A DNA stretch of 64,000 bases from a virus (IMGVR_UViG_3300037067_027616:402730-466729), one strand, 5' to 3'; counted from the first letter of the stretch, positions 1 through 64,000 are shown. The notes: generated by a model from the sequence alone, not told the origin. Numbers and translations: made by a program.

Positions 1-1029
1 GTCCCGGAGATTGACCTAGGGAACGTAGTCGTCAGTGGTGACACGGAATCTATCACGATCGGAACTGATGCACTCCTTGACGCCGAAACGCTTCAGCTTG
101 GCGGGGCGACCGCATTCAGGATCGATGAGATTAGTGCAAACCGATATGACATCCTGTACAAAACGAACGATGCTATACAATTTTTTGATGACCTGACCAA
201 CCCTACGGTGACCATCATCGTAGGCGCAAGTAACTACATTTTCAGTCAGACTTCTTTGACGGTGCCTGGGCTCTCAATGTCCGGTGACCTTACGGTGTCG
301 GGTGATATCTCTGGAACCAACTTGGCTATTAGCGGTGACGCTGAAATTACCGGGGACATATTGCCGGGTGCTCCGATGGGTAATATAGGTGCGCCAGCCG
401 TTGATGCCCGTTGGGAAAACGTTTATGCCTTGAATGGAAACTTCTCCGGCACTTTTGCAATAAACGGAGTCACTACCCTTAATGACGTTTTGAATGTTAC
501 AGGTAACGTGAATGTCACAGGGGATATAGAGGTTACGGGGGACGTCCTTCCTGTTGATGCGGTAAGAAACCTCGGGGCACCCGCAGTCGATGCCAGATGG
601 CAGAATGTGTACGCTCTGAATGGAAGCTTCTCCGGTGCTATGGCTGTATTGGGCGATATTTATTCAGTGGCTTTCGTAAGCTACACTTCGACTTTGACAG
701 GGTGGACGGTTGCTACAAACACGTTGTATTACAAAAAGATAGGCAAAACGGTGATTGTGCACGTCTACATCACAGGAACGTCAAACAGTGCCACGGCAAA
801 TTTCACTCTCCCTGTCGCGATGAACACGTCAGTGACACCGTTGTATTTTGCTCAAGCGGTGGCCGTTGAAGACGGCACCACGCCCCTAGCTCCCCCGGGG
901 AGTATCATATTGGTCCCGTCTATGTCGAGCACGGTTGCTTACTGCGGAAAAGACATGTCTGGTCCTGGCAATTTCACCGCCAGCGGTTCAAAAAGCATCA
1001 CAGGAACATTGATATACGAAGCGGCATAA
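1..1029 (+). CDS. Tail fibre / receptor-binding-like protein, C-terminal part (5' truncated by window edge)
   Basis: Frame is open from base 1 (VPEIDLGNVVVSGD...). G/T/N/V-rich beta-strand repeats (VTGNVNVTGDIEVTGD), a duplicated GD-LP...GAPAVDARW-NVYALNG-FSG block, and a C-terminal YKKIGKTVIVHV...FTLPV knob typical of phage fibres. Confidence 0.65.
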   Translation, partial: VPEIDLGNVVVSGDTESITIGTDALLDAETLQLGGATAFRIDEISANRYDILYKTNDAIQFFDDLTNPTVTIIVGASNYIFSQTSLTVPGLSMSGDLTVSGDISGTNLAISGDAEITGDILPGAPMGNIGAPAVDARWENVYALNGNFSGTFAINGVTTLNDVLNVTGNVNVTGDIEVTGDVLPVDAVRNLGAPAVDARWQNVYALNGSFSGAMAVLGDIYSVAFVSYTSTLTGWTVATNTLYYKKIGKTVIVHVYITGTSNSATANFTLPVAMNTSVTPLYFAQAVAVEDGTTPLAPPGSIILVPSMSSTVAYCGKDMSGPGNFTASGSKSITGTLIYEAA

Positions 1030-1051
1030 ATAAAATGAAAGGAACATCCAC

Positions 1052-1462
1052 ATGGAGATCAAAATCAGAAATGGTTTTTTGGTAAAGCCTGAGTTTCTGC
1101 AGCTTGTCGAGCGACTCCTACAGACGAGGCCCATGCCGGCGAAGGCATGCCTCGACATAAACGCAGCCATCGACAAGATGACTTCGCAGATCAACACGAT
1201 ACGCCGCACGCGCAATGACATCATAATGAGATACTGTGTGAAAGATAAAGACGGTATCCCGGTAACCGATGGAAACAAGTACACGTTCCCGGATGACAAA
1301 GCAAAACAGGTGTGCTTCAAGGAAATAGGCGATGTGGAGAAAGAGTTCTTCACCGTGGATATCTTGGAGCAGATAACTATGTACGATGACGAAACAATCA
1401 CCCCTGTTGAATTGCGGGTGTTGGGCGACCTCGTAAAGGTCGTTGAAAGGCCGAAAGCATGA
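1052..1462 (+). CDS. Small protein after the fibre gene, possible tail-fibre assembly chaperone
   Basis: RBS AAAGGA; position downstream of the fibre gene; IIMRYCVKDKDG-P motif resembles phage tail-associated small proteins. Confidence 0.4.
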   Translation: MEIKIRNGFLVKPEFLQLVERLLQTRPMPAKACLDINAAIDKMTSQINTIRRTRNDIIMRYCVKDKDGIPVTDGNKYTFPDDKAKQVCFKEIGDVEKEFFTVDILEQITMYDDETITPVELRVLGDLVKVVERPKA

Positions 1463-1782
1463 ATTCTCTAAAGGTTAAGGAAGCAGTGGATCACGCCAAA
1501 AAGGTTTCAGAGGCTTATGGTGTCAACATAGTCAAAGAAACCATTGAGTTGTTGAAAGAAGCCTCCGAGATGATCGACAAGGATGATGAAAATCTTTCAA
1601 CCTTGGCGGATGTTTGGTATGATGCGGGTGATAGTATCCTGAGGAGAGCTTTTCTCGGCACCGAGGGACACATGAGTTCCAAACAATCGGTAGTGATGAA
1701 GGCGGAGTGCAAGACTCTGGCGGAAGTCCTTTCCGAGGAGTTTGATACGGTTGAGGAGATAGAAAAAACCTTAGGGGGTTGA
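1459..1782 (+). CDS. Hypothetical protein
   Basis: ATGA overlap with the upstream stop; acidic helical ORF of 107 aa. Confidence 0.6.
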   Translation: MNSLKVKEAVDHAKKVSEAYGVNIVKETIELLKEASEMIDKDDENLSTLADVWYDAGDSILRRAFLGTEGHMSSKQSVVMKAECKTLAEVLSEEFDTVEEIEKTLGG

Positions 1783-1807
1783 CATCCTTCAGGTTTTGGT
1801 ATATATT
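1779..1807 (+). promoter_or_regulatory. Sigma70-type promoter
   Basis: TTGACA (1779-1784), 17 bp spacer, TATATT (1802-1807). Confidence 0.75.
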
Positions 1808-1950
1808 TGCTTCGTCAGCGTTGACAGATACACATCCAGATGCAAAGGCGAACATGCAGCCTTGAACGCATGTGCGGGAGAGCCGCCGCAGCCCCGAGAT
1901 GCTCAAGACAGCAGGCCCTGACAAGCCTGCACCACATAGGGGAGTATCCT

Positions 1951-2958
1951 ATGAACCGCAGTACGTTGTCCCTCCAAGACCGTGTCCAAAAGGCCGCGGA
2001 AGTTCTCAAGTGTGACAGTGACAAGATCAAGCAGGCCCTTGAGGGTCTCGGCATCGAGATCGGCGATGAGTTTGCCGAAGGCCTCATCGATGCTGAAACC
2101 ACTACGGAAGCCATGATCCAAAGTAAGTTGCGTGACTTCCTTGGACACGGTCTTGACCCGAAGACGGCACCCAAATCGGCGCGCTTGGCCGCTGCGACTG
2201 CCATCTTGAAAGGTAAGGATCCGTTCAAGAAGGAAGAGGAGAAGCCGACTGATGCTCCGTCCGTGAAGCTCGACACATCGAGTTCCACAGGTTCGTCAGG
2301 GGCCGACCTCGTAGTCAAACACCTCGAATCCTTGCGTCCTATCCCGACGTACAAGGATCGTGAACTGCTCGAGAAATATGCGAGCGTTCGTGATTATGAT
2401 ATTGAGCGGGAATTGGACTTGCGTAGTCGCGGACAGCCGTTCGTGGTTTTGAAGGACGGTGAGAAGCGGGAACCAGGCAAAGAGGTCATCGACATTGACT
2501 ACAGCATGGATCTTCTGAAAAGGGCACGCAGGGGCAAGGTGAACAGCACGATCGTTCCCTACGGAAATAAGGTAGCCAACGTCTATCGCATCACCGAACT
2601 GAACATGGACGACCGTAAGGTCGAATTGTGTCCGATCTGTGGCGAGACGCTCTACAAAGGCTACTGCGAGAAGTGCGAACTGAATTTTCAAGCAATTGGA
2701 AAGGATGAGCGCTCCTACATGAGGGTCATTATTGACCACTCGATCAGTTTCCAGAGGGGTAGCTTCGCTGACCGCAAAGCTCTGCATGCCAGTGCCACTA
2801 AAGGATTGGGTGACCTCAGGGCGACATGGCCGAGTGTGAGTGCTCTTTTTGATGACTTGAAGGAGACAGATAGTCTTCCGAAGCTTGTGCTCATCGAGAA
2901 CAGGCCCAGCAGGACCATCGCCGATCCGTTCCACGTCGCAGGTAATCGGTCGTACTAG
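1951..2958 (+). CDS. Hypothetical protein with zinc ribbon
   Basis: GGGGAG RBS before ATG 1951; CPICG...CEKC motif; followed by a strong hairpin. Confidence 0.7.
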   Translation: MNRSTLSLQDRVQKAAEVLKCDSDKIKQALEGLGIEIGDEFAEGLIDAETTTEAMIQSKLRDFLGHGLDPKTAPKSARLAAATAILKGKDPFKKEEEKPTDAPSVKLDTSSSTGSSGADLVVKHLESLRPIPTYKDRELLEKYASVRDYDIERELDLRSRGQPFVVLKDGEKREPGKEVIDIDYSMDLLKRARRGKVNSTIVPYGNKVANVYRITELNMDDRKVELCPICGETLYKGYCEKCELNFQAIGKDERSYMRVIIDHSISFQRGSFADRKALHASATKGLGDLRATWPSVSALFDDLKETDSLPKLVLIENRPSRTIADPFHVAGNRSY

Positions 2959-2964
2959 CAAAAC

Positions 2965-3005
2965 AGGAAGGTGACGGGGATTGCTTTCCTCGTCACCTTC
3001 CTTTC
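2965..3005 (+). terminator. Intrinsic terminator-like hairpin
   Basis: AGGAAGGTGACGGGGA / TCCTCGTCACCTTCCT 16-bp stem followed by a short T run. Confidence 0.6.
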
Positions 3006-3022
3006 ACCTTGCCTTGGAGGGC

Positions 3023-4171
3023 ATGAAAATGAAAACAGAAACACTTATGAAATACAAAGGGTTTTTTGCACAGATTATGGAGGCTGAAAGGCTCGTTGGT
3101 GATCAGACGTTTGGTCTGCCCCCGGGATCCGCTCTCCCCGCCTATTGTTCAAACATCTTCAAAGAATACCCACAGAATTGGATGCGCGGACCGGGAGTGT
3201 TCGTTATACCCGTTCGTCCGAACAAAGGTTTATGGTTCGATTTCACTCCTAATGATCATGCCAATACGGCCGTGCTTCCCACAGTAAAAGGATGCAATCC
3301 CATCACGGGACTGCAGACGTCAGGATATCATCTTGAACGGTATGATACGAAATGTCCGAAGCACAACAAGGAGTTTGGCCCCGACAGGTTCTGTGAGGAA
3401 TGTGGGTACAAATGGCCATTCGGCAACTATGTAGCCCGGCCAAACGTACTTTGGCTGGACGGGTTCCGGGATTCCGGAGATGGCACCGTACGCCAGTTCT
3501 TCTTCACCGAAGACGAGGTCCGCGACATCGCCACGAAGATGATCGGCAAGGAGAACACTGTTCCTGCATTTGGATTTGCGTTCTACAGGCCAAAGGTCGA
3601 GAGGCCCCGTGAGCAAAGAACTATGCGCGGTGATAGTTTCTTATATAAGACCTTGGTGCCCGATGCTTATCTGGATGTCAAAGGTGCTAATACATCTTGG
3701 ACTTTGTCTAATTCTTCAGGGTCAATGACATACAGTGTTCCCGGTGCAAACAAGGTTTGTTTCTGCAACACGAGTTATTTGGTGGGTTCTTTGGGCGAGA
3801 AGTCCATGCCTTCTGCTGCAGGGATGACTTCAGAATTTGACGATATGAATTTTGTTGATAAGGAACATACAGCATCCGCCGCACCGTACAAGTCGCCCCC
3901 CAAGGATAGGGTGTTACGCAAAAAGGCTGTCCAGGCACGTTTGGGGGAAGACTATCAACCCAAGAAGGAAGTAGCCATCGGCGCAGGTGCAAAAATAGCG
4001 CAAGATCTTATTGAGGATCCCTATCCATTGGACACGTGGAAGGACACCCCGGATAGCGTCATGACCATCTATTTCGTCTTCAAGGACGAGGTGGACAGGA
4101 TGCTCTCCAAGGGTGTTGTTGACACGACTGAAAAGCCCGAAGGCATGTTGGAAGGCATGCCGGTGGGATAA
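3023..4171 (+). CDS. Conserved hypothetical protein with inserted Zn-binding segment
   Basis: GGAGG RBS; motifs GLPPG, GVFVIP..LWFDF, WLDGF..GTVRQF, GAGAKIAQDLIEDPYPLDTW; CPKH...CEEC insert. Confidence 0.7.
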   Translation: MKMKTETLMKYKGFFAQIMEAERLVGDQTFGLPPGSALPAYCSNIFKEYPQNWMRGPGVFVIPVRPNKGLWFDFTPNDHANTAVLPTVKGCNPITGLQTSGYHLERYDTKCPKHNKEFGPDRFCEECGYKWPFGNYVARPNVLWLDGFRDSGDGTVRQFFFTEDEVRDIATKMIGKENTVPAFGFAFYRPKVERPREQRTMRGDSFLYKTLVPDAYLDVKGANTSWTLSNSSGSMTYSVPGANKVCFCNTSYLVGSLGEKSMPSAAGMTSEFDDMNFVDKEHTASAAPYKSPPKDRVLRKKAVQARLGEDYQPKKEVAIGAGAKIAQDLIEDPYPLDTWKDTPDSVMTIYFVFKDEVDRMLSKGVVDTTEKPEGMLEGMPVG

Positions 4172-4204
4172 CCATACATACCTTTAACAGAAGTAGGTAT
4201 CAGC

Positions 4205-4711
4205 ATGAAATCAAGAGTTTCAAATGAAGAGTCACTCATCTGTAAACGCATGAACGGTCTTGAGAAAATGATGGCCTTGTTGTATGACCGGGTCGATGCT
4301 GCAATGTCTGATGTGAACAAAAAGACCACACAGTCTCTGGCGGAGTTCGTGGGGGACAGGATTTTGCTCATACTGTTTCAGATAGCATCGGTGGAATACA
4401 TCCTTACTCCTGAAAATAGGGTGGCTTTAATTTTGAAGGCTGTTGAGAAGGCAATAGAAGATTTCCCTAAAGACACGGGTCACGAGGATTGTGGCGAGAT
4501 GGTTAGGATGCAAAAATATTTTGAGAGCGTCTTCAAAGCTACCGTGCCACCGATGGTAGACTCTATCGAGCCTCCACCACAACCAGAAGTTTCAAGGGAA
4601 GTACCACCGTCTGGTGACCGCTTGGATGAGTTGCTGAAGAAGGTGGCTTACTATGATACTTCTCGCAAGCGTGCCAAATCCCACAAGAAAAACCCCCGGA
4701 AAAGAAGGTAG
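4205..4711 (+). CDS. Hypothetical protein
   Basis: 168-aa ORF in the + strand gene run. Confidence 0.55.
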   Translation: MKSRVSNEESLICKRMNGLEKMMALLYDRVDAAMSDVNKKTTQSLAEFVGDRILLILFQIASVEYILTPENRVALILKAVEKAIEDFPKDTGHEDCGEMVRMQKYFESVFKATVPPMVDSIEPPPQPEVSREVPPSGDRLDELLKKVAYYDTSRKRAKSHKKNPRKRR

Positions 4712-4712
4712 T

Positions 4713-5003
4713 ATGGTCACCACGAATACATCTTGGGCGCCTTCCTCCACTACGGGAACGTGGCTGCCTGGTTTTTCTACATCAACCTTGAAACCTGTAT
4801 GTTGCTCGCAATGTGGCAGGTCCTTGGAAGGCCAGACAACGACTACATATATCAATGGCCAACCGTGGTGTGCTTGGTGCCAACAGGCTTGTTTCGGGGA
4901 ATGGGCGCGTAATCCGAGTCTTTTTATGTGGATCTCAAGCCACATATCAGATATTGCCGAATATGGACGCAATCACCCCGAAATGTTTCGACAGTCTGGT
5001 TGA
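4713..5003 (+). CDS. Small Zn-finger protein
   Basis: CSQC...CAWC; starts just after the upstream stop. Confidence 0.5.
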   Translation: MVTTNTSWAPSSTTGTWLPGFSTSTLKPVCCSQCGRSLEGQTTTTYINGQPWCAWCQQACFGEWARNPSLFMWISSHISDIAEYGRNHPEMFRQSG

Positions 5004-5083
5004 CACCCGCAATTTGCGATAATCGATTCATTGAGGTCGTCCTTGTACAGGACGACCTTTTTGTTGTCCCGCGTGGAGGTTTC

Positions 5084-5359
5084 ATGCGCGTGCGTGCTTT
5101 ATATATACTCCAGGAACAAATGCGGGAGATGGAGATTTACCGATGGATTCGTTCCGAGGAGGCAAAATATGACCTTGGCGAGACCGCATACTACGGGTGG
5201 GTCGAGGAATACGCCGCGTCCTTCAGGAAGTGGTCTGACAGCATCCCCGCTGAATGTGTGGGATGCGGGGCATGTATGACAGGCGAAACGGGTATGGAGT
5301 GTCCGAACCCTTTCAATGTACAACGTAAGGAACGTATCAAGTCAATGGGGATTCTATGA
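5084..5359 (+). CDS. Hypothetical protein
   Basis: GGAGG RBS; YRWIRSEEAKYDLGE..WVEEYA motif with C-terminal cysteines. Confidence 0.55.
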   Translation: MRVRALYILQEQMREMEIYRWIRSEEAKYDLGETAYYGWVEEYAASFRKWSDSIPAECVGCGACMTGETGMECPNPFNVQRKERIKSMGIL

Positions 5360-5604
5360 AAATATATGTAGTTACCATGTATAGGTGGGGTGACCGTGAG
5401 AACCATTCGTATGTCGTTGGCGCATTTGCAGATGACGAGGAAAGGGCCGTCAGGCTGGGGAAGGAGATGCACGAATACCGCGGGGGTAAATACGACCCTG
5501 AAGTGGTGTGCTTCGACCACTCCACAAACCCTCCGACCATGACCGTTGTGTACCCTGTTGAAAAGTTTGATTCGAAGGTATTCAAGGGGTTGTCGGAAGG
5601 TTAA
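5356..5604 (+). CDS. Hypothetical phage protein
   Basis: ATGA coupling; IYVVTMYRWGDRENHSYVVG...RGGKY motif. Confidence 0.6.
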   Translation: MKIYVVTMYRWGDRENHSYVVGAFADDEERAVRLGKEMHEYRGGKYDPEVVCFDHSTNPPTMTVVYPVEKFDSKVFKGLSEG

Positions 5605-5655
5605 TAATACTTCTTTTATAAGAATTCTTAAGCAAATTCAGCACAGGAGTCCCTA

Positions 5656-6537
5656 ATGTTTGACATCGTTTCTTACGCACAGAAGTACCTCGAAGAGCCT
5701 GTTTCTTCAGAGGTTGACGCTAAATTGTCCGATTTGTTCAAGAAGAAGGCCCCGACACCCGCTCCGGCACCAGAGCCTGAACCCCTTGTGAAGGGTGAGG
5801 TGCAACCGCAACTTACCGATGAATCTGTTGATAAATCAATAAGGGGTATGAAGGGTTTGTCTAATTTTTTGTTTAGCATAGGTGTAAAACCTCATACTTG
5901 GGCTATGTTGTCTCCGGCAGAAAAGAAAAATGTTTCAGAAACTTTGTTTCCTAAGCCTGTTGGTCGTGGTAGTTTTGATTTGACTGGAGGGGTAATATAT
6001 CTTGACTATCCGCGATATGGTATTGAGGGGCAAAAAAGATTAGAATCCTTCGTCAATAAACTTTTGTCAAAGTTGTCCGGTTTTCCTGAATTTAAGTCTG
6101 ATGTAGAGGAATATATGTCGAAGTTTTTGAAAGACCCCAACAAAACTAAACCAGAAAATAAACCCGGAGAATTAGGGTATCATACTTCTGTACGGGATTA
6201 CCCACCTACAGGAAAAGAAATGCCAAAACTCGCCTCTGAAGAACTTATCGCCTCCGATGTGGCCCTCATAGAGATGTCCCTGCAGGAAGTAGAAGCGGCC
6301 GACCGTGAAATCAATGCGGCGTGGGAAACCATCGAGGCTGCCCGGAAGCGCAAGAAGAAATGGGTACAAAACATAAATTTGAAAAAGGGTCGGTTAACAA
6401 AATACAAAAGGCCCGGAGAGTCCATGGAGGACGCGGCGAATCGTGCTCTTAATAGCGATGACCCCTCTGTCCGCGGAATGGGCTCATTTTTTATGGCCGC
6501 CCATAAGTTCAAGCACAAGAAGGGTAAAGGCGCGTAG
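5656..6537 (+). CDS. Hypothetical protein, possibly virion-internal
   Basis: AGGAG RBS; basic C-terminal KKWVQNINLKKGRL segment; AT-richer central section. Confidence 0.55.
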   Translation: MFDIVSYAQKYLEEPVSSEVDAKLSDLFKKKAPTPAPAPEPEPLVKGEVQPQLTDESVDKSIRGMKGLSNFLFSIGVKPHTWAMLSPAEKKNVSETLFPKPVGRGSFDLTGGVIYLDYPRYGIEGQKRLESFVNKLLSKLSGFPEFKSDVEEYMSKFLKDPNKTKPENKPGELGYHTSVRDYPPTGKEMPKLASEELIASDVALIEMSLQEVEAADREINAAWETIEAARKRKKKWVQNINLKKGRLTKYKRPGESMEDAANRALNSDDPSVRGMGSFFMAAHKFKHKKGKGA

Positions 6538-6548
6538 GGGGTAAATTT

Positions 6549-6920
6549 ATGAACCCACATTGTTGCCGTTGTGGTACTACAGACCCCTCACCGATGCGCG
6601 ACAGCGATGGTGACCTCATCTATTGGTTCAGGGTGGAGGAGGATGAGGACGGTGAGGACAGGCTGTGCGCCGGGGAGAAGGAACCAGATGATGACGAGGA
6701 CACCGTGGCCTTCACGGGCATCACCAAAAAGAATTTTGAGTTCGATGACTCCTATAAAATAATGTGTCCTGAATGTGCCTCTGAAGAATGCGAGTACATC
6801 AAAGGGGACATTGTTGACAGCATTGTGGGATTGGACGATGACGGTTGGATGGAGGATGGGTTCGACCCGTTTTCAAGCGATGATGTAACGGATGAAGATC
6901 CCGATGACGATGACGATTAG
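6549..6920 (+). CDS. Acidic Zn-binding hypothetical protein
   Basis: CCRC...CPEC; D/E-rich. Confidence 0.55.
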   Translation: MNPHCCRCGTTDPSPMRDSDGDLIYWFRVEEDEDGEDRLCAGEKEPDDDEDTVAFTGITKKNFEFDDSYKIMCPECASEECEYIKGDIVDSIVGLDDDGWMEDGFDPFSSDDVTDEDPDDDDD

Positions 6921-7318
6921 CGCCTAGCCGACCTTTTTGCTTTATTTTTGCTTTCAGAGGGCTTCTTTGGTTTGGAAGCCCTTTGCTTATAGTTCTCGGG
7001 GACCATCTTCTTTTTGACTTCCTCGTATGCCCCGCGTATGCCACTGCTGATGATGTCCATCTGCGTGTGTGTCATTAAGAACATATCCTGCTCATCAGGG
7101 AAATCGCGCGTAAAGGTGCACCCGGTCATGTAGCTGGCGCCCTCGAACAGTTCATGGTGCAGGGTGTTGAGGAAGTCTTCAAGGTCGAATTTGTCATCTA
7201 TGGTTATGAGGCGTGCCACGGCATCGCACTCGCCGCCATCGTCTCCAGGCACCGGGCCACGCACGCATTTCCATTTTTGTCCAAACCATTGGAACTCGCA
7301 CGAGTGCACCATGGACAT
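6917..7318 (-). CDS. Hypothetical protein, degenerate zincin-like
   Basis: The only convincing minus-strand gene: GGAG RBS on the minus strand, LITIDD...TLHHELFEG resembling HExxH-type phage peptidases, divergent from the 7526 gene. Confidence 0.5.
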   Translation of the reverse strand: MSMVHSCEFQWFGQKWKCVRGPVPGDDGGECDAVARLITIDDKFDLEDFLNTLHHELFEGASYMTGCTFTRDFPDEQDMFLMTHTQMDIISSGIRGAYEEVKKKMVPENYKQRASKPKKPSESKNKAKRSARR

Positions 7319-7525
7319 CTCCTATATGGGTATCGTATGAAAGGACGCCTCAATGAGAAGGTTATTAGGGTGAAAAATCTTGACTTGTAATAATGCGTTC
7401 ATAGACTGTCAAGTATGGACACCACCCACGTCCATTATCAAAAATGTTAAAAACAACCTGTCAAGACACTATATTGCATAAAAGGGGCGTTTCAGGCTCC
7501 TGTATGCCATAGAAAGGACTTTGTC

Positions 7526-8749
7526 ATGGCCAAAAAGGATTTAACGAAGAAACTCAGGTTGGTACGTTCAGGACAGGTTGGTGCAGGAGCCACGGCCTCC
7601 GCTGATGCCGAACAAAATGTGGATCAATACGGTTTGTCGATGCAGGAGGGTATCACCCGCCTCGAGGACGAGAACCGTAAGTTGCGCACGGAGCTTAAAA
7701 CGGCACAACGCGACTCGACGGTGTTCAAGATGCTTGCGGCGGTCATCGAGCAACAACCGCCGTTCTCCACGTTCACGCCATACAGTTCCATCATAGATCG
7801 TAAAACACGCATTACCGAATCGGCCATGCTTGTGTTCTCCGACAGCCATGCCGACCAGGAGATAATCGCCAACCGCGTCAGGGGCCTAGAGGAGTACGGG
7901 TTCGATATTGCTTGTCAGCGTGCGGAAAGAATAGTAGACACGACGATAAGTCACCTCATCGACAACATGAAGAACTACAGGTTTGAAACGCTTTACATTG
8001 CAGGTCTCGGTGATTACGTGAACGGCGAGATACACGGGGCCTCCGAACACAGCAAATGGCACAACGCCTTGAAGAATTCCATGGGAATGGGCGAACTGTT
8101 TGCCATGATGATAACCGATCTTTCAAGGTACTTCAAAAAGATTGTCGTGTGCAGCGTGTCCGGCAACCACGGTCGCAGATCAGCCAAGAAGGACTACCGA
8201 GGTGCACACGACAATTGGGATTACCTTGTAATTTCCCATGCCGCCACAAGGTTGAAGGGACTCATCGAGCAAGGCCGGGTGGAGATAGTTGCTCCGGACG
8301 CGTGGTCGATGATTGTGAATATATACGGATGGAATTTTGTTCTCAATCACGGTGACGACATCAGATCTTGGAATAGTCTCCCATGGTATGGGATCGAGAG
8401 GAAGACCCGCCGGCTCAATGCCATCGGGACTGTGACCGGGCAGATGCCAAATTATTATCTGTTTGGTCATTTTCATAATATGGGTTCACAACAGCATACG
8501 ACGGGGGAGACGATCGTAAATGGAAATTGGTGTGCCACAGACGAATATGCTTTGGAAAGTCTCGGGGCCTATTCGGAGCCTTATCAATGGCTCATGGGAA
8601 TTCACCCCACCTATGGTCTTACATGGCGCCTTCCAATAAAACTCAGGAAGAAGGATTGGCGTGAGTCTCTCGGTAAGGCTTCCAGGTACACTATTACACA
8701 ACTTGAGGGTAATTCGTTGGTGGGGGTTGACAAAGTTACTGAAGCGTAG
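7526..8749 (+). CDS. Calcineurin-like metallophosphoesterase with N-terminal coiled coil
   Basis: Motifs SDSH, GDYVNG, GNHG, HGD and GHFH in canonical order. Confidence 0.85.
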   Translation: MAKKDLTKKLRLVRSGQVGAGATASADAEQNVDQYGLSMQEGITRLEDENRKLRTELKTAQRDSTVFKMLAAVIEQQPPFSTFTPYSSIIDRKTRITESAMLVFSDSHADQEIIANRVRGLEEYGFDIACQRAERIVDTTISHLIDNMKNYRFETLYIAGLGDYVNGEIHGASEHSKWHNALKNSMGMGELFAMMITDLSRYFKKIVVCSVSGNHGRRSAKKDYRGAHDNWDYLVISHAATRLKGLIEQGRVEIVAPDAWSMIVNIYGWNFVLNHGDDIRSWNSLPWYGIERKTRRLNAIGTVTGQMPNYYLFGHFHNMGSQQHTTGETIVNGNWCATDEYALESLGAYSEPYQWLMGIHPTYGLTWRLPIKLRKKDWRESLGKASRYTITQLEGNSLVGVDKVTEA

Positions 8750-8755
8750 TATATT
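8727..8755 (+). promoter_or_regulatory. Sigma70-type promoter driving the ncRNA array
   Basis: TTGACA (8727-8732), 17 bp, TATATT (8750-8755); the first RNA stem begins about 7 nt downstream. Confidence 0.8.
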
Positions 8756-8761
8756 ATGTCC

Positions 8762-8928
8762 GTTGTGGTTCTTTCTCATTCCGGTCAGCACTCCATGCGA
8801 GGGCGTACATGTATAGCTCAATTGGATAGAGCGCAAGACTATTAATCTTGAGGTTGCGGGATCATATCCTGCTACAAATGTTACACACGCACTAGCGACT
8901 TGTGCTGATTGGAATGAGGAAGAACAAC
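8762..8928 (+). ncRNA. Structured RNA unit 1 (Y-RNA-like, tRNA-like apical domain, anticodon-position ATT)
   Basis: Basal stem GTTCTTTCTCATTCCGGTCAGCAC / GTGCTGATTGGAATGAGGAAGAAC. Core TCCATGCGAGGGCGTACAT...ACGCACTAGCGACTT. D-arm TAGCTCAATTGGATAGAGC, anticodon arm CAAGA-CTATTAA-TCTTG, T-arm GCGGG-ATCATAT-CCTGC. Confidence 0.75.
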
Positions 8929-8931
8929 TCT

Positions 8932-9068
8932 TTGAAAGTAAGTCTGCTCTCCACACCGGGGGCCTACATTCGATGGATAGTCGATGCTACGTACCGGGTT
9001 CTCCATAAGCCGTAAGTGCTTATGGTGGCTCGGTAAAGCAACCGGAACTCGAGCAGGTTTACCTTCAA
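8932..9068 (+). ncRNA. Structured RNA unit 2 (same core, hairpin apical domain)
   Basis: Basal stem TTGAAAGTAAGTCTGCTC / GAGCAGGTTTACCTTCAA. Core TCCACACCGGGGGCCTACATTCGAT...GCAACCGGAACTC. Apical CCATAAGC/GCTTATGG hairpin. Confidence 0.65.
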
Positions 9069-9070
9069 TT

Positions 9071-9232
9071 TGCTCTTTCACATTCTGGCCAGCACTCCAT
9101 GTTGGGGCGTACATTGCGATTAGCTCAATGGTAGAGCGCATTCCTTAAGAGAATGATGTCGCGGGCTCGAAACCCGTATTGCAAACCAAAACACGCATTA
9201 ACGACTTGTGCCGGCTAGAATGAGGAAGAGCG
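9071..9232 (+). ncRNA. Structured RNA unit 3 (same core, contains a complete tRNA cloverleaf)
   Basis: Basal stem TGCTCTTTCACATTCTGGCCAGCAC / GTGCCGGCTAGAATGAGGAAGAGCG. Core TCCATGTTGGGGCGTACAT...ACGCATTAACGACTT. Confidence 0.75.
9114..9188 (+). tRNA. tRNA-like element with TAA (Leu) anticodon, short variable loop and encoded CCA, embedded in unit 3
   Basis: Acceptor TTGCGAT/ATTGCAA, D-arm GCTC-AATGGTA-GAGC, anticodon arm CATTC-CTTAAGA-GAATG, T-arm GCGGG-CTCGAAA-CCCGT, then A-CCA; 75 nt. Confidence 0.6.
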
Positions 9233-9236
9233 ATGC

Positions 9237-9343
9237 TCTTTGACACAGACTCTCGTCCTCTATGCTCAGGGCGTACATTCGATACTACCATTAAGGTTTT
9301 GAATTAACGCACGAGTGACTTGAACGGGAGCCTGTGACAAAGA
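9237..9343 (+). ncRNA. Structured RNA unit 4 (same core, short apical domain)
   Basis: Basal stem TCTTTGACACAGACTCTCGTCC / GAACGGGAGCCTGTGACAAAGA. Core TCTATGCTCAGGGCGTACATTCGAT...ACGCACGAGTGACTT. Confidence 0.7.
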
Positions 9344-9349
9344 CCATAG

Positions 9350-9379
9350 AAGCCGGGGACTTCAAGTTCTCGGTTTTTT
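9350..9379 (+). terminator. Rho-independent terminator closing the ncRNA array
   Basis: AGCCGGGGAC-TTCAA-GTTCTCGGTT followed by TTTT. Confidence 0.75.
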
Positions 9380-9488
9380 CTTTGTCCCTGTTGTTTAAAA
9401 GTGTCTATTAATGTGTGTGAAAATTTATCGTTACAAATGAGGTTTCAAAAAGTATATTCGATAGGTCGCCAATAAAAAGGAGGGTGAG

Positions 9489-9743
9489 ATGGTACACGTT
9501 AAGTATGAGGGTCGTTCCGAGGACATCGAGTTTGACGCATTGTTCGCGCAGGATCGCCTGGCTTCTATAGGTATCCCTGCGGGTGTGGTGCCTACGCCGC
9601 AGTCGGTGACGCAACAGCAGATCAAGGTCGCCTTGGCGCAGCATTTCGATCGTGGTTTGACCGAGTTCGATGAGATGTATGTCGAGGTCAACCCGAATGG
9701 AAACATCACGGTGCGTCCGGAGGCAGTGTTCGGTACCCGGTAA
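9489..9743 (+). CDS. Small ubiquitin-like (beta-grasp) protein candidate
   Basis: AGGAGG RBS; 84 aa; beta-beta-alpha-beta-beta pattern (VHVKYEGRSEDI...QIKVALAQHF...MYVEVN..GNITVRPEAVFG-TR); E1 and JAB genes lie nearby. Confidence 0.6.
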   Translation: MVHVKYEGRSEDIEFDALFAQDRLASIGIPAGVVPTPQSVTQQQIKVALAQHFDRGLTEFDEMYVEVNPNGNITVRPEAVFGTR

Positions 9744-9819
9744 TAACAGGTCACAAGGTGAGGGGGTAACAAACATAACCCTTGTGACCTCTTGTCATAG
9801 TCTTGAACAAGGAGTCTGT

Positions 9820-10038
9820 ATGGTTCTTCTGTGGGACGTCATCGAGATAATTTTGGTGCTTGCTATTTTGATGTTCATGGTTACCCAGGTATTCCTCCCG
9901 ATTATACGGGGTACTCCGATGTACCCTTTTTTCAAGTCGAAGGAGCCAAAATTGTCAAAAGATTTGAAGGAGGCCCGGCAGAAGGTTGTTGAAAGTAACT
10001 TGAAAAAAGAGGTTGATGACACTAAGAACATTAAGTAG
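9820..10038 (+). CDS. Small membrane protein upstream of the SPFH gene
   Basis: AAGGAG RBS; N-terminal TM helix and a basic coiled tail. Confidence 0.6.
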   Translation: MVLLWDVIEIILVLAILMFMVTQVFLPIIRGTPMYPFFKSKEPKLSKDLKEARQKVVESNLKKEVDDTKNIK

Positions 10039-10084
10039 TTCCCGGTAACAGTCAAATAACATACAAATCAAAAAGGAGATTCAG

Positions 10085-11281
10085 ATGCAGACGAGAAATG
10101 ATCAGTTGTCCGCCCGTATCCCGCTTTCAGTCAACCGTAGCCTGCACCTTTTCGTGTGGGTCGGGATCTTCTTCCTTTTTATCCTGGCTTCCTTCAACCT
10201 TTGGGAGATGCTTGATTCCGACAAAATCATGGTGATCCAAAGCCCGTTCAAGGGGACATTGAATTGGCACACCAACGCAGGCATCAAGTGGCAAGGAATC
10301 GGAAAGGTATCAAAGTACCAAAAAAGGGACATCTACGAGTTTGAGATACCCGTGCGTTTCAACGATGGCGGACACGGGACCATCGTGGGATCCATACAGT
10401 ATGACATGCCCATTGATGCAGAGAATTTGACAGAGTTGCACACGAAATTTGGCAGCCAGAAGGCGGTGGAGTCGGCCCTCATTCAGACGGTGACCAACAA
10501 GGCGATTTACATGACGGGCCCCCTTATGTCATCTAAAGAGTCCTATGCGGAACGCAGGAATTATCTCATACGGTACGTAGAGGATCAAATCGAGAACGGC
10601 GTGTACAAGACCGTAAGCCGTGAGCAGAAGGTCATAGATCAGATGACCGGGCAGGAGAAAACGGCCACCGTTGTCGAGATCGTGTTGAAGGATGGTATTC
10701 CGGAAAGGCAGGAGAATGCCGTGTTGCAGGAGTTCGGGATACGGACATTCAACTTCTCCATCTTGAAGTTGCCGTATGACGATGCGGTGGAAGGCCAGAT
10801 TAAGGCCCAGCAACAGTTGGCGATGGACGTCCAAACCAGCATAGCCGAAGCCAAGAAAGCAGAGCAACGTGCCATCACGGTCGCCAAGAACGGCGAGGCG
10901 GAAGCCATGAAGGCAAAATGGGAGCAGGAAGTGGTTAAAGCAAAGGCCGTGACCCTTGCAGAGCAGAGTAAGGAAGTGGCAAAGCTCGAAAGGGACGCCT
11001 CTGAGTTCACTAAACAGAAGAACATCCTTGATGGAGAGGGAGAGGCCGCCAAGAAACGCCTTGTAATGCAGGCCGATGGCGCCCTTACGCAGAAGCTTGA
11101 AGCATGGGTGCAGGCGCAACAGTACTACGCCGCCGCCCTGCAGAATTTCAAAGGTAACCTCGTTCCAAGTGTCATCATGGGGGAATCCGGAAAAGGTTCG
11201 AGTAGCATGGATCTCATAAACCTTCTTACGGCGAAGACAGCGAAGGATCTTGCGTTGGACATGGAGATGAAGGGAAATTAA
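10085..11281 (+). CDS. SPFH / band-7 (prohibitin-like) membrane protein
   Basis: N-terminal TM helix, VRFNDGG SPFH core, long AE-rich coiled coil (AEAKKAEQRA...GEGEAAKKRL). Confidence 0.85.
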   Translation: MQTRNDQLSARIPLSVNRSLHLFVWVGIFFLFILASFNLWEMLDSDKIMVIQSPFKGTLNWHTNAGIKWQGIGKVSKYQKRDIYEFEIPVRFNDGGHGTIVGSIQYDMPIDAENLTELHTKFGSQKAVESALIQTVTNKAIYMTGPLMSSKESYAERRNYLIRYVEDQIENGVYKTVSREQKVIDQMTGQEKTATVVEIVLKDGIPERQENAVLQEFGIRTFNFSILKLPYDDAVEGQIKAQQQLAMDVQTSIAEAKKAEQRAITVAKNGEAEAMKAKWEQEVVKAKAVTLAEQSKEVAKLERDASEFTKQKNILDGEGEAAKKRLVMQADGALTQKLEAWVQAQQYYAAALQNFKGNLVPSVIMGESGKGSSSMDLINLLTAKTAKDLALDMEMKGN

Positions 11282-11353
11282 CAGATGAGGGACGGAGTGG
11301 TGGTCGCCGTCCCTCGGCGACCACCGCGGCCACCACATAAAATGGAGGAACAG

Positions 11354-12943
11354 ATGAACAGGCGTGTTGCAGCTCCCGCACCTCAGGCAGTGGAATCCCA
11401 GGACAAGCGCCTTGCGCTTCTCAACGCTTTCATGACGTGTCCGCACAGGGACACCGATCGCATCAAGCAGATCCATGACGAGGTGAGGAAGCAGGATCCT
11501 GTTTTCTACGCGCACCTTGCTTGTTGGTACGACCGTACCGGGGACATAAGGGATCACAAGGAAGTTTTCGCTTCCATGTTGACCGTTGACCCCTTCATGG
11601 ACAACCGTGAGGTCGGCCTCGCCTTGTTCAGGGACATGCCCATTTTCCTCAAGAAGAGGGTCGTGGGATTCATCAAGGGCAAGAAGGTGAAGATCCGCAC
11701 CAAGACCGGTGAGAAGATGACCGTCGAAAAGGGCAAGGCGAAGGGGAAGGTCATCGAGAAGGTCCGGGTCGAAGAGCGCAAGGTCGGACTCGATGCGAAC
11801 GTGCCGCACGGACTCAAGACCGAGGTGAAGAACTATCTCCGGTGGCTCGAATCCAATGACAAGCGGTGGGACGAGGCGGCCATACGTTCGTTCTGGGATC
11901 TCAAGTATCTGTACAAGTCCGGTGGACTGCAGATCAAGCCGAGTCCCAGGGCGCAGGAGATCCTGTTCGAGGGTAAGGTACCCGAGGGAAGCAAGCTGAA
12001 CGTCCTTGAGGAGTTCCGCAAGGCCAAGACCCCCGAGGAGGCTGCCAAGCTCATCGTCGAGAACAAGATCCCGTACACGGTGGCGGTCGGACTCACGGAC
12101 AAGGTAACGCCAAGCATACTCGTCGCCCTTATCGAGCGGATGTCACCGCAGGAACTTTTGAACAACATCGCCTCCCTTGAGGAGAAGGGGGCCATGGCTG
12201 TTCCGGAGGTCAAGGCCATCATCGACAAGAAGTTGGTGAAGGCCAAGACGGCCAAGGGTGTATCCGCGCTCAAGTCAAAGACGGCGAAGGCCACGGGGAG
12301 GATCAAGGACGAGTCGACCGCGAAGAAGCTGGACGAAATCGCCGACACCCAGATCAAGAGCAAGGGTGTCATCAGCCTTTCCACGGCTATTCTTATCGAC
12401 CGCTCCGGGAGTATGACGGAGGCCATCGAGGTGGGTAAGAGGCTGGCTACGGTTGTTTCCGGAGCCACCGTTGCCAACCTTCAGGTTGTGGCGTTTGATT
12501 CCTCGGCCGCAGAAGTCGTATCCAAGGGCAAGACGTTGAGTGATTGGGAAGATGCGTTCAAGGGCATCAACCCTGGCGGACAGACGTCCATCGGGTCGGC
12601 TTTGTACTACCTTCTGCGCAAGAAGGTGGTGGTCGAGCAGATCGTGGTCGTGACTGACGAGGGGGAGAACGCGCTTCCGTGGTTCACCGATATATACGAG
12701 AAGTATTGCACGGAGATGAAGGTGAAGCCCCATGTCGTGGTCATGCACGTGGGCGGAGCCGACAAGACGTTCTCTACGAACCTCACCCGGGCAAAAATCG
12801 AATTTGATACGTACACCCCGGAGGGGAGTGACTACTACGGGATGCCTGGTATCATACAGCTTTTGGCTCGTAAGTCGAAGCTCGACCTCGTCTACGAAAT
12901 CATGGACGAACCCCTCCGCAAGAGGGTGCCGTTCAAGGGGTAA
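11354..12943 (+). CDS. Ro60-like TROVE + vWA protein
   Basis: GGAGG RBS before ATG 11354. Helical N-terminus with DPVFYAHLACWY..GDIRD and MSPQELLNNIASL (TROVE-like). C-terminal vWA with MIDAS DRSGSM, GGQTS, VTDEGEN. Confidence 0.7.
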   Translation: MNRRVAAPAPQAVESQDKRLALLNAFMTCPHRDTDRIKQIHDEVRKQDPVFYAHLACWYDRTGDIRDHKEVFASMLTVDPFMDNREVGLALFRDMPIFLKKRVVGFIKGKKVKIRTKTGEKMTVEKGKAKGKVIEKVRVEERKVGLDANVPHGLKTEVKNYLRWLESNDKRWDEAAIRSFWDLKYLYKSGGLQIKPSPRAQEILFEGKVPEGSKLNVLEEFRKAKTPEEAAKLIVENKIPYTVAVGLTDKVTPSILVALIERMSPQELLNNIASLEEKGAMAVPEVKAIIDKKLVKAKTAKGVSALKSKTAKATGRIKDESTAKKLDEIADTQIKSKGVISLSTAILIDRSGSMTEAIEVGKRLATVVSGATVANLQVVAFDSSAAEVVSKGKTLSDWEDAFKGINPGGQTSIGSALYYLLRKKVVVEQIVVVTDEGENALPWFTDIYEKYCTEMKVKPHVVVMHVGGADKTFSTNLTRAKIEFDTYTPEGSDYYGMPGIIQLLARKSKLDLVYEIMDEPLRKRVPFKG

Positions 12944-12948
12944 AGATC

Positions 12949-13191
12949 GTGTTCGACTTTGAAAACCTGGAAGCCGACCTCAAGGATCTCCTCTCGCGTT
13001 CGCGGGAGGATGGTTCTTCTTTTGGGTCGTATGTGGAATCGTTCGCGAGTAAATGGCTGGTGAAAACCGAGCCTATGAAGCATGACATAGTCACACGTTT
13101 CTTGAGCGAGAACAAGAGTCCCGCGAGGATACGTCCGCTTGATATGCGCGGCGTACCCCCCGATGGGATGGGGAAGGCTGATAGTGCGTGA
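12949..13191 (+). CDS. Hypothetical protein
   Basis: Coupled between the TROVE gene and the 13188 gene. Confidence 0.5.
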   Translation: MFDFENLEADLKDLLSRSREDGSSFGSYVESFASKWLVKTEPMKHDIVTRFLSENKSPARIRPLDMRGVPPDGMGKADSA

Positions 13192-14060
13192 ACGACATCC
13201 TGTCTGTCATATCCAAGATGGCCTCCGCGGAGTCAACTCTCCTCGGTAGCACCTTCGTGGCACCCGTAGCCGGTAACGATGTCGTCGCGGCCTGCGTGTG
13301 CGGTATGTCCTACACGTTCTCCATACCAAAAGTGGAAAAGCCCGGGTGGTACGAATTCAAGCCCAGGGACTCGAAAAAGGCCTCTGTGGTAGGTCCTGCC
13401 GACCTGGCAGAGACCGAAGGATACCTTAAGAGGTTGCCATCCGTGCGCGTGGTGCTTTCCCACAAGATCAAGGGTATATACCACGGTGTTCCGCTCAAGT
13501 CAAATTCGGCGGGACTTCCTTGTACGGGTCTTGTACCGATTCTTCTCGTGGATGACATGGCTGACGATTTTGACAAGGTGGTGTGCCGTTACGATGGCAT
13601 GAACCTGTGGTACGATCGTGTCGATGCATCCAACGACCAATCCAAGGGCGAGTACCTCAGGGAGAGGTACGCCAAGCTCTCCATCCCGGCATCGTTGAAG
13701 TTCAAGGGACTGACGTTCGAGGAGAAGGCCGCTTATTCAATACGCATCACTATGGATAAAAAGGCCATAGAGGAACACAGGACGAAGTCCGTTAAGATTG
13801 ATGTGGAGCATGCCGGCGGTGTCTTCAAGGGCCTCAAGGAGAAGCGTGAGCATTATGAAGTTACCTACGAGGTAGATGGGCAGAGGTACATGAGTGTCAT
13901 TTCCAAGGATCCCGCGCGCAGTGTCATCAGTGCCGGTATATGTTTGTCAGGTGGCGATAGGGCATTTGATTTGAAGAGTCTTATCACAGTCATGCGCGAA
14001 GGTCAGCACCGAGGCAGGATAGTACGAGGCCACGGTGATTTTGGTCATTGGGAGCATTGA
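13188..14060 (+). CDS. Conserved hypothetical protein, candidate divergent E2-like enzyme
   Basis: C-terminal beta-meander followed by SAGICLSG (G-x-ICL resembles the E2 catalytic Cys context); lies in the TROVE operon. Confidence 0.45.
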   Translation: MNDILSVISKMASAESTLLGSTFVAPVAGNDVVAACVCGMSYTFSIPKVEKPGWYEFKPRDSKKASVVGPADLAETEGYLKRLPSVRVVLSHKIKGIYHGVPLKSNSAGLPCTGLVPILLVDDMADDFDKVVCRYDGMNLWYDRVDASNDQSKGEYLRERYAKLSIPASLKFKGLTFEEKAAYSIRITMDKKAIEEHRTKSVKIDVEHAGGVFKGLKEKREHYEVTYEVDGQRYMSVISKDPARSVISAGICLSGGDRAFDLKSLITVMREGQHRGRIVRGHGDFGHWEH

Positions 14061-14061
14061 T

Positions 14062-14289
14062 ATGAGCACACCGTTGACGTTCAAGGAACTGCCGGACGGC
14101 GCGAAGTTTATAAGCTTCCCGGTAGAAGGGGACGACATGGGCCATGGGGGGTACCGCAGCGGGTTCAACTTGTTCACCAAGTTGGCTATATACGATTATG
14201 AAAAACACTATACGAACAACGCCGTGAGGAACGACACCGGGACACTATCACACATGCCACCCGATATGCAGGTTATTCTTATTCTTTGA
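14062..14289 (+). CDS. Small hypothetical protein
   Basis: GGGAG RBS; LTFKELPDGAKFI...LFTK motif. Confidence 0.55.
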   Translation: MSTPLTFKELPDGAKFISFPVEGDDMGHGGYRSGFNLFTKLAIYDYEKHYTNNAVRNDTGTLSHMPPDMQVILIL

Positions 14290-14296
14290 GGTTATT

Positions 14297-15961
14297 ATGT
14301 CAACCACATCCCTCGTGCAGGCTATCAAGGAATTCAAGGACAAGCAGGCGAAAGTTTCGTCTCCGTCCGATGTGGTGCTTCAAACTGTTTCGTGGGATCT
14401 CGACACGGCGTTCGTGGGACGACGTATCAACGCATCGACTGTCGGCCGTTTGAGCGCGTATGTCGATCGCAGGCTCGAGGAATACTCGGCGATTCACAAC
14501 AGTATGCCCGCCGTCCGCACACCCGTCCGTACCCCCGATATTGCGGTTGATCTAGGGGTCGTTCCAGATGAAAAACCGATAGGACACGTAATACGTATTA
14601 ACCCCATGCCAGATGACGATCACGTTGCACATGACACCAACACGGATATTTTTAATCGTCCCAACCCCTTCGCGGATGAAGAATCGGAGATACCACCACA
14701 AAGATTAAACACTGAAGAATCTCAAGACGAAGCCATGCGTGAGTGTGTCAACGAGGCTCGTGCGGGAGGCGTGCCGGCAGGTGCTATCTACAATGACGGC
14801 CAAATTGACTATCCTAAAGGGCAAGAAGATGAGGGTGAACGAGATGTGAACAGGTTTTATCAAGACGACACGGAGATCGCCTTGCCTCGAAGGGAGTGCG
14901 CCGGGATTAGTGTGAGGAGGCTTCCTGACAGCACTGTTGAGGGTTTCAGATTGAAGACACAGGATCCAAACGCTAGAATCCCTTTATATCACCCTCTTCC
15001 AGAGGACGGGGTAGGTGGTTTTGATGGTGCCATTTTTCACCACAGTGACAACAAACAAGCGAATAGTAGCAGAGTTGGTTTCGCTGACGCCAGTGCATAT
15101 GAGCAATCGTGGCAGATGGGCGGGAATCTTGATACGTTGGTCAATTCACAAGGGTTGCTCCCCGAAGTTACAAATAGGGTGCGAGACACATTCTTGCGCG
15201 AGCCCCCTGAAGTAGCCGACACCCAACCTCGTGAGGGTGTTCTGCGAACTCAAGATGGTCAGGAAATCGGCGCTCAAGATTTACGCCCCATATCCAATAG
15301 CATCTTGCGCACGCAAGATCTACGAGAAATCAATAACGATCCGATGCGGCCCATCAAAATAAAACCCACTCATGTGGGATTGAACCCTTTCAGAACTCCC
15401 TGGCCGTGGCCTCGTAATAATACGACCGACACCACTTCGTACGTCACTTCCTACGATATTGACCACCATACCCTCAAAATAACCGCACGGGTTTTAACGG
15501 TGCCTTCCTTAATGAAGGTCAACAGTGAGTTGTGGTTTAATATATGTTCCGAGTCCGAACCCAAGGACTTGAAGGAAGTCATCCGCAGGACCGTGAAGGC
15601 CAACCTCCTCATATGCTTGAAGAAATGCCGCAGCGAAGGGTGGCATACGGACGAAGAAGGTACAGAGGAATTGGCTTTGTGCACACTACGCGAGATGATA
15701 TCCGAAAAAGATTTCAAGAAATACCTCAAATATGGATTCGTGGCGATCAAGGGTAAAAGCGGAGACGTCTATCAAGTGTTCCGCAACAAGCATCACACGA
15801 AAGTGTGGCGGGGCAACAGAGTTGTGGAAGAAATATGTATTCGGTTGTGTTCAAAGGTTAAGGTACCTCCGACAGACAACGTGATCGCCTTCATGACGAT
15901 GATATCGGCCGATGAGGAAGCATTCAAGAAAGCCGGCAACAGATACAAGGGGGTGTTATGA
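14297..15961 (+). CDS. Hypothetical protein with disordered middle and conserved phage C-terminal domain
   Basis: C-terminal ALCTLREMISEKDFKKYLKYGFV..G.SG.VYQ...ICI...PPTDNVIA....DEEAF...N; short internal repeats (LRTQD, QDLRPI). Confidence 0.6.
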   Translation: MSTTSLVQAIKEFKDKQAKVSSPSDVVLQTVSWDLDTAFVGRRINASTVGRLSAYVDRRLEEYSAIHNSMPAVRTPVRTPDIAVDLGVVPDEKPIGHVIRINPMPDDDHVAHDTNTDIFNRPNPFADEESEIPPQRLNTEESQDEAMRECVNEARAGGVPAGAIYNDGQIDYPKGQEDEGERDVNRFYQDDTEIALPRRECAGISVRRLPDSTVEGFRLKTQDPNARIPLYHPLPEDGVGGFDGAIFHHSDNKQANSSRVGFADASAYEQSWQMGGNLDTLVNSQGLLPEVTNRVRDTFLREPPEVADTQPREGVLRTQDGQEIGAQDLRPISNSILRTQDLREINNDPMRPIKIKPTHVGLNPFRTPWPWPRNNTTDTTSYVTSYDIDHHTLKITARVLTVPSLMKVNSELWFNICSESEPKDLKEVIRRTVKANLLICLKKCRSEGWHTDEEGTEELALCTLREMISEKDFKKYLKYGFVAIKGKSGDVYQVFRNKHHTKVWRGNRVVEEICIRLCSKVKVPPTDNVIAFMTMISADEEAFKKAGNRYKGVL

Positions 15962-16335
15962 GTGACCTGGATAAGGCATTTCAAGTGTTAGAGATGTATG
16001 GCGTTCCAAAATCGAGGGCGCGCACGGTCGCAAACGGTATTCAAGTTTTGATGGATAGACTTCACCGTGCCGAACTATCTGCCGATATTGTTCCATGTAG
16101 TAATTGGGTTGAGGGCAACGGGTGTTCCATTGGGTTTGGTGACAAGTGTTCTGCCAGGCGGTGTATGCTTACACGTAATCAAGATACCATACTAAAACGC
16201 ATGCAAGATGACGCTTGCCCTTTTTGCGTAGGACGAACAGGTATGGTGAGTGCAACGTGTGAGGAATGTTTCGGGTCAGGTAAACGACTTCAAACAGAGA
16301 TAAAAGATAATGCGATCAGTGCCACCAACGAGTAG
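15958..16335 (+). CDS. Cys-rich hypothetical protein with DnaJ-like CxxCxGxG motif
   Basis: CPFCVGRTG...CEECFGSG. Confidence 0.5.
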   Translation: MSDLDKAFQVLEMYGVPKSRARTVANGIQVLMDRLHRAELSADIVPCSNWVEGNGCSIGFGDKCSARRCMLTRNQDTILKRMQDDACPFCVGRTGMVSATCEECFGSGKRLQTEIKDNAISATNE

Positions 16336-16371
16336 TCAAATACACTTAAACCATACGGGAAGGGGTTTATT

Positions 16372-16554
16372 ATGGAGTTCTACATCGTCGTAGCGGCGTT
16401 CGCGATCGTGATTGCCATTCTTTTGGGTAAGAGAATCGGTATCAACCTCAAATTGGTTGGCTTTGCGGCCATCATCGGGCTTGTGTTGACTTTTATTTCG
16501 ACGGCCATCGTGTCCGTTTACACGGCAATATGGTTGTTCAAATTTTTGAGATAG
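16372..16554 (+). CDS. Small 2-TM membrane protein
   Basis: Two hydrophobic helices; GGGG-type RBS. Confidence 0.5.
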   Translation: MEFYIVVAAFAIVIAILLGKRIGINLKLVGFAAIIGLVLTFISTAIVSVYTAIWLFKFLR

Positions 16555-16561
16555 CAGGAAC

Positions 16562-16751
16562 AGGCGCTAACCTTATCAGTCATGGTGCGTACTGTGCGAG
16601 GCCGTGATCGCTGGAAACAGCTTACCTGTGCGTCCCCGATAAGGGGGACTGAATAGGGACATAGGTCACCCGCCCAAAAAAATATCGCGGGTACATCAAG
16701 AGGATGTCCATAGTCTTCGGTGGTGTTCCCATTAATGAGAGCACCGCGCCT
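16562..16751 (+). ncRNA. Candidate multi-stem structured RNA with possible pseudoknot
   Basis: Gene-free 190 nt closed by AGGCGC/GCGCCT, with at least six internal helices including GCTG-GAAA-CAGC. Confidence 0.45.
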
Positions 16752-16769
16752 TTTTAAAAAGGAATTGAC

Positions 16770-17129
16770 ATGAAGTACAAAATTGGTGACATAGCCGAGT
16801 GTATCGAATCGGACATCAGTGCCATCGTGGTAACCCCCACCAAATGTATAAGAGACGGCTTTTTTCTTTTTTGCGACATAGACCGTGACCGCGGGACCAT
16901 CTACCAAGGAACATACACAGACGAAGGTTTGTTTCCCGACCAACCAGCCGTTAATGTGCGCGTTGAAAAAATAGTATACGTTGGCGCGTTCAAAGGTGAC
17001 GTTGATACTGTCAAAGATTTGGAAAAATTTGTAGTGAACAACGTACCATTGGTAATTCTTGAGGAGTTGGCTAAACATGCACGACCGGATGTAAAAAGCC
17101 TCGCCAAGAAGCGCTTGAAAAAGAAATGA
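16770..17129 (+). CDS. Hypothetical protein
   Basis: AAGGA RBS; MKYKIGD start typical of phage KOW-like proteins. Confidence 0.55.
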   Translation: MKYKIGDIAECIESDISAIVVTPTKCIRDGFFLFCDIDRDRGTIYQGTYTDEGLFPDQPAVNVRVEKIVYVGAFKGDVDTVKDLEKFVVNNVPLVILEELAKHARPDVKSLAKKRLKKK

Positions 17130-17509
17130 GGTGGTTCATGGCTTTTCTGCATTGTCACTCGTGCGATTGGTCCCAAGACGACTATTGGGATTTCAGCATC
17201 CGACGCGGCTATGGCCACTTCAAGGTGCTCGGGATTGAGTGGCAGTACAACCCGGTGTCCTGCTTCTTGTCCTACGTGTTCGGCAGACACGGCTATTGGT
17301 GGCCGCGCCGGATAGACTTCGATGACAACACTGCCAAGGAATGCGGCTGGAAGCGCAGAGACCCACACTCATGGTTCCTCATTGTGCGGGAGTTCAAAAG
17401 GATGATCCGCAAGTTCAAGAACCAGCGCTGGTGGACGCACGAGAAGTTTTTGGCGGACGTGGACGCCGTGTGTCCCAATTGTGGGAAAAGGAATTTCGAT
17501 GAGGATTGA
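17126..17509 (+). CDS. Trp-rich Zn-ribbon hypothetical protein
   Basis: CHSC...CPNC; ATGA coupling. Confidence 0.55.
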   Translation: MRWFMAFLHCHSCDWSQDDYWDFSIRRGYGHFKVLGIEWQYNPVSCFLSYVFGRHGYWWPRRIDFDDNTAKECGWKRRDPHSWFLIVREFKRMIRKFKNQRWWTHEKFLADVDAVCPNCGKRNFDED

Positions 17510-17531
17510 AATTTAACAAGGAGCCGTAGTC

Positions 17532-17852
17532 ATGTTTAAAAAGATTGTGTCGTGTGTGCTGATTGTTTGTGTGCTTTCGGTAGTTGTTGGTTGTGGATCC
17601 GACAGGACCGTATGCCTTCCTGGCGCCGATGAGAAACAGGTGTGTAAAACATATGGACAGTATGGAATGTTCAACGGTTACGACATGAAAAACCAACACG
17701 TTCAGTATCGAGTTATCGTCGGAAATGTCGTGTGGGCAATCATATTGGTAGAAACAATTTTCACCCCTATCATTATTTTTGGGTGGTACTTGTATGAACC
17801 CATAGGACCTCGAGCGGTTATACCTAATGACATTGGGGTGGTCAATAATTAA
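17532..17852 (+). CDS. Putative lipoprotein / membrane protein
   Basis: Signal peptide with VVVGC lipobox; second hydrophobic segment GNVVWAIILVETIF. Confidence 0.6.
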   Translation: MFKKIVSCVLIVCVLSVVVGCGSDRTVCLPGADEKQVCKTYGQYGMFNGYDMKNQHVQYRVIVGNVVWAIILVETIFTPIIIFGWYLYEPIGPRAVIPNDIGVVNN

Positions 17853-18103
17853 AAGACCCAACAAAGGTCATGAACCCCAAACAGGGGGTGTTGAATGGGT
17901 GACGAAGTGCAGGGTATGTCCACAGAGGATCTTATCTCCAATTTGGTTACTTGTGACTACCGTGGCCAAGCTTTCAAAAGGTGCTGTTTGGATGAACTCC
18001 TTTTGAGAAAAACCCGTGATGAGATTAAAAACGTTCAAGAGGTAGGGGTAGAGAAGCCAATAGCCCAAGGATAGGGAAGGAAATAATCCGAGTAAAATTT
18101 GTT

Positions 18104-18132
18104 TGGACAAAACAATTTTGAAAAAGTATATT
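18104..18132 (+). promoter_or_regulatory. Sigma70-type promoter of the JAB...E1 operon
   Basis: TGGACA, 17 bp, TATATT; AT-rich UP-like context. Confidence 0.6.
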
Positions 18133-18179
18133 TATAAAGACACAGAAGCTACGAGTAGTTTAAAGAACAGGATATACTG

Positions 18180-18557
18180 ATGGCTTTCTCTGAAGAATGC
18201 TGGGCGTTGCGTGGGTTGAACCTCGATCCCGTTTTGTGGATCTGGAGGGAGCAGTACATATCAAAGGGTAGCGGGGCAAGTGTCAATTTCGATTGGGAGA
18301 AGGCTTGGGACGACAAGTCAATTATCGGTTGGAGGCACACCCACCCAGGAACGAATTTTGATTTTCCGAGCAGTGTTGACGACAGAACCATGAAATCCTG
18401 GGTGAAGGCAACGGGGAAGTCAATGATATGTGGAGTGACTTGCGGGACGTCCACAAAATATTATCTTTACGGAGCCAATATCGGCGGGGATATGGATTCT
18501 GAATTGCGATACATCCGTATACCTGTTTTAGGGGTGGTGCTGGCCAATCAAAATTAA
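18180..18557 (+). CDS. JAB/MPN+ (JAMM) metallo-isopeptidase
   Basis: N-terminal Glu (SEEC) and IIGWRHTHP...PSSVD, matching HxHx7Sx2D. Confidence 0.8.
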   Translation: MAFSEECWALRGLNLDPVLWIWREQYISKGSGASVNFDWEKAWDDKSIIGWRHTHPGTNFDFPSSVDDRTMKSWVKATGKSMICGVTCGTSTKYYLYGANIGGDMDSELRYIRIPVLGVVLANQN

Positions 18558-18576
18558 GTTCGAGGGAGAATCTCCC

Positions 18577-18774
18577 GTGGGTGATAAGAAGGAAACAAAA
18601 GAGCGAGCCGACCCCACATCCTGTCCGTTAGCGGGGTGTGCTCACAGGGAGGGATGCGCTATAATCGATATCACAGGCAAAGCTCCGAAGCCGGGTGGGA
18701 AGTGTTCATATTACGAGAAGGAACACACGGGTCGTAAGAAGGTCAACAAAAACGAAGGTTCTAACGAGTTGTAA
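18577..18774 (+). CDS. Small Cys-rich protein
   Basis: CP..GC....C...CSYY. Confidence 0.4.
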   Translation: MGDKKETKERADPTSCPLAGCAHREGCAIIDITGKAPKPGGKCSYYEKEHTGRKKVNKNEGSNEL

Positions 18775-18782
18775 ACACAATC

Positions 18783-19301
18783 ATGGGGGTAAATATGAAG
18801 GAACGTACGGCGTCCATACCGAAGTTTGAGTTCACCGGGAGTCCTTTGGATCCGGAAAAGACCATGATGCTGATGGGACTCATAGTGGCTACCAAATCAC
18901 CCGACAACCCGGAAGTTCCTATGGAGAAGGACGGGAACCTCATGGACATGTTTTTGGCCAAAGTGGCTGAGGCGAGGATACGTGTGTACCCGCTCCCGTT
19001 CAACATCACGAATTTTTTCTTCGCCGCCTCGATGATTACCTTCATGAACACCCCGGGCATGGTCATGGGTATGCTTTGGCTGGCCAAATGCTACGCCGAG
19101 AAGACAGGCAAAAAGGTGCTGACGGTGGGTGATTGGTGCGAGATGTTCCCGGTTGGTACACCGACCCCGGAGGAATGCGAGAGGTGGTGGGACGCGCAGA
19201 AGGTCACCTGGGAGAGGAAGTCGTTGGAAAGCGACAATATGGTCGACTACCCCGAATTGTGGGGGTGTGTTGATAAGTCCATAGAGAACGCGACTGTTTA
19301 A
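18783..19301 (+). CDS. Hypothetical protein
   Basis: 172-aa ORF in the JAB-E1 gene run. Confidence 0.55.
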   Translation: MGVNMKERTASIPKFEFTGSPLDPEKTMMLMGLIVATKSPDNPEVPMEKDGNLMDMFLAKVAEARIRVYPLPFNITNFFFAASMITFMNTPGMVMGMLWLAKCYAEKTGKKVLTVGDWCEMFPVGTPTPEECERWWDAQKVTWERKSLESDNMVDYPELWGCVDKSIENATV

Positions 19302-19319
19302 CCAACGAAGGAAAAACCC

Positions 19320-19529
19320 ATGCCGATCGAACACACAAAGAAATTTGGCATCTACCATTGGGATACGTTTGACAATGAAACATATATGGTGGATGAAGCC
19401 GATACATTGGCAAAAGCTGAAAGCGTAGTCAAGAAAACGTACGGCGAAAGAATCAGGGACACCGGGGCGGATCAAGTGGACATCGTAGATAGCAAAGGAA
19501 ACGTTGTCAAGTCTTACAAAATCGGGTGA
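19320..19529 (+). CDS. Small hypothetical protein
   Basis: AAGGA RBS; 69 aa. Confidence 0.55.
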   Translation: MPIEHTKKFGIYHWDTFDNETYMVDEADTLAKAESVVKKTYGERIRDTGADQVDIVDSKGNVVKSYKIG

Positions 19530-19541
19530 ACGGAGATAGAC

Positions 19542-20183
19542 GTGGCAGACGTATTGGTGCATGAAAGGGTATACCGCGGAGAGGCGGTCATGGCCAAAAT
19601 GGCCGCACTGCAGATAACCGTCTGCGGCGCCGGGGCTGTTGGCTCGAACCTCATCGACAACATTTCCCGGCAGGGCTTCAAAAAGATAACGGTCATCGAT
19701 GACGACCGTGTCGAGGCCCACAACATCCCTACACAGGTATGGTCAAGGCGCGAAGTCGGGCAATTCAAGGCCGCCATGCTCAAGAACCTGGTGTTCAATT
19801 CGTCCGGTGCAACGGTGGAGGCCGTCACGCGCAGGCTCGATGACGGTAATGTGAAGAAGTACCTGTCGACCGCCGGCCTTGTCGTGGACGGCTTTGACAA
19901 TTCCGCGAGCCGTGCGTTGGTCGCCAAATACTGCAGGGAGGCCAAAAAGGACTGTTTGCACGTGGGTTTGGCGAAGGATTACGCCGAAGTCGTCTGGAAC
20001 GAGCGGTACCGGGTGCCAAAGGACGTGGTGGGTCAGGACGTGTGTGAGTACCCCATGGCCAGGAACACCATCCTGTTGGCCGTTTCCGTGGCTTCAGAGG
20101 TCATTGTGAGGTATGTGGCCACCGGAGAGAAAAAAGACTACGTAATTACCCTTGGGGATTTCAAGGTTGATGGTGTTTTGTAA
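19542..20183 (+). CDS. ThiF/MoeB/E1-like adenylyltransferase (minimal E1)
   Basis: CGAGAVG nucleotide-binding loop, DDDRVEAHNIPTQ, conserved Lys (GQFKA), VVDGFDN; candidate catalytic Cys in DVCEYP; no CxxC Zn pairs. Confidence 0.9.
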   Translation: MADVLVHERVYRGEAVMAKMAALQITVCGAGAVGSNLIDNISRQGFKKITVIDDDRVEAHNIPTQVWSRREVGQFKAAMLKNLVFNSSGATVEAVTRRLDDGNVKKYLSTAGLVVDGFDNSASRALVAKYCREAKKDCLHVGLAKDYAEVVWNERYRVPKDVVGQDVCEYPMARNTILLAVSVASEVIVRYVATGEKKDYVITLGDFKVDGVL

Positions 20184-20243
20184 TAATCAGGTATTTGTTC
20201 CGCCGCTTTTAGTATATTGATGGTGTGACGTTCTTTGACAATT

Positions 20244-20592
20244 GGGGGTGTTCCGGTTTCGACGTGATGACTGAATTGCTGGTAGCATGCCGAGGTTCAT
20301 CGGTTGGCCTCGTTAAAAGCCGATGACGTTATAACTGCCGAAGATTACAGCTATGCCATGGCAGAAGCTGCCTAATTAATAGGTAGCGAAAGTGTACGTT
20401 GACGCCTCTATTCGTACACTTAGCAGAGGCTGGGTTCGTGGTGTGACGGACTACGGGTCGAGATTCGTCTTGGGTTGCCTTAAGTGGTTTCTGGTTCAGG
20501 GAGGGCAACTGACGTTGTTGAACCAGATAAGCATGTAGAAGCCATCATGGATGGCGTTGCGGACAGGAGTTCGACTCTCCTCACCTCCACCA
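20244..20592 (+). ncRNA. ssrA: tmRNA
   Basis: 5' GGGGGTG-TTCCGGTTTCGAC; 3' T-arm AGGAGTTCGACTCTCCT, CACCTCC-A-CCA with G3:U70; ATAACT before the resume codon; tag ORF 20337-20375 AEDYSYAMAEAA*. Confidence 0.95.
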
Positions 20593-20746
20593 GTATGCCG
20601 GGCATAAAGGACATCGAAAATGATGTGCCGTAGGTACTTGGCTCCGATACTAACGGCGTCCAAGTCAACATCTGTATCAATAAAACCTACAGGTTGTGTC
20701 CCATGTCCGGCTCCTTGATTTGGGTTGCGTAGGAGCAGCCCTCGGC

Positions 20747-20782
20747 GAAGGGTGTCACGGGGTAACACCCGTGGCACCTTTC
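20747..20782 (+). terminator. Hairpin downstream of tmRNA, terminator-like
   Basis: GAAGGGTGTCACGGG / CCCGTGGCACCTTTC stem. Confidence 0.45.
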
Positions 20783-20799
20783 ATACATGCACAATTAAA

Positions 20800-21081
20800 A
20801 TGAGATACAAGCCATCAATAGCTTCAGTGATGTTCAGTGACGGTACAAAAGTCACGAGTGCCTCTCATAAAGGTGCCGAGATAGACTTCATAGAAAACAA
20901 CGGCACAATACTCATTGTTACTATGGAATCAAAAAAAGAAGGCAAGGGTTTTGCCCAAGAAGCCCTTTCACTTTTGATGAAACGATATAAAAAAAGAAAA
21001 TTCACCGCTACTGTCCCTCTCCATCCGGCCGCCAAACACATCTTTGATAAGATGGGCATCGAGTACCCCGAGGGCGAGTGA
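20800..21081 (+). CDS. Small GNAT-like acetyltransferase
   Basis: KEGKGFAQEAL acetyl-CoA-binding-like motif and AKHIFDKMG. Confidence 0.5.
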   Translation: MRYKPSIASVMFSDGTKVTSASHKGAEIDFIENNGTILIVTMESKKEGKGFAQEALSLLMKRYKKRKFTATVPLHPAAKHIFDKMGIEYPEGE

Positions 21082-21989
21082 TGAAATATTATATCGCTTA
21101 CCCGGTGTCCTTTGACTGCGATTTGCATTGCTTTTATTGTTTCCATTCCTATAGGCACACCAAAAACTATGGCGGCACGGAAGGTGAGGAAGGGGAACCA
21201 ACCACACAACGACGAATGACGTTCGCCGATTGGGACAAGTTCAGGGACACACATTTGGCGGGAGCAGAAGATATCATAGTCCACTTCCACGGTGGCGAGA
21301 CCTTCCTGCCAACAAACGCGAATACCATCCGGGCCTTCATGAAGCATACGAAGGTCGAGCGTGCCGATCTACTTACCAACGGTCTTCAGTCCCCGGAATC
21401 GTACCACACAATCGCGGACTACGCCGATCGTGTATATCGCATAGGTATGACTTTCCATCGTAAAATCATTGAGGGCGTCCCCGAACTCGTTAAAAAATTT
21501 GAGGATAACGCCGCGCTCATCAAAGAAATCGTAGGTGACCGCCTCTACATCAAGGAACTCCTTTTTGCAGGCACCAGGGAAACACTTTTGTCTGCTAAAA
21601 AGTCATGGGGAATACTTGGGTATCAGTACAAAATACAAGATTTTAAAGGCAATGAACGTGGTAGAGATTTCGAAGAATGGCGGCGCTACAGCGCCGAGGA
21701 TATGCTCGCCATCGACAGTGAGTACAAACGCGGGGGTACGGAGTGCGCTTGCATGCGCGGTTATACCAACATCCTTATAAGGGGTGGGTGGCATGATGGT
21801 GATGTTTTGGCGTGTTTTGAAGACCCCGTTGTTGTTGGGAGTATCCAAAAAAACGAGTACCTTCCGGGGTACAGGATTGTAAAAGACTTCAAAGCCGGCA
21901 GGATAGACATACAAGGTGTGCCAAAGAATTACAAGGGCAGTTGGGAAAGGGATTTATACAAGCCGCAACAGGCATGTGGTACAGAATAG
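21078..21989 (+). CDS. Radical SAM protein
   Basis: CDLHCFYC (CxxxCxxC), HGGE, LLTNG; C-terminal CAC...GDVLAC SPASM/twitch-like cysteines. Confidence 0.85.
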   Translation: MMKYYIAYPVSFDCDLHCFYCFHSYRHTKNYGGTEGEEGEPTTQRRMTFADWDKFRDTHLAGAEDIIVHFHGGETFLPTNANTIRAFMKHTKVERADLLTNGLQSPESYHTIADYADRVYRIGMTFHRKIIEGVPELVKKFEDNAALIKEIVGDRLYIKELLFAGTRETLLSAKKSWGILGYQYKIQDFKGNERGRDFEEWRRYSAEDMLAIDSEYKRGGTECACMRGYTNILIRGGWHDGDVLACFEDPVVVGSIQKNEYLPGYRIVKDFKAGRIDIQGVPKNYKGSWERDLYKPQQACGTE

Positions 21990-21992
21990 AAA

Positions 21993-22283
21993 GTGAGGAA
22001 CGGCGTGAAAATTGTCGCAGTATTGTATGACGGTAAGGAACTATCCAGTAAAACCAGACAGTTCCTTGAGGAGAATGTTTGGTACAACGAGGACGAAGGC
22101 CATTATTGGCTGACCAAAAAAGAGGTACTCGACAACCTCAATAAGGATGATGAGGAGATGTACACGGATATTCCTGTGGGGTGGTGGGTGGACGCCGGTT
22201 TTAGTTCCGATCAAAGAAAGGAACTTGAGAAACTGTGGTCTATGGGCAACAGTGACATTGAGGCCCGTTGGGAGAAATTGTGA
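21993..22283 (+). CDS. Hypothetical protein
   Basis: Coupled ORF of 96 aa. Confidence 0.5.
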   Translation: MRNGVKIVAVLYDGKELSSKTRQFLEENVWYNEDEGHYWLTKKEVLDNLNKDDEEMYTDIPVGWWVDAGFSSDQRKELEKLWSMGNSDIEARWEKL

Positions 22284-22696
22284 GAAACCCCGCCCGGTTG
22301 GAAAGGACCCTGGAGGTCACAGGCATCAAGGTGCCTTCCGATTTAACCCCATGGGGGTATAATTGGAGATCCTATCTCTACGCTAATCTCCTCAAGAGTG
22401 AAGTCATGACCATGGAGGAGAAGGCGGTTATGATTGATTTGTACAAGACACTTATGGGGTTTCATACGTTACCGTGGTCACGCAAGAGGCTCGTGCCTTT
22501 AGACAAATCCAAAGTGTTTGATCTGCAGTCTGTAATCCTGCATGTCATATACTCCACCGATTCGGCGGATGTCTTGCGCGCGGCTCTTTGGCAGAGGCAG
22601 GCTGTTTTAGACGGAAATTTTTACACCGATGACCATGTTATGTCTTTGATACCCGACTTGGGCGGATACGTCAGAAGGGCGAGGAATCGTGTCTGA
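22268..22696 (+). CDS. Hypothetical protein
   Basis: Coupled ORF; start uncertain. Confidence 0.5.
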   Translation: MGEIVRNPARLERTLEVTGIKVPSDLTPWGYNWRSYLYANLLKSEVMTMEEKAVMIDLYKTLMGFHTLPWSRKRLVPLDKSKVFDLQSVILHVIYSTDSADVLRAALWQRQAVLDGNFYTDDHVMSLIPDLGGYVRRARNRV

Positions 22697-23438
22697 AGAA
22701 TACAAATTTGACCCGAAGTTCGATTGGTGGACCAAAGATCACACGGACAATTACGAGTGGATCAAGAACTATTTCAAAAAAACGGCCATCATAGGTAAGC
22801 CTCTTGAGTTCCTCGAGGTTGGTGTATTCGAGGGAAAATCCACGATATGGTTCGTGGATAACATATTGGGTATGAAAGCCGAGGGGCCTGAAGGCACCCC
22901 GTATTTTGGTGGTTCGGTATATCGTTGCATAGAACCTGACCCTGCTCCAAATTTCGAGCACAACATCGGAATTCTTCGTCAGAGGTATCCTTATGTCCGC
23001 ATCACGCACAATAAAGAATACTCCGAGCATTTTCTTCCAAAATTGATAAGCAGCCCCCTCGATGACCCGGCTGACTACGCTTCAGCAAATTTAGCATACA
23101 TCGATGGCGACCACAATGCGCAAGGAGTCCTGCGGGATGCTGTGATGGCGTGGGAGTGCCTCAAGGTCGGCGGTATCCTACTTTTTGATGACTACGAGAT
23201 GGAGGCCACCGACCCGTGGCACTACATCAGTCACAAGGAGTTCAAGGAACACGACCGGGCGAAATTCCGGCATCCGAGTATCGCTATTGATGCGTTCCTC
23301 AACGTGTATCGGGGACTCTATGAGAAGGTCATCGACAATTTCCAAGTCGGGGTCATCAAGCGTGTCGAACTTGGCGCCAAGAACCTTGCACACGGTGACA
23401 ACAGCCAGGGTGGGTTCGAGTACCATGCCAGCAAATGA
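22689..23438 (+). CDS. Class I SAM-dependent methyltransferase (Methyltransf_24-like)
   Basis: LEVGVFEGKS, YIDGDH, LKVGGILLFDDY. Confidence 0.85.
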   Translation: MSEEYKFDPKFDWWTKDHTDNYEWIKNYFKKTAIIGKPLEFLEVGVFEGKSTIWFVDNILGMKAEGPEGTPYFGGSVYRCIEPDPAPNFEHNIGILRQRYPYVRITHNKEYSEHFLPKLISSPLDDPADYASANLAYIDGDHNAQGVLRDAVMAWECLKVGGILLFDDYEMEATDPWHYISHKEFKEHDRAKFRHPSIAIDAFLNVYRGLYEKVIDNFQVGVIKRVELGAKNLAHGDNSQGGFEYHASK

Positions 23439-23718
23439 ACCTATAGCCGTATCAAAGAAGATGGCAGCCTACATTCGAGATAGGATGGGCAAGGACGTCC
23501 CTCTCTATCGGGAAATAGTTATGTGGGACGATGACACTTTCCAAGTGAAGGTGGTACATACTTTTGATGCGAAGAAAAATAAAAAGCGCGTCTGTTTGAT
23601 GTACACCTCTAAAAATAAAGAGTACGTGGCCATCGAAGGCATGTTGGATGTTCGTGCCGCTGAACCGTGGAATGATATCATTATCCAAACAGTACCAAAT
23701 AGGGATGTGGAGAAATAA
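23425..23718 (+). CDS. Hypothetical protein
   Basis: Likely true start MPANEP overlapping the upstream gene end. Confidence 0.45.
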   Translation: MPANEPIAVSKKMAAYIRDRMGKDVPLYREIVMWDDDTFQVKVVHTFDAKKNKKRVCLMYTSKNKEYVAIEGMLDVRAAEPWNDIIIQTVPNRDVEK

Positions 23719-23719
23719 T

Positions 23720-24088
23720 ATGTTCAAAAAGGGGACGATGAAACAAGAGGGGATCGACATCACGATTCGCAATAACCCGGAACACGTCTTGGCTCCGGAT
23801 GATTGGACGAAGGTGACAGGGGTGAGGTTCGGGAGAATAACCCCGGGAGAATACACGGAATACTATAAAGGCCTTCTCAAGAAACGGTGGGAAACCCGCA
23901 AGCAGGAAATAATGGATCTCGCCAAAGAAGGCATGCTCAAAGACGTGCGCCTCAAATGCTATTGTCCTCATTCGGCTAAATACTGCCATGCTCACACGGC
24001 CGCCAGGTTCCTAAACGGGATAGTGGACAAGATGTTGAAGCAGGAATCCGGTACGCATCTGGTAGGGGATGTTGCCAAAGACACTTGA
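23720..24088 (+). CDS. DUF488/DUF4326-like protein
   Basis: LAP..W, EY...Y..LL, L.CYC....CH.H motif. Confidence 0.55.
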   Translation: MFKKGTMKQEGIDITIRNNPEHVLAPDDWTKVTGVRFGRITPGEYTEYYKGLLKKRWETRKQEIMDLAKEGMLKDVRLKCYCPHSAKYCHAHTAARFLNGIVDKMLKQESGTHLVGDVAKDT

Positions 24089-24100
24089 TAATAGTATATT
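24072..24100 (+). promoter_or_regulatory. Sigma70-type promoter
   Basis: TTGCCA, 17 bp, TATATT just upstream of the HNH gene. Confidence 0.55.
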
Positions 24101-24106
24101 GTTACC

Positions 24107-24388
24107 ATGGACACTTTGGCATGCAGCATATGTGGCAGGATCGCACCGGATGCCTCGTGTATGGAGAGGCACCATCTTGTCCCCCAAGGGAGGGCAGGAA
24201 AGGATACCATACCCGTGTGTGTGGACTGTGGCAACCAAATTCATATGTTGTTTTCCAACAATGATTTGCGATATAAATACAACACGTTGGAGGCTCTACT
24301 GTCTGATGAGCGCGTGCAGAAATGGGTCAGGTGGATAAGGAAGCGTCCGTATTTTGGGGTTTGTGCCAAGGAGAAGAAGAGGCGGTGA
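24107..24388 (+). CDS. Small HNH endonuclease
   Basis: CSIC...HHLVPQGRAG...VCVDCGNQIH. Confidence 0.8.
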   Translation: MDTLACSICGRIAPDASCMERHHLVPQGRAGKDTIPVCVDCGNQIHMLFSNNDLRYKYNTLEALLSDERVQKWVRWIRKRPYFGVCAKEKKRR

Positions 24389-24392
24389 CGGT

Positions 24393-24926
24393 ATGCAGGA
24401 GTATAAACACAAAAAGAATGGGTACTCGCTCAACGCTGTGAGGCTCATATATGGCTCACGGAGTCCGCATGCCGAGCAGTTCTCCATGTATTCCATGCCG
24501 CCGCATGACAGTCATCGCGTACAGTATCACGAGTTGGAGAATGCCCGGGAGCCGTCCCTCGGACCGGGAATCAACACGTGTACGAGGATGGTGAGTTTTG
24601 GTGACGGCAGGAGTTTGACTTCCACCATCACACAAGGCACAGGCATCAACACGGCCATAGTGTACCGTGAGTTACTCATAGATCCTGGCGAGTATTCAAA
24701 GCAGTTTACAGATTCCTTGTTTTCCCAGCCGGAGTACGAGTACTTTGAGCGCCATTGGGACGATCAAGTGCAGTACAAAGTGAACATCCTTGCAAAGTTG
24801 ATACAAGCTTTGGACACGGGGGACGACACTATCTACCCGATACTCGTGGCTGACTTCCCGGAGATATCGAGGTACCTCTTGTCCAAGCCGAGCATCATCA
24901 CCCAAAGGTCGCCGATATGGCCATGA
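24393..24926 (+). CDS. Hypothetical protein
   Basis: Fills the gap between the HNH and RNA ligase genes with overlaps. Confidence 0.5.
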   Translation: MQEYKHKKNGYSLNAVRLIYGSRSPHAEQFSMYSMPPHDSHRVQYHELENAREPSLGPGINTCTRMVSFGDGRSLTSTITQGTGINTAIVYRELLIDPGEYSKQFTDSLFSQPEYEYFERHWDDQVQYKVNILAKLIQALDTGDDTIYPILVADFPEISRYLLSKPSIITQRSPIWP

Positions 24927-25996
24927 AATTCGATGTGCAAGCCTTCATCAACCACCCCCATGTGCTCACGAAGCGCAAGGACGGATTGGTAATTTTCAAT
25001 TACGACCACGGGTGCACTTATGATAAGGCTTGGGACGATATCACCATGCAGGCTCGGGGACTCATACTTGAGGAGGCTACAGGAAAAATTATTGCCCGTT
25101 GTATGAAAAAATTCTTTAATATTAACGAGACGACCGAAACCAAATTTGAAAATCTTCCAAATATTTCTTTTACCGCCACGGAGAAGCAAGACGGTTATTT
25201 GGGTTTGTATTATCGGTGGCGTGGTGAGGAACACATAGCTACCCGGGGTTCGTTCGAGTCGGAAATGGCCGTGTGGGGTACGGATTGGTTCCGGCGTAAC
25301 GTCCGCACATCTGTGCTTGATGATGATTGGACGTATCATTTTGAGATCATTTACAGCCGTAAAATTGTGATAGCATATGACTTCGAGGGTCTTGTACTTC
25401 TCACTGCCATCAACAAAGAAACTGGTGAGGAGATGCCGTACGGCCGCCTCTGCGATGAAGCCAAAGCCATGGGGGTTAGGGTAACTCCGCTTATGCCTGC
25501 ATTCGGCAGCCTTTTGGAGCTGGCTGAATATACAAAATCGTTACCCGGAAACAAGGAGGGGTGTGTCGTCACCTTCTCCAACGGGTTGAAGGTAAAGATA
25601 AAAGGGGATGAGTACTGCCGGATACACAAGATAATCAGCAATATGACTCCGCTTGCCTTCTGGGAGGCCTATGACATCAATAAAGAGGCCATCCCGGTCG
25701 AGTACCTCCAAAGCATACCCGAGGAGTTCCGCGAGGTTTCAGACGGTATTAAGGAAGCCATAGAGGGTCGCATAAATGCAACTGTTTCCGAAATGGAAAG
25801 GGTATGCAAGGAGGTTGAGGCATCGTTTCCTCCGGATGTAAGTGACAAGGACTTTGTGGCCAAGGTGAAAAGCCTGCACCCGAAGGATTTTGGTTGGATC
25901 ATGTACTGCCACAAGGGCAATCGAAAAAAGCTTGTAACCGCCATCCACAGGAACAGTCGTCCTACAAACAACGTCCTTGTGGATGACGCGGGGTAA
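24917..25996 (+). CDS. ATP-dependent RNA ligase, T4 Rnl1 family
   Basis: IFNY, ARGLIL, KKFFN, motif I TEKQDG, ATRGSF, FEII, EGCVV, KVKIK. Confidence 0.9.
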   Translation: MAMKFDVQAFINHPHVLTKRKDGLVIFNYDHGCTYDKAWDDITMQARGLILEEATGKIIARCMKKFFNINETTETKFENLPNISFTATEKQDGYLGLYYRWRGEEHIATRGSFESEMAVWGTDWFRRNVRTSVLDDDWTYHFEIIYSRKIVIAYDFEGLVLLTAINKETGEEMPYGRLCDEAKAMGVRVTPLMPAFGSLLELAEYTKSLPGNKEGCVVTFSNGLKVKIKGDEYCRIHKIISNMTPLAFWEAYDINKEAIPVEYLQSIPEEFREVSDGIKEAIEGRINATVSEMERVCKEVEASFPPDVSDKDFVAKVKSLHPKDFGWIMYCHKGNRKKLVTAIHRNSRPTNNVLVDDAG

Positions 25997-25999
25997 ATT

Positions 26000-27575
26000 A
26001 TGAACCAAGTAGTACTCCGTGCAGGTTTTGATCATACGTTTTCAATCTCTGGATCACGTACTGGTTTTAGTTCAGTATCGAAGTCACAATGGGTTGCTTG
26101 GCAAAATTTATGGTCGTGGTCGAATTCTATGTCGGAATCTGGACTAAAATGGAGTTCGTGTTCTATTTCACATTCCGGCCCTAAATTTCAATCGAAGTCA
26201 TGGAAGAAACCGTGAACCAAGCAATCTTGCAAACAGGATTTTATATAGTGTTGGGATCGGCGTCACTGTCATTGTCGGGGTCACAGTCGGTGCCCCTATC
26301 ACGATCCTTATCACGGTTGGAGTCACGGTCGGAGTCCCTGTCACGGTCGAGGTCACAGTACTTGGTACGGTCATGGTCGATGTCCCGGTCGAAGCCCCGA
26401 ACTCTGTCACGGTCGGAGCATAAGCCATGAACCAAGCAATCCTCTGCGCAGGATTTTATAAGGTATTCATGTCGGGGTCACGGCCGATGTCCTTTTCTCG
26501 ATCACAGTCGATGTCGCGGTCGGGATCGGTGTCCCGGTCACGGTCGGGATTGTGGTCAGGTTCGATGCCCGTGTTACGGTCACGGTCGGGGTCACGGTCG
26601 GGGTTCCTGTCACGGTTACGGTCGGGATCCTTGTCGGGATCCCTATCGGGTAATAAACCATGAACCAAGCAATCCTCTATGCAGTACTTTATAAAGGGTC
26701 CAAATCGGGATCCCTGTCATGGTCGGGGTCCTGGTCGGTTTCCCTGTCACGGTCAGGGTCGGGGTCCCGATCAAGGTCACGGTCGGCGTCTCGGGTAGGG
26801 TTCCGATCGGTGTCCTTGTCAGGGTCTCTGTCGTGGTCACAGTCGATGTCCTTGTCACAGTACCGATCTGAATCCCGGTCGGGGGCATAAACCATGAACC
26901 AAGCAATCCTCTATGCAGGGTTTTGTCAGGGATCCTCATCAGAATCCAAGTTGGGATCACGGTCGGGGTCCCAATCGAGGTCACGGTCGGGGTCCCAATC
27001 GAGGTCACGGTCATGGTTACTGTCGGTTTCCATGTCACAGTCAGGGTTACGGTTGGTGTCCCGGTCGTTGTCGTGGTCACTGTCCCGGTCGTGGTATAAA
27101 ACATGAACCAAGCGATCCTCTATGCAGGATTCTACATAAGTTCCATATCGGCGTCATGGTCGATGTCACGGTCCGGGTCACGATACGGGTCATGGTCGGG
27201 ATCCTTGTCGGGGTCACGGTCAGTGTCGGGGTCACTATCCGGATCCTCGTTTAGGTCACGATCCGAGTCCTTGTCACTGTCCAAGTCACGGTTGGAGTCC
27301 TTGTCGGGATCCATGTTGGGGTCACGGTCGGGGTCACAGTCCCTGTCACGGTCGGGGCCTAAACTATGAACCAAGCAATTCTTCATATAGGTTTTGAGGG
27401 GTCTTTGTTTGAAGCCAAATCAGAATCCATAACCGGAACAAAATCGTTGTCGTGGTCAAATGCACGTTCAACGTCACTGTCGGGATCTCGGTCGGGGGTT
27501 TTTTCACGATCTCTTTCAAAATCGCATTCGGAGTCACGGGTAAAATCCAGGTCGAGGTCACGATCACTATCTTGA
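26000..27575 (+). repeat. Tandem array of seven MNQAIL-leader, (Ser-X)n micro-genes (starts 26000, 26212, 26427, 26660, 26894, 27103, 27366)
   Basis: Each unit starts (A/G)TGAACCAAG(C)AATCCTCTATGCAGG-like and continues with TCRCGG/TCGGGG hexamer-derived sequence. Stop/start overlaps (ATGA/GTGA) at five of six junctions. Confidence 0.85.
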
Positions 27576-27647
27576 CGAATACCGAATATCTCGTTAATAT
27601 TTATACTCATATGTAGCAAGAGCACATAAATCCATAATGGCAGTGAA

Positions 27648-27866
27648 ATGACATTCGGATCAAAACTACAAAAGCTGCTTTTGATAGCCTCGATTACATT
27701 AGCAGGTATCGCTACCATGTATGCTTTGGCGATATCAATCCTGTGTGCAGTATATTTTAACAATTGGAAAATATTGATCGCATGGGTTGCCATCATCGCA
27801 ATTGTGATACCTGTGTGGTTTAAAATTTTAAAAACTACATGGAAGCTCGTAAACGAAACACCCTGA
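27648..27866 (+). CDS. Small 2-TM membrane protein (AT-rich)
   Basis: Two hydrophobic helices. Confidence 0.45.
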   Translation: MTFGSKLQKLLLIASITLAGIATMYALAISILCAVYFNNWKILIAWVAIIAIVIPVWFKILKTTWKLVNETP

Positions 27867-27884
27867 AAACAATGGAGGTAACAC

Positions 27885-28250
27885 ATGTGGTGGGAGTTTG
27901 CAATTTACATCCTCGTGGCTCTCGTGGCCTTGTATCTAATCATCTGGCAGAAGCCGTTCGTAAAGAAATATTGGAAGTACCTCTTGGCGGCGATACCCCT
28001 GATCATCGTCATCGTGCGTATCATCGCATGGCTTGTGGGTAGAAGGCAGGACGGAAACGGTCCCGCCAACGAATTGCATACGGCCATAAACTCGGTGCGC
28101 GACAGCATCCAGGAAGCCAACATGGAGGCGGCAGTCAATGTGGCCGCCGCGCGTGCCAAAGACCAAGCCAAATTGGATGAACTCAAAAGGGTCATGGCAA
28201 TCAAGGACAGAGCCGAACGTATGAAAAGGCTCGCGAAGCTCGTGGGGTGA
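27885..28250 (+). CDS. Membrane protein with coiled coil, possibly lysis-related
   Basis: GGAGG RBS; two TM segments and a helical tail. Confidence 0.5.
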   Translation: MWWEFAIYILVALVALYLIIWQKPFVKKYWKYLLAAIPLIIVIVRIIAWLVGRRQDGNGPANELHTAINSVRDSIQEANMEAAVNVAAARAKDQAKLDELKRVMAIKDRAERMKRLAKLVG

Positions 28251-28263
28251 CAAGGAGAAATTT

Positions 28264-28779
28264 ATGAGAAAATCTTTCATTATGCTTATTCTTACGGTCA
28301 CCGTGTTGCAAGCGCAGGATAGCATACCACCGCTCATCTACAGTTTCATGCCAAAATGCATGGACATTGATAGTGTCGTCCGTATCATACCCGGGGACAC
28401 CTCGGATGTGGTCAGTGCCACCACCAATGATTATGAATCCATAGCCATTCCCGATTCGGGGGTATTTGTTTCATATTCCGGGGATACCTTGATTCTTCCC
28501 CCTGGGGTGCTCTTTAGCGAGCGTAAGACCGCCTTGCATGTGTTCTACAGGAGTGCGTGGGAGAGACAGGCACGGGAGTTGTATTACATGAAGTACCTTG
28601 TGGGTACATACTGCCAGAAGTCCAAAGAGGCGGAGATTCTATACCAAAGCGAAATAGAGCGTCTTCGCAGGCAGGCCAAAAGGAATTGGCTTGAGCGCAA
28701 CGCCGGCTACATCGGGTTCGGCGCCGCTTTGGTTGTCATGGCCGTACGCGATTACGCGGTGGCTGAAATAATGAAATAG
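28264..28779 (+). CDS. Secreted/membrane-anchored protein, possibly spanin-like
   Basis: Signal peptide, coiled coil, C-terminal TM (GYIGFGAALVVMAV). Confidence 0.45.
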   Translation: MRKSFIMLILTVTVLQAQDSIPPLIYSFMPKCMDIDSVVRIIPGDTSDVVSATTNDYESIAIPDSGVFVSYSGDTLILPPGVLFSERKTALHVFYRSAWERQARELYYMKYLVGTYCQKSKEAEILYQSEIERLRRQAKRNWLERNAGYIGFGAALVVMAVRDYAVAEIMK

Positions 28780-28789
28780 GAGACTACAC

Positions 28790-28996
28790 ATGCCGTATGG
28801 AAAAAGAAGCAAGAAGAAGCCTTTGATGGTCAAAGACGATACCTGTCCGCGCCAACCACCCCCCGTGGAAGGTAACGACAAGCTTGAAAAATTGTACGCT
28901 CGAGGCATCGCCGAACTCCAAGGCGACAACCCGCCAAAGCCGTCCAGATACGGCTCCTCTGGATACGGTCGGAAGTCTTCAGGATACGGTTCTTGA
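28790..28996 (+). CDS. Small basic hypothetical protein
   Basis: AGGAG RBS; SSGYG repeated twice. Confidence 0.45.
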   Translation: MPYGKRSKKKPLMVKDDTCPRQPPPVEGNDKLEKLYARGIAELQGDNPPKPSRYGSSGYGRKSSGYGS

Positions 28997-29086
28997 AAGA
29001 TCATTTACCCCTTTAATTTCAGGCCCCCAAAAAGTATATTAAATAAGCGGCGTCAATACAGACGTCTGTCATTCAGGATATAATAC

Positions 29087-30793
29087 ATGGCAATAGTCAG
29101 TTTCACGTCAAAAGAAGAAGGAAGTTCTTGTCCTGAACCCGTGGCGATGACAAAGCTTGACCGTAATTTCAAAGGCTTCGCCAAGTATCTTATCGCCGTA
29201 TATGGAAATTCACCGAAGTTCATCATAGAGATTGCCGAGAGCGCGGCGAAGTTCGCACGCAGGCTCAACATCGGTAACAAGCGATTCAAAACCGCCCTCG
29301 ATGTCGTCCAGTACGGCGTCCCTGCGGTGACACTCACCAGTGATTTGTTTTCGAAGATTATGTTTTTCGACAAGATCACCAAGGAACAGCCGAACGTATA
29401 CGGGGAGCGTGAAGTTAAGATACGCAGGCTCCTTGGTTTGAAGGACTCCGACTCGAACAGGACAATCGTGGGAGGTACTTTTGAGGTTGGCAAGGACGTA
29501 TGCCAATGGATATCTCGCCGTCCCAACACAAAAAGTTTCATAGTAGAAGGGTTTTACAAGTATGACGACCTTAATGTCGCCAAGGATCTGTGGGAAGTCG
29601 AGCGCGGTGATGTGTTCATTGTCATAAATTTCGAGGAGCGAAAATTCGTTTGGCAGTTGAACTATTTGCAATATGAGGACAAACTTACCGTCAACGACTC
29701 GTATATATATTTCTTGTCTAAAATTTCGGAAACACCAAGCCCCTTGTTAAAAAAACACTTCTCAACCGCCAAAAAATATCACCCAATGGTTGTTGAAGAA
29801 GAATGTGCTGGTATAGAGGGGGTCCTGTCCCGTCTCAAGAATTCAGTTTTCCAAGACTTCCTCGAACATTTTGATGTCACCCGCAATGTCATATGCCTCA
29901 ACAAGGGTTTGACCTCGAGGAGTAGGGTCATCTTTGATGAGAGGGTAAACCAATATGACATCGAAAGGTTCTCGGCAGAGATACGCAAAGTTCTTAAAAG
30001 GGGCCGCAAGAGGGGATACGCCTTCGTGGGCATACCCGGCACCGGCAAGTCCACCATCATCCGCAAGTTGGAGGACACCCTTCGGGACTACCCCATAGTT
30101 TATATAAGCCCGGACAACCTCTCCTACACGCACGAGATTGTAGAAACATTCAGGACTATCAAATACATGCAACCGTGCATCGTCATCATGGAGGATCTCG
30201 ACTCGTACAAGTTCGAGGAGAAGAATGAACGCCTTGGGGTGTTCTTGGACTCCATAGACGATGTGAACCGCAATTTGAATGTCGTGTTCATAGCAACCAT
30301 CAACGACACGAAGCTCGTACACTACACGCTCATAAACCGCCCCGGCAGGCTTGACGAGGTCATACTCGTGGAACCCCCCAAGACCGCGCAGGAGGCTTAC
30401 GAGGTTATGGTGGCACGGTTTGCTAAAATAGCCAGCACCGATGAGGCCGTGGACAAGAATTTCCCAAAGATGGAGGACTTTGACCCGGCCGTGTTCCGGG
30501 ACATCATCGAACACCGGATGACCCAGGCGGATGTTTGTGAACTCATTGAGAAGGCGGTGCTCCTCAAAGACGTGGTCAACAACGAGAGTCTCCGTGAGGC
30601 GATAAACGCATTGCTTACCTCGAAGGAAGCCATCAAGATATGCAACTTCGGTGGAAACAGCCCCTATGAAACAGATGATAACGGCACTTTAGAATTAACT
30701 CCCGGGACAGCTACAGAAGAGGTAGACTTCATATTGAATCCTAATAAAAGACCTGGTCAACGTTACCATATGGACGAGGATATAATAGGTTAA
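29087..30793 (+). CDS. AAA+ ATPase
   Basis: Walker A GIPGTGKS, Walker B IVIMEDLD, sensor ATIN, SRH NRPGRLDE. Confidence 0.9.
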   Translation: MAIVSFTSKEEGSSCPEPVAMTKLDRNFKGFAKYLIAVYGNSPKFIIEIAESAAKFARRLNIGNKRFKTALDVVQYGVPAVTLTSDLFSKIMFFDKITKEQPNVYGEREVKIRRLLGLKDSDSNRTIVGGTFEVGKDVCQWISRRPNTKSFIVEGFYKYDDLNVAKDLWEVERGDVFIVINFEERKFVWQLNYLQYEDKLTVNDSYIYFLSKISETPSPLLKKHFSTAKKYHPMVVEEECAGIEGVLSRLKNSVFQDFLEHFDVTRNVICLNKGLTSRSRVIFDERVNQYDIERFSAEIRKVLKRGRKRGYAFVGIPGTGKSTIIRKLEDTLRDYPIVYISPDNLSYTHEIVETFRTIKYMQPCIVIMEDLDSYKFEEKNERLGVFLDSIDDVNRNLNVVFIATINDTKLVHYTLINRPGRLDEVILVEPPKTAQEAYEVMVARFAKIASTDEAVDKNFPKMEDFDPAVFRDIIEHRMTQADVCELIEKAVLLKDVVNNESLREAINALLTSKEAIKICNFGGNSPYETDDNGTLELTPGTATEEVDFILNPNKRPGQRYHMDEDIIG

Positions 30794-30799
30794 ATATCC

Positions 30800-31420
30800 A
30801 TGAGCGATTTTAGGGCCATGACTTTGAAATGCCAGTGTACGGACAAATCTTGTCCGGCATTGGGTAAGTGTGCCATGTTGCCTACTGAAATGTATCCCGA
30901 CAAGGACGGGTGTGTACAATTGCTGTTCGTGGGACAAGGCGGCGGAAGGCAGGAGCGTGTAAAAGGCCGACCGTTCGTGGGATCTGCAGGCAGAAGGATA
31001 CGCCAGCAGATAGTGGCCGTAAGAAAGCAACTCGGGAAGTATGTAGGGGTGGCGTTTTCGAACACCATACGTGACTGCCCAGAAGGCAACCGTGTCCCGA
31101 CCGATGAGGAACTCAAGCATTGTTTAAGCCACCTTTTTGTTGACATCAAAGTCTTGAAGGCGCTCGGTATGCGGTGCGTGGTTCTTCTCGGTAATGCCGC
31201 GAAGAGGTCACTTATAAAAGACAGCAAGATAGCCCTTGGTGCTGACCGCGGCAGTTTGTATGTAATTTCAAGCGAAAGCACAGGCATGATCCCCATGATA
31301 GCAACATACCACCCATCGGGTCTTTTGCGCCAAGGGGTCATCTTCAGCGAGAAGAACATGCACGAGAAGGACAAGACGGTGATAGCGGACATTATAAAGG
31401 CGTACAGCCACACGGCGTGA
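30800..31420 (+). CDS. Uracil-DNA glycosylase, family 4-like
   Basis: LLFVGQGGGRQE...GRPFVGSAG, Cys ligands, LLGNAA, TYHPS. Confidence 0.85.
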   Translation: MSDFRAMTLKCQCTDKSCPALGKCAMLPTEMYPDKDGCVQLLFVGQGGGRQERVKGRPFVGSAGRRIRQQIVAVRKQLGKYVGVAFSNTIRDCPEGNRVPTDEELKHCLSHLFVDIKVLKALGMRCVVLLGNAAKRSLIKDSKIALGADRGSLYVISSESTGMIPMIATYHPSGLLRQGVIFSEKNMHEKDKTVIADIIKAYSHTA

Positions 31421-31433
31421 AAGGGAGTCGAAC

Positions 31434-31697
31434 ATGAAAATCACACAGCATATTCCTGGTTGCGTTGATACGGGTGAAAAACCGAAAGTGGCCCACTTCA
31501 ATAACACGCACGAACTCCTTTGCGTGCCGTGGGTAAAACATTGGTCTAAAGATCCTAGCTTCTTCCGCTACAGCATGTCTGATGAAAGCCTCATGGCGGA
31601 ATTCAAGAATGGTAAGGAATGGTGGGTGATTGGGGATATCAACCTTCCCGAAGGCGTGAAACTTCCGAAATGGGTTCCTGTGAAAGGAAAAATATAA
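31434..31697 (+). CDS. Hypothetical protein
   Basis: GGGAG RBS; 87 aa. Confidence 0.55.
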   Translation: MKITQHIPGCVDTGEKPKVAHFNNTHELLCVPWVKHWSKDPSFFRYSMSDESLMAEFKNGKEWWVIGDINLPEGVKLPKWVPVKGKI

Positions 31698-32482
31698 TGC
31701 CTGGTAAATCTCTCGGAGACAGGATGAAGGAATACGAGGCGGTCACGACATCCGCCACGTTGACCAGGAGAGTCCCCACTATTCTAAGACTCGACGGACG
31801 TGCTTTCCACTCAATCAGCAGAAAGCTTGCATCCCCATACGATGAAGTTTTCCACGAGTGCATGTGCATAGCAACGGCCAACTTGTGCAAGTCGGTGCAG
31901 GGTTCGAGGTTCGCCTACCACTTCTCCGATGAGATTTCCATACTTCTCATCGACTATGAAAAAGTGGAAACGGAGCCATACTTCGGTTACTCCCTGCAGA
32001 AGATCGTTTCAGTAACAGCATCGGCGTGTACATCTTTTTTTGCATCGGCTTGTGTTGATAAAGGTGTGTCATGGTGCACGCCGTTTCCCATGTTTGACTG
32101 CAGGGCCTTCAACATTCCTCAAGATGATGTCGTAAATTATTTCCTGTGGAGACAACAAGATTGCACGAGGAACTCCATCCAGACGCTTGCCAGGACGATG
32201 TACAGTCACAAGCAGTTGTTCAACGCCGACACGTCCAAGATGCAGGACATGATGATGGAGAAGGGCGTGAATTGGAACAAATCCCCGACGAGATTCAAGC
32301 GCGGCATAGGCATGTTCAATGGGGTGGCGGGTACAGGCAAGGGGTGGGTCGCCGACTATGAAACACCTATGTTTTCCAAAGACCGCGTGTACATTGACCG
32401 TTGGGTCAATTGGGAAAGATTGGATCCGTTGTTGGACACTCGAGAAAATGCAGAAGGATATGATGTCAAAGTGATTGTTTAA
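31697..32482 (+). CDS. tRNA(His) guanylyltransferase Thg1-like (3'-5' polymerase)
   Basis: LGDRMKEYE, RLDGRAFH, SDEISIL, FDCRAFNIP, WRQQDCTRNSI, FKRG. Confidence 0.92.
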   Translation: MPGKSLGDRMKEYEAVTTSATLTRRVPTILRLDGRAFHSISRKLASPYDEVFHECMCIATANLCKSVQGSRFAYHFSDEISILLIDYEKVETEPYFGYSLQKIVSVTASACTSFFASACVDKGVSWCTPFPMFDCRAFNIPQDDVVNYFLWRQQDCTRNSIQTLARTMYSHKQLFNADTSKMQDMMMEKGVNWNKSPTRFKRGIGMFNGVAGTGKGWVADYETPMFSKDRVYIDRWVNWERLDPLLDTRENAEGYDVKVIV

Positions 32483-32623
32483 CCTAAAGAAAGGTGGTAG
32501 AAACATGAAGGGCTGGAAGAAGAGCATCTCGTTTGTCATCATCGCTTCAGTAATCGCGTACTTGATGTATATGTGCGCTAGGTGGTTCGGGCTTGTTGGT
32601 CCCAAGGAGGGTGACAACGGCGA

Positions 32624-33268
32624 ATGATAGGTTTCCTCGGTGACATACACGGTAGGTTCGAGGTCATCCCTCGGGCGTTGTCCATGCCCGGGGTTGATGC
32701 TTGGTTGCAGGTAGGCGACCTTGGGGGTGACCTTATTTCATATCCTGACTTGCCACAGGGGTTCTGGTTCATCAAAGGCAACCACGAGAATTGGAAGGAA
32801 TTGGAGTTAATCAAGACCGCTCCAGAAGGGCCATACCTGCGCAACGGGAAGGTGTATGACATACCGATGACGTACACAAAAAGTGTGGTGCGCGTGGCGG
32901 TCATGGGCGGTAACTACTCCCCGAAGTATTCTATGTGGGAGAAGGACAAAGTACCTCCGAGCAGGGCTAGGCATTTTCTCCAAGAGGACAGGGATAGGTT
33001 GCTTGCTGAAAATGGTGACGTGGACATACTCATAACACACGAAGCACCTTCGCCGTATATGAGGGGATCGCAGGACATCGGACAGCCGTGGATAACCGAA
33101 CTATCGGTACACTTGAAACCGAAGATCCATGTGTTCGGACACCACCACCGTTACGGCGCGTACGAATGTGGCGGGGTGAAGACTTTAGGGTTGGAGTACG
33201 GGTGGAGCCATTGTGTATTGTGGGATGAAAAGACCGGGGAACACCGATGGGAAAGTATCCCTGGGTGA
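32624..33268 (+). CDS. Calcineurin-like metallophosphoesterase
   Basis: GDIHG, VGDLG, GNHE, ILITHEAP, HVFGHHH. Confidence 0.88.
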   Translation: MIGFLGDIHGRFEVIPRALSMPGVDAWLQVGDLGGDLISYPDLPQGFWFIKGNHENWKELELIKTAPEGPYLRNGKVYDIPMTYTKSVVRVAVMGGNYSPKYSMWEKDKVPPSRARHFLQEDRDRLLAENGDVDILITHEAPSPYMRGSQDIGQPWITELSVHLKPKIHVFGHHHRYGAYECGGVKTLGLEYGWSHCVLWDEKTGEHRWESIPG

Positions 33269-33289
33269 GCATACTACGAGGTTATAAAT

Positions 33290-33835
33290 ATGAATGACCA
33301 CAAAGGGCAGCTCCTTATACCTGTTGAGTATTGGGACGGTAGGGATTCACTTGAATTGGAGTACCCGTGGATCGTGCCAGAGGCCATTCAGACGTTACAT
33401 TATTTTGTAAAACCCCACCATGAAGTATTGGAATATGGTTCGGGTGGTTCGACACTGTTCTTCGCCAGAAGGGCAAAGCACGTCACATCGATAGAAAACT
33501 CCCCCGAATGGGCCACTCAAGTAATGGCAGCGGCGGACCGCAAGGGCCTCAGTAACATCACAATGCATGTGGCACCTATGACACAAGACTGTCCGGATTT
33601 GACCGGCAGGCTGTTCGATGTGGCCCTTATAGACTGTTGCGAGATTGACAGGAGAGTTGCTTTGAAGGTTGCTTTGGGACTCATGCGCCCGGGGTCAATC
33701 GTGGTGATCGACAACTACGATGCAGTGTATTGTTTGGGTATTGACGAGATTCTAGCACGCTACACGAACAAACACGACTTCGATGATCTGCATTGGTGGC
33801 CAGCAGGTAAAGGGACACGGGTGGTTTACACATGA
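33290..33835 (+). CDS. SAM-dependent methyltransferase
   Basis: VLEYGSGGST, SIENSPEW, MRPGSIVVIDN. Confidence 0.8.
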   Translation: MNDHKGQLLIPVEYWDGRDSLELEYPWIVPEAIQTLHYFVKPHHEVLEYGSGGSTLFFARRAKHVTSIENSPEWATQVMAAADRKGLSNITMHVAPMTQDCPDLTGRLFDVALIDCCEIDRRVALKVALGLMRPGSIVVIDNYDAVYCLGIDEILARYTNKHDFDDLHWWPAGKGTRVVYT

Positions 33836-34407
33836 CACCGTTTGAACCCGATAACCTCCCGCATGTTCACCGCATAGGAAAGTATGCGAGTGGACTTATG
33901 GATCTTTGTGATTGGGCCTCGGTTCATACAAAAGGATCATTGGCCGTTGAGGTCGGGTCATATTTGGGTGAATCAGCTCAAATAATTTCTAGGTATTACA
34001 GGACTCTTTGGTGCGTGGATCCGTGGGGTAATAACCATCAAGGCACTCCTGCTGAAGATATTTTTTTGAAGCGATTCCCCGGCGCCAATACTCCTCAAGG
34101 ATGCGTAACAAGCTGGGGATCTTGGGTTTATATGCTTAAGATGGAAAGCCCAAGAGCTTCCTTCCATTTCGAAGATCCGTTAGATTTTTTGTACATAGAT
34201 GGTAACCATGACTATGCACCGTGCAAAGCAGATATCGAGGCATGGGTGCCAAAGGTAAAACAAGGAGTAGTTGCGGGCCACGATTACGACCCGATACTAC
34301 AACCAGGGGTTGTCAAAGCGGTTGATGAGGTTCTTGGCAAACCGGAAAACGTGTTCATTGATACAAGTTGGGCTTTCGTGGTTGGCGAGGTGTCAAAATA
34401 TGCATAA
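33832..34407 (+). CDS. SAM-dependent methyltransferase (Methyltransf_24-like)
   Basis: VEVGSYLGES, YIDGNHDY, AGHDY. Confidence 0.85.
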   Translation: MTPFEPDNLPHVHRIGKYASGLMDLCDWASVHTKGSLAVEVGSYLGESAQIISRYYRTLWCVDPWGNNHQGTPAEDIFLKRFPGANTPQGCVTSWGSWVYMLKMESPRASFHFEDPLDFLYIDGNHDYAPCKADIEAWVPKVKQGVVAGHDYDPILQPGVVKAVDEVLGKPENVFIDTSWAFVVGEVSKYA

Positions 34408-34957
34408 CGAAATACGTGAATGGATGAAGCGTGTGAAAGGACTTTTTCCAAACCATTTTTCTCATGGAAGGGCACTCGATGTTGGCAGTCAAGACATAAA
34501 CGGAAATAATCGATATTTGTTCTCTGGTGAAGCCAAATATGAGGGCATCGACATAGTCGCAGGATCTAATGTGGATCATGTCGGATATATGCACGAGTGG
34601 TCACGTGACAAACCGGATGGATTGTATGACACCATCATCAGCACCGATTGCCTTGAACACGACAAATACTGGAGGGAAACACTCGCGGCCATGATCCGCC
34701 TCTTAAAACCGGAGGGTATCATGGTATGGACTTGTGCTGGGGAAGGGCGGGCGGAACACGGAACCGAAAATACTAATCCTGATGCAAGCCCGGGCACACA
34801 TGATTATTACGGTAACATCACGCCAGAAATGGTGAGAAATGAAGTCTATAAGCCAAAAGAAATCTTCAGTGCGTGGGACTTCGATTGTTGTACCAACACC
34901 ATGGGGCCGGGTCTGGACACGCGTTTTTGGGGTTTGAAAAAAAGGGTCAATACATGA
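34400..34957 (+). CDS. SAM-dependent methyltransferase
   Basis: ALDVGSQDING, ISTDCLEHD, LKPEG, GRAEHGT. Confidence 0.82.
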   Translation: MHNEIREWMKRVKGLFPNHFSHGRALDVGSQDINGNNRYLFSGEAKYEGIDIVAGSNVDHVGYMHEWSRDKPDGLYDTIISTDCLEHDKYWRETLAAMIRLLKPEGIMVWTCAGEGRAEHGTENTNPDASPGTHDYYGNITPEMVRNEVYKPKEIFSAWDFDCCTNTMGPGLDTRFWGLKKRVNT

Positions 34958-35694
34958 AGCCAATAAAGATATTCATAACAACGTGGCACCGTGTAGATAT
35001 GCTTGATCGGTGTCTCCGGGAGATCAAAGGCCGCACGACCACGCCGAATGAGGTGATCGTTTTTGACAACGGAAGTGATGATGAGGAAGTGAAACACATA
35101 AAAGATCTTCACTCTATTCACTTGTGTGACAGCATCATCTTGTGGCCCCATAACACCGGGCCATATTTCCCGAAGGCGGTTTTCTATAGTCTTACGACCC
35201 CGGAAGACACCTACTATGTGTCCAACGATGCAGATACGTACCCGCCGTATCTTGACCCTGATTGGCTTTCCCGAATGATAACCGAAATGGAAGTTTACCC
35301 GGACATAGGTGTTATGACTCCGCAGTTACCACCCCAAGTTTTACTTGGGCCAAAATACGAGCGGGGAAATCATGTCGTGTGTACTGCCATCGGTAACCAA
35401 CTTTCTTTGGTACGGAGGGCCGCGTGGCCAATAAAATTGTGGCCCCAAGAATCAGGAAAATTTGGCGATGATTTACTCCGATCGGTTCGCATGGAAGCCA
35501 GCGGTTTCATTACAGCCTACATGAAGGATGTATGGTGCATGCACGGGGGGCAGTGTGACAAATGGGGGTATACCGATAGTCAATTGGCAGAAGATCCAAG
35601 GAAAGTAAAATATGCCCCGCCGTACACCTACGTGTATGACATCCAGACGTATAAACCTGTTGACCCCATCCTGCAGGATTGGAAAAAACAATGA
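34954..35694 (+). CDS. GT-A fold glycosyltransferase (GT2-like)
   Basis: IFITTWHR, VFDNGS, NDAD (DxD), FGDD. Confidence 0.75.
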   Translation: MKPIKIFITTWHRVDMLDRCLREIKGRTTTPNEVIVFDNGSDDEEVKHIKDLHSIHLCDSIILWPHNTGPYFPKAVFYSLTTPEDTYYVSNDADTYPPYLDPDWLSRMITEMEVYPDIGVMTPQLPPQVLLGPKYERGNHVVCTAIGNQLSLVRRAAWPIKLWPQESGKFGDDLLRSVRMEASGFITAYMKDVWCMHGGQCDKWGYTDSQLAEDPRKVKYAPPYTYVYDIQTYKPVDPILQDWKKQ

Positions 35695-36314
35695 CCGCCA
35701 GTCAGGAAAGAATGGATGCACATGCGGTTAGGTTGCCTAAAGGGTATGTACCAAACCCGGACATGCACTTGGGTAATATCCGTGATGCGACCCATTTCAT
35801 GAAGGCATCTAAATGGTTGAAGTCCATAGGGGCAAAGACTGTGCTGGATGTGGGGTGCTACGATGGGTGGCTGGACTTTTTGCTCATTCGGGAGGGGTAC
35901 TCGTTGACGGGGGTCGAGATGATCCCGGAACTCGCCGATGCCGCTTTGAGGTATGCGGAACGTAACTTTCTGTCTTACACGGTATACACCAGTCACGTAT
36001 TGGACGCATGTCCGTTCTTTATGGCAGATGACCAACAGATTCAATACGATGCGGTCGTGTGCTTTGAGACGTTAGAACATATGACTCTTGAGGAGGCCGC
36101 GAAAGCCGCGAGCCTTCTGTCACAATGGTCACGCAAAGGAGTGCTGGTATCCCTGCCCGACCAGGACCATCGCCAGAACGCACAGCATTTGTGGACACCT
36201 ACGGAAGAGGTCATCAAAGGTATATGGGGTGACAAGCCCGGGTATTCGTTGGAGTACGTACCATATCAAGGTACGACCATACCATCCAATTGGTTTGTGA
36301 GTCACGGAGTGTAA
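35691..36314 (+). CDS. SAM-dependent methyltransferase
   Basis: VLDVGCYDG, YDAVVCFETLEHM. Confidence 0.85.
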   Translation: MTASQERMDAHAVRLPKGYVPNPDMHLGNIRDATHFMKASKWLKSIGAKTVLDVGCYDGWLDFLLIREGYSLTGVEMIPELADAALRYAERNFLSYTVYTSHVLDACPFFMADDQQIQYDAVVCFETLEHMTLEEAAKAASLLSQWSRKGVLVSLPDQDHRQNAQHLWTPTEEVIKGIWGDKPGYSLEYVPYQGTTIPSNWFVSHGV

Positions 36315-36318
36315 ATAT

Positions 36319-36549
36319 ATGAAATCTCTTACTATTTTGATAGAAGAATTGGTTGGACGGGCAACGTCTCAATCGATCATGTCTGCGGATGGCAGGGGTT
36401 TAGAGCGCATGCGCAAGCAAGAAGGATACACTAAAATACCGGACAGATACAAACCCGGAAGGATGATCATGGGGTTATCGGAAGAGGAACGTGAAACACT
36501 CAAGAGAGCAAAACCAAAAGACTTTTATCACAGGCTGTTTGGTAAATAA
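36319..36549 (+). CDS. Hypothetical protein
   Basis: 76-aa ORF in the gene run. Confidence 0.45.
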   Translation: MKSLTILIEELVGRATSQSIMSADGRGLERMRKQEGYTKIPDRYKPGRMIMGLSEEERETLKRAKPKDFYHRLFGK

Positions 36550-36566
36550 CCTAAAAGGAGAAACAC

Positions 36567-37163
36567 ATGGAAGTAACTTTGAAGATTGAAGCGAGTCAGT
36601 TAGGCGAGACCGTTGTCGATCTGTTCAAGACACTCACGGACGATCAGAAGAGGGACATTGCCAAGGAAGTTGTGACGAAGTGGTTCACCGAGGATCCGGC
36701 TGCGGAACGAGAAGCCTTCTCGGATAAGGTCGTTCGAGAACTACGGGGCAGGCATATCCGTATGGGATATGGATACAACAGCGAAAAATACACGGATGAT
36801 CCAAAGGTCACCAACCAGGAAGTTTATGCCATATCAGAATATCGGGAAGCCATGCACGGTTTCAAAACATCCCGAGAGCAATTGGTGACAGCGGCTGTGG
36901 GCGCTGCAATTGAACAATACAAGGATAGCGTCAAAATTCTTGTGCTAAACGATGCGGGATTGACCGCCGCGTTTGAAACCGCAAAGAAAAAAATAGAAGA
37001 GAGTTTTCCACATATGGTTGAGCAAGCCATAATCGGTTGGTTCAAAGCCAGCATGAGTAACGCCGTGGTGGAAATACCTGGGAGTATCTACATCATGCGG
37101 GACGAGATTGACGCTATGAAGCAGACGCTGAATGAAATCGCCTTGAAGCAGAATGGATGCTGA
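36567..37163 (+). CDS. Hypothetical helical protein
   Basis: AAGGAG RBS. Confidence 0.6.
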   Translation: MEVTLKIEASQLGETVVDLFKTLTDDQKRDIAKEVVTKWFTEDPAAEREAFSDKVVRELRGRHIRMGYGYNSEKYTDDPKVTNQEVYAISEYREAMHGFKTSREQLVTAAVGAAIEQYKDSVKILVLNDAGLTAAFETAKKKIEESFPHMVEQAIIGWFKASMSNAVVEIPGSIYIMRDEIDAMKQTLNEIALKQNGC

Positions 37164-37181
37164 AAGACTGTAGGAAATAAA

Positions 37182-37940
37182 ATGGGAGTGACCCCCATCT
37201 ATATCACCTCGTTCCACCGCAAGGACTTCACAGAGCGGTGTGTCCGCGAGATCCACGAACGCACGGCGCCGGGGACGTACGAGATACACTTGTACGACAA
37301 TGACTCTATGTCTGACAAAGGTGACAGGGACTTCGCCTATGGGCTTCTTGAGAAGAATCTTATAACGTCCCTTCATCTGGATGCCCGGAACACCGGATGC
37401 CTTTACAACAAGATGGTCTTCCATGCAATGACTACAGCCGATACCCCATTCTATGTGGTTACAGATAATGATGTCTTCCCGCCGAAATTGGAGCCAGATT
37501 GGTTGTCACGCATGCTTGCCATCATGAACGGTAACCCCTCGTTGGCGCTCCTTGCCATGCAACTGCCGCCGCAGATATTCCAAAGGCCCTCCGGTGAAAG
37601 GGCGCTTGGGGTGTGGTACTGCAGGGCTGTAGGAAATACGTTCAAGGTTGTTCGCACGGAGGCACTGTCCGCCGCGATGTCACAGGGACTTTTGAAGCAG
37701 GCTCTCATGAAATTCGGAGATGACGGTGCGGTGTCTACGGCTTTGATTGCAATGAAGTATCGTGTCGGGTTCTGCCAAGACATATACTGTTACCATGCAG
37801 GGCAGTGTGACAAATGGGGGTACCGTCAAGAAGAGTTGGCGAAGGATCCTCGTAAAATTGGGTATGGCAAACCTTTCACGTACGCGTTCGAGGACGAGGA
37901 GAAGTACCTTCCTGAAAAGAAATGGAGATTGGGCCCATGA
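37182..37940 (+). CDS. GT2-like glycosyltransferase, paralog of the 34954 gene
   Basis: IYITSFHR, YDNDS, TDND, FGDD, HAGQCDKWGY. Confidence 0.75.
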   Translation: MGVTPIYITSFHRKDFTERCVREIHERTAPGTYEIHLYDNDSMSDKGDRDFAYGLLEKNLITSLHLDARNTGCLYNKMVFHAMTTADTPFYVVTDNDVFPPKLEPDWLSRMLAIMNGNPSLALLAMQLPPQIFQRPSGERALGVWYCRAVGNTFKVVRTEALSAAMSQGLLKQALMKFGDDGAVSTALIAMKYRVGFCQDIYCYHAGQCDKWGYRQEELAKDPRKIGYGKPFTYAFEDEEKYLPEKKWRLGP

Positions 37941-38263
37941 ACATGGTTAGAAAAAAGCTAATCCCGGGCCGTGATTATCTAAAGGAAAATTCAATCGTTA
38001 CGGATAAGCCTTCTCTCAAGGTTCTTTTGTCTGGAAAATTGCAGAAGGTTACCATGGAGTTTCTCTTTGATGATGGTTCGAAATTGGTGCGCACATTGGA
38101 AGGGCCGCAGGCAAACGCATGGAATATGAAAATCGAGGACGTTTGCGTCTTTGCACATGTACATGGTTCTAACGCGAATTGGGATTTATTCCCGTGGGTC
38201 GAGAGGATAGTAAAAAAGGCCACCAAAAGTAAACGGGGGAAACATGGTAAAACCCCTTTATAA
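37937..38263 (+). CDS. Hypothetical protein
   Basis: ATGA coupling. Confidence 0.45.
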   Translation: MNMVRKKLIPGRDYLKENSIVTDKPSLKVLLSGKLQKVTMEFLFDDGSKLVRTLEGPQANAWNMKIEDVCVFAHVHGSNANWDLFPWVERIVKKATKSKRGKHGKTPL

Positions 38264-38471
38264 AAAAGGCCAAACGGTTAAGTTGCGTTGGACACGGGCC
38301 ATTTCTTTACCTCTATCCGAGGAACATTTTGAACTTGCGGAGGGGGTCATAGGCACCGTGGAGTTGTCTTTAGGGGGATCTTATTTAGTAAAATTCCCTG
38401 TCACATCCGGATTATCGGTAACCTTGAAAATATCCGAGGTGGATTTGATGGATCCCGGGCAGGTTAAATAA
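38244..38471 (+). CDS. Small SH3-like hypothetical protein
   Basis: KKGQTVKL...GVIGTV...YLVKF. Confidence 0.45.
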   Translation: MVKPLYKKGQTVKLRWTRAISLPLSEEHFELAEGVIGTVELSLGGSYLVKFPVTSGLSVTLKISEVDLMDPGQVK

Positions 38472-38558
38472 GTATCTCAAAAAATAAAAACTGTCATTTT
38501 TAAAACGCCATATAGTAAATTTTGAAGGTGGCCAATAAACTAGTGCAAGGGGAAATAG

Positions 38559-38915
38559 ATGGCAAGAAAACTGCCCGTGTTTGCAGCCACTGAAAGCGTC
38601 AACAGGAGGCCTGGCATGGAGAACGGAAGGCACCCCACGGGCAAAGGGTTCGTGTACATAAGGAACGGGATGAAGCACCGGGAAAAAGGTCCTGCGGAGA
38701 TAAACAATGATGGGTACCAAGCTTGGTACTCCCTTGGGTTGAAGCACCGGGTGGGGGGGCCTGCGGTCACCTATCCAGACGGCCGTATGGAGTGGTGGGA
38801 GAAGGGTAAGCTTTTAAAGGCCACTAACCAAACGATGCTCGCACCAGGTACGAAGGTGGACATGCGCGCGGTAAGGAAAGACAAAAAGCTTTCTAAAATC
38901 GTGAGAGGAAGGTAG
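38559..38915 (+). CDS. Protein with HR.xGPA repeats (MORN-variant-like)
   Basis: KHREKGPAEI...AWY and KHRVGGPAVTY...EWW repeats. Confidence 0.65.
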   Translation: MARKLPVFAATESVNRRPGMENGRHPTGKGFVYIRNGMKHREKGPAEINNDGYQAWYSLGLKHRVGGPAVTYPDGRMEWWEKGKLLKATNQTMLAPGTKVDMRAVRKDKKLSKIVRGR

Positions 38916-38921
38916 GTATCC

Positions 38922-39524
38922 ATGTTTGTTTGTTTTGAGGGACCGGACCGGTCGGGGAAGACAACACTTTCGGTGAAGTTCCAAATGTGGCTCAACGATG
39001 AGTACCGTGACAAGGACGGGTCTCTCCTTGCCGATCCTCACCTCGGTGACTTCATATGGACCAAGGAGCCGACGTTCAGCAGTGAGGAAGCTGACATTTT
39101 GAACTCCGAGGAGTCCCCGTTGAATGAGTACCAAAGGGAGCGTGTATTCTTTGAGTCTAGGATGCGCCACCAAGAAACCTTGTCTTGCAACAACATCGTG
39201 TGTGACAGGTATGTGTGGTCTGGCATTGCCTACGCCAAGGTGTTTTCCCCGCACTGTTTCGAGTTAACCAAAGAACTGTACCTTTCCGAGAACCTTTTCG
39301 TTCTGCCCGATTTGTACGTGTTCGTGGACACACCTCCCGAGGTGTGCTATGACAGGGATCCAAGCCTTAACCTCGACAGGCTGAAGACGATACGGGAAGC
39401 GTACCTTGCCACCCGGGAGTTCATAAAATCCCCGATCTTGACGGTGCAGGGCCTCGGAGGAGAGGAAAGAACGTTGCAAAGGCTTGTCGCGTTGTTCAAG
39501 GATCTGGAGAATTGGAAAAGTTAA
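38922..39524 (+). CDS. tmk: Thymidylate (dTMP) kinase
   Basis: FEGPDRSGKTT, TKEP, CDRY, PDLYVFVD. Confidence 0.88.
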   Translation: MFVCFEGPDRSGKTTLSVKFQMWLNDEYRDKDGSLLADPHLGDFIWTKEPTFSSEEADILNSEESPLNEYQRERVFFESRMRHQETLSCNNIVCDRYVWSGIAYAKVFSPHCFELTKELYLSENLFVLPDLYVFVDTPPEVCYDRDPSLNLDRLKTIREAYLATREFIKSPILTVQGLGGEERTLQRLVALFKDLENWKS

Positions 39525-41563
39525 TGAAGGTATTTGAGGTATCCAGCCAAGAGCGTGTATATTGTGAAGACCGTTGTTCGGGGGTCGTTCCACTCACTAG
39601 CCATATTCTTTTCAAATTGCCATGCAACATGCCTGGTTTAGTGTCCTTGTTAAAACTTCGTGTAGCCGACATGTATGGCATATGCGATGGAATAGTTTCC
39701 GTGTTGCTGACATCGGATCTCGGAACATCAAGGAAATACATTTTGGGAATAGTGCAGGACATTCTTCCAAACAAAACTATAAAAATTTCTATAGATGGTG
39801 GGATCCCCGTCGATAAGTTTTTTACCGTTCAACTTCAAGCAGAATACAATGACAAAGGGGTGTTGTGTTTGTTGGCTGGACCGTCAGGGTGGTCTGGTAT
39901 GGTATTAAGCGATGTTAGAGTCACATACGATTTGAAGAGCCTTCCCAACATAGCTGTAGTGATGCCTGTCCACGGCGTGGATGAAGAAACATTTTGCAGT
40001 GCATTAGACTCCGTAGTTGCTCAATCGTATCCACATTGGGTGTTATGCGCTTTTATCAGTGATGACGAACCCTTGGGAATAAAAGAGGTGCTTGAAGAAT
40101 TCGAGAAGGAAAACCCGGAAAAAACCCGTATAGCGAGAAGCACGAGCAATGTAGGCATATCGGCTTCAACAAATGCCGCAATTAGTGTGGCACCCAACGG
40201 AACAAAAATATACTCATTCTTCGATTGCGATGATGAATTGCATCCGGACGCGTTGATAAACGTTGCCAAAGTTTTCTCTGACAGGAACGATGTTTCTGTT
40301 GTCTACACGGATGAGGACAAGATAGAAAGTGATGGCAGGTTGGTAGAGGCACATTACAAACCAGGCTTTTCAAGGGAGATGCTACTCTCCCAAAACTATA
40401 TGTGCCATCTCGTGTCGGTATCGGACAAGGTCATTGCAAAATGTGGTCAGGAGCCACTCGATGGAAGATATGACGGTGCGCAAGATCACGAGTTCCTTCT
40501 CCGGTGTACCTTTGATCCAAACACGGTGGTAGTGCACATACCAAAAGTGTTGTACCATTGGAGGAAATCAGGGGGTTCATCCGCCAAGGACTCCTCCGCA
40601 AAACTATGGGCATTCGATGCCGGACTCAAAGCTGTAATGAGTCAATGTGATACCGGGGCATTGGTTTATCGTGGGCCGTATTTGGGAACATACCGAGTTC
40701 GAAAGCCTGTGGATGATTGGCCCGATGTGCATATCATCATCCCCACACACGACAATATAAAAATGTTTGGCTCGTGCTTGCAATCTCTGGGGGGCATAGA
40801 GTACCGTGGAAAATTGTTCGTGCACGTCCTAGCACACATGTGTTCTGACAGCACCTTTGATATTTTGATTGGAATGAAGGACAAAGAGTTGTTGAGTACC
40901 CTTCAGAGGTATGAAGGCGAATTCAATTGGTCTGCGATAAACAACTCTGCGGTGGACTCCGTATTCTATGCCAAAGAAGGTTGCCCGGAGTTGCACAAAA
41001 GCGCCGTAGTGTTCATGAACGATGACATTGAGGCGGTTGACCCTTATTGGTTGGACGAGATGATACGGGAATTGTGGCAGCCGGGGGTGGGGATCGTAGG
41101 CGCCAAGTTGCTATACCCGGACATGCGGATACAGCATGCGGGCGTGGTCATAGGCATGGGAGGGATAGCAGGTCACGGACACAAACGCCTGGCTGATTCA
41201 AACTCTGGATACTTCTGCAGACACCACCTCGTGCAGCAAATGTCCGCCGTAACCGGCGCTTGTATGGCGGTGAAGGTGGAGGTATTCTTGGGTGTCGGCG
41301 GGTTCGAGGAGAAACTGCCGAAGGCCTTCAACGATGTGGACTTCTGCCTGCGAGTACGCGAAGCAGGCTACAAGGTGGTATACACCCCGTGGGCTCGCCT
41401 CGTGCACCATGAGTCCTTTTCGAGGGGTGTTGACGCCGGCGATGACCCTGTGTTCCAGGCGGCCATAAAGTACATGGAGGAGAAGTGGCACTGCCGCACG
41501 TATCAAGACCCTTTCTTCAACCCGAACCTTGACATCACGAGCGAAATATTTAGGGGGAAATAA
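39524..41563 (+). CDS. Two-domain GT2 glycosyltransferase with N-terminal extension
   Basis: FDCDDEL, YTDEDKI, GAQDHE, IPKVLYHWR, FMNDDIE, VGAKLLYPD, AVTGAC, FNDVDFCLR. Confidence 0.9.
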   Translation: MKVFEVSSQERVYCEDRCSGVVPLTSHILFKLPCNMPGLVSLLKLRVADMYGICDGIVSVLLTSDLGTSRKYILGIVQDILPNKTIKISIDGGIPVDKFFTVQLQAEYNDKGVLCLLAGPSGWSGMVLSDVRVTYDLKSLPNIAVVMPVHGVDEETFCSALDSVVAQSYPHWVLCAFISDDEPLGIKEVLEEFEKENPEKTRIARSTSNVGISASTNAAISVAPNGTKIYSFFDCDDELHPDALINVAKVFSDRNDVSVVYTDEDKIESDGRLVEAHYKPGFSREMLLSQNYMCHLVSVSDKVIAKCGQEPLDGRYDGAQDHEFLLRCTFDPNTVVVHIPKVLYHWRKSGGSSAKDSSAKLWAFDAGLKAVMSQCDTGALVYRGPYLGTYRVRKPVDDWPDVHIIIPTHDNIKMFGSCLQSLGGIEYRGKLFVHVLAHMCSDSTFDILIGMKDKELLSTLQRYEGEFNWSAINNSAVDSVFYAKEGCPELHKSAVVFMNDDIEAVDPYWLDEMIRELWQPGVGIVGAKLLYPDMRIQHAGVVIGMGGIAGHGHKRLADSNSGYFCRHHLVQQMSAVTGACMAVKVEVFLGVGGFEEKLPKAFNDVDFCLRVREAGYKVVYTPWARLVHHESFSRGVDAGDDPVFQAAIKYMEEKWHCRTYQDPFFNPNLDITSEIFRGK

Positions 41564-42027
41564 TGATAGTCGAAAACATATCCTTAAAACGTAAATTCTG
41601 CTTCAGAACATGGTTCAACAGGCTTAAGTATAAATTACAGCACCCATTGAAGACGATAAGGTGGGAGTTACGTTCGGTATGGTTTGGGGTTCGCCGCTGG
41701 TGGAGTTTCATGCGGTACGGGATACGCGTAGGAGAAAACGGAAGTATGTTGCCGTGTTTGGGACGAGGGAAGTATGTGGACGTAGTTCGCCGGGGAGATT
41801 GTATCGAGATGTATGACCACAGCAACAAAGAAAACCCATTCACAATACGTCTCATACCATACCAACCTAACCACGGTGTAATGGTAGAGTACATTAGCGC
41901 TGATGGCCAAATCGGATGGAGGTCACATTGCGATTCCCGAAAGTTTCTTGGGATGGGATTTGGGGTGCAGGAGACCAACACAGTCCTAAATGACGCTCCT
42001 AAAAACATAGAAGGAACCAACCTGTGA
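41563..42027 (+). CDS. Hypothetical protein
   Basis: TAATG coupling. Confidence 0.45.
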   Translation: MIVENISLKRKFCFRTWFNRLKYKLQHPLKTIRWELRSVWFGVRRWWSFMRYGIRVGENGSMLPCLGRGKYVDVVRRGDCIEMYDHSNKENPFTIRLIPYQPNHGVMVEYISADGQIGWRSHCDSRKFLGMGFGVQETNTVLNDAPKNIEGTNL

Positions 42028-42809
42028 GCGGACCTGTCATTGGCTTGTTCATACCCGTGTACCACCGTGATGAAAAAGTAATCAATTGTTTCAACGCACT
42101 TAAAGATACTGTGATACCGGATGGCTGGCGAGTACATACTTTTGTGGGGTTCAACGGAGGATCCCCGGAATTGAAGAATTACCTTGTATCTTGGGAGGGG
42201 AAATTACGGTTTTTTGATACTATCAATCCCGCTTTCTATCAAGTGTTAGATTACGGAGAAAACCTTGGAAAGCCTGCGATAGTCAATCGGATGGTCGATA
42301 GCATGGCCGATAGTGTCCCTTTCAACTATGTTTTGAGTTACGATTCAGATCTTGTTGCACAAGACCCGGAATGGCTGTGGAAGTTCGTGGAGGCCTTTGA
42401 ATTCTTTCCAAAATGGAAAGACCTCGGGGCATTATCGGCACAACAGACGGGTCACTGCTGTCATGTCTTGAAAAACTCAACAAGTTATTCCGGATCAAAC
42501 TATTCCGAATCAAGGTATGCCGGGTATACCTATCAATCCGTGCCGCGCAATGAAGGTATCGCAGGCGGGGCCATTCTCACACCTTACCATGTGTGGCGCA
42601 CCATCGGGGGGTATCTTGCTAATCGTATATATGGCGCCGATGACGCGCATTACGCGTTGGCGTTGCATCAACATAACCTTTTGATGTGCGTGGTAGATCA
42701 AGTGTCCTTGTACCACCCCCCCGGGGACGACCCGGCCTACAGTGAATGGAAGCAGAAAGCCTGCAGGGACGGACTATCGGGGGACGAACTCAAAGGGTTT
42801 TACCATTGA
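42024..42809 (+). CDS. GT2-like glycosyltransferase
   Basis: IPVYHR, ENLGKP, YDSD, IGGY...YGADD. Confidence 0.75.
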   Translation: MSGPVIGLFIPVYHRDEKVINCFNALKDTVIPDGWRVHTFVGFNGGSPELKNYLVSWEGKLRFFDTINPAFYQVLDYGENLGKPAIVNRMVDSMADSVPFNYVLSYDSDLVAQDPEWLWKFVEAFEFFPKWKDLGALSAQQTGHCCHVLKNSTSYSGSNYSESRYAGYTYQSVPRNEGIAGGAILTPYHVWRTIGGYLANRIYGADDAHYALALHQHNLLMCVVDQVSLYHPPGDDPAYSEWKQKACRDGLSGDELKGFYH

Positions 42810-42821
42810 GGTAACCCCCAT

Positions 42822-43367
42822 ATGAATGACCTTATAAAAATCAGCAAATTCCTTTCTCTCGTGTTGAGGCACAAGCCTGACGCCATACGTATAAAGCTCG
42901 ATGGCGCAGGATGGGTGGATGTTGACACTCTGTTGGAGGCCTTGAAAATTTATGGTAAAGCCATAGACAAAGCCACGTTGGATGAGGTTGTCGCCACGAA
43001 CAATAAAAAACGTTTTGAGTACAGTCCGGACGGATCCAAGATACGAGCTTGCCAAGGGCATTCGGTCAAGGACGTGGACTTGGGCCTTGAGCCAAAAGCG
43101 CCCCCGGATATCCTGTACCACGGTACTGCTGATAGATTTGTTAACTCCATCATAAATGAAGGTATCAATCCTGGTAGCCGTCAGTACGTACACTTGTCCC
43201 TTGACACGGAAACGGCGGTCAAAGTGGGACAGCGGCACGGAAAACCCATCGTCTTGAAGGTGATATCCAAAGAAATGCACCAAGACGGACACGCGTTCTT
43301 TCTGTCCCACAACAACGTGTGGCTCACAAAGTTCGTCCCCCCAGAATATGTGAGTGTGTCCGCTTAA
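42822..43367 (+). CDS. kptA: RNA 2'-phosphotransferase Tpt1/KptA
   Basis: SKFLSLVLRHKP, KKRF, IRACQGHS, LYHGT, RQYVHLS, NNVWLT. Confidence 0.93.
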   Translation: MNDLIKISKFLSLVLRHKPDAIRIKLDGAGWVDVDTLLEALKIYGKAIDKATLDEVVATNNKKRFEYSPDGSKIRACQGHSVKDVDLGLEPKAPPDILYHGTADRFVNSIINEGINPGSRQYVHLSLDTETAVKVGQRHGKPIVLKVISKEMHQDGHAFFLSHNNVWLTKFVPPEYVSVSA

Positions 43368-43400
43368 TATTCTCCTATTACGTCTGTCCTTCTGTAAGAT

Positions 43401-46400
43401 GTGTCGCCTGTACAAGGTGGGCAGATGTTATTCATTGGTTCACAAAGACTTATGGAGGTCGTTGGCAGATTCTTGAAGTCTGCCGGCGACCGTATTCATA
43501 CAGAGGAGCCTTTTAAAACACGAGAGGCTATTCTCCGTAATTGGGAGTACACCGTCCCGGAAGATTTAAGCCAGCAGGTAATCGACTTCTACGCACTGTC
43601 ATTGTTACACCCCAAGACTATCGAAGAATCAGGCGGCGAATCCTCTGAAGATGTGGCTGTGGCAATCGAGGACGCCAAGAAAACAAGTGTGGATGCGATG
43701 TGGAGGTTGTGTTTTGAGGCCCTATACCGTGCATGTGCTTGTGAGATTTTTCATTTTCAGGCGTTCTATAATGAGTACATTGAGAATAAATTCATTGATA
43801 GTGAACCGTCTTGGAAAAACGTGTTCTATGACCTTAAGAAAAATATGCAGAATACGTACGTCCGTAGTGATTTACCTGGTTATGAGGAACGTTATGCTCT
43901 TCTCCGTGATAAAGAACCTGGGGTGTTTTTTGATTTTTGTTCTGTGGCCTTTGCACAAAGTGAAGTCTATTGGCATGCGTCCTATGGCGGTGCCGCTTGG
44001 AAAAATATAGCGTCTGCCGGGCGTATGCTCCTTGCGGCCTCATCGCAAGGTGACCGTATGGTGGCGGTCGACCACGCGTTGGATCTTGAACACAACAATG
44101 GGTCTATTTTCACAAAGTGGAAAGGTAAAAAACTCCCCAAGGAAGTTTTGGATTGGAAGCGCGTAGCTAAACCAGACGAGTATTTAAGTGCTGTGTCCCC
44201 GGGTTTGCAGGATGCCTTCGCCGCCGCTACAAGAAAACAGGAAGGGGTCGGCTCTCCAGGTTCTCAAGAACGAAAAGATAATTTTTTCAAAGACCTTGAG
44301 GTACGTTTGGAGGAAGATCCTAACAAAACAAAAGTTGATAAAAAAACCATGGCTTTATTGGTAAAACACATGGGAAATCGTTTTGGTGAGCTCCTAAAAA
44401 AGCAACCGAGAATTATAAATAAGTTGGATAAAAATCTAACGCTAGAGGTTTCGGGGAAATTTGCAGAAGAGTTGTGGGAAATTTCTTTGGCTAACCCAGA
44501 AAATAATAATCTTATGCTTCTCCTCCCGAAATTTAAAGAACAAAAATTCAAAGAGAATCCTGTCAAGGTTCTTTTAAATTATGAGGGTTCCTATTTTAAC
44601 GATGCAGAGAAATCTATGTACCGCGATATTTTAGGTAGCGTGGAAAATATAGTGGAAGTCATTAAAAATTTGGACGATAAAGAGTCAAATTTTGTAGCAG
44701 ATACCGTGACACGTATAAAACCTGGGTATATTTACAAAAAAGATTTACTTGAATATCTGTCCGAAGAGGGGCTCTTGTGGAATTTTAGACACAACGAGTA
44801 CAACCTAATAGATGCCCTTTCAAATGCAAACGACTTCTCCCCGGAATTTAAGAAAAAGATATCGAACCTTCTTAACCACGATAAAACCGGCGCGGAAGTT
44901 TTTTCCATTTTGTATAGAGTTTCAAAGGTGCTGAATGGTTTTTTGAAAGAAGTACCGTGGATTAATAGTGTTATAAAAATATTGCTCACGGAAAAAGGCA
45001 GTAAATTTTTAAGAGAGTTACCGCCAAACTATGTAATTGAGTTGATGAAGCTCTCCAATGATATCACAAAAAAAGTTTTCAACGAATTTCCGACTGTTCT
45101 TTATGAGGTGTCAAGGTTTGATAGTGGTTTTAACAATATTGTTTTGCAAAATATAGATGTTGCCGTAAAAGGTTCTATAAAAGTGGAAGCTTATTGGGTC
45201 TTATTTAATAGCCCGGAAATAACTCAAGCCTCTGTTAAAAATTATCCGGGATATGTAATTGATGCTGTCGGAAGTCACCCGGAATATTTGAAATACTTGA
45301 ATAACGAACAAATCCAAGTTCTTATGAATTATAACCTTGAAGACTTCACTTATCACATGAACAACGATTCGAGTTTCCGGGCTGTAATCGAAAAAAACCC
45401 TGTGCTGTCAAAAAAATTCATATTCGATGAGTATGGAAAAGTCACACCGATCGGTAAGACTCAACCGCATACCATGTCAAAAGGTCCACAACCAGCCGAG
45501 GTATATGGAAGTTGTTTGGAAAACACAATCCCCTATGTGAAAACCGCAAAAGATGCAAATGTCACACGCGTAGCCTTGGCGTACCTCAAGTCCCCTTACC
45601 AAGACATAGAGGCGTCTGCAGGCACCAAAAAAACGGTATACCACGGCACCAACGTATTGTTCAACAGGTTCAGCACAAAGAACACGGCGATGGGCATCCT
45701 GTGGTTCTCGGAAGATAGGAAAAGAATAGAACGCGGCGAGTCTGGTGCAGATTCGAATAAGTACCTGGTCACTGCAGAGATAAATGTTAACAAAACCGCC
45801 GGGTGGCCAGAGTACGAGAAACTGATGCTGGCGCAAATAAAATCCGAAGGGTACGACAGCATAAAGCTAGATGATGATTGGGTGGTCTTCGACCCCAGGA
45901 GGGTCAAGATACTTAAGGTCGAGGAGCGACAACCGGACGGAACCTACAAAGAAATCCGTAACCGCATGTCATCTAAAATGGCCCTCGAGCAGTATGTCGG
46001 GGAACACTCGGCGCCCGACCCAGAAGTATCCGCCCCTCTGCATAACCTCACCTTTAATGAAATATACCCGGATGATGTGTACACGAATCCCCGGCACTAT
46101 TTCAGCGGTGAAGACAATGAGGATATGTGGGCATGGAGCATCATATCGGACTGTCACAAAAAACCGTCAAAATCTGTGACCATATACCGCGCGGTGCCCT
46201 ATCAAGAAAGTAGCGAGGATCTGATATCAAAGTATCTGCAGGAAAAAGCATACATACAAAAGACGGGTAAAATGCCGAGGGCTGCGGTTAAGGAAATGAA
46301 TGTCAGTAGGTATTATGAGTATCTGAATCATGAGATAGAACTCTTGAAAGAACACCCACAGAAAAGTCAAGACAACATAAAGCGTATCAACCCAGGGGAT

Positions 46401-49394
46401 TGGGTAACCATAGTCCGTAAGTACGCTGTCGACCACGGCCGCGCTAACCTTAGAAATCAATTCAAGGTACTGTCCAAAACAGTCATCGCATGTGACTTGT
46501 GGACCGATGGTAACAGTTTGTTGGAGTGGGGATATAATCCTGGTGCATACTCGAGGATGAAACGTGAAAAGGAAACAAAGGTTCCAAGTGAACTTGTGAA
46601 TAAAGAAGCATCTTCGGGTGGGCGTATACCTAAATCTTTGCAAGGCCTTGCCGCAGAAGCACTTAAGTATGATACCTTCAAAGAATTTGAGCACGCATTC
46701 CTTGGTGAAATAAAGCACGGTACCTATTGGCATTGGACGGACGACCCCAATTTCAAGATTGACCCATCCAAGGGTCCCCGGGACATGTCGAGCCTTTCTA
46801 CAGGAAGCATGGATGCCGGGAAACTGATGATAACCTCTGACCTCGAATATTGGTCAGACTACGGTCCAGGGGGCAAGGGAAGGCCCTACGTGGCCCTTAT
46901 AGACATGAGTGAGGTCCCCAAAGGGGCCTATCGCCAGGTGAACCGAGGATTCGGGAATGAGTTCTTCGTGTCCGACCCCTCCAAGGCGAAGGTAGAGGCC
47001 GTGTACCCCCGTCAGCGTGCGCTACAGGTCAACAGGGAGCGCTCCAAGGCCCTTCCACAGAGCAGTGAGGAGTTGGAGGGGTTCTATGACAGGGTAAAGG
47101 GTAAAGAGCCTGCAGAAGGCCCCGGAAGGCCTATGGAGGCATCTTCCTCCCCCGCCCGATATGACGAACTTGCAGAAAAGGAAAAATCTGGAACGATAAC
47201 GGACGCCGAGCGACAAGAGGCGCAGCGGATGGTGGACGGAGAGGCACGTAAGGCTGGATACCAGATGACCCTCTACCGGGGTGACCGACCCGGCAAGACG
47301 AGGTTCACGGGGCGGGAGGACAAGAGCGTAGTGACACCAGGCAACATTTTCCTGTTTGATGACCCCAGCCTTGCCAAATTCTATACCTCGCAGCGTACCA
47401 ACTATATGCGTGATTGGCGCACCATGGGGTCGAAAGAGGGGCTGTATGCCTTGAAGGTCAATTTGGGAGACCGTGTCTTGAAGGTGGACGCCAAGGATAA
47501 TGATTGGTCCAAAATCGAAGCCCCAGACGAGGTTGGTGGGAAAGATAAATACCCTTGGGGGATACAGATTGACAGCCTCGCGGAGAAGGCCCGGAAAAAG
47601 GGGTATACGGCGGTTGTCGTCAAGAATGCTTTAGATCAAGCTGGATCTGGAACCCAATACGTTGTGTTCTCACCGACCCAGATAAAATCTTCCGAGACTT
47701 TTGTTTACCAAGACGATGGCGATGTCGTGCCTTTGGAGAAGAGGTTTGTGTCCAAGGAAGATATCCGCGGTGATGTTTCAACGAAACAAAGTAAAATCAA
47801 AAATGGTAGTCCGTCATCGCTCAAGGTGGCCCATATTTATCTGATGGGATCTTCCTCTGAAAAAGTATATACGGCGGAAGGTATCCAATATGTGATACCT
47901 TTTAGAAAAGAAACCTTCTCTACTCCGATGCTTGTAAGTATCCCAAAAGTGGACGCTCTCTACAAACGTAGTTACCCAGAGATGCACGTTGGCGTAGGTG
48001 AGGAGCAAAAGCGTGGTGCAAGAAAAAGTATGGAGGATTTTATAAAGACAGGGGATCCTGTTGAAATGCCCTTGATAGGATTGGTGGGGGACAAGTTGGA
48101 TTTCACGAATGGAAGGCATAGGTTCGCGGTACTACGAGATCAAGGAAAAAAGACGATGTGGGTATGTGTGTACAACGAATCGAAAGATTTAGCAGATAAG
48201 CATATAAAAGTCGCCGGGGACGATACTCTGAAAAAATCCCTGCAACGCCGGGGCGTGCGTGGTGACGACCTTCTGAATGCACTTGATTTGGTCGAGGCTC
48301 TAAGGGACAAAGGCGGGATCGTCAGCGATGATGGTATAGCTACGCTTTTCCACAGGACTACCCCCGAGAGTGCGGCGGCTATCGTAAAAGAACAGCGTAT
48401 GACATCAAAAGAGGACGGTTTGTTTTTCGGCACCAAACCCACGGGACAGATAGAAGGGTACGGGGACGCCGTGGTAAAGGTGGAGTTACCCGTGGATAAA
48501 TTGGAGCTCGATGACGAGTTCCCGAATGAGTACCATGTTAGGATGCCCACAGGCACGATCGGGAAGAAGGTGCCGGTGCGCGCGTATCCCATGGGATCTG
48601 AACCATCCCCACTCAAGGTGGCCCATATTTATTTGAAGTCCGCTATAGACGTGGACGCGGCTGCAGTGACCAAAGTATCCCTGCAGGAGGCGAAGGACAG
48701 GAAGATGCTCGGGCCTGTGTGGCACGGTACCTCACAGGAAAATATGCAGAGGATACAGGAGGAAGGCTTCAAGGCGTTCGATGTGAGTCCAAGGGAAGAG
48801 GGAAAAAGCCACGGGTACCCCGAGGGGCCATACCATGACGGCATCCCCGCTCCGGTCGATCATCTTGGATACGGTGTGTACTTCACTACGAGTCCCACGA
48901 TAGCCAAGCATTTTGCTGGGGGTACGGCAAGGGGCTTGAAGACGTACTACCTTGATGTCCCCAAGCTGGAGACCATAAACTTCGGGGCGCCGCGCACCAT
49001 GATGAAATGGTGGCTGGAAAACGGCTTCGACCCGGATTTGGCCAAGAAAGACAGGGTCGCCGCCACTAAAAAGCTGACTGAACAACTAAAATCAAAATGG
49101 GACGCGGTGTGGTTCAAGGGGAAGGGCATCCGAAGGCTATTGGACGGCGACCAGGTGTGCGTTTATGACACCTCGAGGATATACGAGATAGATCCGGCTT
49201 TGTCCAAGACAGGCGAGGCTGGGGCGAAGGTGAAGCGCAAGTCTGATGGGGTGATTGGCATCATCCTTAAGCGCGCGGAAATCGAGGAGCAGTACCGTCA
49301 CTTCCATGGTGGGGAGAAGGAGTGGATGACGGTGAGGTGGAAGAAGGGTGGCACGCAATACAACGTGTTCCCGAAGGACGTAGATTTCTTGTAA
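43401..49394 (+). CDS. Large polyvalent protein (~2000 aa) with several ADP-ribosyltransferase-like modules and a ParB-like segment; start uncertain (43401-43452)
   Basis: VYHGT..WFS..GYDSI..WVVFDP; LYRGD..QYVVFSPTQIKS; LFHRT..GLFF; VWHGT..GYGVYFTT; NGRHR. Confidence 0.7.
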   Translation: MSPVQGGQMLFIGSQRLMEVVGRFLKSAGDRIHTEEPFKTREAILRNWEYTVPEDLSQQVIDFYALSLLHPKTIEESGGESSEDVAVAIEDAKKTSVDAMWRLCFEALYRACACEIFHFQAFYNEYIENKFIDSEPSWKNVFYDLKKNMQNTYVRSDLPGYEERYALLRDKEPGVFFDFCSVAFAQSEVYWHASYGGAAWKNIASAGRMLLAASSQGDRMVAVDHALDLEHNNGSIFTKWKGKKLPKEVLDWKRVAKPDEYLSAVSPGLQDAFAAATRKQEGVGSPGSQERKDNFFKDLEVRLEEDPNKTKVDKKTMALLVKHMGNRFGELLKKQPRIINKLDKNLTLEVSGKFAEELWEISLANPENNNLMLLLPKFKEQKFKENPVKVLLNYEGSYFNDAEKSMYRDILGSVENIVEVIKNLDDKESNFVADTVTRIKPGYIYKKDLLEYLSEEGLLWNFRHNEYNLIDALSNANDFSPEFKKKISNLLNHDKTGAEVFSILYRVSKVLNGFLKEVPWINSVIKILLTEKGSKFLRELPPNYVIELMKLSNDITKKVFNEFPTVLYEVSRFDSGFNNIVLQNIDVAVKGSIKVEAYWVLFNSPEITQASVKNYPGYVIDAVGSHPEYLKYLNNEQIQVLMNYNLEDFTYHMNNDSSFRAVIEKNPVLSKKFIFDEYGKVTPIGKTQPHTMSKGPQPAEVYGSCLENTIPYVKTAKDANVTRVALAYLKSPYQDIEASAGTKKTVYHGTNVLFNRFSTKNTAMGILWFSEDRKRIERGESGADSNKYLVTAEINVNKTAGWPEYEKLMLAQIKSEGYDSIKLDDDWVVFDPRRVKILKVEERQPDGTYKEIRNRMSSKMALEQYVGEHSAPDPEVSAPLHNLTFNEIYPDDVYTNPRHYFSGEDNEDMWAWSIISDCHKKPSKSVTIYRAVPYQESSEDLISKYLQEKAYIQKTGKMPRAAVKEMNVSRYYEYLNHEIELLKEHPQKSQDNIKRINPGDWVTIVRKYAVDHGRANLRNQFKVLSKTVIACDLWTDGNSLLEWGYNPGAYSRMKREKETKVPSELVNKEASSGGRIPKSLQGLAAEALKYDTFKEFEHAFLGEIKHGTYWHWTDDPNFKIDPSKGPRDMSSLSTGSMDAGKLMITSDLEYWSDYGPGGKGRPYVALIDMSEVPKGAYRQVNRGFGNEFFVSDPSKAKVEAVYPRQRALQVNRERSKALPQSSEELEGFYDRVKGKEPAEGPGRPMEASSSPARYDELAEKEKSGTITDAERQEAQRMVDGEARKAGYQMTLYRGDRPGKTRFTGREDKSVVTPGNIFLFDDPSLAKFYTSQRTNYMRDWRTMGSKEGLYALKVNLGDRVLKVDAKDNDWSKIEAPDEVGGKDKYPWGIQIDSLAEKARKKGYTAVVVKNALDQAGSGTQYVVFSPTQIKSSETFVYQDDGDVVPLEKRFVSKEDIRGDVSTKQSKIKNGSPSSLKVAHIYLMGSSSEKVYTAEGIQYVIPFRKETFSTPMLVSIPKVDALYKRSYPEMHVGVGEEQKRGARKSMEDFIKTGDPVEMPLIGLVGDKLDFTNGRHRFAVLRDQGKKTMWVCVYNESKDLADKHIKVAGDDTLKKSLQRRGVRGDDLLNALDLVEALRDKGGIVSDDGIATLFHRTTPESAAAIVKEQRMTSKEDGLFFGTKPTGQIEGYGDAVVKVELPVDKLELDDEFPNEYHVRMPTGTIGKKVPVRAYPMGSEPSPLKVAHIYLKSAIDVDAAAVTKVSLQEAKDRKMLGPVWHGTSQENMQRIQEEGFKAFDVSPREEGKSHGYPEGPYHDGIPAPVDHLGYGVYFTTSPTIAKHFAGGTARGLKTYYLDVPKLETINFGAPRTMMKWWLENGFDPDLAKKDRVAATKKLTEQLKSKWDAVWFKGKGIRRLLDGDQVCVYDTSRIYEIDPALSKTGEAGAKVKRKSDGVIGIILKRAEIEEQYRHFHGGEKEWMTVRWKKGGTQYNVFPKDVDFL

Positions 49395-49468
49395 AACCTG
49401 AAAATAAGCTTTAAGAAAGACCTTGCCACATAGTAAATTAAGATATACACATAAGAGGAAACATCTAT

Positions 49469-49768
49469 ATGCCTACCGTAGAAAATAGTTATCAAAATGA
49501 CCTATTCGATACCATTCCAAACCATGACTTGAACATCACAGAGGCCGTAGAAATAGCATGCCGGGAGCCTACTCTTGTTGACGCCCTGTCGTGGATCGCC
49601 GTGTGGGAGTCGGAGCGTGCCATAAAGCAGGCCCGGAAATATTTCGAAACCGGAGTGAGTACCGCTTCACACGGAGGCGGGTGGGACACGTGCTTCAAGG
49701 TTTGCTTGGGTGAGGTTCTTAAGGCGTATGCCACGCCGTGTATGAAGACAGGCGTTAAAAGAGCGTAA
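49469..49768 (+). CDS. Hypothetical protein
   Basis: GAGG RBS. Confidence 0.55.
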   Translation: MPTVENSYQNDLFDTIPNHDLNITEAVEIACREPTLVDALSWIAVWESERAIKQARKYFETGVSTASHGGGWDTCFKVCLGEVLKAYATPCMKTGVKRA

Positions 49769-49865
49769 CATAATCACACAAATTTCCTGGTGTACATAAG
49801 GAGAATAATTATCTGCTATTATCCCATACGTATATACGTAGCCATACACGGGTGCACATTTAAGC

Positions 49866-50036
49866 ATGAAGAAAATAAGCTTATACATCGAAGATAAGGC
49901 TCTGTCGGAATTGAAGAAGGAGTCTGTGGAAACAGGGGCCCCTGTTTCTGTTCTTATCCGTAGATCCGTTGAAGAGTTTTTGAAAAAAATAAGAATAAAA
50001 TACCTATCGGTCAGCAACAAAAAGGTTGGAAAATAA
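49866..50036 (+). CDS. Ribbon-helix-helix (CopG-like) DNA-binding protein, not in the ORF track
   Basis: Manual translation: MKKISLYIEDKALSELKKESVETGAPVSVLIRRSVEEFLKKIRIKYLSVSNKKVGK (56 aa). Confidence 0.7.
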   Translation: MKKISLYIEDKALSELKKESVETGAPVSVLIRRSVEEFLKKIRIKYLSVSNKKVGK

Positions 50037-50037
50037 G

Positions 50038-50763
50038 ATGGGATACTACAGACGAGTGAACGTGATGGTCCCGACTTACAAGCGTATCCTCAACGGTCGG
50101 TTCATCAAGATGCTTACGTCTGCGATGATAACAGCCGGCGACCCCAAACAAGTGTGCTTCACGTTTTTGATAAATGAGGACGATGTGGAGTCCCACCAAT
50201 TTTTCGGGTCACAGGAAATAATACCAAAGGAATTCGAGTATCACGTCCTCAATACGAACGTGTCACCACCGAGTCTCTCGAAGTTCTACAATCAAATGTA
50301 TGTGCAAACCAAGTTTTCCGACCCCGAAACTCTCGTGTCGATGGTGGGGGACGACATGGTTTTTAGGACCCCCGGGTGGGACACAGCCGTCCTATCAAAG
50401 GCGAACGAGATGGGCGGCGTATGTGGTATCTACTGCGATGATGAATATGTCCAGCACGAAAAATTGTGTGTGAATTTGTTCACCACAAGGAAACTCATAG
50501 AAGCCGCAGGCAAGCCATTCATGTGTGAATTGTACCCGGTTGACTTCATAGATGTCGTATGGATGAAATTCCTGCAACGCATAGGTAGAGCGTGCTACTT
50601 GGACGGGGTGAAAATTAAACACGAGCATGGGCATGGTTCAAAGAATTTCATCCGTCTTCAACAAAACGCAGGAGAGTCCCGAAAAAACATTCCTTTGATG
50701 GGGGCGTATGTGGAAAGTATGGCAAAAAGCGTTACCGAGAAAGGTTTGCTGACTACCCCATAG
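50038..50763 (+). CDS. GT-A fold glycosyltransferase
   Basis: VPTYKR, GDDMVFRTPGWD. Confidence 0.7.
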   Translation: MGYYRRVNVMVPTYKRILNGRFIKMLTSAMITAGDPKQVCFTFLINEDDVESHQFFGSQEIIPKEFEYHVLNTNVSPPSLSKFYNQMYVQTKFSDPETLVSMVGDDMVFRTPGWDTAVLSKANEMGGVCGIYCDDEYVQHEKLCVNLFTTRKLIEAAGKPFMCELYPVDFIDVVWMKFLQRIGRACYLDGVKIKHEHGHGSKNFIRLQQNAGESRKNIPLMGAYVESMAKSVTEKGLLTTP

Positions 50764-50794
50764 CAGATAATAATTACATTTTACGCAAAAGCAC

Positions 50795-51442
50795 ATGTTC
50801 AAATTAGATTACGACACGATAAAACGGTTGCATGCAGAGGTTGGCTTTAAAGGTCCCCTGCTTGATGCTGGTGGTTGTGAAACCCCCACCATAGCGGATT
50901 ATGACATCTCGATTCGGAAGGCCTATCACACCGTAGTTAATCTCGGTGGTGTCAACCGGGCTATTACTGTACCTCACGAAAATCAGCAAGACAGGTATGT
51001 AAATATCGTACGGCCTTGGTCTTTCATAGACCCGTCTTATCTCATTCTCAATCCTAACAAAGGTGACCCGTACATAGAGGAATTACCAGCAAAATATTCA
51101 GAGCACTTCAACACGGTAATTCTTGTTTCCGTTTTTGAACACGTCGACAATCCGTACAAAGTATCGGATGCCTTATTTGCAATAATTAAACCTGGCGGGT
51201 ATCTTTTCAATTCGACGCCTTTCATATTTCCTTATCACCCAAGCCCCAATGACAACTTTCGTTTTTCACCAAGGGCCCTAAAATTGATACACGAGTCGAG
51301 TGGGTTTAACGTGTTGCAAAATACGTTTCACATAAACTACCAAACGGTCGCAGGCATTGGGGACACCAACCCAAGCAACTACGGGGCACCACAAGCTGTT
51401 ATGGCTTCTATGGCTTTGTGCCAAAAGCCGGAGAGGAAATAG
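50795..51442 (+). CDS. SAM-dependent methyltransferase
   Basis: LLDAGG, SVFEHVDNP, IKPGG, PFIFPYH...DNFRF. Confidence 0.8.
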   Translation: MFKLDYDTIKRLHAEVGFKGPLLDAGGCETPTIADYDISIRKAYHTVVNLGGVNRAITVPHENQQDRYVNIVRPWSFIDPSYLILNPNKGDPYIEELPAKYSEHFNTVILVSVFEHVDNPYKVSDALFAIIKPGGYLFNSTPFIFPYHPSPNDNFRFSPRALKLIHESSGFNVLQNTFHINYQTVAGIGDTNPSNYGAPQAVMASMALCQKPERK

Positions 51443-51445
51443 GTT

Positions 51446-52327
51446 ATGCGCGTTGCGTTTGGCATGATCGTCCTTAACGGCAACTATGTTTTGCGCCAAT
51501 GCTTGGAGGCTGTCTACCCGTTTGCCAACCAGATACTCGTGGCGGAAGGTCCTGTAAAATACTGGCAGGATCGTGGCATGACAACGTCTACGGATGGGAC
51601 AAACGAAACACTTGAAAGCTTTCCGGATGTGGAACACAAAATAGTGGTGCACCACGGGCAGTACAACGAGAAGGACGACCAATGCAACGCGTACATGCAA
51701 CACCTTCGCAACGACAACGACTATCTCTGGAATCTTGATAGTGACGAGGTGTTCAAGTCGGGGGACATAGAAAAGTTGCTAAAAATGTTGGAAGCTGAAC
51801 GTTACACATCTGTGGGGTTTAAAAGCTGTACTTTTTTCGGGGGGTTCACCCACAAGCTCACCGGGTTCGAGGAGCGTGCCGAATTTCACCGTGTCCATAA
51901 AATATGGCCAGGTTCGACTTGGCTCACGCACAGACCACCAAAGGTCAAGCACGCCCCTGGTGTAATAACTTGGCCTGATAGACATTTGGATTTCAATACG
52001 CTCTCATCACAAGGCATTCGCATGTACCATTATAGCTACGTGTTCCCGAAGCAAGTTCGGGAGAAGGTAGCGTATTACAAAGCGTGCGTGAGTAGAGAAA
52101 ACTGCATCGATGACTATTTCAATAAAGTGTGGCTTCCGTGGGTAAAAGGAAACGCTCACGAAAGGCTGGCCCTCGAAAACCAATTCAATGGAGTGCATGA
52201 GTACGTCCCCTCCAATCGTGGGGACTGTCGGACCGAACTTTTCAACGGTGAGCATCCTGTGGTAATAGCTCGGGACAGGGCACGTTTGCAGGAAACATTC
52301 GACAGCCAACTTAAGGAGTGTCCGTGA
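51446..52327 (+). CDS. GT2-like glycosyltransferase
   Basis: GMIVLNG, STDGT, LDSDE, HYSYV. Confidence 0.78.
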   Translation: MRVAFGMIVLNGNYVLRQCLEAVYPFANQILVAEGPVKYWQDRGMTTSTDGTNETLESFPDVEHKIVVHHGQYNEKDDQCNAYMQHLRNDNDYLWNLDSDEVFKSGDIEKLLKMLEAERYTSVGFKSCTFFGGFTHKLTGFEERAEFHRVHKIWPGSTWLTHRPPKVKHAPGVITWPDRHLDFNTLSSQGIRMYHYSYVFPKQVREKVAYYKACVSRENCIDDYFNKVWLPWVKGNAHERLALENQFNGVHEYVPSNRGDCRTELFNGEHPVVIARDRARLQETFDSQLKECP

Positions 52328-52971
52328 TGGACATTGATAGAAGCACGTGTTGGTACTCTGCAGGGTGTGCCGAGCAGATGAGAACCGTCGTGGAACAAAA
52401 AAGATGGCCATTGTTGGCTGACTCGGATCACTACCCAACTTTGAAGAGGCTGCTAGATATTGCTGTTTCGGACGGTTGCAAGACGTTGATCGATGTTGGG
52501 TGTGGGGCCGCCTCGTTGCAACAACTTCCTTTTGTGCAAAGTTGTTTTTCTACTACCGGGGTTGATTTTCCGCACATCATCGAAGGCGCCGCCTTACCAT
52601 TATACCCAAATGGGTGCTTCATTAGATGTGACCTGCTTGATGAAAAAACAGACTTGTCGTTCTTGAAAAAATACGATTTGGTGGTTATGAACGCGTTCAT
52701 TGATGTCATGCAGTATCCTTTAATCATGTTGGATAGGATCCTCAGACATTGCACAAGTCACGTCCTGCTACATCGCCAATACGTGACAGACAAGCCAACA
52801 TTTCTATCCAAGCACGAGTCTTATGGAGGTGAGTCTTACTCGTCCCACATCAACGAGAAAGAATTGGATGATGTGCTAAAGCGTAACAAGGTTGGCATAA
52901 AGCGTATTCGTTTGGATACCAATTTGGGGTGGCCGGGTATGTACAGTTTCCTTTGGGAGGTCAATACATGA
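52327..52971 (+). CDS. SAM-dependent methyltransferase
   Basis: LIDVGCGAA, GVDF, YDLVVM. Confidence 0.75.
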   Translation: MDIDRSTCWYSAGCAEQMRTVVEQKRWPLLADSDHYPTLKRLLDIAVSDGCKTLIDVGCGAASLQQLPFVQSCFSTTGVDFPHIIEGAALPLYPNGCFIRCDLLDEKTDLSFLKKYDLVVMNAFIDVMQYPLIMLDRILRHCTSHVLLHRQYVTDKPTFLSKHESYGGESYSSHINEKELDDVLKRNKVGIKRIRLDTNLGWPGMYSFLWEVNT

Positions 52972-53852
52972 AACGAAATTTATGTACGGTATCCGACTAC
53001 AGCTACGCAGATAAAGGCTTGGCTTTGTACGATTCACTCATTGACTCTTCGACCGATTTCGTTTTGTACTACATGTGTGTCGACCTTAAACTGTATGCCA
53101 AGCTAAAAGAACTTGCTTTGCCAAAGATGATTCCGTTGTTTGTGGAGGATTTTGAGGAACTCAAAGACAGAACGGTCGTACCCGGACCTCACGGGGGAAC
53201 CCCGTACCAAGAGTACTGCTGGTCTTTGGCATCAAGAACATGCAACATACTTTTAAATCAAAAGGGTCTTCCGGAGATATTGTACATCGACTCAGATATA
53301 CCCGTGTATACGGACATCGAACGCGTTTTCAAAGCAGTTGATGGTAAAAGCATAGGCATAATCCCCCACCTCCACGTACAGCGTGGAAGTCCCTATGGTG
53401 CTTATAATGTGGGGATCGTCTACTTCCGAGGCGACACGGCAGGAAAAGCTTGTCTGTCATTTTGGGTGGAATGCGTGACAAACCCTACGGGACCCTATCG
53501 TCAAACTCACGGGTTATGCGGAGACCAAAAATATTTAGAGTTGTTCGAGGAGAAGTTTCCTGGAGCAGTAGAAGTCATAGTTGAAAAAGCCGCTCATATC
53601 GCTCCGTGGAATGCCCGACTATTCAGTTATGAACCGTTCGACATGACAAGCAAAATGGTTGTTTTTAATGGCACAGTTACCCCCCTTGTGTTCTACCACT
53701 TTTCACATTTTGCCACGGCATACGACACGGACACATACATAGGAATCACAGGAAGCTACGATCCAAACATATTGAGGATACCAGCTATCAAAGCTTTATA
53801 TGATGACTACTACCAACGTTGCAAGAAAGCACACGTGAGATACAGCACATGA
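52968..53852 (+). CDS. GT-A glycosyltransferase (GT8-like)
   Basis: YIDSD, YNVGIV, GDQKYLE, APWN, FYHFS. Confidence 0.8.
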   Translation: MKRNLCTVSDYSYADKGLALYDSLIDSSTDFVLYYMCVDLKLYAKLKELALPKMIPLFVEDFEELKDRTVVPGPHGGTPYQEYCWSLASRTCNILLNQKGLPEILYIDSDIPVYTDIERVFKAVDGKSIGIIPHLHVQRGSPYGAYNVGIVYFRGDTAGKACLSFWVECVTNPTGPYRQTHGLCGDQKYLELFEEKFPGAVEVIVEKAAHIAPWNARLFSYEPFDMTSKMVVFNGTVTPLVFYHFSHFATAYDTDTYIGITGSYDPNILRIPAIKALYDDYYQRCKKAHVRYST

Positions 53853-54883
53853 AGTTCAATGACCTTCAATCCGAGTACTTGTACTTTAAGGTCAACATAG
53901 ACGCTGCGTTGGAGCGTGTACGTTGTTCGGGTACTTATTTGTTTGGCCCCGAACTAGAAAAATTTGAGGGGGCATTCGCCCAACATGTCGGGGTCAAATA
54001 TGCCATCGGTGTAAAAAACTGCACAGATGCTATCACGTTGCTTGTGCGCCATCTTCTCAAAGAGCGCCCAAACGCCCCAATTATCCTCCCCAACTTCGGA
54101 GCGTACCCTACAGCGGTGGCTTGCAGGATATGCACACCGAATCTGTATTTCGTGGATGTCGATGACACGCTCACAATGAATGTCGATAAGCTTCCAAATT
54201 CTTTGCGAGATGGCATCGTATTTATGGTGCACCTTTTCGGAAACATCGGTGACAAACGAGTTCGTGATTATGCGTCAACTAACAATCACATTCTCATTGA
54301 GGATTGCGCCCAAGCCACCGGGGCCGGTTGTGGTGCGCTTGGTGACTATTCTGTATTCAGCTTCTACCCCACTAAACCATTGGCTGCAATGGGTGATGGG
54401 GGTATGATATGTTCTTCCTTCAATGATCTTTCGGTGTTCAAAAAATTGAGGTTCTACGGGTACGATACGGATGAAGTAGGCATAAACAGCAGGATGGACG
54501 AGTTTCAAGCATCAATTCTTATGGCCAAACTTCAAGGTTTTGACAGCTTGAATATGACCAGGCGTGGAATTGCTCAACGTTACATGCAACACGTGCAAGG
54601 TGTACGAGTTTTAGATTACTGCATATACCATCAATTCGTGGTTCAATTCAACGACAGAAACAGGATACTTGCCGAACTCGACAAACGGGACATCCCGCAT
54701 GCAATCCATTATCCCCAACATGTAAGCGAGATGGATACATTAAAAGGCCTACACAACCAAGTAACGTATAGGGTTAACGACAAAGTCGTGTCATTACCTG
54801 TTCATCCTTTTATGAGCGATACAGAAATATCAAAAGTGGAAGACTTTTTACATGACTACAGATATAACGAACGTACAGATTAG
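53849..54883 (+). CDS. DegT/DnrJ/EryC1/StrS aminotransferase (FdtB/QdtB-like)
   Basis: IEDCAQA, SFYPTKPL..MGDGG, GINSRMDE, SLPVHP. Confidence 0.92.
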   Translation: MKFNDLQSEYLYFKVNIDAALERVRCSGTYLFGPELEKFEGAFAQHVGVKYAIGVKNCTDAITLLVRHLLKERPNAPIILPNFGAYPTAVACRICTPNLYFVDVDDTLTMNVDKLPNSLRDGIVFMVHLFGNIGDKRVRDYASTNNHILIEDCAQATGAGCGALGDYSVFSFYPTKPLAAMGDGGMICSSFNDLSVFKKLRFYGYDTDEVGINSRMDEFQASILMAKLQGFDSLNMTRRGIAQRYMQHVQGVRVLDYCIYHQFVVQFNDRNRILAELDKRDIPHAIHYPQHVSEMDTLKGLHNQVTYRVNDKVVSLPVHPFMSDTEISKVEDFLHDYRYNERTD

Positions 54884-55271
54884 AAATTTCAAGGAATTTT
54901 GGGACGAGACCGGCTGTTTGACTCCGATCGAGTTTGGGGATTTGCCGTTTCCTCCTGCCCGTATCTTTTGTGTTACAGACGTTCCTAAAGGTTGCCTCCG
55001 CGGTGACCACGCGCATTACGTTACCAGACAGTTGGTAATTTGCGTCAAAGGTTTAATAGAGGTCAACCTTTTCAATGGTGAGGTACACCGCAGTTTGGTG
55101 CTCGAGGAGCGGTGCGGTGTTTTGATTGATGCGATGGTATGGGATTCGCAACGGTTCCTTCAAGACGGTTCCGTGCTGTTGGCTTTGTGCAGTACGCCCT
55201 ACAACAAGGATGACTATATTATTGACAAGGAACAATTCATGCAACTATCGAAGAAACAACGAGATACCTAG
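54852..55271 (+). CDS. dTDP-4-keto-6-deoxyhexose 3,4-isomerase (FdtA/QdtA cupin)
   Basis: D.TG.L, LPF, RGDHAH, Y..DDYI. Confidence 0.85.
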   Translation: MTTDITNVQIRNFKEFWDETGCLTPIEFGDLPFPPARIFCVTDVPKGCLRGDHAHYVTRQLVICVKGLIEVNLFNGEVHRSLVLEERCGVLIDAMVWDSQRFLQDGSVLLALCSTPYNKDDYIIDKEQFMQLSKKQRDT

Positions 55272-55332
55272 TGGTGCTGGGGCTTTTGTACCGTTTCTTT
55301 AATTGATAATTTGTTAATAGGAAAAGCTAACT

Positions 55333-57804
55333 ATGGAACAGACAATATCCGTTTTCGGCTTGGGAAAATTGGGGTGCACGATGATGGCCTGCTTCGCCCA
55401 CAAAGGCTGGCGCGTCATTGGCATGGACGTTGTCAAGAACACTGTTGATAAAGTTAACGCAGGAGAGTCCCCTATATTCGAGCCGAAGGTGCAAGATATG
55501 ATAGGGGATAACAAGGAAAGAATAACAGCAACTACTGACCCATGCCAGGCTACAAAAGACGCCGATGTCATATTCATAATCGTACCAACGCCAAGTTCTG
55601 CAGATGGGTCATTCTCGATAGATTACGTGGTGAGTGCTGCCACGAGTATTGCTAGGGCCATGCGGCGCCCTGATGACCGCTACCGTGTCATAGTCGTGAC
55701 CAGCACTGTGCTCCCTGGGGACATGGACAAGATACGGGAGGTCCTCGAGAAGGAGTCAGGAAAAAAGTGCGGGGAGGATTTTGGGCTGTGCTACAACCCC
55801 GATTTCATAGCCTTGGGCAGGATCGTACATGACTTCCTCAACCCTGACATGATACTCATTGGACAATCAGACGACAGAGCCGGCGAGATCGTTGAGGGGG
55901 TACACAAGAGGTTGGCGGACAACAATCCAACAATACACCGCATGAATTGGTGGAACGCCGAACTTTCGAAGATATCGTTGAATTCATTCTGTGTGACCAA
56001 AATAAGCTTTGCCAACATGCTTGCGGAAATTTGCGAAAAGATGCCCGGAGGGGATGCCCGGGCCGTTGCTAAAGCCGTAGGCGCCGACAGTAGGGTTGGG
56101 GTGAAGTACTTCATGCCGGGTCTTCCCGTGGCGGGTCCATGTGTGCCGCCGTCTACTCTGGTTCGAACCTCTTGTGGTTTGAAAAGAATTGACCAAATCC
56201 AGAAAGGTGATTTTGTTTTGACGCATGAGGGTCGTTTTAGAGCGGTAACTGAAGTATTTGAGCGCCCTTATAATGGACCTATGGTAGAGATTATCTCAAT
56301 GGGTTTTCCTCATAGGTCAATGCTGACTACACCGGATCACCCTATTTGGTGTTCCCAAAGAAGATCATTAGACGGAAAGCGCTATAGAACTGCTGGTGGA
56401 AAGGTTAGATTAAGCCCAATTAGGGGTTGGACTGATCCAGAGTTCATTAAGGCAAGTGATATTGAACACGGTGATTGCACCATTTTGCCAATAATTCGTG
56501 AGCCTATTCCAAATGTTCTAACCCCCATTGAATTTCAAAAAAGAATCCATTCAAAGTTACCGTGTAGTGTTGCATTGACCCCGGACATTATGAGGTTTTT
56601 CGGGTTTTATGTGTCAGAGGGCTGTGTGTGGACGAAAAAGGGGGAAATAAAGTTTAGCCTCCATCAAAAAGAAACTGCTTATGCAAAGGAATTAGTTAGA
56701 ATAGCAAAAGAATCATTCAATGCCAAGGCTTCAATTAAACCCCATGGTGGTAAGGGTATAAAGGTTAAACTTTGTTCAAAGACTCTGGCTCTTTTTCTTA
56801 AGGAAACTTTTGGATGTAAGAGTTATGAAAAAAGGGTTCCGTTTGAGTGGCTAGGACTTCCGGAGTCACATTTGAAAGAACTTCTTAGGGGTATTTGTTA
56901 TGGTGATGGCAGTAGAAGTACGGGGGTGTTTACATATGGAGCCACGTCACCTTATATAGATGACTTCCTTCAGCAATCATTCTTGAGACTTGGAATACCT
57001 TTCACAACTAAAATATATAAGCCACGAGTTGGAAGAGATGGCGTGAATCACAGAATGTCATATTTCATCAAAGTTGCTAACGGTCTTTTCCTTTCTAAGT
57101 TTAGTGATATTTTTCCCTCGTTGGAAATAAAAAATCCTCGTAAAGGTTCTAAGACAGTATGGATAAACGGCAATAACATACATTGTACGATTAGGTCGGT
57201 TACTGAGAAAAAATACAATGGAACAGTTTGGAATCTTGAAGTAGACGAGGACAATTCATATGCCCTTGAATCGGGGGTTGTCCACAATTGTTTTCCGAGG
57301 GACCTCAGGGCTTTCAGCCATGCGGCTGAAAGGTTTGGTGTCAAGGCACCGCTTGCAGAGGCCGTAGACAACTTGAATGATTACTTCAAGAACGTGTGGA
57401 TCCCAGGGTTAATCATGAACGCCTTGCGCGAGAAGGGGTCGGATCGCCTTTCGGTTCTTGGGCTGACGTACAAAGAAGACACGACACTCGTGGAAGAAGC
57501 CATATCCATAGTCGTGCTAAAGCAACTGTCGCAGGAGGGTGTGAAAATAACCGCCTACGACCCGGAGGGCAGGGCGAGTGCAGAAAGAGAGTTGTGGGGA
57601 ATGCCTGGGATAACCTTCACCAACACGGTGGCTGGGTGCCTGCGGTACTCCTCTGTGTGTTTTGTGGCTACCCCTTGGCCAGAGTTCCGTAAAATCAAAG
57701 CCGGGGACTTCGAGAGGTACATGGACAAGGATCCTGTAATAATAGACGCTTGGAACCTTTATCAATTTGAGAAACCACGCGTCAGAAGGATTGGCAGGGC
57801 TTGA
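55333..57804 (+). CDS. ugd: UDP-glucose/GDP-mannose dehydrogenase, intein-interrupted
   Basis: GLGKLG, VPTP, STVLPG, NPDF, AELSK, GP|...|CFPRD, LGLTYKEDT. Confidence 0.9.
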   Translation: MEQTISVFGLGKLGCTMMACFAHKGWRVIGMDVVKNTVDKVNAGESPIFEPKVQDMIGDNKERITATTDPCQATKDADVIFIIVPTPSSADGSFSIDYVVSAATSIARAMRRPDDRYRVIVVTSTVLPGDMDKIREVLEKESGKKCGEDFGLCYNPDFIALGRIVHDFLNPDMILIGQSDDRAGEIVEGVHKRLADNNPTIHRMNWWNAELSKISLNSFCVTKISFANMLAEICEKMPGGDARAVAKAVGADSRVGVKYFMPGLPVAGPCVPPSTLVRTSCGLKRIDQIQKGDFVLTHEGRFRAVTEVFERPYNGPMVEIISMGFPHRSMLTTPDHPIWCSQRRSLDGKRYRTAGGKVRLSPIRGWTDPEFIKASDIEHGDCTILPIIREPIPNVLTPIEFQKRIHSKLPCSVALTPDIMRFFGFYVSEGCVWTKKGEIKFSLHQKETAYAKELVRIAKESFNAKASIKPHGGKGIKVKLCSKTLALFLKETFGCKSYEKRVPFEWLGLPESHLKELLRGICYGDGSRSTGVFTYGATSPYIDDFLQQSFLRLGIPFTTKIYKPRVGRDGVNHRMSYFIKVANGLFLSKFSDIFPSLEIKNPRKGSKTVWINGNNIHCTIRSVTEKKYNGTVWNLEVDEDNSYALESGVVHNCFPRDLRAFSHAAERFGVKAPLAEAVDNLNDYFKNVWIPGLIMNALREKGSDRLSVLGLTYKEDTTLVEEAISIVVLKQLSQEGVKITAYDPEGRASAERELWGMPGITFTNTVAGCLRYSSVCFVATPWPEFRKIKAGDFERYMDKDPVIIDAWNLYQFEKPRVRRIGRA
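56140..57288 (+). mobile_element. Intein (383 aa) with LAGLIDADG homing endonuclease
   Basis: Starts CVPPSTLV; block B TTPDHP; FYVSEG and ICYGDG LAGLIDADG motifs; ends VWNLEVDEDNSY...VVHN followed by Cys; AT-richer than its flanks. Confidence 0.93.
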
Positions 57805-57821
57805 ACGTCATAGGGGAGCAT

Positions 57822-58823
57822 ATGAGAAAAAGAGCGTTGGTATGCGGAGGTCACGGGTTCATTGGGCACCATTTGGCTCGTTTCTTGGTAAAAAACGGGT
57901 ATTGGGTAAGGACTGTGGACATCAACGACTTCGTATATGGCGACTTGGAGGTTGACGACTACGTGGTAGCCGACCTTCGCGACCCGTGCGTATGTGACCG
58001 TGTATCCCGGGCGCCCGATGGCAGACCCTTTGATGAGGTGTATCAGCTTGCTGCTTGGATGGGCGGGGCTGGTGTCATATTCACGGGTGACCACGATGCG
58101 CAAGTCATGCATGACTCGGGCCTCATAAACGCCAACATGGCCGAGGCGTGTCACAGGCACCACGCAGGGAAGGTCTTTTACTCGAGCAGCGCCTGTGTCT
58201 ACAACCACCTTAAGCAACTGAACACGACCGATTGTGGCCTTAAAGAAGAAATGGCCTATCCTGCCTATCCGGACTCCGACTACGGGTGGGAGAAGTTGTT
58301 TTCAGAGAGGCTGTGGCTCGCGTACGCCAAGAATTATGGTATGGATTTGCGTATAGCGCGTTTCCATAATGTTATGGGCCCAGAGGGGGCGTGGGATAAT
58401 GGCAAAGAAAAATCTCCGGCTGCAGTCTGCCGTAAGGTGGCTCGAGCGAAGGACGGGGACACCATAGAGATATGGGGCGATGGGGATCAGACGCGTAGCT
58501 TTCTCTACATAGACGAGTGTTTATTTGGTGTGCGTAGGTTTATGGACTTTGATTTCGTGGGACCTATGAACATAGGTTCCGATGAGATGGTGTCGATAAA
58601 CGGCTTGGTCGAGATGGTCAAGGACATTGCAGGCAAGCCAAACATAAAAATTGAACATGTGCCAGGCCCCCTCGGTGTCCGCGGGCGGACCTCCGACAAT
58701 ACGCTTATCAAGCAGAAACTAGGTGGGTGGGCGCCATCAAAGCCCCTTCGGGACGGGTTGGAAAAGTTGTACTCATGGATAGACGGGCAAGTTAAACAAG
58801 GTTTAGCGGACGTTAAAGGTTAA
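57822..58823 (+). CDS. NAD-dependent epimerase, GDP-mannose 3,5-epimerase-like
   Basis: GGHGFIG, LAAWMGGAG, SSACVY, PDSDYGWEKLFSE, EKSPAAVCRK, GVRGRTSDN. Confidence 0.9.
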   Translation: MRKRALVCGGHGFIGHHLARFLVKNGYWVRTVDINDFVYGDLEVDDYVVADLRDPCVCDRVSRAPDGRPFDEVYQLAAWMGGAGVIFTGDHDAQVMHDSGLINANMAEACHRHHAGKVFYSSSACVYNHLKQLNTTDCGLKEEMAYPAYPDSDYGWEKLFSERLWLAYAKNYGMDLRIARFHNVMGPEGAWDNGKEKSPAAVCRKVARAKDGDTIEIWGDGDQTRSFLYIDECLFGVRRFMDFDFVGPMNIGSDEMVSINGLVEMVKDIAGKPNIKIEHVPGPLGVRGRTSDNTLIKQKLGGWAPSKPLRDGLEKLYSWIDGQVKQGLADVKG

Positions 58824-58828
58824 AAGCA

Positions 58829-60079
58829 ATGGGCAAAAAAATGGTCATAATAAAATCCGCTTTTTACAGGGGACATAAAATCACCTACAGAAGGGTCATA
58901 GATGATAGTTCAAGGGTCACCTGTGATATTGTGGCTGATGTCCCAAAGGATATACTTGATGACCCGATAGTCGTTGTGGGTCCTATCGTGAATGACAAAC
59001 CTTTAGTAGAAACCAATAAGATCACAGAAGAGAATGCTACCCACGTTGATGTTTCGGAGGGGCTTGTTTTAAAGGAAACGGTGGCCATAATAGAGCAAGT
59101 TGTTATTGAAAAAAATCCCGAGATTGTAGTTGAAAAAAAGCAGGAAACCGTATTGGTTGAAAGCGCCCCGGAAGAAAAGCCGGCGCCCCCCGTTGTTATG
59201 GCACGTTGTGTTAATATAAGAAACAACCATGTGTTGGATGGTACCGAGGTTGACCCCCCAACCCGCAAAGCAAACCCAAACAAACTTTCAGTGGTTGTAA
59301 CGGGTCGCAACGACAACTACGATGGGAATTTTGATGAGCGGATTGCTATAGCTTTGGGAAAAAACATGGCGAGTTTGCCTGGGGTAGAGTTCATATATGT
59401 GGAATGGAATCCATTAAGTGACAGAAAACCGCTTGCTGCACAGCTCAAAAAAATGTATCCGAAGTTGCGGTGTTTCGTTGTTCACCCAAAATTCCATGAA
59501 AGATACTGCACTATAGACGGGTTCCTAGAATACCCAGCCAAAAACGTTGGCATCCGCAGGGCTTCAGGAGACTATGTTTTGAGTACAAATTCAGACATAA
59601 TATTTTCTCCGGAGGTGTGTGACAAATTGCGTTTCTCCGACTTGGATAAAAACACTGTTTACAGGGCTACCAGGGTTGATATACCAATGACAAACCTTGA
59701 TGTGAATTTTCCTCTCAAAGAACAAGACATATTAGAGGTGCAAAAGGGTATCACAAACGCGTGCGGTGACTTTTTAATGCTCCACAAAAAGACGTGGAGT
59801 ATGCTTACGGGATATTGCGAGGATTTTCCAGGACAACGGTTACACAAAGATTCGTTTGCTTTGTACATTTTGGTTAACATATTTCGGTTACCTTGGAGAA
59901 ATTTTGGTCAAATAACACATTGGCGTCACCCGAGTTCTTGGTCATCAAAGAACATACGCCCGCGTTTAGGGGACATTTATTGGGATTATACGAATTGTGG
60001 GTATAAAAAAAACAGGAGCACGTGGGGTCTCACGTATACGAAGGAATTAAAAAAAGACGGGCTAACTTGGTTGGTGTGA
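58829..60079 (+). CDS. GT-A fold glycosyltransferase-like protein with low-complexity N-terminus
   Basis: GRNDNY, VEWNP, AKNVGIRRASGDYVLSTNSD, NACGDF. Confidence 0.7.
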   Translation: MGKKMVIIKSAFYRGHKITYRRVIDDSSRVTCDIVADVPKDILDDPIVVVGPIVNDKPLVETNKITEENATHVDVSEGLVLKETVAIIEQVVIEKNPEIVVEKKQETVLVESAPEEKPAPPVVMARCVNIRNNHVLDGTEVDPPTRKANPNKLSVVVTGRNDNYDGNFDERIAIALGKNMASLPGVEFIYVEWNPLSDRKPLAAQLKKMYPKLRCFVVHPKFHERYCTIDGFLEYPAKNVGIRRASGDYVLSTNSDIIFSPEVCDKLRFSDLDKNTVYRATRVDIPMTNLDVNFPLKEQDILEVQKGITNACGDFLMLHKKTWSMLTGYCEDFPGQRLHKDSFALYILVNIFRLPWRNFGQITHWRHPSSWSSKNIRPRLGDIYWDYTNCGYKKNRSTWGLTYTKELKKDGLTWLV

Positions 60080-60084
60080 CCGGA

Positions 60085-60180
60085 GATTTCAAAACATGCA
60101 AATTCTCCAAGAACAAGAATGATTGGGGACTCACCTATACCAAAGAAGTCGAAAAGGATGGTTTGATATGGCTGGTATGA
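60085..60180 (+). pseudogene. Orphan diverged copy of the last ~31 codons of the upstream gene
   Basis: Reads DFKTCKFSKNKNDWGLTYTKEVEKDGLIWLV*, against upstream DYTNCGYKKNRSTWGLTYTKELKKDGLTWLV*. Confidence 0.8.
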
Positions 60181-61034
60181 TAGAGCAGTTTGATGTTTAT
60201 GGAGCATTAAAAAATAAACTTCCAAAGTATACTAATGTTATATCTACTGAATGGCAGCAACTTTGGAGCGGTAATTTTTGTTCAAAAAAGTTTACATCAA
60301 CAAATTTTGTTAACACTGTTCGTGCCCAAAAAAATTATGAAAAGGATCAACCAGCATTAGATGTTATAAGTGAGTCGGCGTTTGAGGCCTGTTGCTATTT
60401 AAGCATTCTCAAACACACTATGTCTGAAGAAATTACGTTTGTTGAATTAGGGGCAGGATGGGGCGGTCAGTTAACAAATGTTGAAGGAGCAGTAAAATAT
60501 AATTTAGTAGATACGGCTGTTAAGTCAATGAGAGTTTTAGCTGTTGAAGCAGAGCCCACACATTTTAAGTGGCTCCAAGAAACATTGTCTTTCAACAAAA
60601 TAGAGGGCACAGCAGTATTTGGAGCGGTTTCCGATAAAATAGGTTTTGTTCCTTTTACAGCAAATGTAGCTCCCGGAGACTCTTATGGGCAAGCTATTCG
60701 GCCAACAGGAAATATTCAAGTTCCTTGTTACACTCTAGACTATTTAGTCAACATATTCAAGGTGGATCATATAAACATCCTTAGCATGGATGTTCAAGGA
60801 GAAGAGCTGCTCGTACTAAAAGGATCTGTTGAATGTATAAAAAACAAAGTAATTGATTATGCTGTTATAGGGACACATAAAAAGGAGTTAAATCAACAAA
60901 TAAAAGACTTTTTAAAAGATGACTTTGATTGCATTATTGACTATGAGAGAGCGTCTGGGTTATATACTTTTGAAGGATTTACCAAGCAGGTCTATTTTCC
61001 TCAAGACGGCATAATGGTTCTCAAACGCAAATAA
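60177..61034 (+). CDS. FkbM-family methyltransferase
   Basis: VELGAGWG, VEAEP, MDVQGEE; ATG overlaps the stop of the remnant. Confidence 0.82.
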   Translation: MIEQFDVYGALKNKLPKYTNVISTEWQQLWSGNFCSKKFTSTNFVNTVRAQKNYEKDQPALDVISESAFEACCYLSILKHTMSEEITFVELGAGWGGQLTNVEGAVKYNLVDTAVKSMRVLAVEAEPTHFKWLQETLSFNKIEGTAVFGAVSDKIGFVPFTANVAPGDSYGQAIRPTGNIQVPCYTLDYLVNIFKVDHINILSMDVQGEELLVLKGSVECIKNKVIDYAVIGTHKKELNQQIKDFLKDDFDCIIDYERASGLYTFEGFTKQVYFPQDGIMVLKRK

Positions 61035-61717
61035 TGGCATTTATAATGATTAAAAACATTAAAGAATACTCTGACGGATCTTTTCAGTTTCTTTCTGAAG
61101 AGTCAATTATTACCAAGATACCCATAGAAAATATTTTGGATATAGGGTGCCATCAAGGGGGGACTATTTTAGGTTATAAGAATATGTGTCATCCTAAAAA
61201 AATATATGGGTTTGAGGGTAGTATTGAAAATTATACTATAGCAAAAAATGCCCTAAACTTTTCTGATGTTGAATTGTTCAATGTAGCTGTTTCAAACTTT
61301 GACGAGGAAAAAGGAACATTCTATCTTTCGCAAGATTCCGTTAGCAGTTCCTTGTCTTATCCCACAACAAAGGTACAACTTAAGTCTCAACAGCCGATAA
61401 AAGTAATAAGAATAGACACTTGGGCTAAACAAAACAATGTTAAAAATGTAGACTTTGTTAAGATAGATGTCCAAGGGGATGATTTCAAAGTTATAGTTGG
61501 TATTGGAAACTTTATTAAGCTAGTAAAAATACTAAAAGTTGAAGTATGGTTTGGCGGGGCGGAAGAGTACTATAAAAACGTTGATTTATTTGATACTGTT
61601 TTGAACTATTTAAACAAAAATGGTATGATATTTTATAGTTTCCCCATGTTATTTTACAACAATAGTGGAAAGCTACTGTGGGGTGACGCCATATTTTTAA
61701 GAAAAGATTTGATATGA
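61034..61717 (+). CDS. FkbM-family methyltransferase
   Basis: LDIGCHQG, GFEG, KIDVQG, WGDAIF. Confidence 0.85.
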   Translation: MAFIMIKNIKEYSDGSFQFLSEESIITKIPIENILDIGCHQGGTILGYKNMCHPKKIYGFEGSIENYTIAKNALNFSDVELFNVAVSNFDEEKGTFYLSQDSVSSSLSYPTTKVQLKSQQPIKVIRIDTWAKQNNVKNVDFVKIDVQGDDFKVIVGIGNFIKLVKILKVEVWFGGAEEYYKNVDLFDTVLNYLNKNGMIFYSFPMLFYNNSGKLLWGDAIFLRKDLI

Positions 61718-62745
61718 AAATACTTTTAGTAAAAGACTTTAGAGATACGGGTATGTGGGGGGATAAGGATATACTTGGAATACCCAGGGAGATATCTGAT
61801 ATTCTTAAGGCGGCCCCTTATCGAACACAATCTATGGGGCTATTATGTGACTTGGAAGCAGACATGAGAATAGCCCAAGTCAATCCAGAATGGTATTTGG
61901 AAAAATATGGCCTTGACAAAAATAAAAGTTGGTTAACATTCGCCGCAATGAAATACCCAAGCAAGAACCTCCCATTATTATCAGAGATTGATTATTCTAT
62001 CTATGATGTAGTTATATGTAGCGATCCGTATATCCCAAAAGATATAATTGACAAACACCCACGAACAGTTTTTGGGTATTGGGATTATTTTAATCCTATA
62101 ATAATGAAAGCACCGTCAGGAGGTTACGACCTTCAATTAAATCATTTAGAAGGTCCAGACAATATTTCTGGACTTCCTCAGATGGTTTTTTTTCACTATC
62201 CTGTAAGTCTTCTTATGCAAGAAGAATTTAAAGGAGTAGAAAAAACCATAATAGGAACCGAGGATAGGACTGCTCTTGAAAACTATATTCTTAATAAAAA
62301 ATTCAGTGAACTCTCTACCAAGACTCTTACTGCCACGGTTCTTCCACGGATACAGGACGGTTACGACTACTATAAGTCCATGGCTAGATGTAAATACTTT
62401 GTATACATAAGAAATTGGATGGGCGGTTCGGGACAGCAGGCTTTAGAAGCGGCCGCCTTAGGATGTATTCTCATAGGGTATCACGGTAAGAAACCTTTTG
62501 AGTCTGTTGTGCACCCGTCATGTAGGATAACCCCAACCAGGACTCCCACAGCTGTTGCAATACCATTTGATGGGTACGGTTACAAGGACATTGAGTATTT
62601 GAAGAGCCTTATATCAAAAATTGACTCGAATGATGGCATTAGAAAAGATATTTTAGACTATCAAAGAAATGCATTAACAAAGATGTTTAACAACAATGTC
62701 AAGGCTTTGGAAAAAGCAGTAGCACTAAAAAGAAAGGTAATATAG
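61714..62745 (+). CDS. Glycosyltransferase-like protein (GT-B-like C-terminus)
   Basis: GQQALEAAALGCILIG resembles the GT-B ExxxxG motif. Confidence 0.55.
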   Translation: MKILLVKDFRDTGMWGDKDILGIPREISDILKAAPYRTQSMGLLCDLEADMRIAQVNPEWYLEKYGLDKNKSWLTFAAMKYPSKNLPLLSEIDYSIYDVVICSDPYIPKDIIDKHPRTVFGYWDYFNPIIMKAPSGGYDLQLNHLEGPDNISGLPQMVFFHYPVSLLMQEEFKGVEKTIIGTEDRTALENYILNKKFSELSTKTLTATVLPRIQDGYDYYKSMARCKYFVYIRNWMGGSGQQALEAAALGCILIGYHGKKPFESVVHPSCRITPTRTPTAVAIPFDGYGYKDIEYLKSLISKIDSNDGIRKDILDYQRNALTKMFNNNVKALEKAVALKRKVI

Positions 62746-63356
62746 TGGATTTTAGTAAAATACACGGGGAATTGATGAAAGAGGTCTTTGAATTTACTCC
62801 ATCAAGAGTCTCTCTTTTTTCAAGATTCTTCGAAGATAATACATACTCAAATTTGTACAATCAGAACACAGGCTCAAATTGGGGTGTGTACTATAAATGG
62901 CTCGGGTGTCTTGTAAGGAAATTCAATTTCAAGAACATCTTGGAGTTAGGCACAGGAACAGGCGCTAGTGCAATATGTATCCTATCAGAGATGAGTCCGA
63001 ACTCAAGGCTTACAACAGTAGATATTAGAAGGGAGTCCGGAGAGTTTATCGTTGATGAAATGAGGTCTGACCCCCGTTTCAAAGTTGTTTATGGGAATAG
63101 CACAGACAAAAGAAATTATGGGGACGAATTTCCACAAGGAATGGACTTTGTTTTTATAGATTCCCTCCATCTATACCGGCATGCCCGCCCAGAAATAGAC
63201 TTGTTCATTCCTTTGTGCAAAAAAGGTTGCATAGTTGTTATGGATGACATTCATTCACATGACATGCCGAAGTTGTGGAACGAACTTCCCTACAACAAAC
63301 TAGATATTTCAGATGATTGTCACAAGGACGCAGGATTTGGGGTCTTTGAGGTATGA
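62745..63356 (+). CDS. SAM-dependent methyltransferase (Methyltransf_24-like)
   Basis: LELGTGTG, FIDSLH, VMDDI. Confidence 0.85.
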   Translation: MDFSKIHGELMKEVFEFTPSRVSLFSRFFEDNTYSNLYNQNTGSNWGVYYKWLGCLVRKFNFKNILELGTGTGASAICILSEMSPNSRLTTVDIRRESGEFIVDEMRSDPRFKVVYGNSTDKRNYGDEFPQGMDFVFIDSLHLYRHARPEIDLFIPLCKKGCIVVMDDIHSHDMPKLWNELPYNKLDISDDCHKDAGFGVFEV

Positions 63357-64000
63357 AAAATTTAAATGACCTCTACAAGTCCACTATTGGGCTGATATCT
63401 TCGAGTTACTATGATTACGAAAAGAACTCAAAAGATATTATCATTCCGTATTTAGAAAATATGGAAGGCGGGGTATTTATAGATTGTGGATCCAATGCTG
63501 GGGTATATTCAATCTTGTTTTCTTTATGCGCCGGAAAAGGTCGGGTTATATGCTTTGAACCTACAGATAACCTAAACATGCTTAAAAATAATATTGAGAC
63601 CTTAAAATCAAAAGGAGTTGTGCTGGACAATATAGCTATTGAAAAGATAGCCGTAGGCAATAAGACCGGACTATTTAAGGAAGGAATATGGAAGACTTGG
63701 ACAAAGGAAAAAATTGAGGATGAGTTTCCGTTCACAACTCTGGATGACTATGTTAAAAAAGAAGGTCTAACACGAGTAGATTTTGTAAAAATAGATGTTG
63801 ATAGCTTTGACTACGAAGTACTTCAAGGATCTGTAGAAATAATGAAAAAGTTTTCCCCTATCTTTCTTATAGAACTTAATGAGGCTCTAAAACTTAGGGG
63901 CCACAATAAGGAAGAGGCGGGGCGCCTTATGAAAGAAAATGGATATAAACTTTCTGGTACTGGAGAGTACGGGAACACTTTGTGGGTAAAGCATAAATAA
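63353..64000 (+). CDS. FkbM-family methyltransferase
   Basis: IDCGSNAG, FEP, TTLDDY, KIDVDSFD. Confidence 0.85.
   Translation: MKNLNDLYKSTIGLISSSYYDYEKNSKDIIIPYLENMEGGVFIDCGSNAGVYSILFSLCAGKGRVICFEPTDNLNMLKNNIETLKSKGVVLDNIAIEKIAVGNKTGLFKEGIWKTWTKEKIEDEFPFTTLDDYVKKEGLTRVDFVKIDVDSFDYEVLQGSVEIMKKFSPIFLIELNEALKLRGHNKEEAGRLMKENGYKLSGTGEYGNTLWVKHK

What the first reader, a model, noticed from the sequence alone, without database searches (positions are those of the whole stretch)
8727..20183. Candidate new system: phage Ro60-like RNP with its own RNA array, linked to a ubiquitin-like conjugation module (Ubl, E1, JAB, possible E2) and an SPFH scaffold
Seen in sequence: promoter, four structured RNAs and a terminator (8727-9379), followed directly by an 84-aa protein ending PEAVFG-TR, a small TM protein, an SPFH protein, a TROVE-like+vWA protein and a protein with SAGICLSG. 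About 4 kb further on, a promoter of the same type drives a JAMM peptidase ... ThiF/E1 operon. Established: Ro60 (TROVE+vWA) binds Y RNAs that are usually encoded next to it, bacterial YrlA-type Y RNAs carry tRNA-mimic domains, and E1+JAB+Ubl sets perform Ubl conjugation and deconjugation. No thiamine or molybdopterin synthesis genes (ThiG, MoaE) are in the window, which argues against a sulfur-carrier role. Inference: the phage encodes an RNA-scaffolded RNP whose components or targets are Ubl-tagged, perhaps membrane-tethered through SPFH, acting in RNA-damage response or counter-defence. From memory (unverified), similar vWA/ThiF/small-protein neighbourhoods occur in some bacteria; I do not know of a functional description.
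Basis: partly seen in the sequence, partly recalled or inferred. Interest (0 to 1): 0.93.

Follow-up and report, generated by a model that had tools for sequence, protein, structure and literature searches.

The report
Ro60-like RNA particle with ubiquitin-like module
A 467-kb phage carries a gene set, shared with other huge phages and some bacteria, that joins a Ro60-type RNA-binding ring protein and its own tRNA-shaped small RNAs to a small ubiquitin-like protein and its activating enzyme; I found no paper describing this link between RNA surveillance and protein tagging.

Summary
A strong promoter (8727-8755) drives four structured RNAs (8780-8913, 8938-9062, 9084-9219, 9247-9333) that end at a terminator (9348-9378). 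The four share a stem / internal loop / stem scaffold with strong covariation and carry different cargoes, two of them tRNA cloverleaves.

The 533-aa protein (11342-12943) folds as full-length Ro60 (TROVE ring plus vWA), although no TROVE sequence model detects it. The 84-aa protein ends in an invariant Gly followed by a variable 0-4 residue tail. The E1 (ThiF) has an intact adenylation site and an invariant Cys. The JAB has its metal motif.

The link between the two halves is real. In 17 phage loci and in bacterial genomes (e.g. Dictyobacter alpinus) the order is RNAs, Ubl, Ro60-like, 290-aa protein, (JAB), E1, often gene against gene.

Not supported: the SPFH/TM pair is not core (2 of 17 phage loci), and JAB is absent from the bacterial versions. 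The "E2" is an OB-fold protein with an invariant Cys. Its topology is E2-like, but no structural match to E2 was found.

The mechanism (Ubl conjugation on the RNP) is inferred. A sulfur-carrier role is weakened but not excluded. This scan has already flagged the same system on other DNA, in at least 32 genomes.

The parts
8727..8755 (+). Sigma-70-type promoter of the RNA array
   Evidence: TTGACA-17-TATATT, 11 of 12 matches, the best site in 8500-20700.
8780..8913 (+). RNA unit 1. Scaffold (outer stem, UCCAU / GACUU internal loop, 9-bp inner stem, UACA) enclosing a degenerate tRNA-like cloverleaf (8806-8881, 'anticodon' AUU, no CCA). The outer stem extends to about 8765-8927.
   Evidence: Fold; tRNA hits (52 bits); model R2 hit E = 3.2e-4.
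8938..9062 (+). RNA unit 2. Same scaffold (UCCACA loop, CUACA, AACUC) with a cargo of hairpins that is not tRNA-shaped.
   Evidence: R1 hit at 35.8 bits, E = 1.4e-6, without being in the training set; R2 E = 5e-9.
9084..9219 (+). RNA unit 3. Same scaffold enclosing a complete cloverleaf (9114-9188) with a 7-bp acceptor stem, a discriminator A and an encoded CCA; 'anticodon' UAA.
   Evidence: Rfam tRNA at 59.2 bits; sequence; R2 E = 6.7e-5.
9247..9333 (+). RNA unit 4. Minimal unit: scaffold plus one small hairpin.
   Evidence: Folds; R2 E = 5.3e-9. It was one of the six training sequences for R1.
9348..9378 (+). Intrinsic terminator of the RNA array
   Evidence: 14-bp stem followed by a T run.
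9430..9458 (+). Promoter of the same type in front of the Ubl-like gene
   Evidence: GTTACA-17-TATATT.
9489..9743 (+). 84-aa ubiquitin-like candidate (p84). Invariant C-terminal Gly82 in the motif ...NGNITVRPxAxFG, here followed by a Thr-Arg tail.
   Evidence: It lies beside the Ro60-like gene in 13 of 17 phage loci and 8 of 11 genome loci. The Atlas model has pTM 0.71, and its nearest named cluster carries Prok_Ub at TM 0.47.
9820..10038 (+). Small single-pass membrane protein (accessory, not conserved in the module)
   Evidence: A homologue appears only in L012.
10085..11281 (+). SPFH/Band-7-like protein (accessory)
   Evidence: Band_7 at 23.1 bits (cut-off 23.6); phrog_11908 at 1e-38. A homologue appears only in L012, there between JAB and E1.
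11342..12943 (+). Ro60-like protein: HEAT-repeat ring plus a vWA domain with an intact MIDAS site (D353, S355, S357, T415, D439), and a long conserved basic beta-hairpin insert (residues 114-148).
   Evidence: AF2 pLDDT 85. The Foldseek top 12 hits are all Ro60 over the full length. Invariant residues. More than 841 homologues.
13188..14060 (+). 290-aa protein (p290): N-terminal helix, two beta-barrels (OB-fold at 83-150), then a long helix, a 4-strand sheet, the invariant Cys252 (AGICLSG.D..FDL) and a final helix. It is the candidate Ubl acceptor / E2-like partner of the E1.
   Evidence: AF2 pLDDT 88.8. OB-fold matches. Invariant residues. It sits directly upstream of the E1 in bacteria. The C-terminal domain family has 1042 clusters, the listed ones mostly with the same architecture.
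18104..18132 (+). Promoter of the same type in front of the JAB...E1 genes
   Evidence: TGGACA-17-TATATT.
18180..18557 (+). JAB/JAMM metallopeptidase (conserved N-terminal Glu, H-x-H, S-x-x-D). Present in 12 of 17 phage loci and in the phage-like contig L030, absent from the bacterial modules.
19542..20183 (+). Minimal E1-like adenylating enzyme (ThiF family, 213 aa). Invariant GxGxxG, R43, D53, R56, N61, Q65, K76, D119-N120, R124 and Cys168.
   Evidence: Pfam ThiF E = 5e-26; alignment A6; synteny.

Best explanation
This is one conserved system with six kinds of parts:
- an array of Y-RNA-like small RNAs;
- a Ro60-fold ring protein;
- a small ubiquitin-like protein (p84);
- a minimal E1 (ThiF);
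- an OB-fold protein with an invariant cysteine (p290);
- in phages only, a JAB peptidase.

Shown here: the parts exist, they look intact, and they travel together in huge phages and in bacteria.

Inferred working model:
1. The RNAs use their common stem / internal loop / stem scaffold to bind the Ro60-like ring, as Y RNAs bind Ro60. They present exchangeable cargo: a whole tRNA, a circularly permuted YrlA-like tRNA mimic, or plain hairpins.
2. JAB removes the short tail after Gly82 of p84.
3. The E1 adenylates that Gly and takes it onto Cys168.
4. p84 passes to Cys252 of p290, whose OB-folds sit on the RNA or the RNP.
5. p84 ends up attached to the Ro60-like particle or to something it has captured.
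6. JAB can reverse this in phages.

The likely setting is handling of damaged or foreign structured RNA (tRNA-like substrates) during infection or stress.
For: Ro60 fold:
- The AF2 model has pLDDT 85.
- The Foldseek top 12 PDB hits are all Ro60 over about 530-580 aligned columns, E from 2.5e-11 to 1.4e-8, TM about 0.6. They include the Deinococcus Rsr and the Thermus phage phiLo Ro60.
- The only PDB sequence-profile hits, although weak, are to TROVE proteins and are collinear.

RNA family:
- A model built from 6 short units finds 63 full or near-full matches in 467 kb of loci. In the loci I compared by coordinate they lie within a few kb of the Ro60-like gene, and I saw none elsewhere.
- On 53 sequences, 88% of cells pair against 56.5% in shuffles. 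The covariation score is 0.853 against 0.254 (0 of 500 shuffles reach it), and registers slid by 1-3 columns score at most 0.21. Twenty of 21 pairs change on both sides.
- The whole 467-kb genome has only 6 hits.
- The cargo of permuted units gives sub-threshold Rfam YrlA hits: L032 at 46 bits, E = 4e-7.

Synteny:
- The order p84, Ro60-like, p290, JAB, E1 is contiguous in, for example, L015 at 9727-13367.
- In bacteria the order is p84, RNAs, Ro60-like..., p290, E1. This holds in the Dictyobacter alpinus 5.58-Mb contig and in a 779-kb Chloroflexia contig.

Ubl logic:
- Gly82 is invariant. Phage copies carry tails of 0-4 residues; the chromosomal bacterial copies end exactly at Gly.
- The E1 adenylation residues and Cys168 are invariant.
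- p290 Cys252 is invariant in 37 sequences, and p290 abuts the E1 gene in bacteria.
- The JAB motifs are conserved.
- JAB is kept even where p84 has no tail (L010/L011, L016, L021). That fits deconjugation, not only trimming.

Against the sulfur route: the phage genome has no ThiG, MoaE, PP-loop ATPase or rhodanese.
Against: - There are no binding or activity data. RNA-Ro binding, adenylation, thioester transfer and the target are all inferred.
- p290 gave no match to any E2 by Foldseek, VIA-align, Pfam, a PDB profile or the Atlas. Its Cys lies only about 4 residues after the last strand, unlike canonical UBC enzymes.
- The beta-grasp fold of p84 is not demonstrated. There is no Pfam or PDB hit, and TM to a cluster carrying Prok_Ub is only 0.47.
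- The scaffold lacks the known Ro-binding motifs: GNCGAA in YrlA and CGAA in phiLo Yrl (PMC4201824, PMC12135203).
- The bacterial modules lack JAB, so deconjugation is not essential to the core.
- The covariation alignment was fitted to the model's structure, which favours that structure.
Confidence: 0.45

Rival explanations
1. Sulfur-carrier pathway. The E1 adenylates p84, which is then converted to a C-terminal thiocarboxylate (as with ThiS, MoaD, TtuB, CysO or QbsE). The sulfur is delivered, with the help of the p290 cysteine and its RNA-binding OB-folds, to the tRNA-like RNAs or to tRNAs held by the Ro60-like ring. JAB only trims the tail or cleaves adducts, as the JAMM enzymes Mec+ and QbsD do.
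For: - The best family matches of the E1 are ThiF/ThiS adenylyltransferases, although below their cut-offs.
- JAMM peptidases are known partners of sulfur carriers (PMC1779556, and general knowledge of Mec+/CysO and QbsD/QbsE).
- The substrates at hand are tRNA-shaped, and T-loop thiolation by the Thermus TtuB/TtuC system is a precedent (general knowledge).
- p290 has an OB-fold of the S1/CSD type.
Against: - The 467-kb genome has no PP-loop ATPase (the enzyme class that thiolates RNA), no rhodanese, no ThiG and no MoaE, and none lies in the related modules I inspected by Pfam.
- The E1 has no rhodanese domain.
- p84 ends in aromatic-Gly, not Gly-Gly.
- JAB is kept where there is no tail to trim.
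- Host enzymes could still supply the missing steps, so this reading is weakened, not excluded.
Confidence: 0.15
2. The stems are only processing signals. Units 1 and 3 are ordinary phage tRNA genes whose flanking helices guide nuclease processing, and the RNAs sit next to the Ro60-like gene for unrelated reasons.
For: - Unit 3 has a 7-bp acceptor stem, a discriminator base and an encoded CCA.
- Many embedded cloverleaves in relatives also carry CCA.
- M. smegmatis YrlA is cut by RNase P (10.1101/312249).
Against: - The same scaffold encloses non-tRNA cargo and near-empty hairpins of 76-87 nt.
- None of the 45 tRNA hits in the genome's tRNA island (173996-210277) overlaps a scaffold unit.
- The scaffold is found next to Ro60-like genes in phages and bacteria, and essentially nowhere else in 467 kb.
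- The 'anticodons' are not conserved and several are abnormal: AUU, a 4-base one and a 2-base one.
Confidence: 0.07
3. Two independent systems, a Ro60 RNP and an E1/JAB pair, that merely lie near each other in a gene-dense huge phage.
For: - In this window they are separated by about 4 kb of unrelated ORFs and have separate promoters.
- A preprint on Asgard viruses lists Ro60 and ThiF/E1 genes in the same genomes as separate features (10.1101/2021.07.29.454249).
Against: - The five genes are contiguous in several relatives (L015, L016, L017, L020, L030).
- The set p84, Ro60-like, p290 and E1 recurs in bacterial chromosomes at 28-46% identity.
- Each gene is single-copy in this genome.
Confidence: 0.03

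Closest known systems
Bacterial and phage Ro60 (Rsr) with Y RNAs: Salmonella/Mycobacterium YrlA (Rfam RF02553; PMC4201824; 10.1101/312249), the Deinococcus Rsr/Yrn1/PNPase particle, and Thermus phage phiLo Ro60 with Yrl1/Yrl2 (PMC12135203)
   Same: - A ring of HEAT repeats closed by a vWA domain (fold match).
- Small RNAs encoded directly beside the gene.
- A stem / internal loop / stem module joined to a tRNA-like module.
- Some cargoes follow the YrlA order T arm, closed acceptor stem, D arm, and give sub-threshold YrlA hits.
   Different: - No TROVE sequence match. Pfam finds only a weak vWA, and identity to solved Ro60 structures is 12-15%.
- The ring carries an extra basic beta-hairpin.
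- The RNA scaffold has other conserved elements (5' YCYAAC-like loop, 3' RACUY, GC-K-UACA) instead of GNCGAA/CGAA.
- No Rfam hit reaches the gathering score.
- Cargo is exchangeable and includes complete, non-permuted tRNAs with CCA.
- The locus always carries a Ubl and an E1, which is not reported for Rsr loci. Those pair with RtcB/RtcA or act with PNPase.
Prokaryotic Ubl systems with a minimal E1 and a JAMM peptidase: archaeal SAMP/UbaA/HvJAMM1 and Thermus TtuB/TtuC (PMC4443979, PMC2948915; general knowledge), and the operons surveyed by Iyer et al. 2006 (PMC1779556)
   Same: - A small protein with a C-terminal Gly.
- A ThiF-type E1 with a crossover-loop Cys.
- A JAB peptidase with an intact metal site.
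- No canonical E2 or E3.
   Different: - p84 matches none of the Pfam Ubl families, and it ends in aromatic-Gly rather than Gly-Gly.
- The module has a dedicated OB-fold/Cys protein.
- It is tied to an RNP and its RNAs.
- No sulfur-transfer partners are present.
Bacterial E1-E2-JAB defence modules: CBASS Cap2/Cap3 and Bil/Bub-type systems (PMC10097602, PMC11601596)
   Same: An E1 domain of the same superfamily (PADLOC E1-E2 models match the E1 part, E = 1e-15), a JAB partner, and a cysteine-bearing partner protein next to the E1.
   Different: - There is no fused or recognisable E2; the PADLOC match covers only the adenylation domain.
- There is no CD-NTase or other effector.
- p290 and p84 match no PADLOC model.
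- The system is carried by phages as well as by cells.
Eukaryotic non-canonical E1 cascades: Uba5-UFM1 and Atg7-Atg8/Atg12 (from memory, not tested here)
   Same: A short homodimer-type E1 with its catalytic Cys inside the adenylation domain, and a Ubl that ends in (aromatic)-Gly with a short tail removed by a protease.
   Different: No sequence relationship was shown, the partners differ, and the context is prokaryotic or viral and linked to RNA.

Membership tests
Ro60 / TROVE family | Sequence match to the TROVE domain (Pfam PF05731) | tested here: not met
   Pfam reports only VWA_2 at 26 bits (cut-off 27) and VWA_CoxE. PHROG 850 'RNA-binding protein' matches only the vWA part. NCBIfam gives nothing. 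The PDB profile hit to TROVE proteins has E = 0.37.
Ro60 / TROVE family | Toroid of HEAT-like repeats closed by a vWA domain | tested here: met
   AF2 pLDDT 85, pTM 0.79. The Foldseek top 12 hits are all Ro60 over the full length, E from 2.5e-11 to 1.4e-8, TM 0.51-0.65.
Ro60 / TROVE family | MIDAS motif in the vWA domain | tested here: met
   D353, S355, S357, T415 and D439 are invariant in 36 sequences.
Ro60 / TROVE family | Binds Y RNAs encoded beside the gene | not testable with these tools
   The adjacency is shown. Binding is not.
YrlA-type Y RNA (Rfam RF02553) | Score at or above the Rfam gathering threshold (69 bits) | tested here: not met
   No YrlA or Y_RNA hit at E <= 10 on window 8600-9600. 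In relatives the cargo gives 46.2, 26.2 and 24.7 bits.
YrlA-type Y RNA (Rfam RF02553) | 5'-strand Ro-binding motif GNCGAA(N)G / CGAA | tested here: not met
   The motif is not in the scaffold of any of the four units (sequences). The conserved elements are instead a YCYAAC-like loop, GC-K-UACA and RACUY.
YrlA-type Y RNA (Rfam RF02553) | tRNA-like module in the order T arm, closed acceptor stem, D arm | tested here: met
   This is met by the units in the genome's tRNA island and by units in L013, L021 and L032. The four window units instead carry non-permuted cloverleaves or other hairpins.
Ubiquitin-like / ThiS-MoaD beta-grasp proteins | C-terminal Gly available for adenylation | tested here: met
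   Gly82 is invariant. It is followed by 0-4 residues in phages and by none in the chromosomal bacterial copies.
Ubiquitin-like / ThiS-MoaD beta-grasp proteins | Beta-grasp fold | tested here: inconclusive
   The Atlas's own model has pTM 0.71. Its nearest neighbours are unnamed small bacterial proteins (TM 0.7-0.9), and a cluster carrying Prok_Ub in 17% of members scores only TM 0.47. There is no Pfam or PDB sequence hit.
E1-like adenylating enzymes (ThiF family) | ThiF domain with the nucleotide-binding and catalytic residues | tested here: met
   Pfam ThiF 91.6 bits (cut-off 28.1). GxGxxG, R43, D53, R56, N61, Q65, K76, D119-N120 and R124 are invariant.
E1-like adenylating enzymes (ThiF family) | Conserved Cys able to take the acyl group | tested here: met
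   Cys168 (DVCEYP) is invariant in 12 sequences. Its chemistry is untested.
JAB/JAMM metallopeptidases | E ... H-x-H ... S-x-x-D metal site | tested here: met
   The motif is present in the window protein and in 9 relatives. Pfam Prok-JAB scores 20.1 bits, below the cut-off of 25.
E2 / UBC-fold conjugating enzymes | UBC fold (helix, 4-strand antiparallel sheet, Cys loop, helices) | tested here: inconclusive
   The p290 C-terminal part has this order of elements. However, Foldseek and VIA-align lists are filled by its OB-fold, and no E2 appears. Pfam, the PDB profile and the Atlas give nothing. The domain could not be folded alone.
E2 / UBC-fold conjugating enzymes | Invariant catalytic Cys | tested here: met
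   Cys252 is invariant in 37 sequences within G-I-C-L. There is no HPN motif.
SPFH / Band-7 | Band_7 domain above the Pfam cut-off, and conserved membership of the module | tested here: not met
   The score is 23.1 bits against a cut-off of 23.6. A homologue is present in only 1 of the other loci (L012), at a different position.

The most novel reading that the evidence does not exclude
The Ubl machinery acts on RNA rather than on protein. The E1 makes p84-Gly-adenylate, which is chemically the same step as aminoacyl-adenylate formation. With p290 holding the RNA through its OB-folds, p84 is then esterified to the CCA end (or another hydroxyl) of the tRNA-like cargo after RNase P/Z-type opening. 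The product would be a protein-RNA conjugate displayed on the Ro60-like ring. Alternatively, the ring-bound RNA directs p84 onto RNA-bound client proteins, which would amount to RNA-guided protein tagging.
Probability: 0.06. Interest if true: 0.97.

Novelty: new variant of a known kind. Interest (0 to 1): 0.8.

Why it matters
Ro60-Y RNA particles and ubiquitin-like tagging are each well studied, in autoimmunity, RNA quality control and antiviral defence. As far as I could search, they have never been shown to be genetically wired together.

Here they form one conserved module found from huge phages to cultured bacteria. It comes with a new Y-RNA-like scaffold whose cargo can be swapped (a whole tRNA, a permuted tRNA mimic, or a plain hairpin). 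It also includes two large protein families with no annotation: p84, and p290 with more than 1000 clusters at 50% identity.

The open questions it raises are:
- what Ro60's vWA/MIDAS domain is for;
- how Y RNAs recruit effectors;
- whether prokaryotic Ubl systems can be aimed at RNPs.

The module also occurs in Dictyobacter alpinus Uno16, a cultured isolate, so these questions could be tested directly at the bench.

Tried and rejected
- DNA searches of the region against the phage collection found nothing: megablast on 8700-20200 and blastn on the RNA array.
- tblastn with the Ro60-like protein found only one unannotated 595-kb phage.
- The search for related loci with the single protein found nothing. 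The alignment-based scan worked.
- Pfam, NCBIfam, PHROGs and PADLOC gave nothing for p84 or p290.
- PDB sequence-profile hits for p84 (aldo-keto reductases) and p290 (adhesin repeats) are spurious.
- The Atlas search of the p290 C-terminal part gave nothing.
- Neither Foldseek nor VIA-align listed any E2 for p290; the OB-fold fills both lists.
- My first regular-expression scan for RNA units was too loose, at about 40-85 chance hits per shuffled genome. I tightened it to about 1 per genome and then replaced it with covariance models.
- RNAalifold on a MAFFT alignment missed the outer stem because the 5' loop length varies.
- Burroughs & Aravind 2016 (NAR 44:8525), the paper most likely to mention such a neighbourhood, is not held. 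I therefore cannot exclude prior description there.
- I considered and rejected PRTRC-type and CBASS-type membership. Only the generic E1 domain matches.

Full report
**Setting.** The window is the last 64 kb of a 466.7-kb virus record (G000:C1:402730-466729) that CheckV rates 98% complete. Almost all long ORFs are on the + strand and G+C is about 49%. The genome has 45 tRNA matches clustered at 174-210 kb on the minus strand. Only two further tRNA-like hits exist, and both lie inside the finding.

**The RNA array.**
- The best promoter match of the region, TTGACA-17-TATATT at 8727-8755, is followed by 624 nt that fold into four separate domains and a 14-bp terminator at 9348-9378. The fold scores z = -7.5 against shuffles.
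- The four domains share one scaffold: an outer stem of at least 9-12 bp; an internal loop with 5-7 nt on the 5' side (here UCCAU, UCCACA or UCUAUG) and RACUY on the 3' side; a 9-bp inner stem ending in GC-K; and then UACA.
- The cargo differs between units. Unit 1 holds a degenerate cloverleaf ("anticodon" AUU, no CCA). Unit 3 holds a complete one, with a 7-bp acceptor stem, a discriminator A and CCA. Units 2 and 4 hold other hairpins.

**Is the RNA family real?**
- With fixed geometry and both stems required, a regular-expression scan finds about 1 chance hit per shuffled 467-kb genome. It finds 2-5 units in each 20-kb related locus.
- Outer-stem pairs 10-12 were not used for selection. They still pair in 72-84% of units, against about 51% when partners are permuted across the whole stem.
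- A covariance model built from six short units (R1) found 63 matches at E < 1 in 467 kb of loci. Nearly all are full length. In the loci I compared by coordinate they lie within a few kb of the Ro60-like gene, and I saw none elsewhere.
- On the resulting 53-sequence alignment, 88.1% of cells pair against 56.5% in shuffles. The covariation score is 0.853 against 0.254 (0 of 500 shuffles reach it) and at most 0.21 in slid registers. Twenty of 21 pairs show changes on both sides. This alignment is fitted to the model, which favours the structure, but the slid controls share that bias.
- The second model (R2) finds six places in the whole genome: the four window units and two in the tRNA island at 182883-183042 and 183146-183292, minus strand. 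The stricter regular-expression scan adds a third unit there at 182721-182872.
- The tRNA-island units, and units in L013, L021 and L032, carry cargo in the order T arm, closed acceptor stem, D arm. This is the circularly permuted layout described for YrlA (10.1101/312249). They give sub-threshold Rfam YrlA hits: 46.2 bits, E = 4e-7 in Dictyobacter, against a gathering score of 69.
- The published Ro-binding motifs, GNCGAA (PMC4201824) and CGAA (PMC12135203), are not in the scaffold.

**The Ro60-like protein.**
- Sequence models see only a borderline vWA domain.
- An AF2 model from 36 homologues has pLDDT 85 and pTM 0.79. Its 12 best PDB matches are all Ro60 over the full length: frog and human Ro60, Deinococcus Rsr and Thermus phage phiLo Ro60, with E from 2.5e-11 to 1.4e-8. 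Bare vWA domains follow from E = 2e-5.
- The MIDAS residues are invariant.
- A conserved, lysine-rich beta-hairpin (residues 114-148) is inserted into the ring.
- The family is large. More than 841 clusters at 90% identity were found among the 8000 candidates scored, many on contigs of 100-470 kb.

**The ubiquitin-like half.**
- *p84.* It ends ...NGNITVRPEAVFG-TR. In 11 aligned homologues Gly82 is invariant. In phages it is followed by nothing or by K, G, KS, RG, IA, TR or KIET. The chromosomal bacterial copies end exactly at ...YG or ...FG. This is the pattern of a Ubl precursor. The fold itself is only weakly indicated.
- *E1.* It is a 213-aa ThiF-family protein (91.6 bits). All adenylation residues and Cys168 are invariant.
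- *JAB.* It has the Glu, H-x-H and S-x-x-D elements.
- That order of elements resembles an E2, but no E2 appeared in any search. I therefore leave this open.
- A profile of the p290 C-terminal domain finds 1042 clusters at 50% identity. Most of the listed ones have the same ~280-aa architecture, and none in the top 150 is long enough to be an E1 fusion.

**Are the two halves one system?** Yes.
- Among 17 phage loci holding a full-length relative of the Ro60-like protein, the order p84, Ro60-like, p290, JAB, E1 recurs and is often contiguous. In L015 all five genes lie within 9727-13367.
- The window's version is interrupted. The TM and SPFH genes sit between p84 and the Ro60-like gene, and about 4 kb of unrelated ORFs sit between p290 and JAB.
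- In cellular genomes the order is p84, RNA units, Ro60-like, a few variable genes, p290, E1. This holds in the Dictyobacter alpinus Uno16 5.58-Mb contig, a 779-kb Chloroflexia contig, and Anaerolineae and Vulcanimicrobiota MAGs.
- In those genomes no JAMM motif lies in the module. The nearest Prok-JAB genes that can be placed are about 90 and 185 kb away.
- The core is therefore the RNAs, p84, the Ro60-like protein, p290 and the E1. JAB is a phage-side addition.
- SPFH with its TM partner is an occasional passenger, found in the window and in L012 at different positions.
- Some MAG contigs may be mis-binned phages. L033, for example, carries 23 tRNAs. The large contigs cannot be.

**How it most likely works (inferred).**
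- The scaffold binds the Ro60-like ring as Y RNAs bind Ro60, and the cargo recruits or mimics tRNA-interacting partners.
- The E1 activates p84 at Gly82 after JAB removes the tail. p84 then passes by thioester to p290 Cys252, and from there to a lysine on the particle or on its clients. JAB reverses the tagging.
- Three observations favour conjugation over sulfur transfer. JAB is kept even where p84 has no tail. p290 and the E1 are tightly paired, and each has an invariant Cys. The whole phage genome lacks ThiG, MoaE, PP-loop ATPases and rhodanese.
- Against certainty: there are no biochemical data, the E2 is unproven, the beta-grasp fold is unproven, and host sulfur enzymes could substitute.

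**What is known.**
- Ro60 and Y RNAs in phages are known (PMC4201824, PMC12135203, PMC7824862).
- Ubl/E1/JAB operons are known (PMC1779556).
- Full-text searches found no paper among those listed that mentions TROVE alongside JAB, ThiF and ubiquitin-like terms.
- Only one paper mentions Ro60, ubiquitin-like, Y RNA and phage together. It is a preprint on Asgard viruses that lists Ro60 and E1-like genes as unrelated features.
- Burroughs & Aravind 2016 could not be read.

**Earlier notes of this scan.** They describe the same system in at least 32 genomes, with the same reading. One of those reports was later marked as partly fallen, and no detail was available to me. I treat these notes as leads only.

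**Verdict.** This is a real, conserved module that is, as far as I could check, undescribed. Its parts are familiar but their coupling is new, and its mechanism remains to be shown.

Noticed in passing
window 20244-20592: A tmRNA gene (Rfam 162 bits, tag peptide AEDYSYAMAEAA) lies directly after the E1 gene. The related phage locus L012 has the same arrangement, with a tmRNA at 20554-20954 after its E1. In both, a radical-SAM-like gene follows (window 21078-21989).
   Followed up: partly
own genome outside the window: G000 182721-183292, minus strand: A second array of three scaffold units sits inside the big tRNA island. Each carries a circularly permuted tRNA-like cargo: T arm, closed acceptor stem, D arm and an anticodon-like hairpin.
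   Followed up: partly
own genome outside the window: about G000 182288-182491, minus strand (L043 906-1109): A sub-threshold match to archaeal-type RNase P RNA (54.8 bits, E = 1.4e-12, gathering score 84; about 200 nt against a 288-position model). It lies between tRNA genes and next to the second array. It may be a minimal phage RNase P RNA.
   Followed up: no
window 8806-8881 and 9114-9188; loci L001, L010-L022, L036, L039: The 'anticodons' of the embedded cloverleaves are not conserved: att, taa, cga, tgt, gat, tat, aat, ctg, gca, tca, ttc, and loops read as 4 or 2 bases. Several would read stop codons (UAA-, UCA- and CUA-type loops).
   Followed up: partly
window 11342-12943, protein residues 114-148: The Ro60-like ring carries a long, conserved, lysine-rich two-strand beta-hairpin that is predicted with lower confidence (pLDDT 62-80). 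I did not check solved Ro60 structures for an equivalent.
   Followed up: no
window 9820-11281 and L012 15257-16740: The small membrane protein and the SPFH protein travel as a pair. In two related phages they sit inside the module but at different positions: between Ubl and Ro60-like here, between JAB and E1 in L012.
   Followed up: partly
window 7526-8749: An Mre11/SbcD-like exonuclease (phrog_284, E = 5e-38) ends inside the RNA promoter region. It is conserved upstream only in L013.
   Followed up: no
window 18577-19529: Three small ORFs lie between JAB and E1: 65 aa (Cys-rich), 172 aa, and 69 aa ending in Gly. None has a homologue at this position in the related loci, so the 69-aa protein is unlikely to be the cognate Ubl.
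   Followed up: partly
L032 9518-11063 (Dictyobacter alpinus): In the bacterial module a HAD-family hydrolase and a second, stand-alone vWA protein lie between the Ro60-like gene and p290.
   Followed up: no
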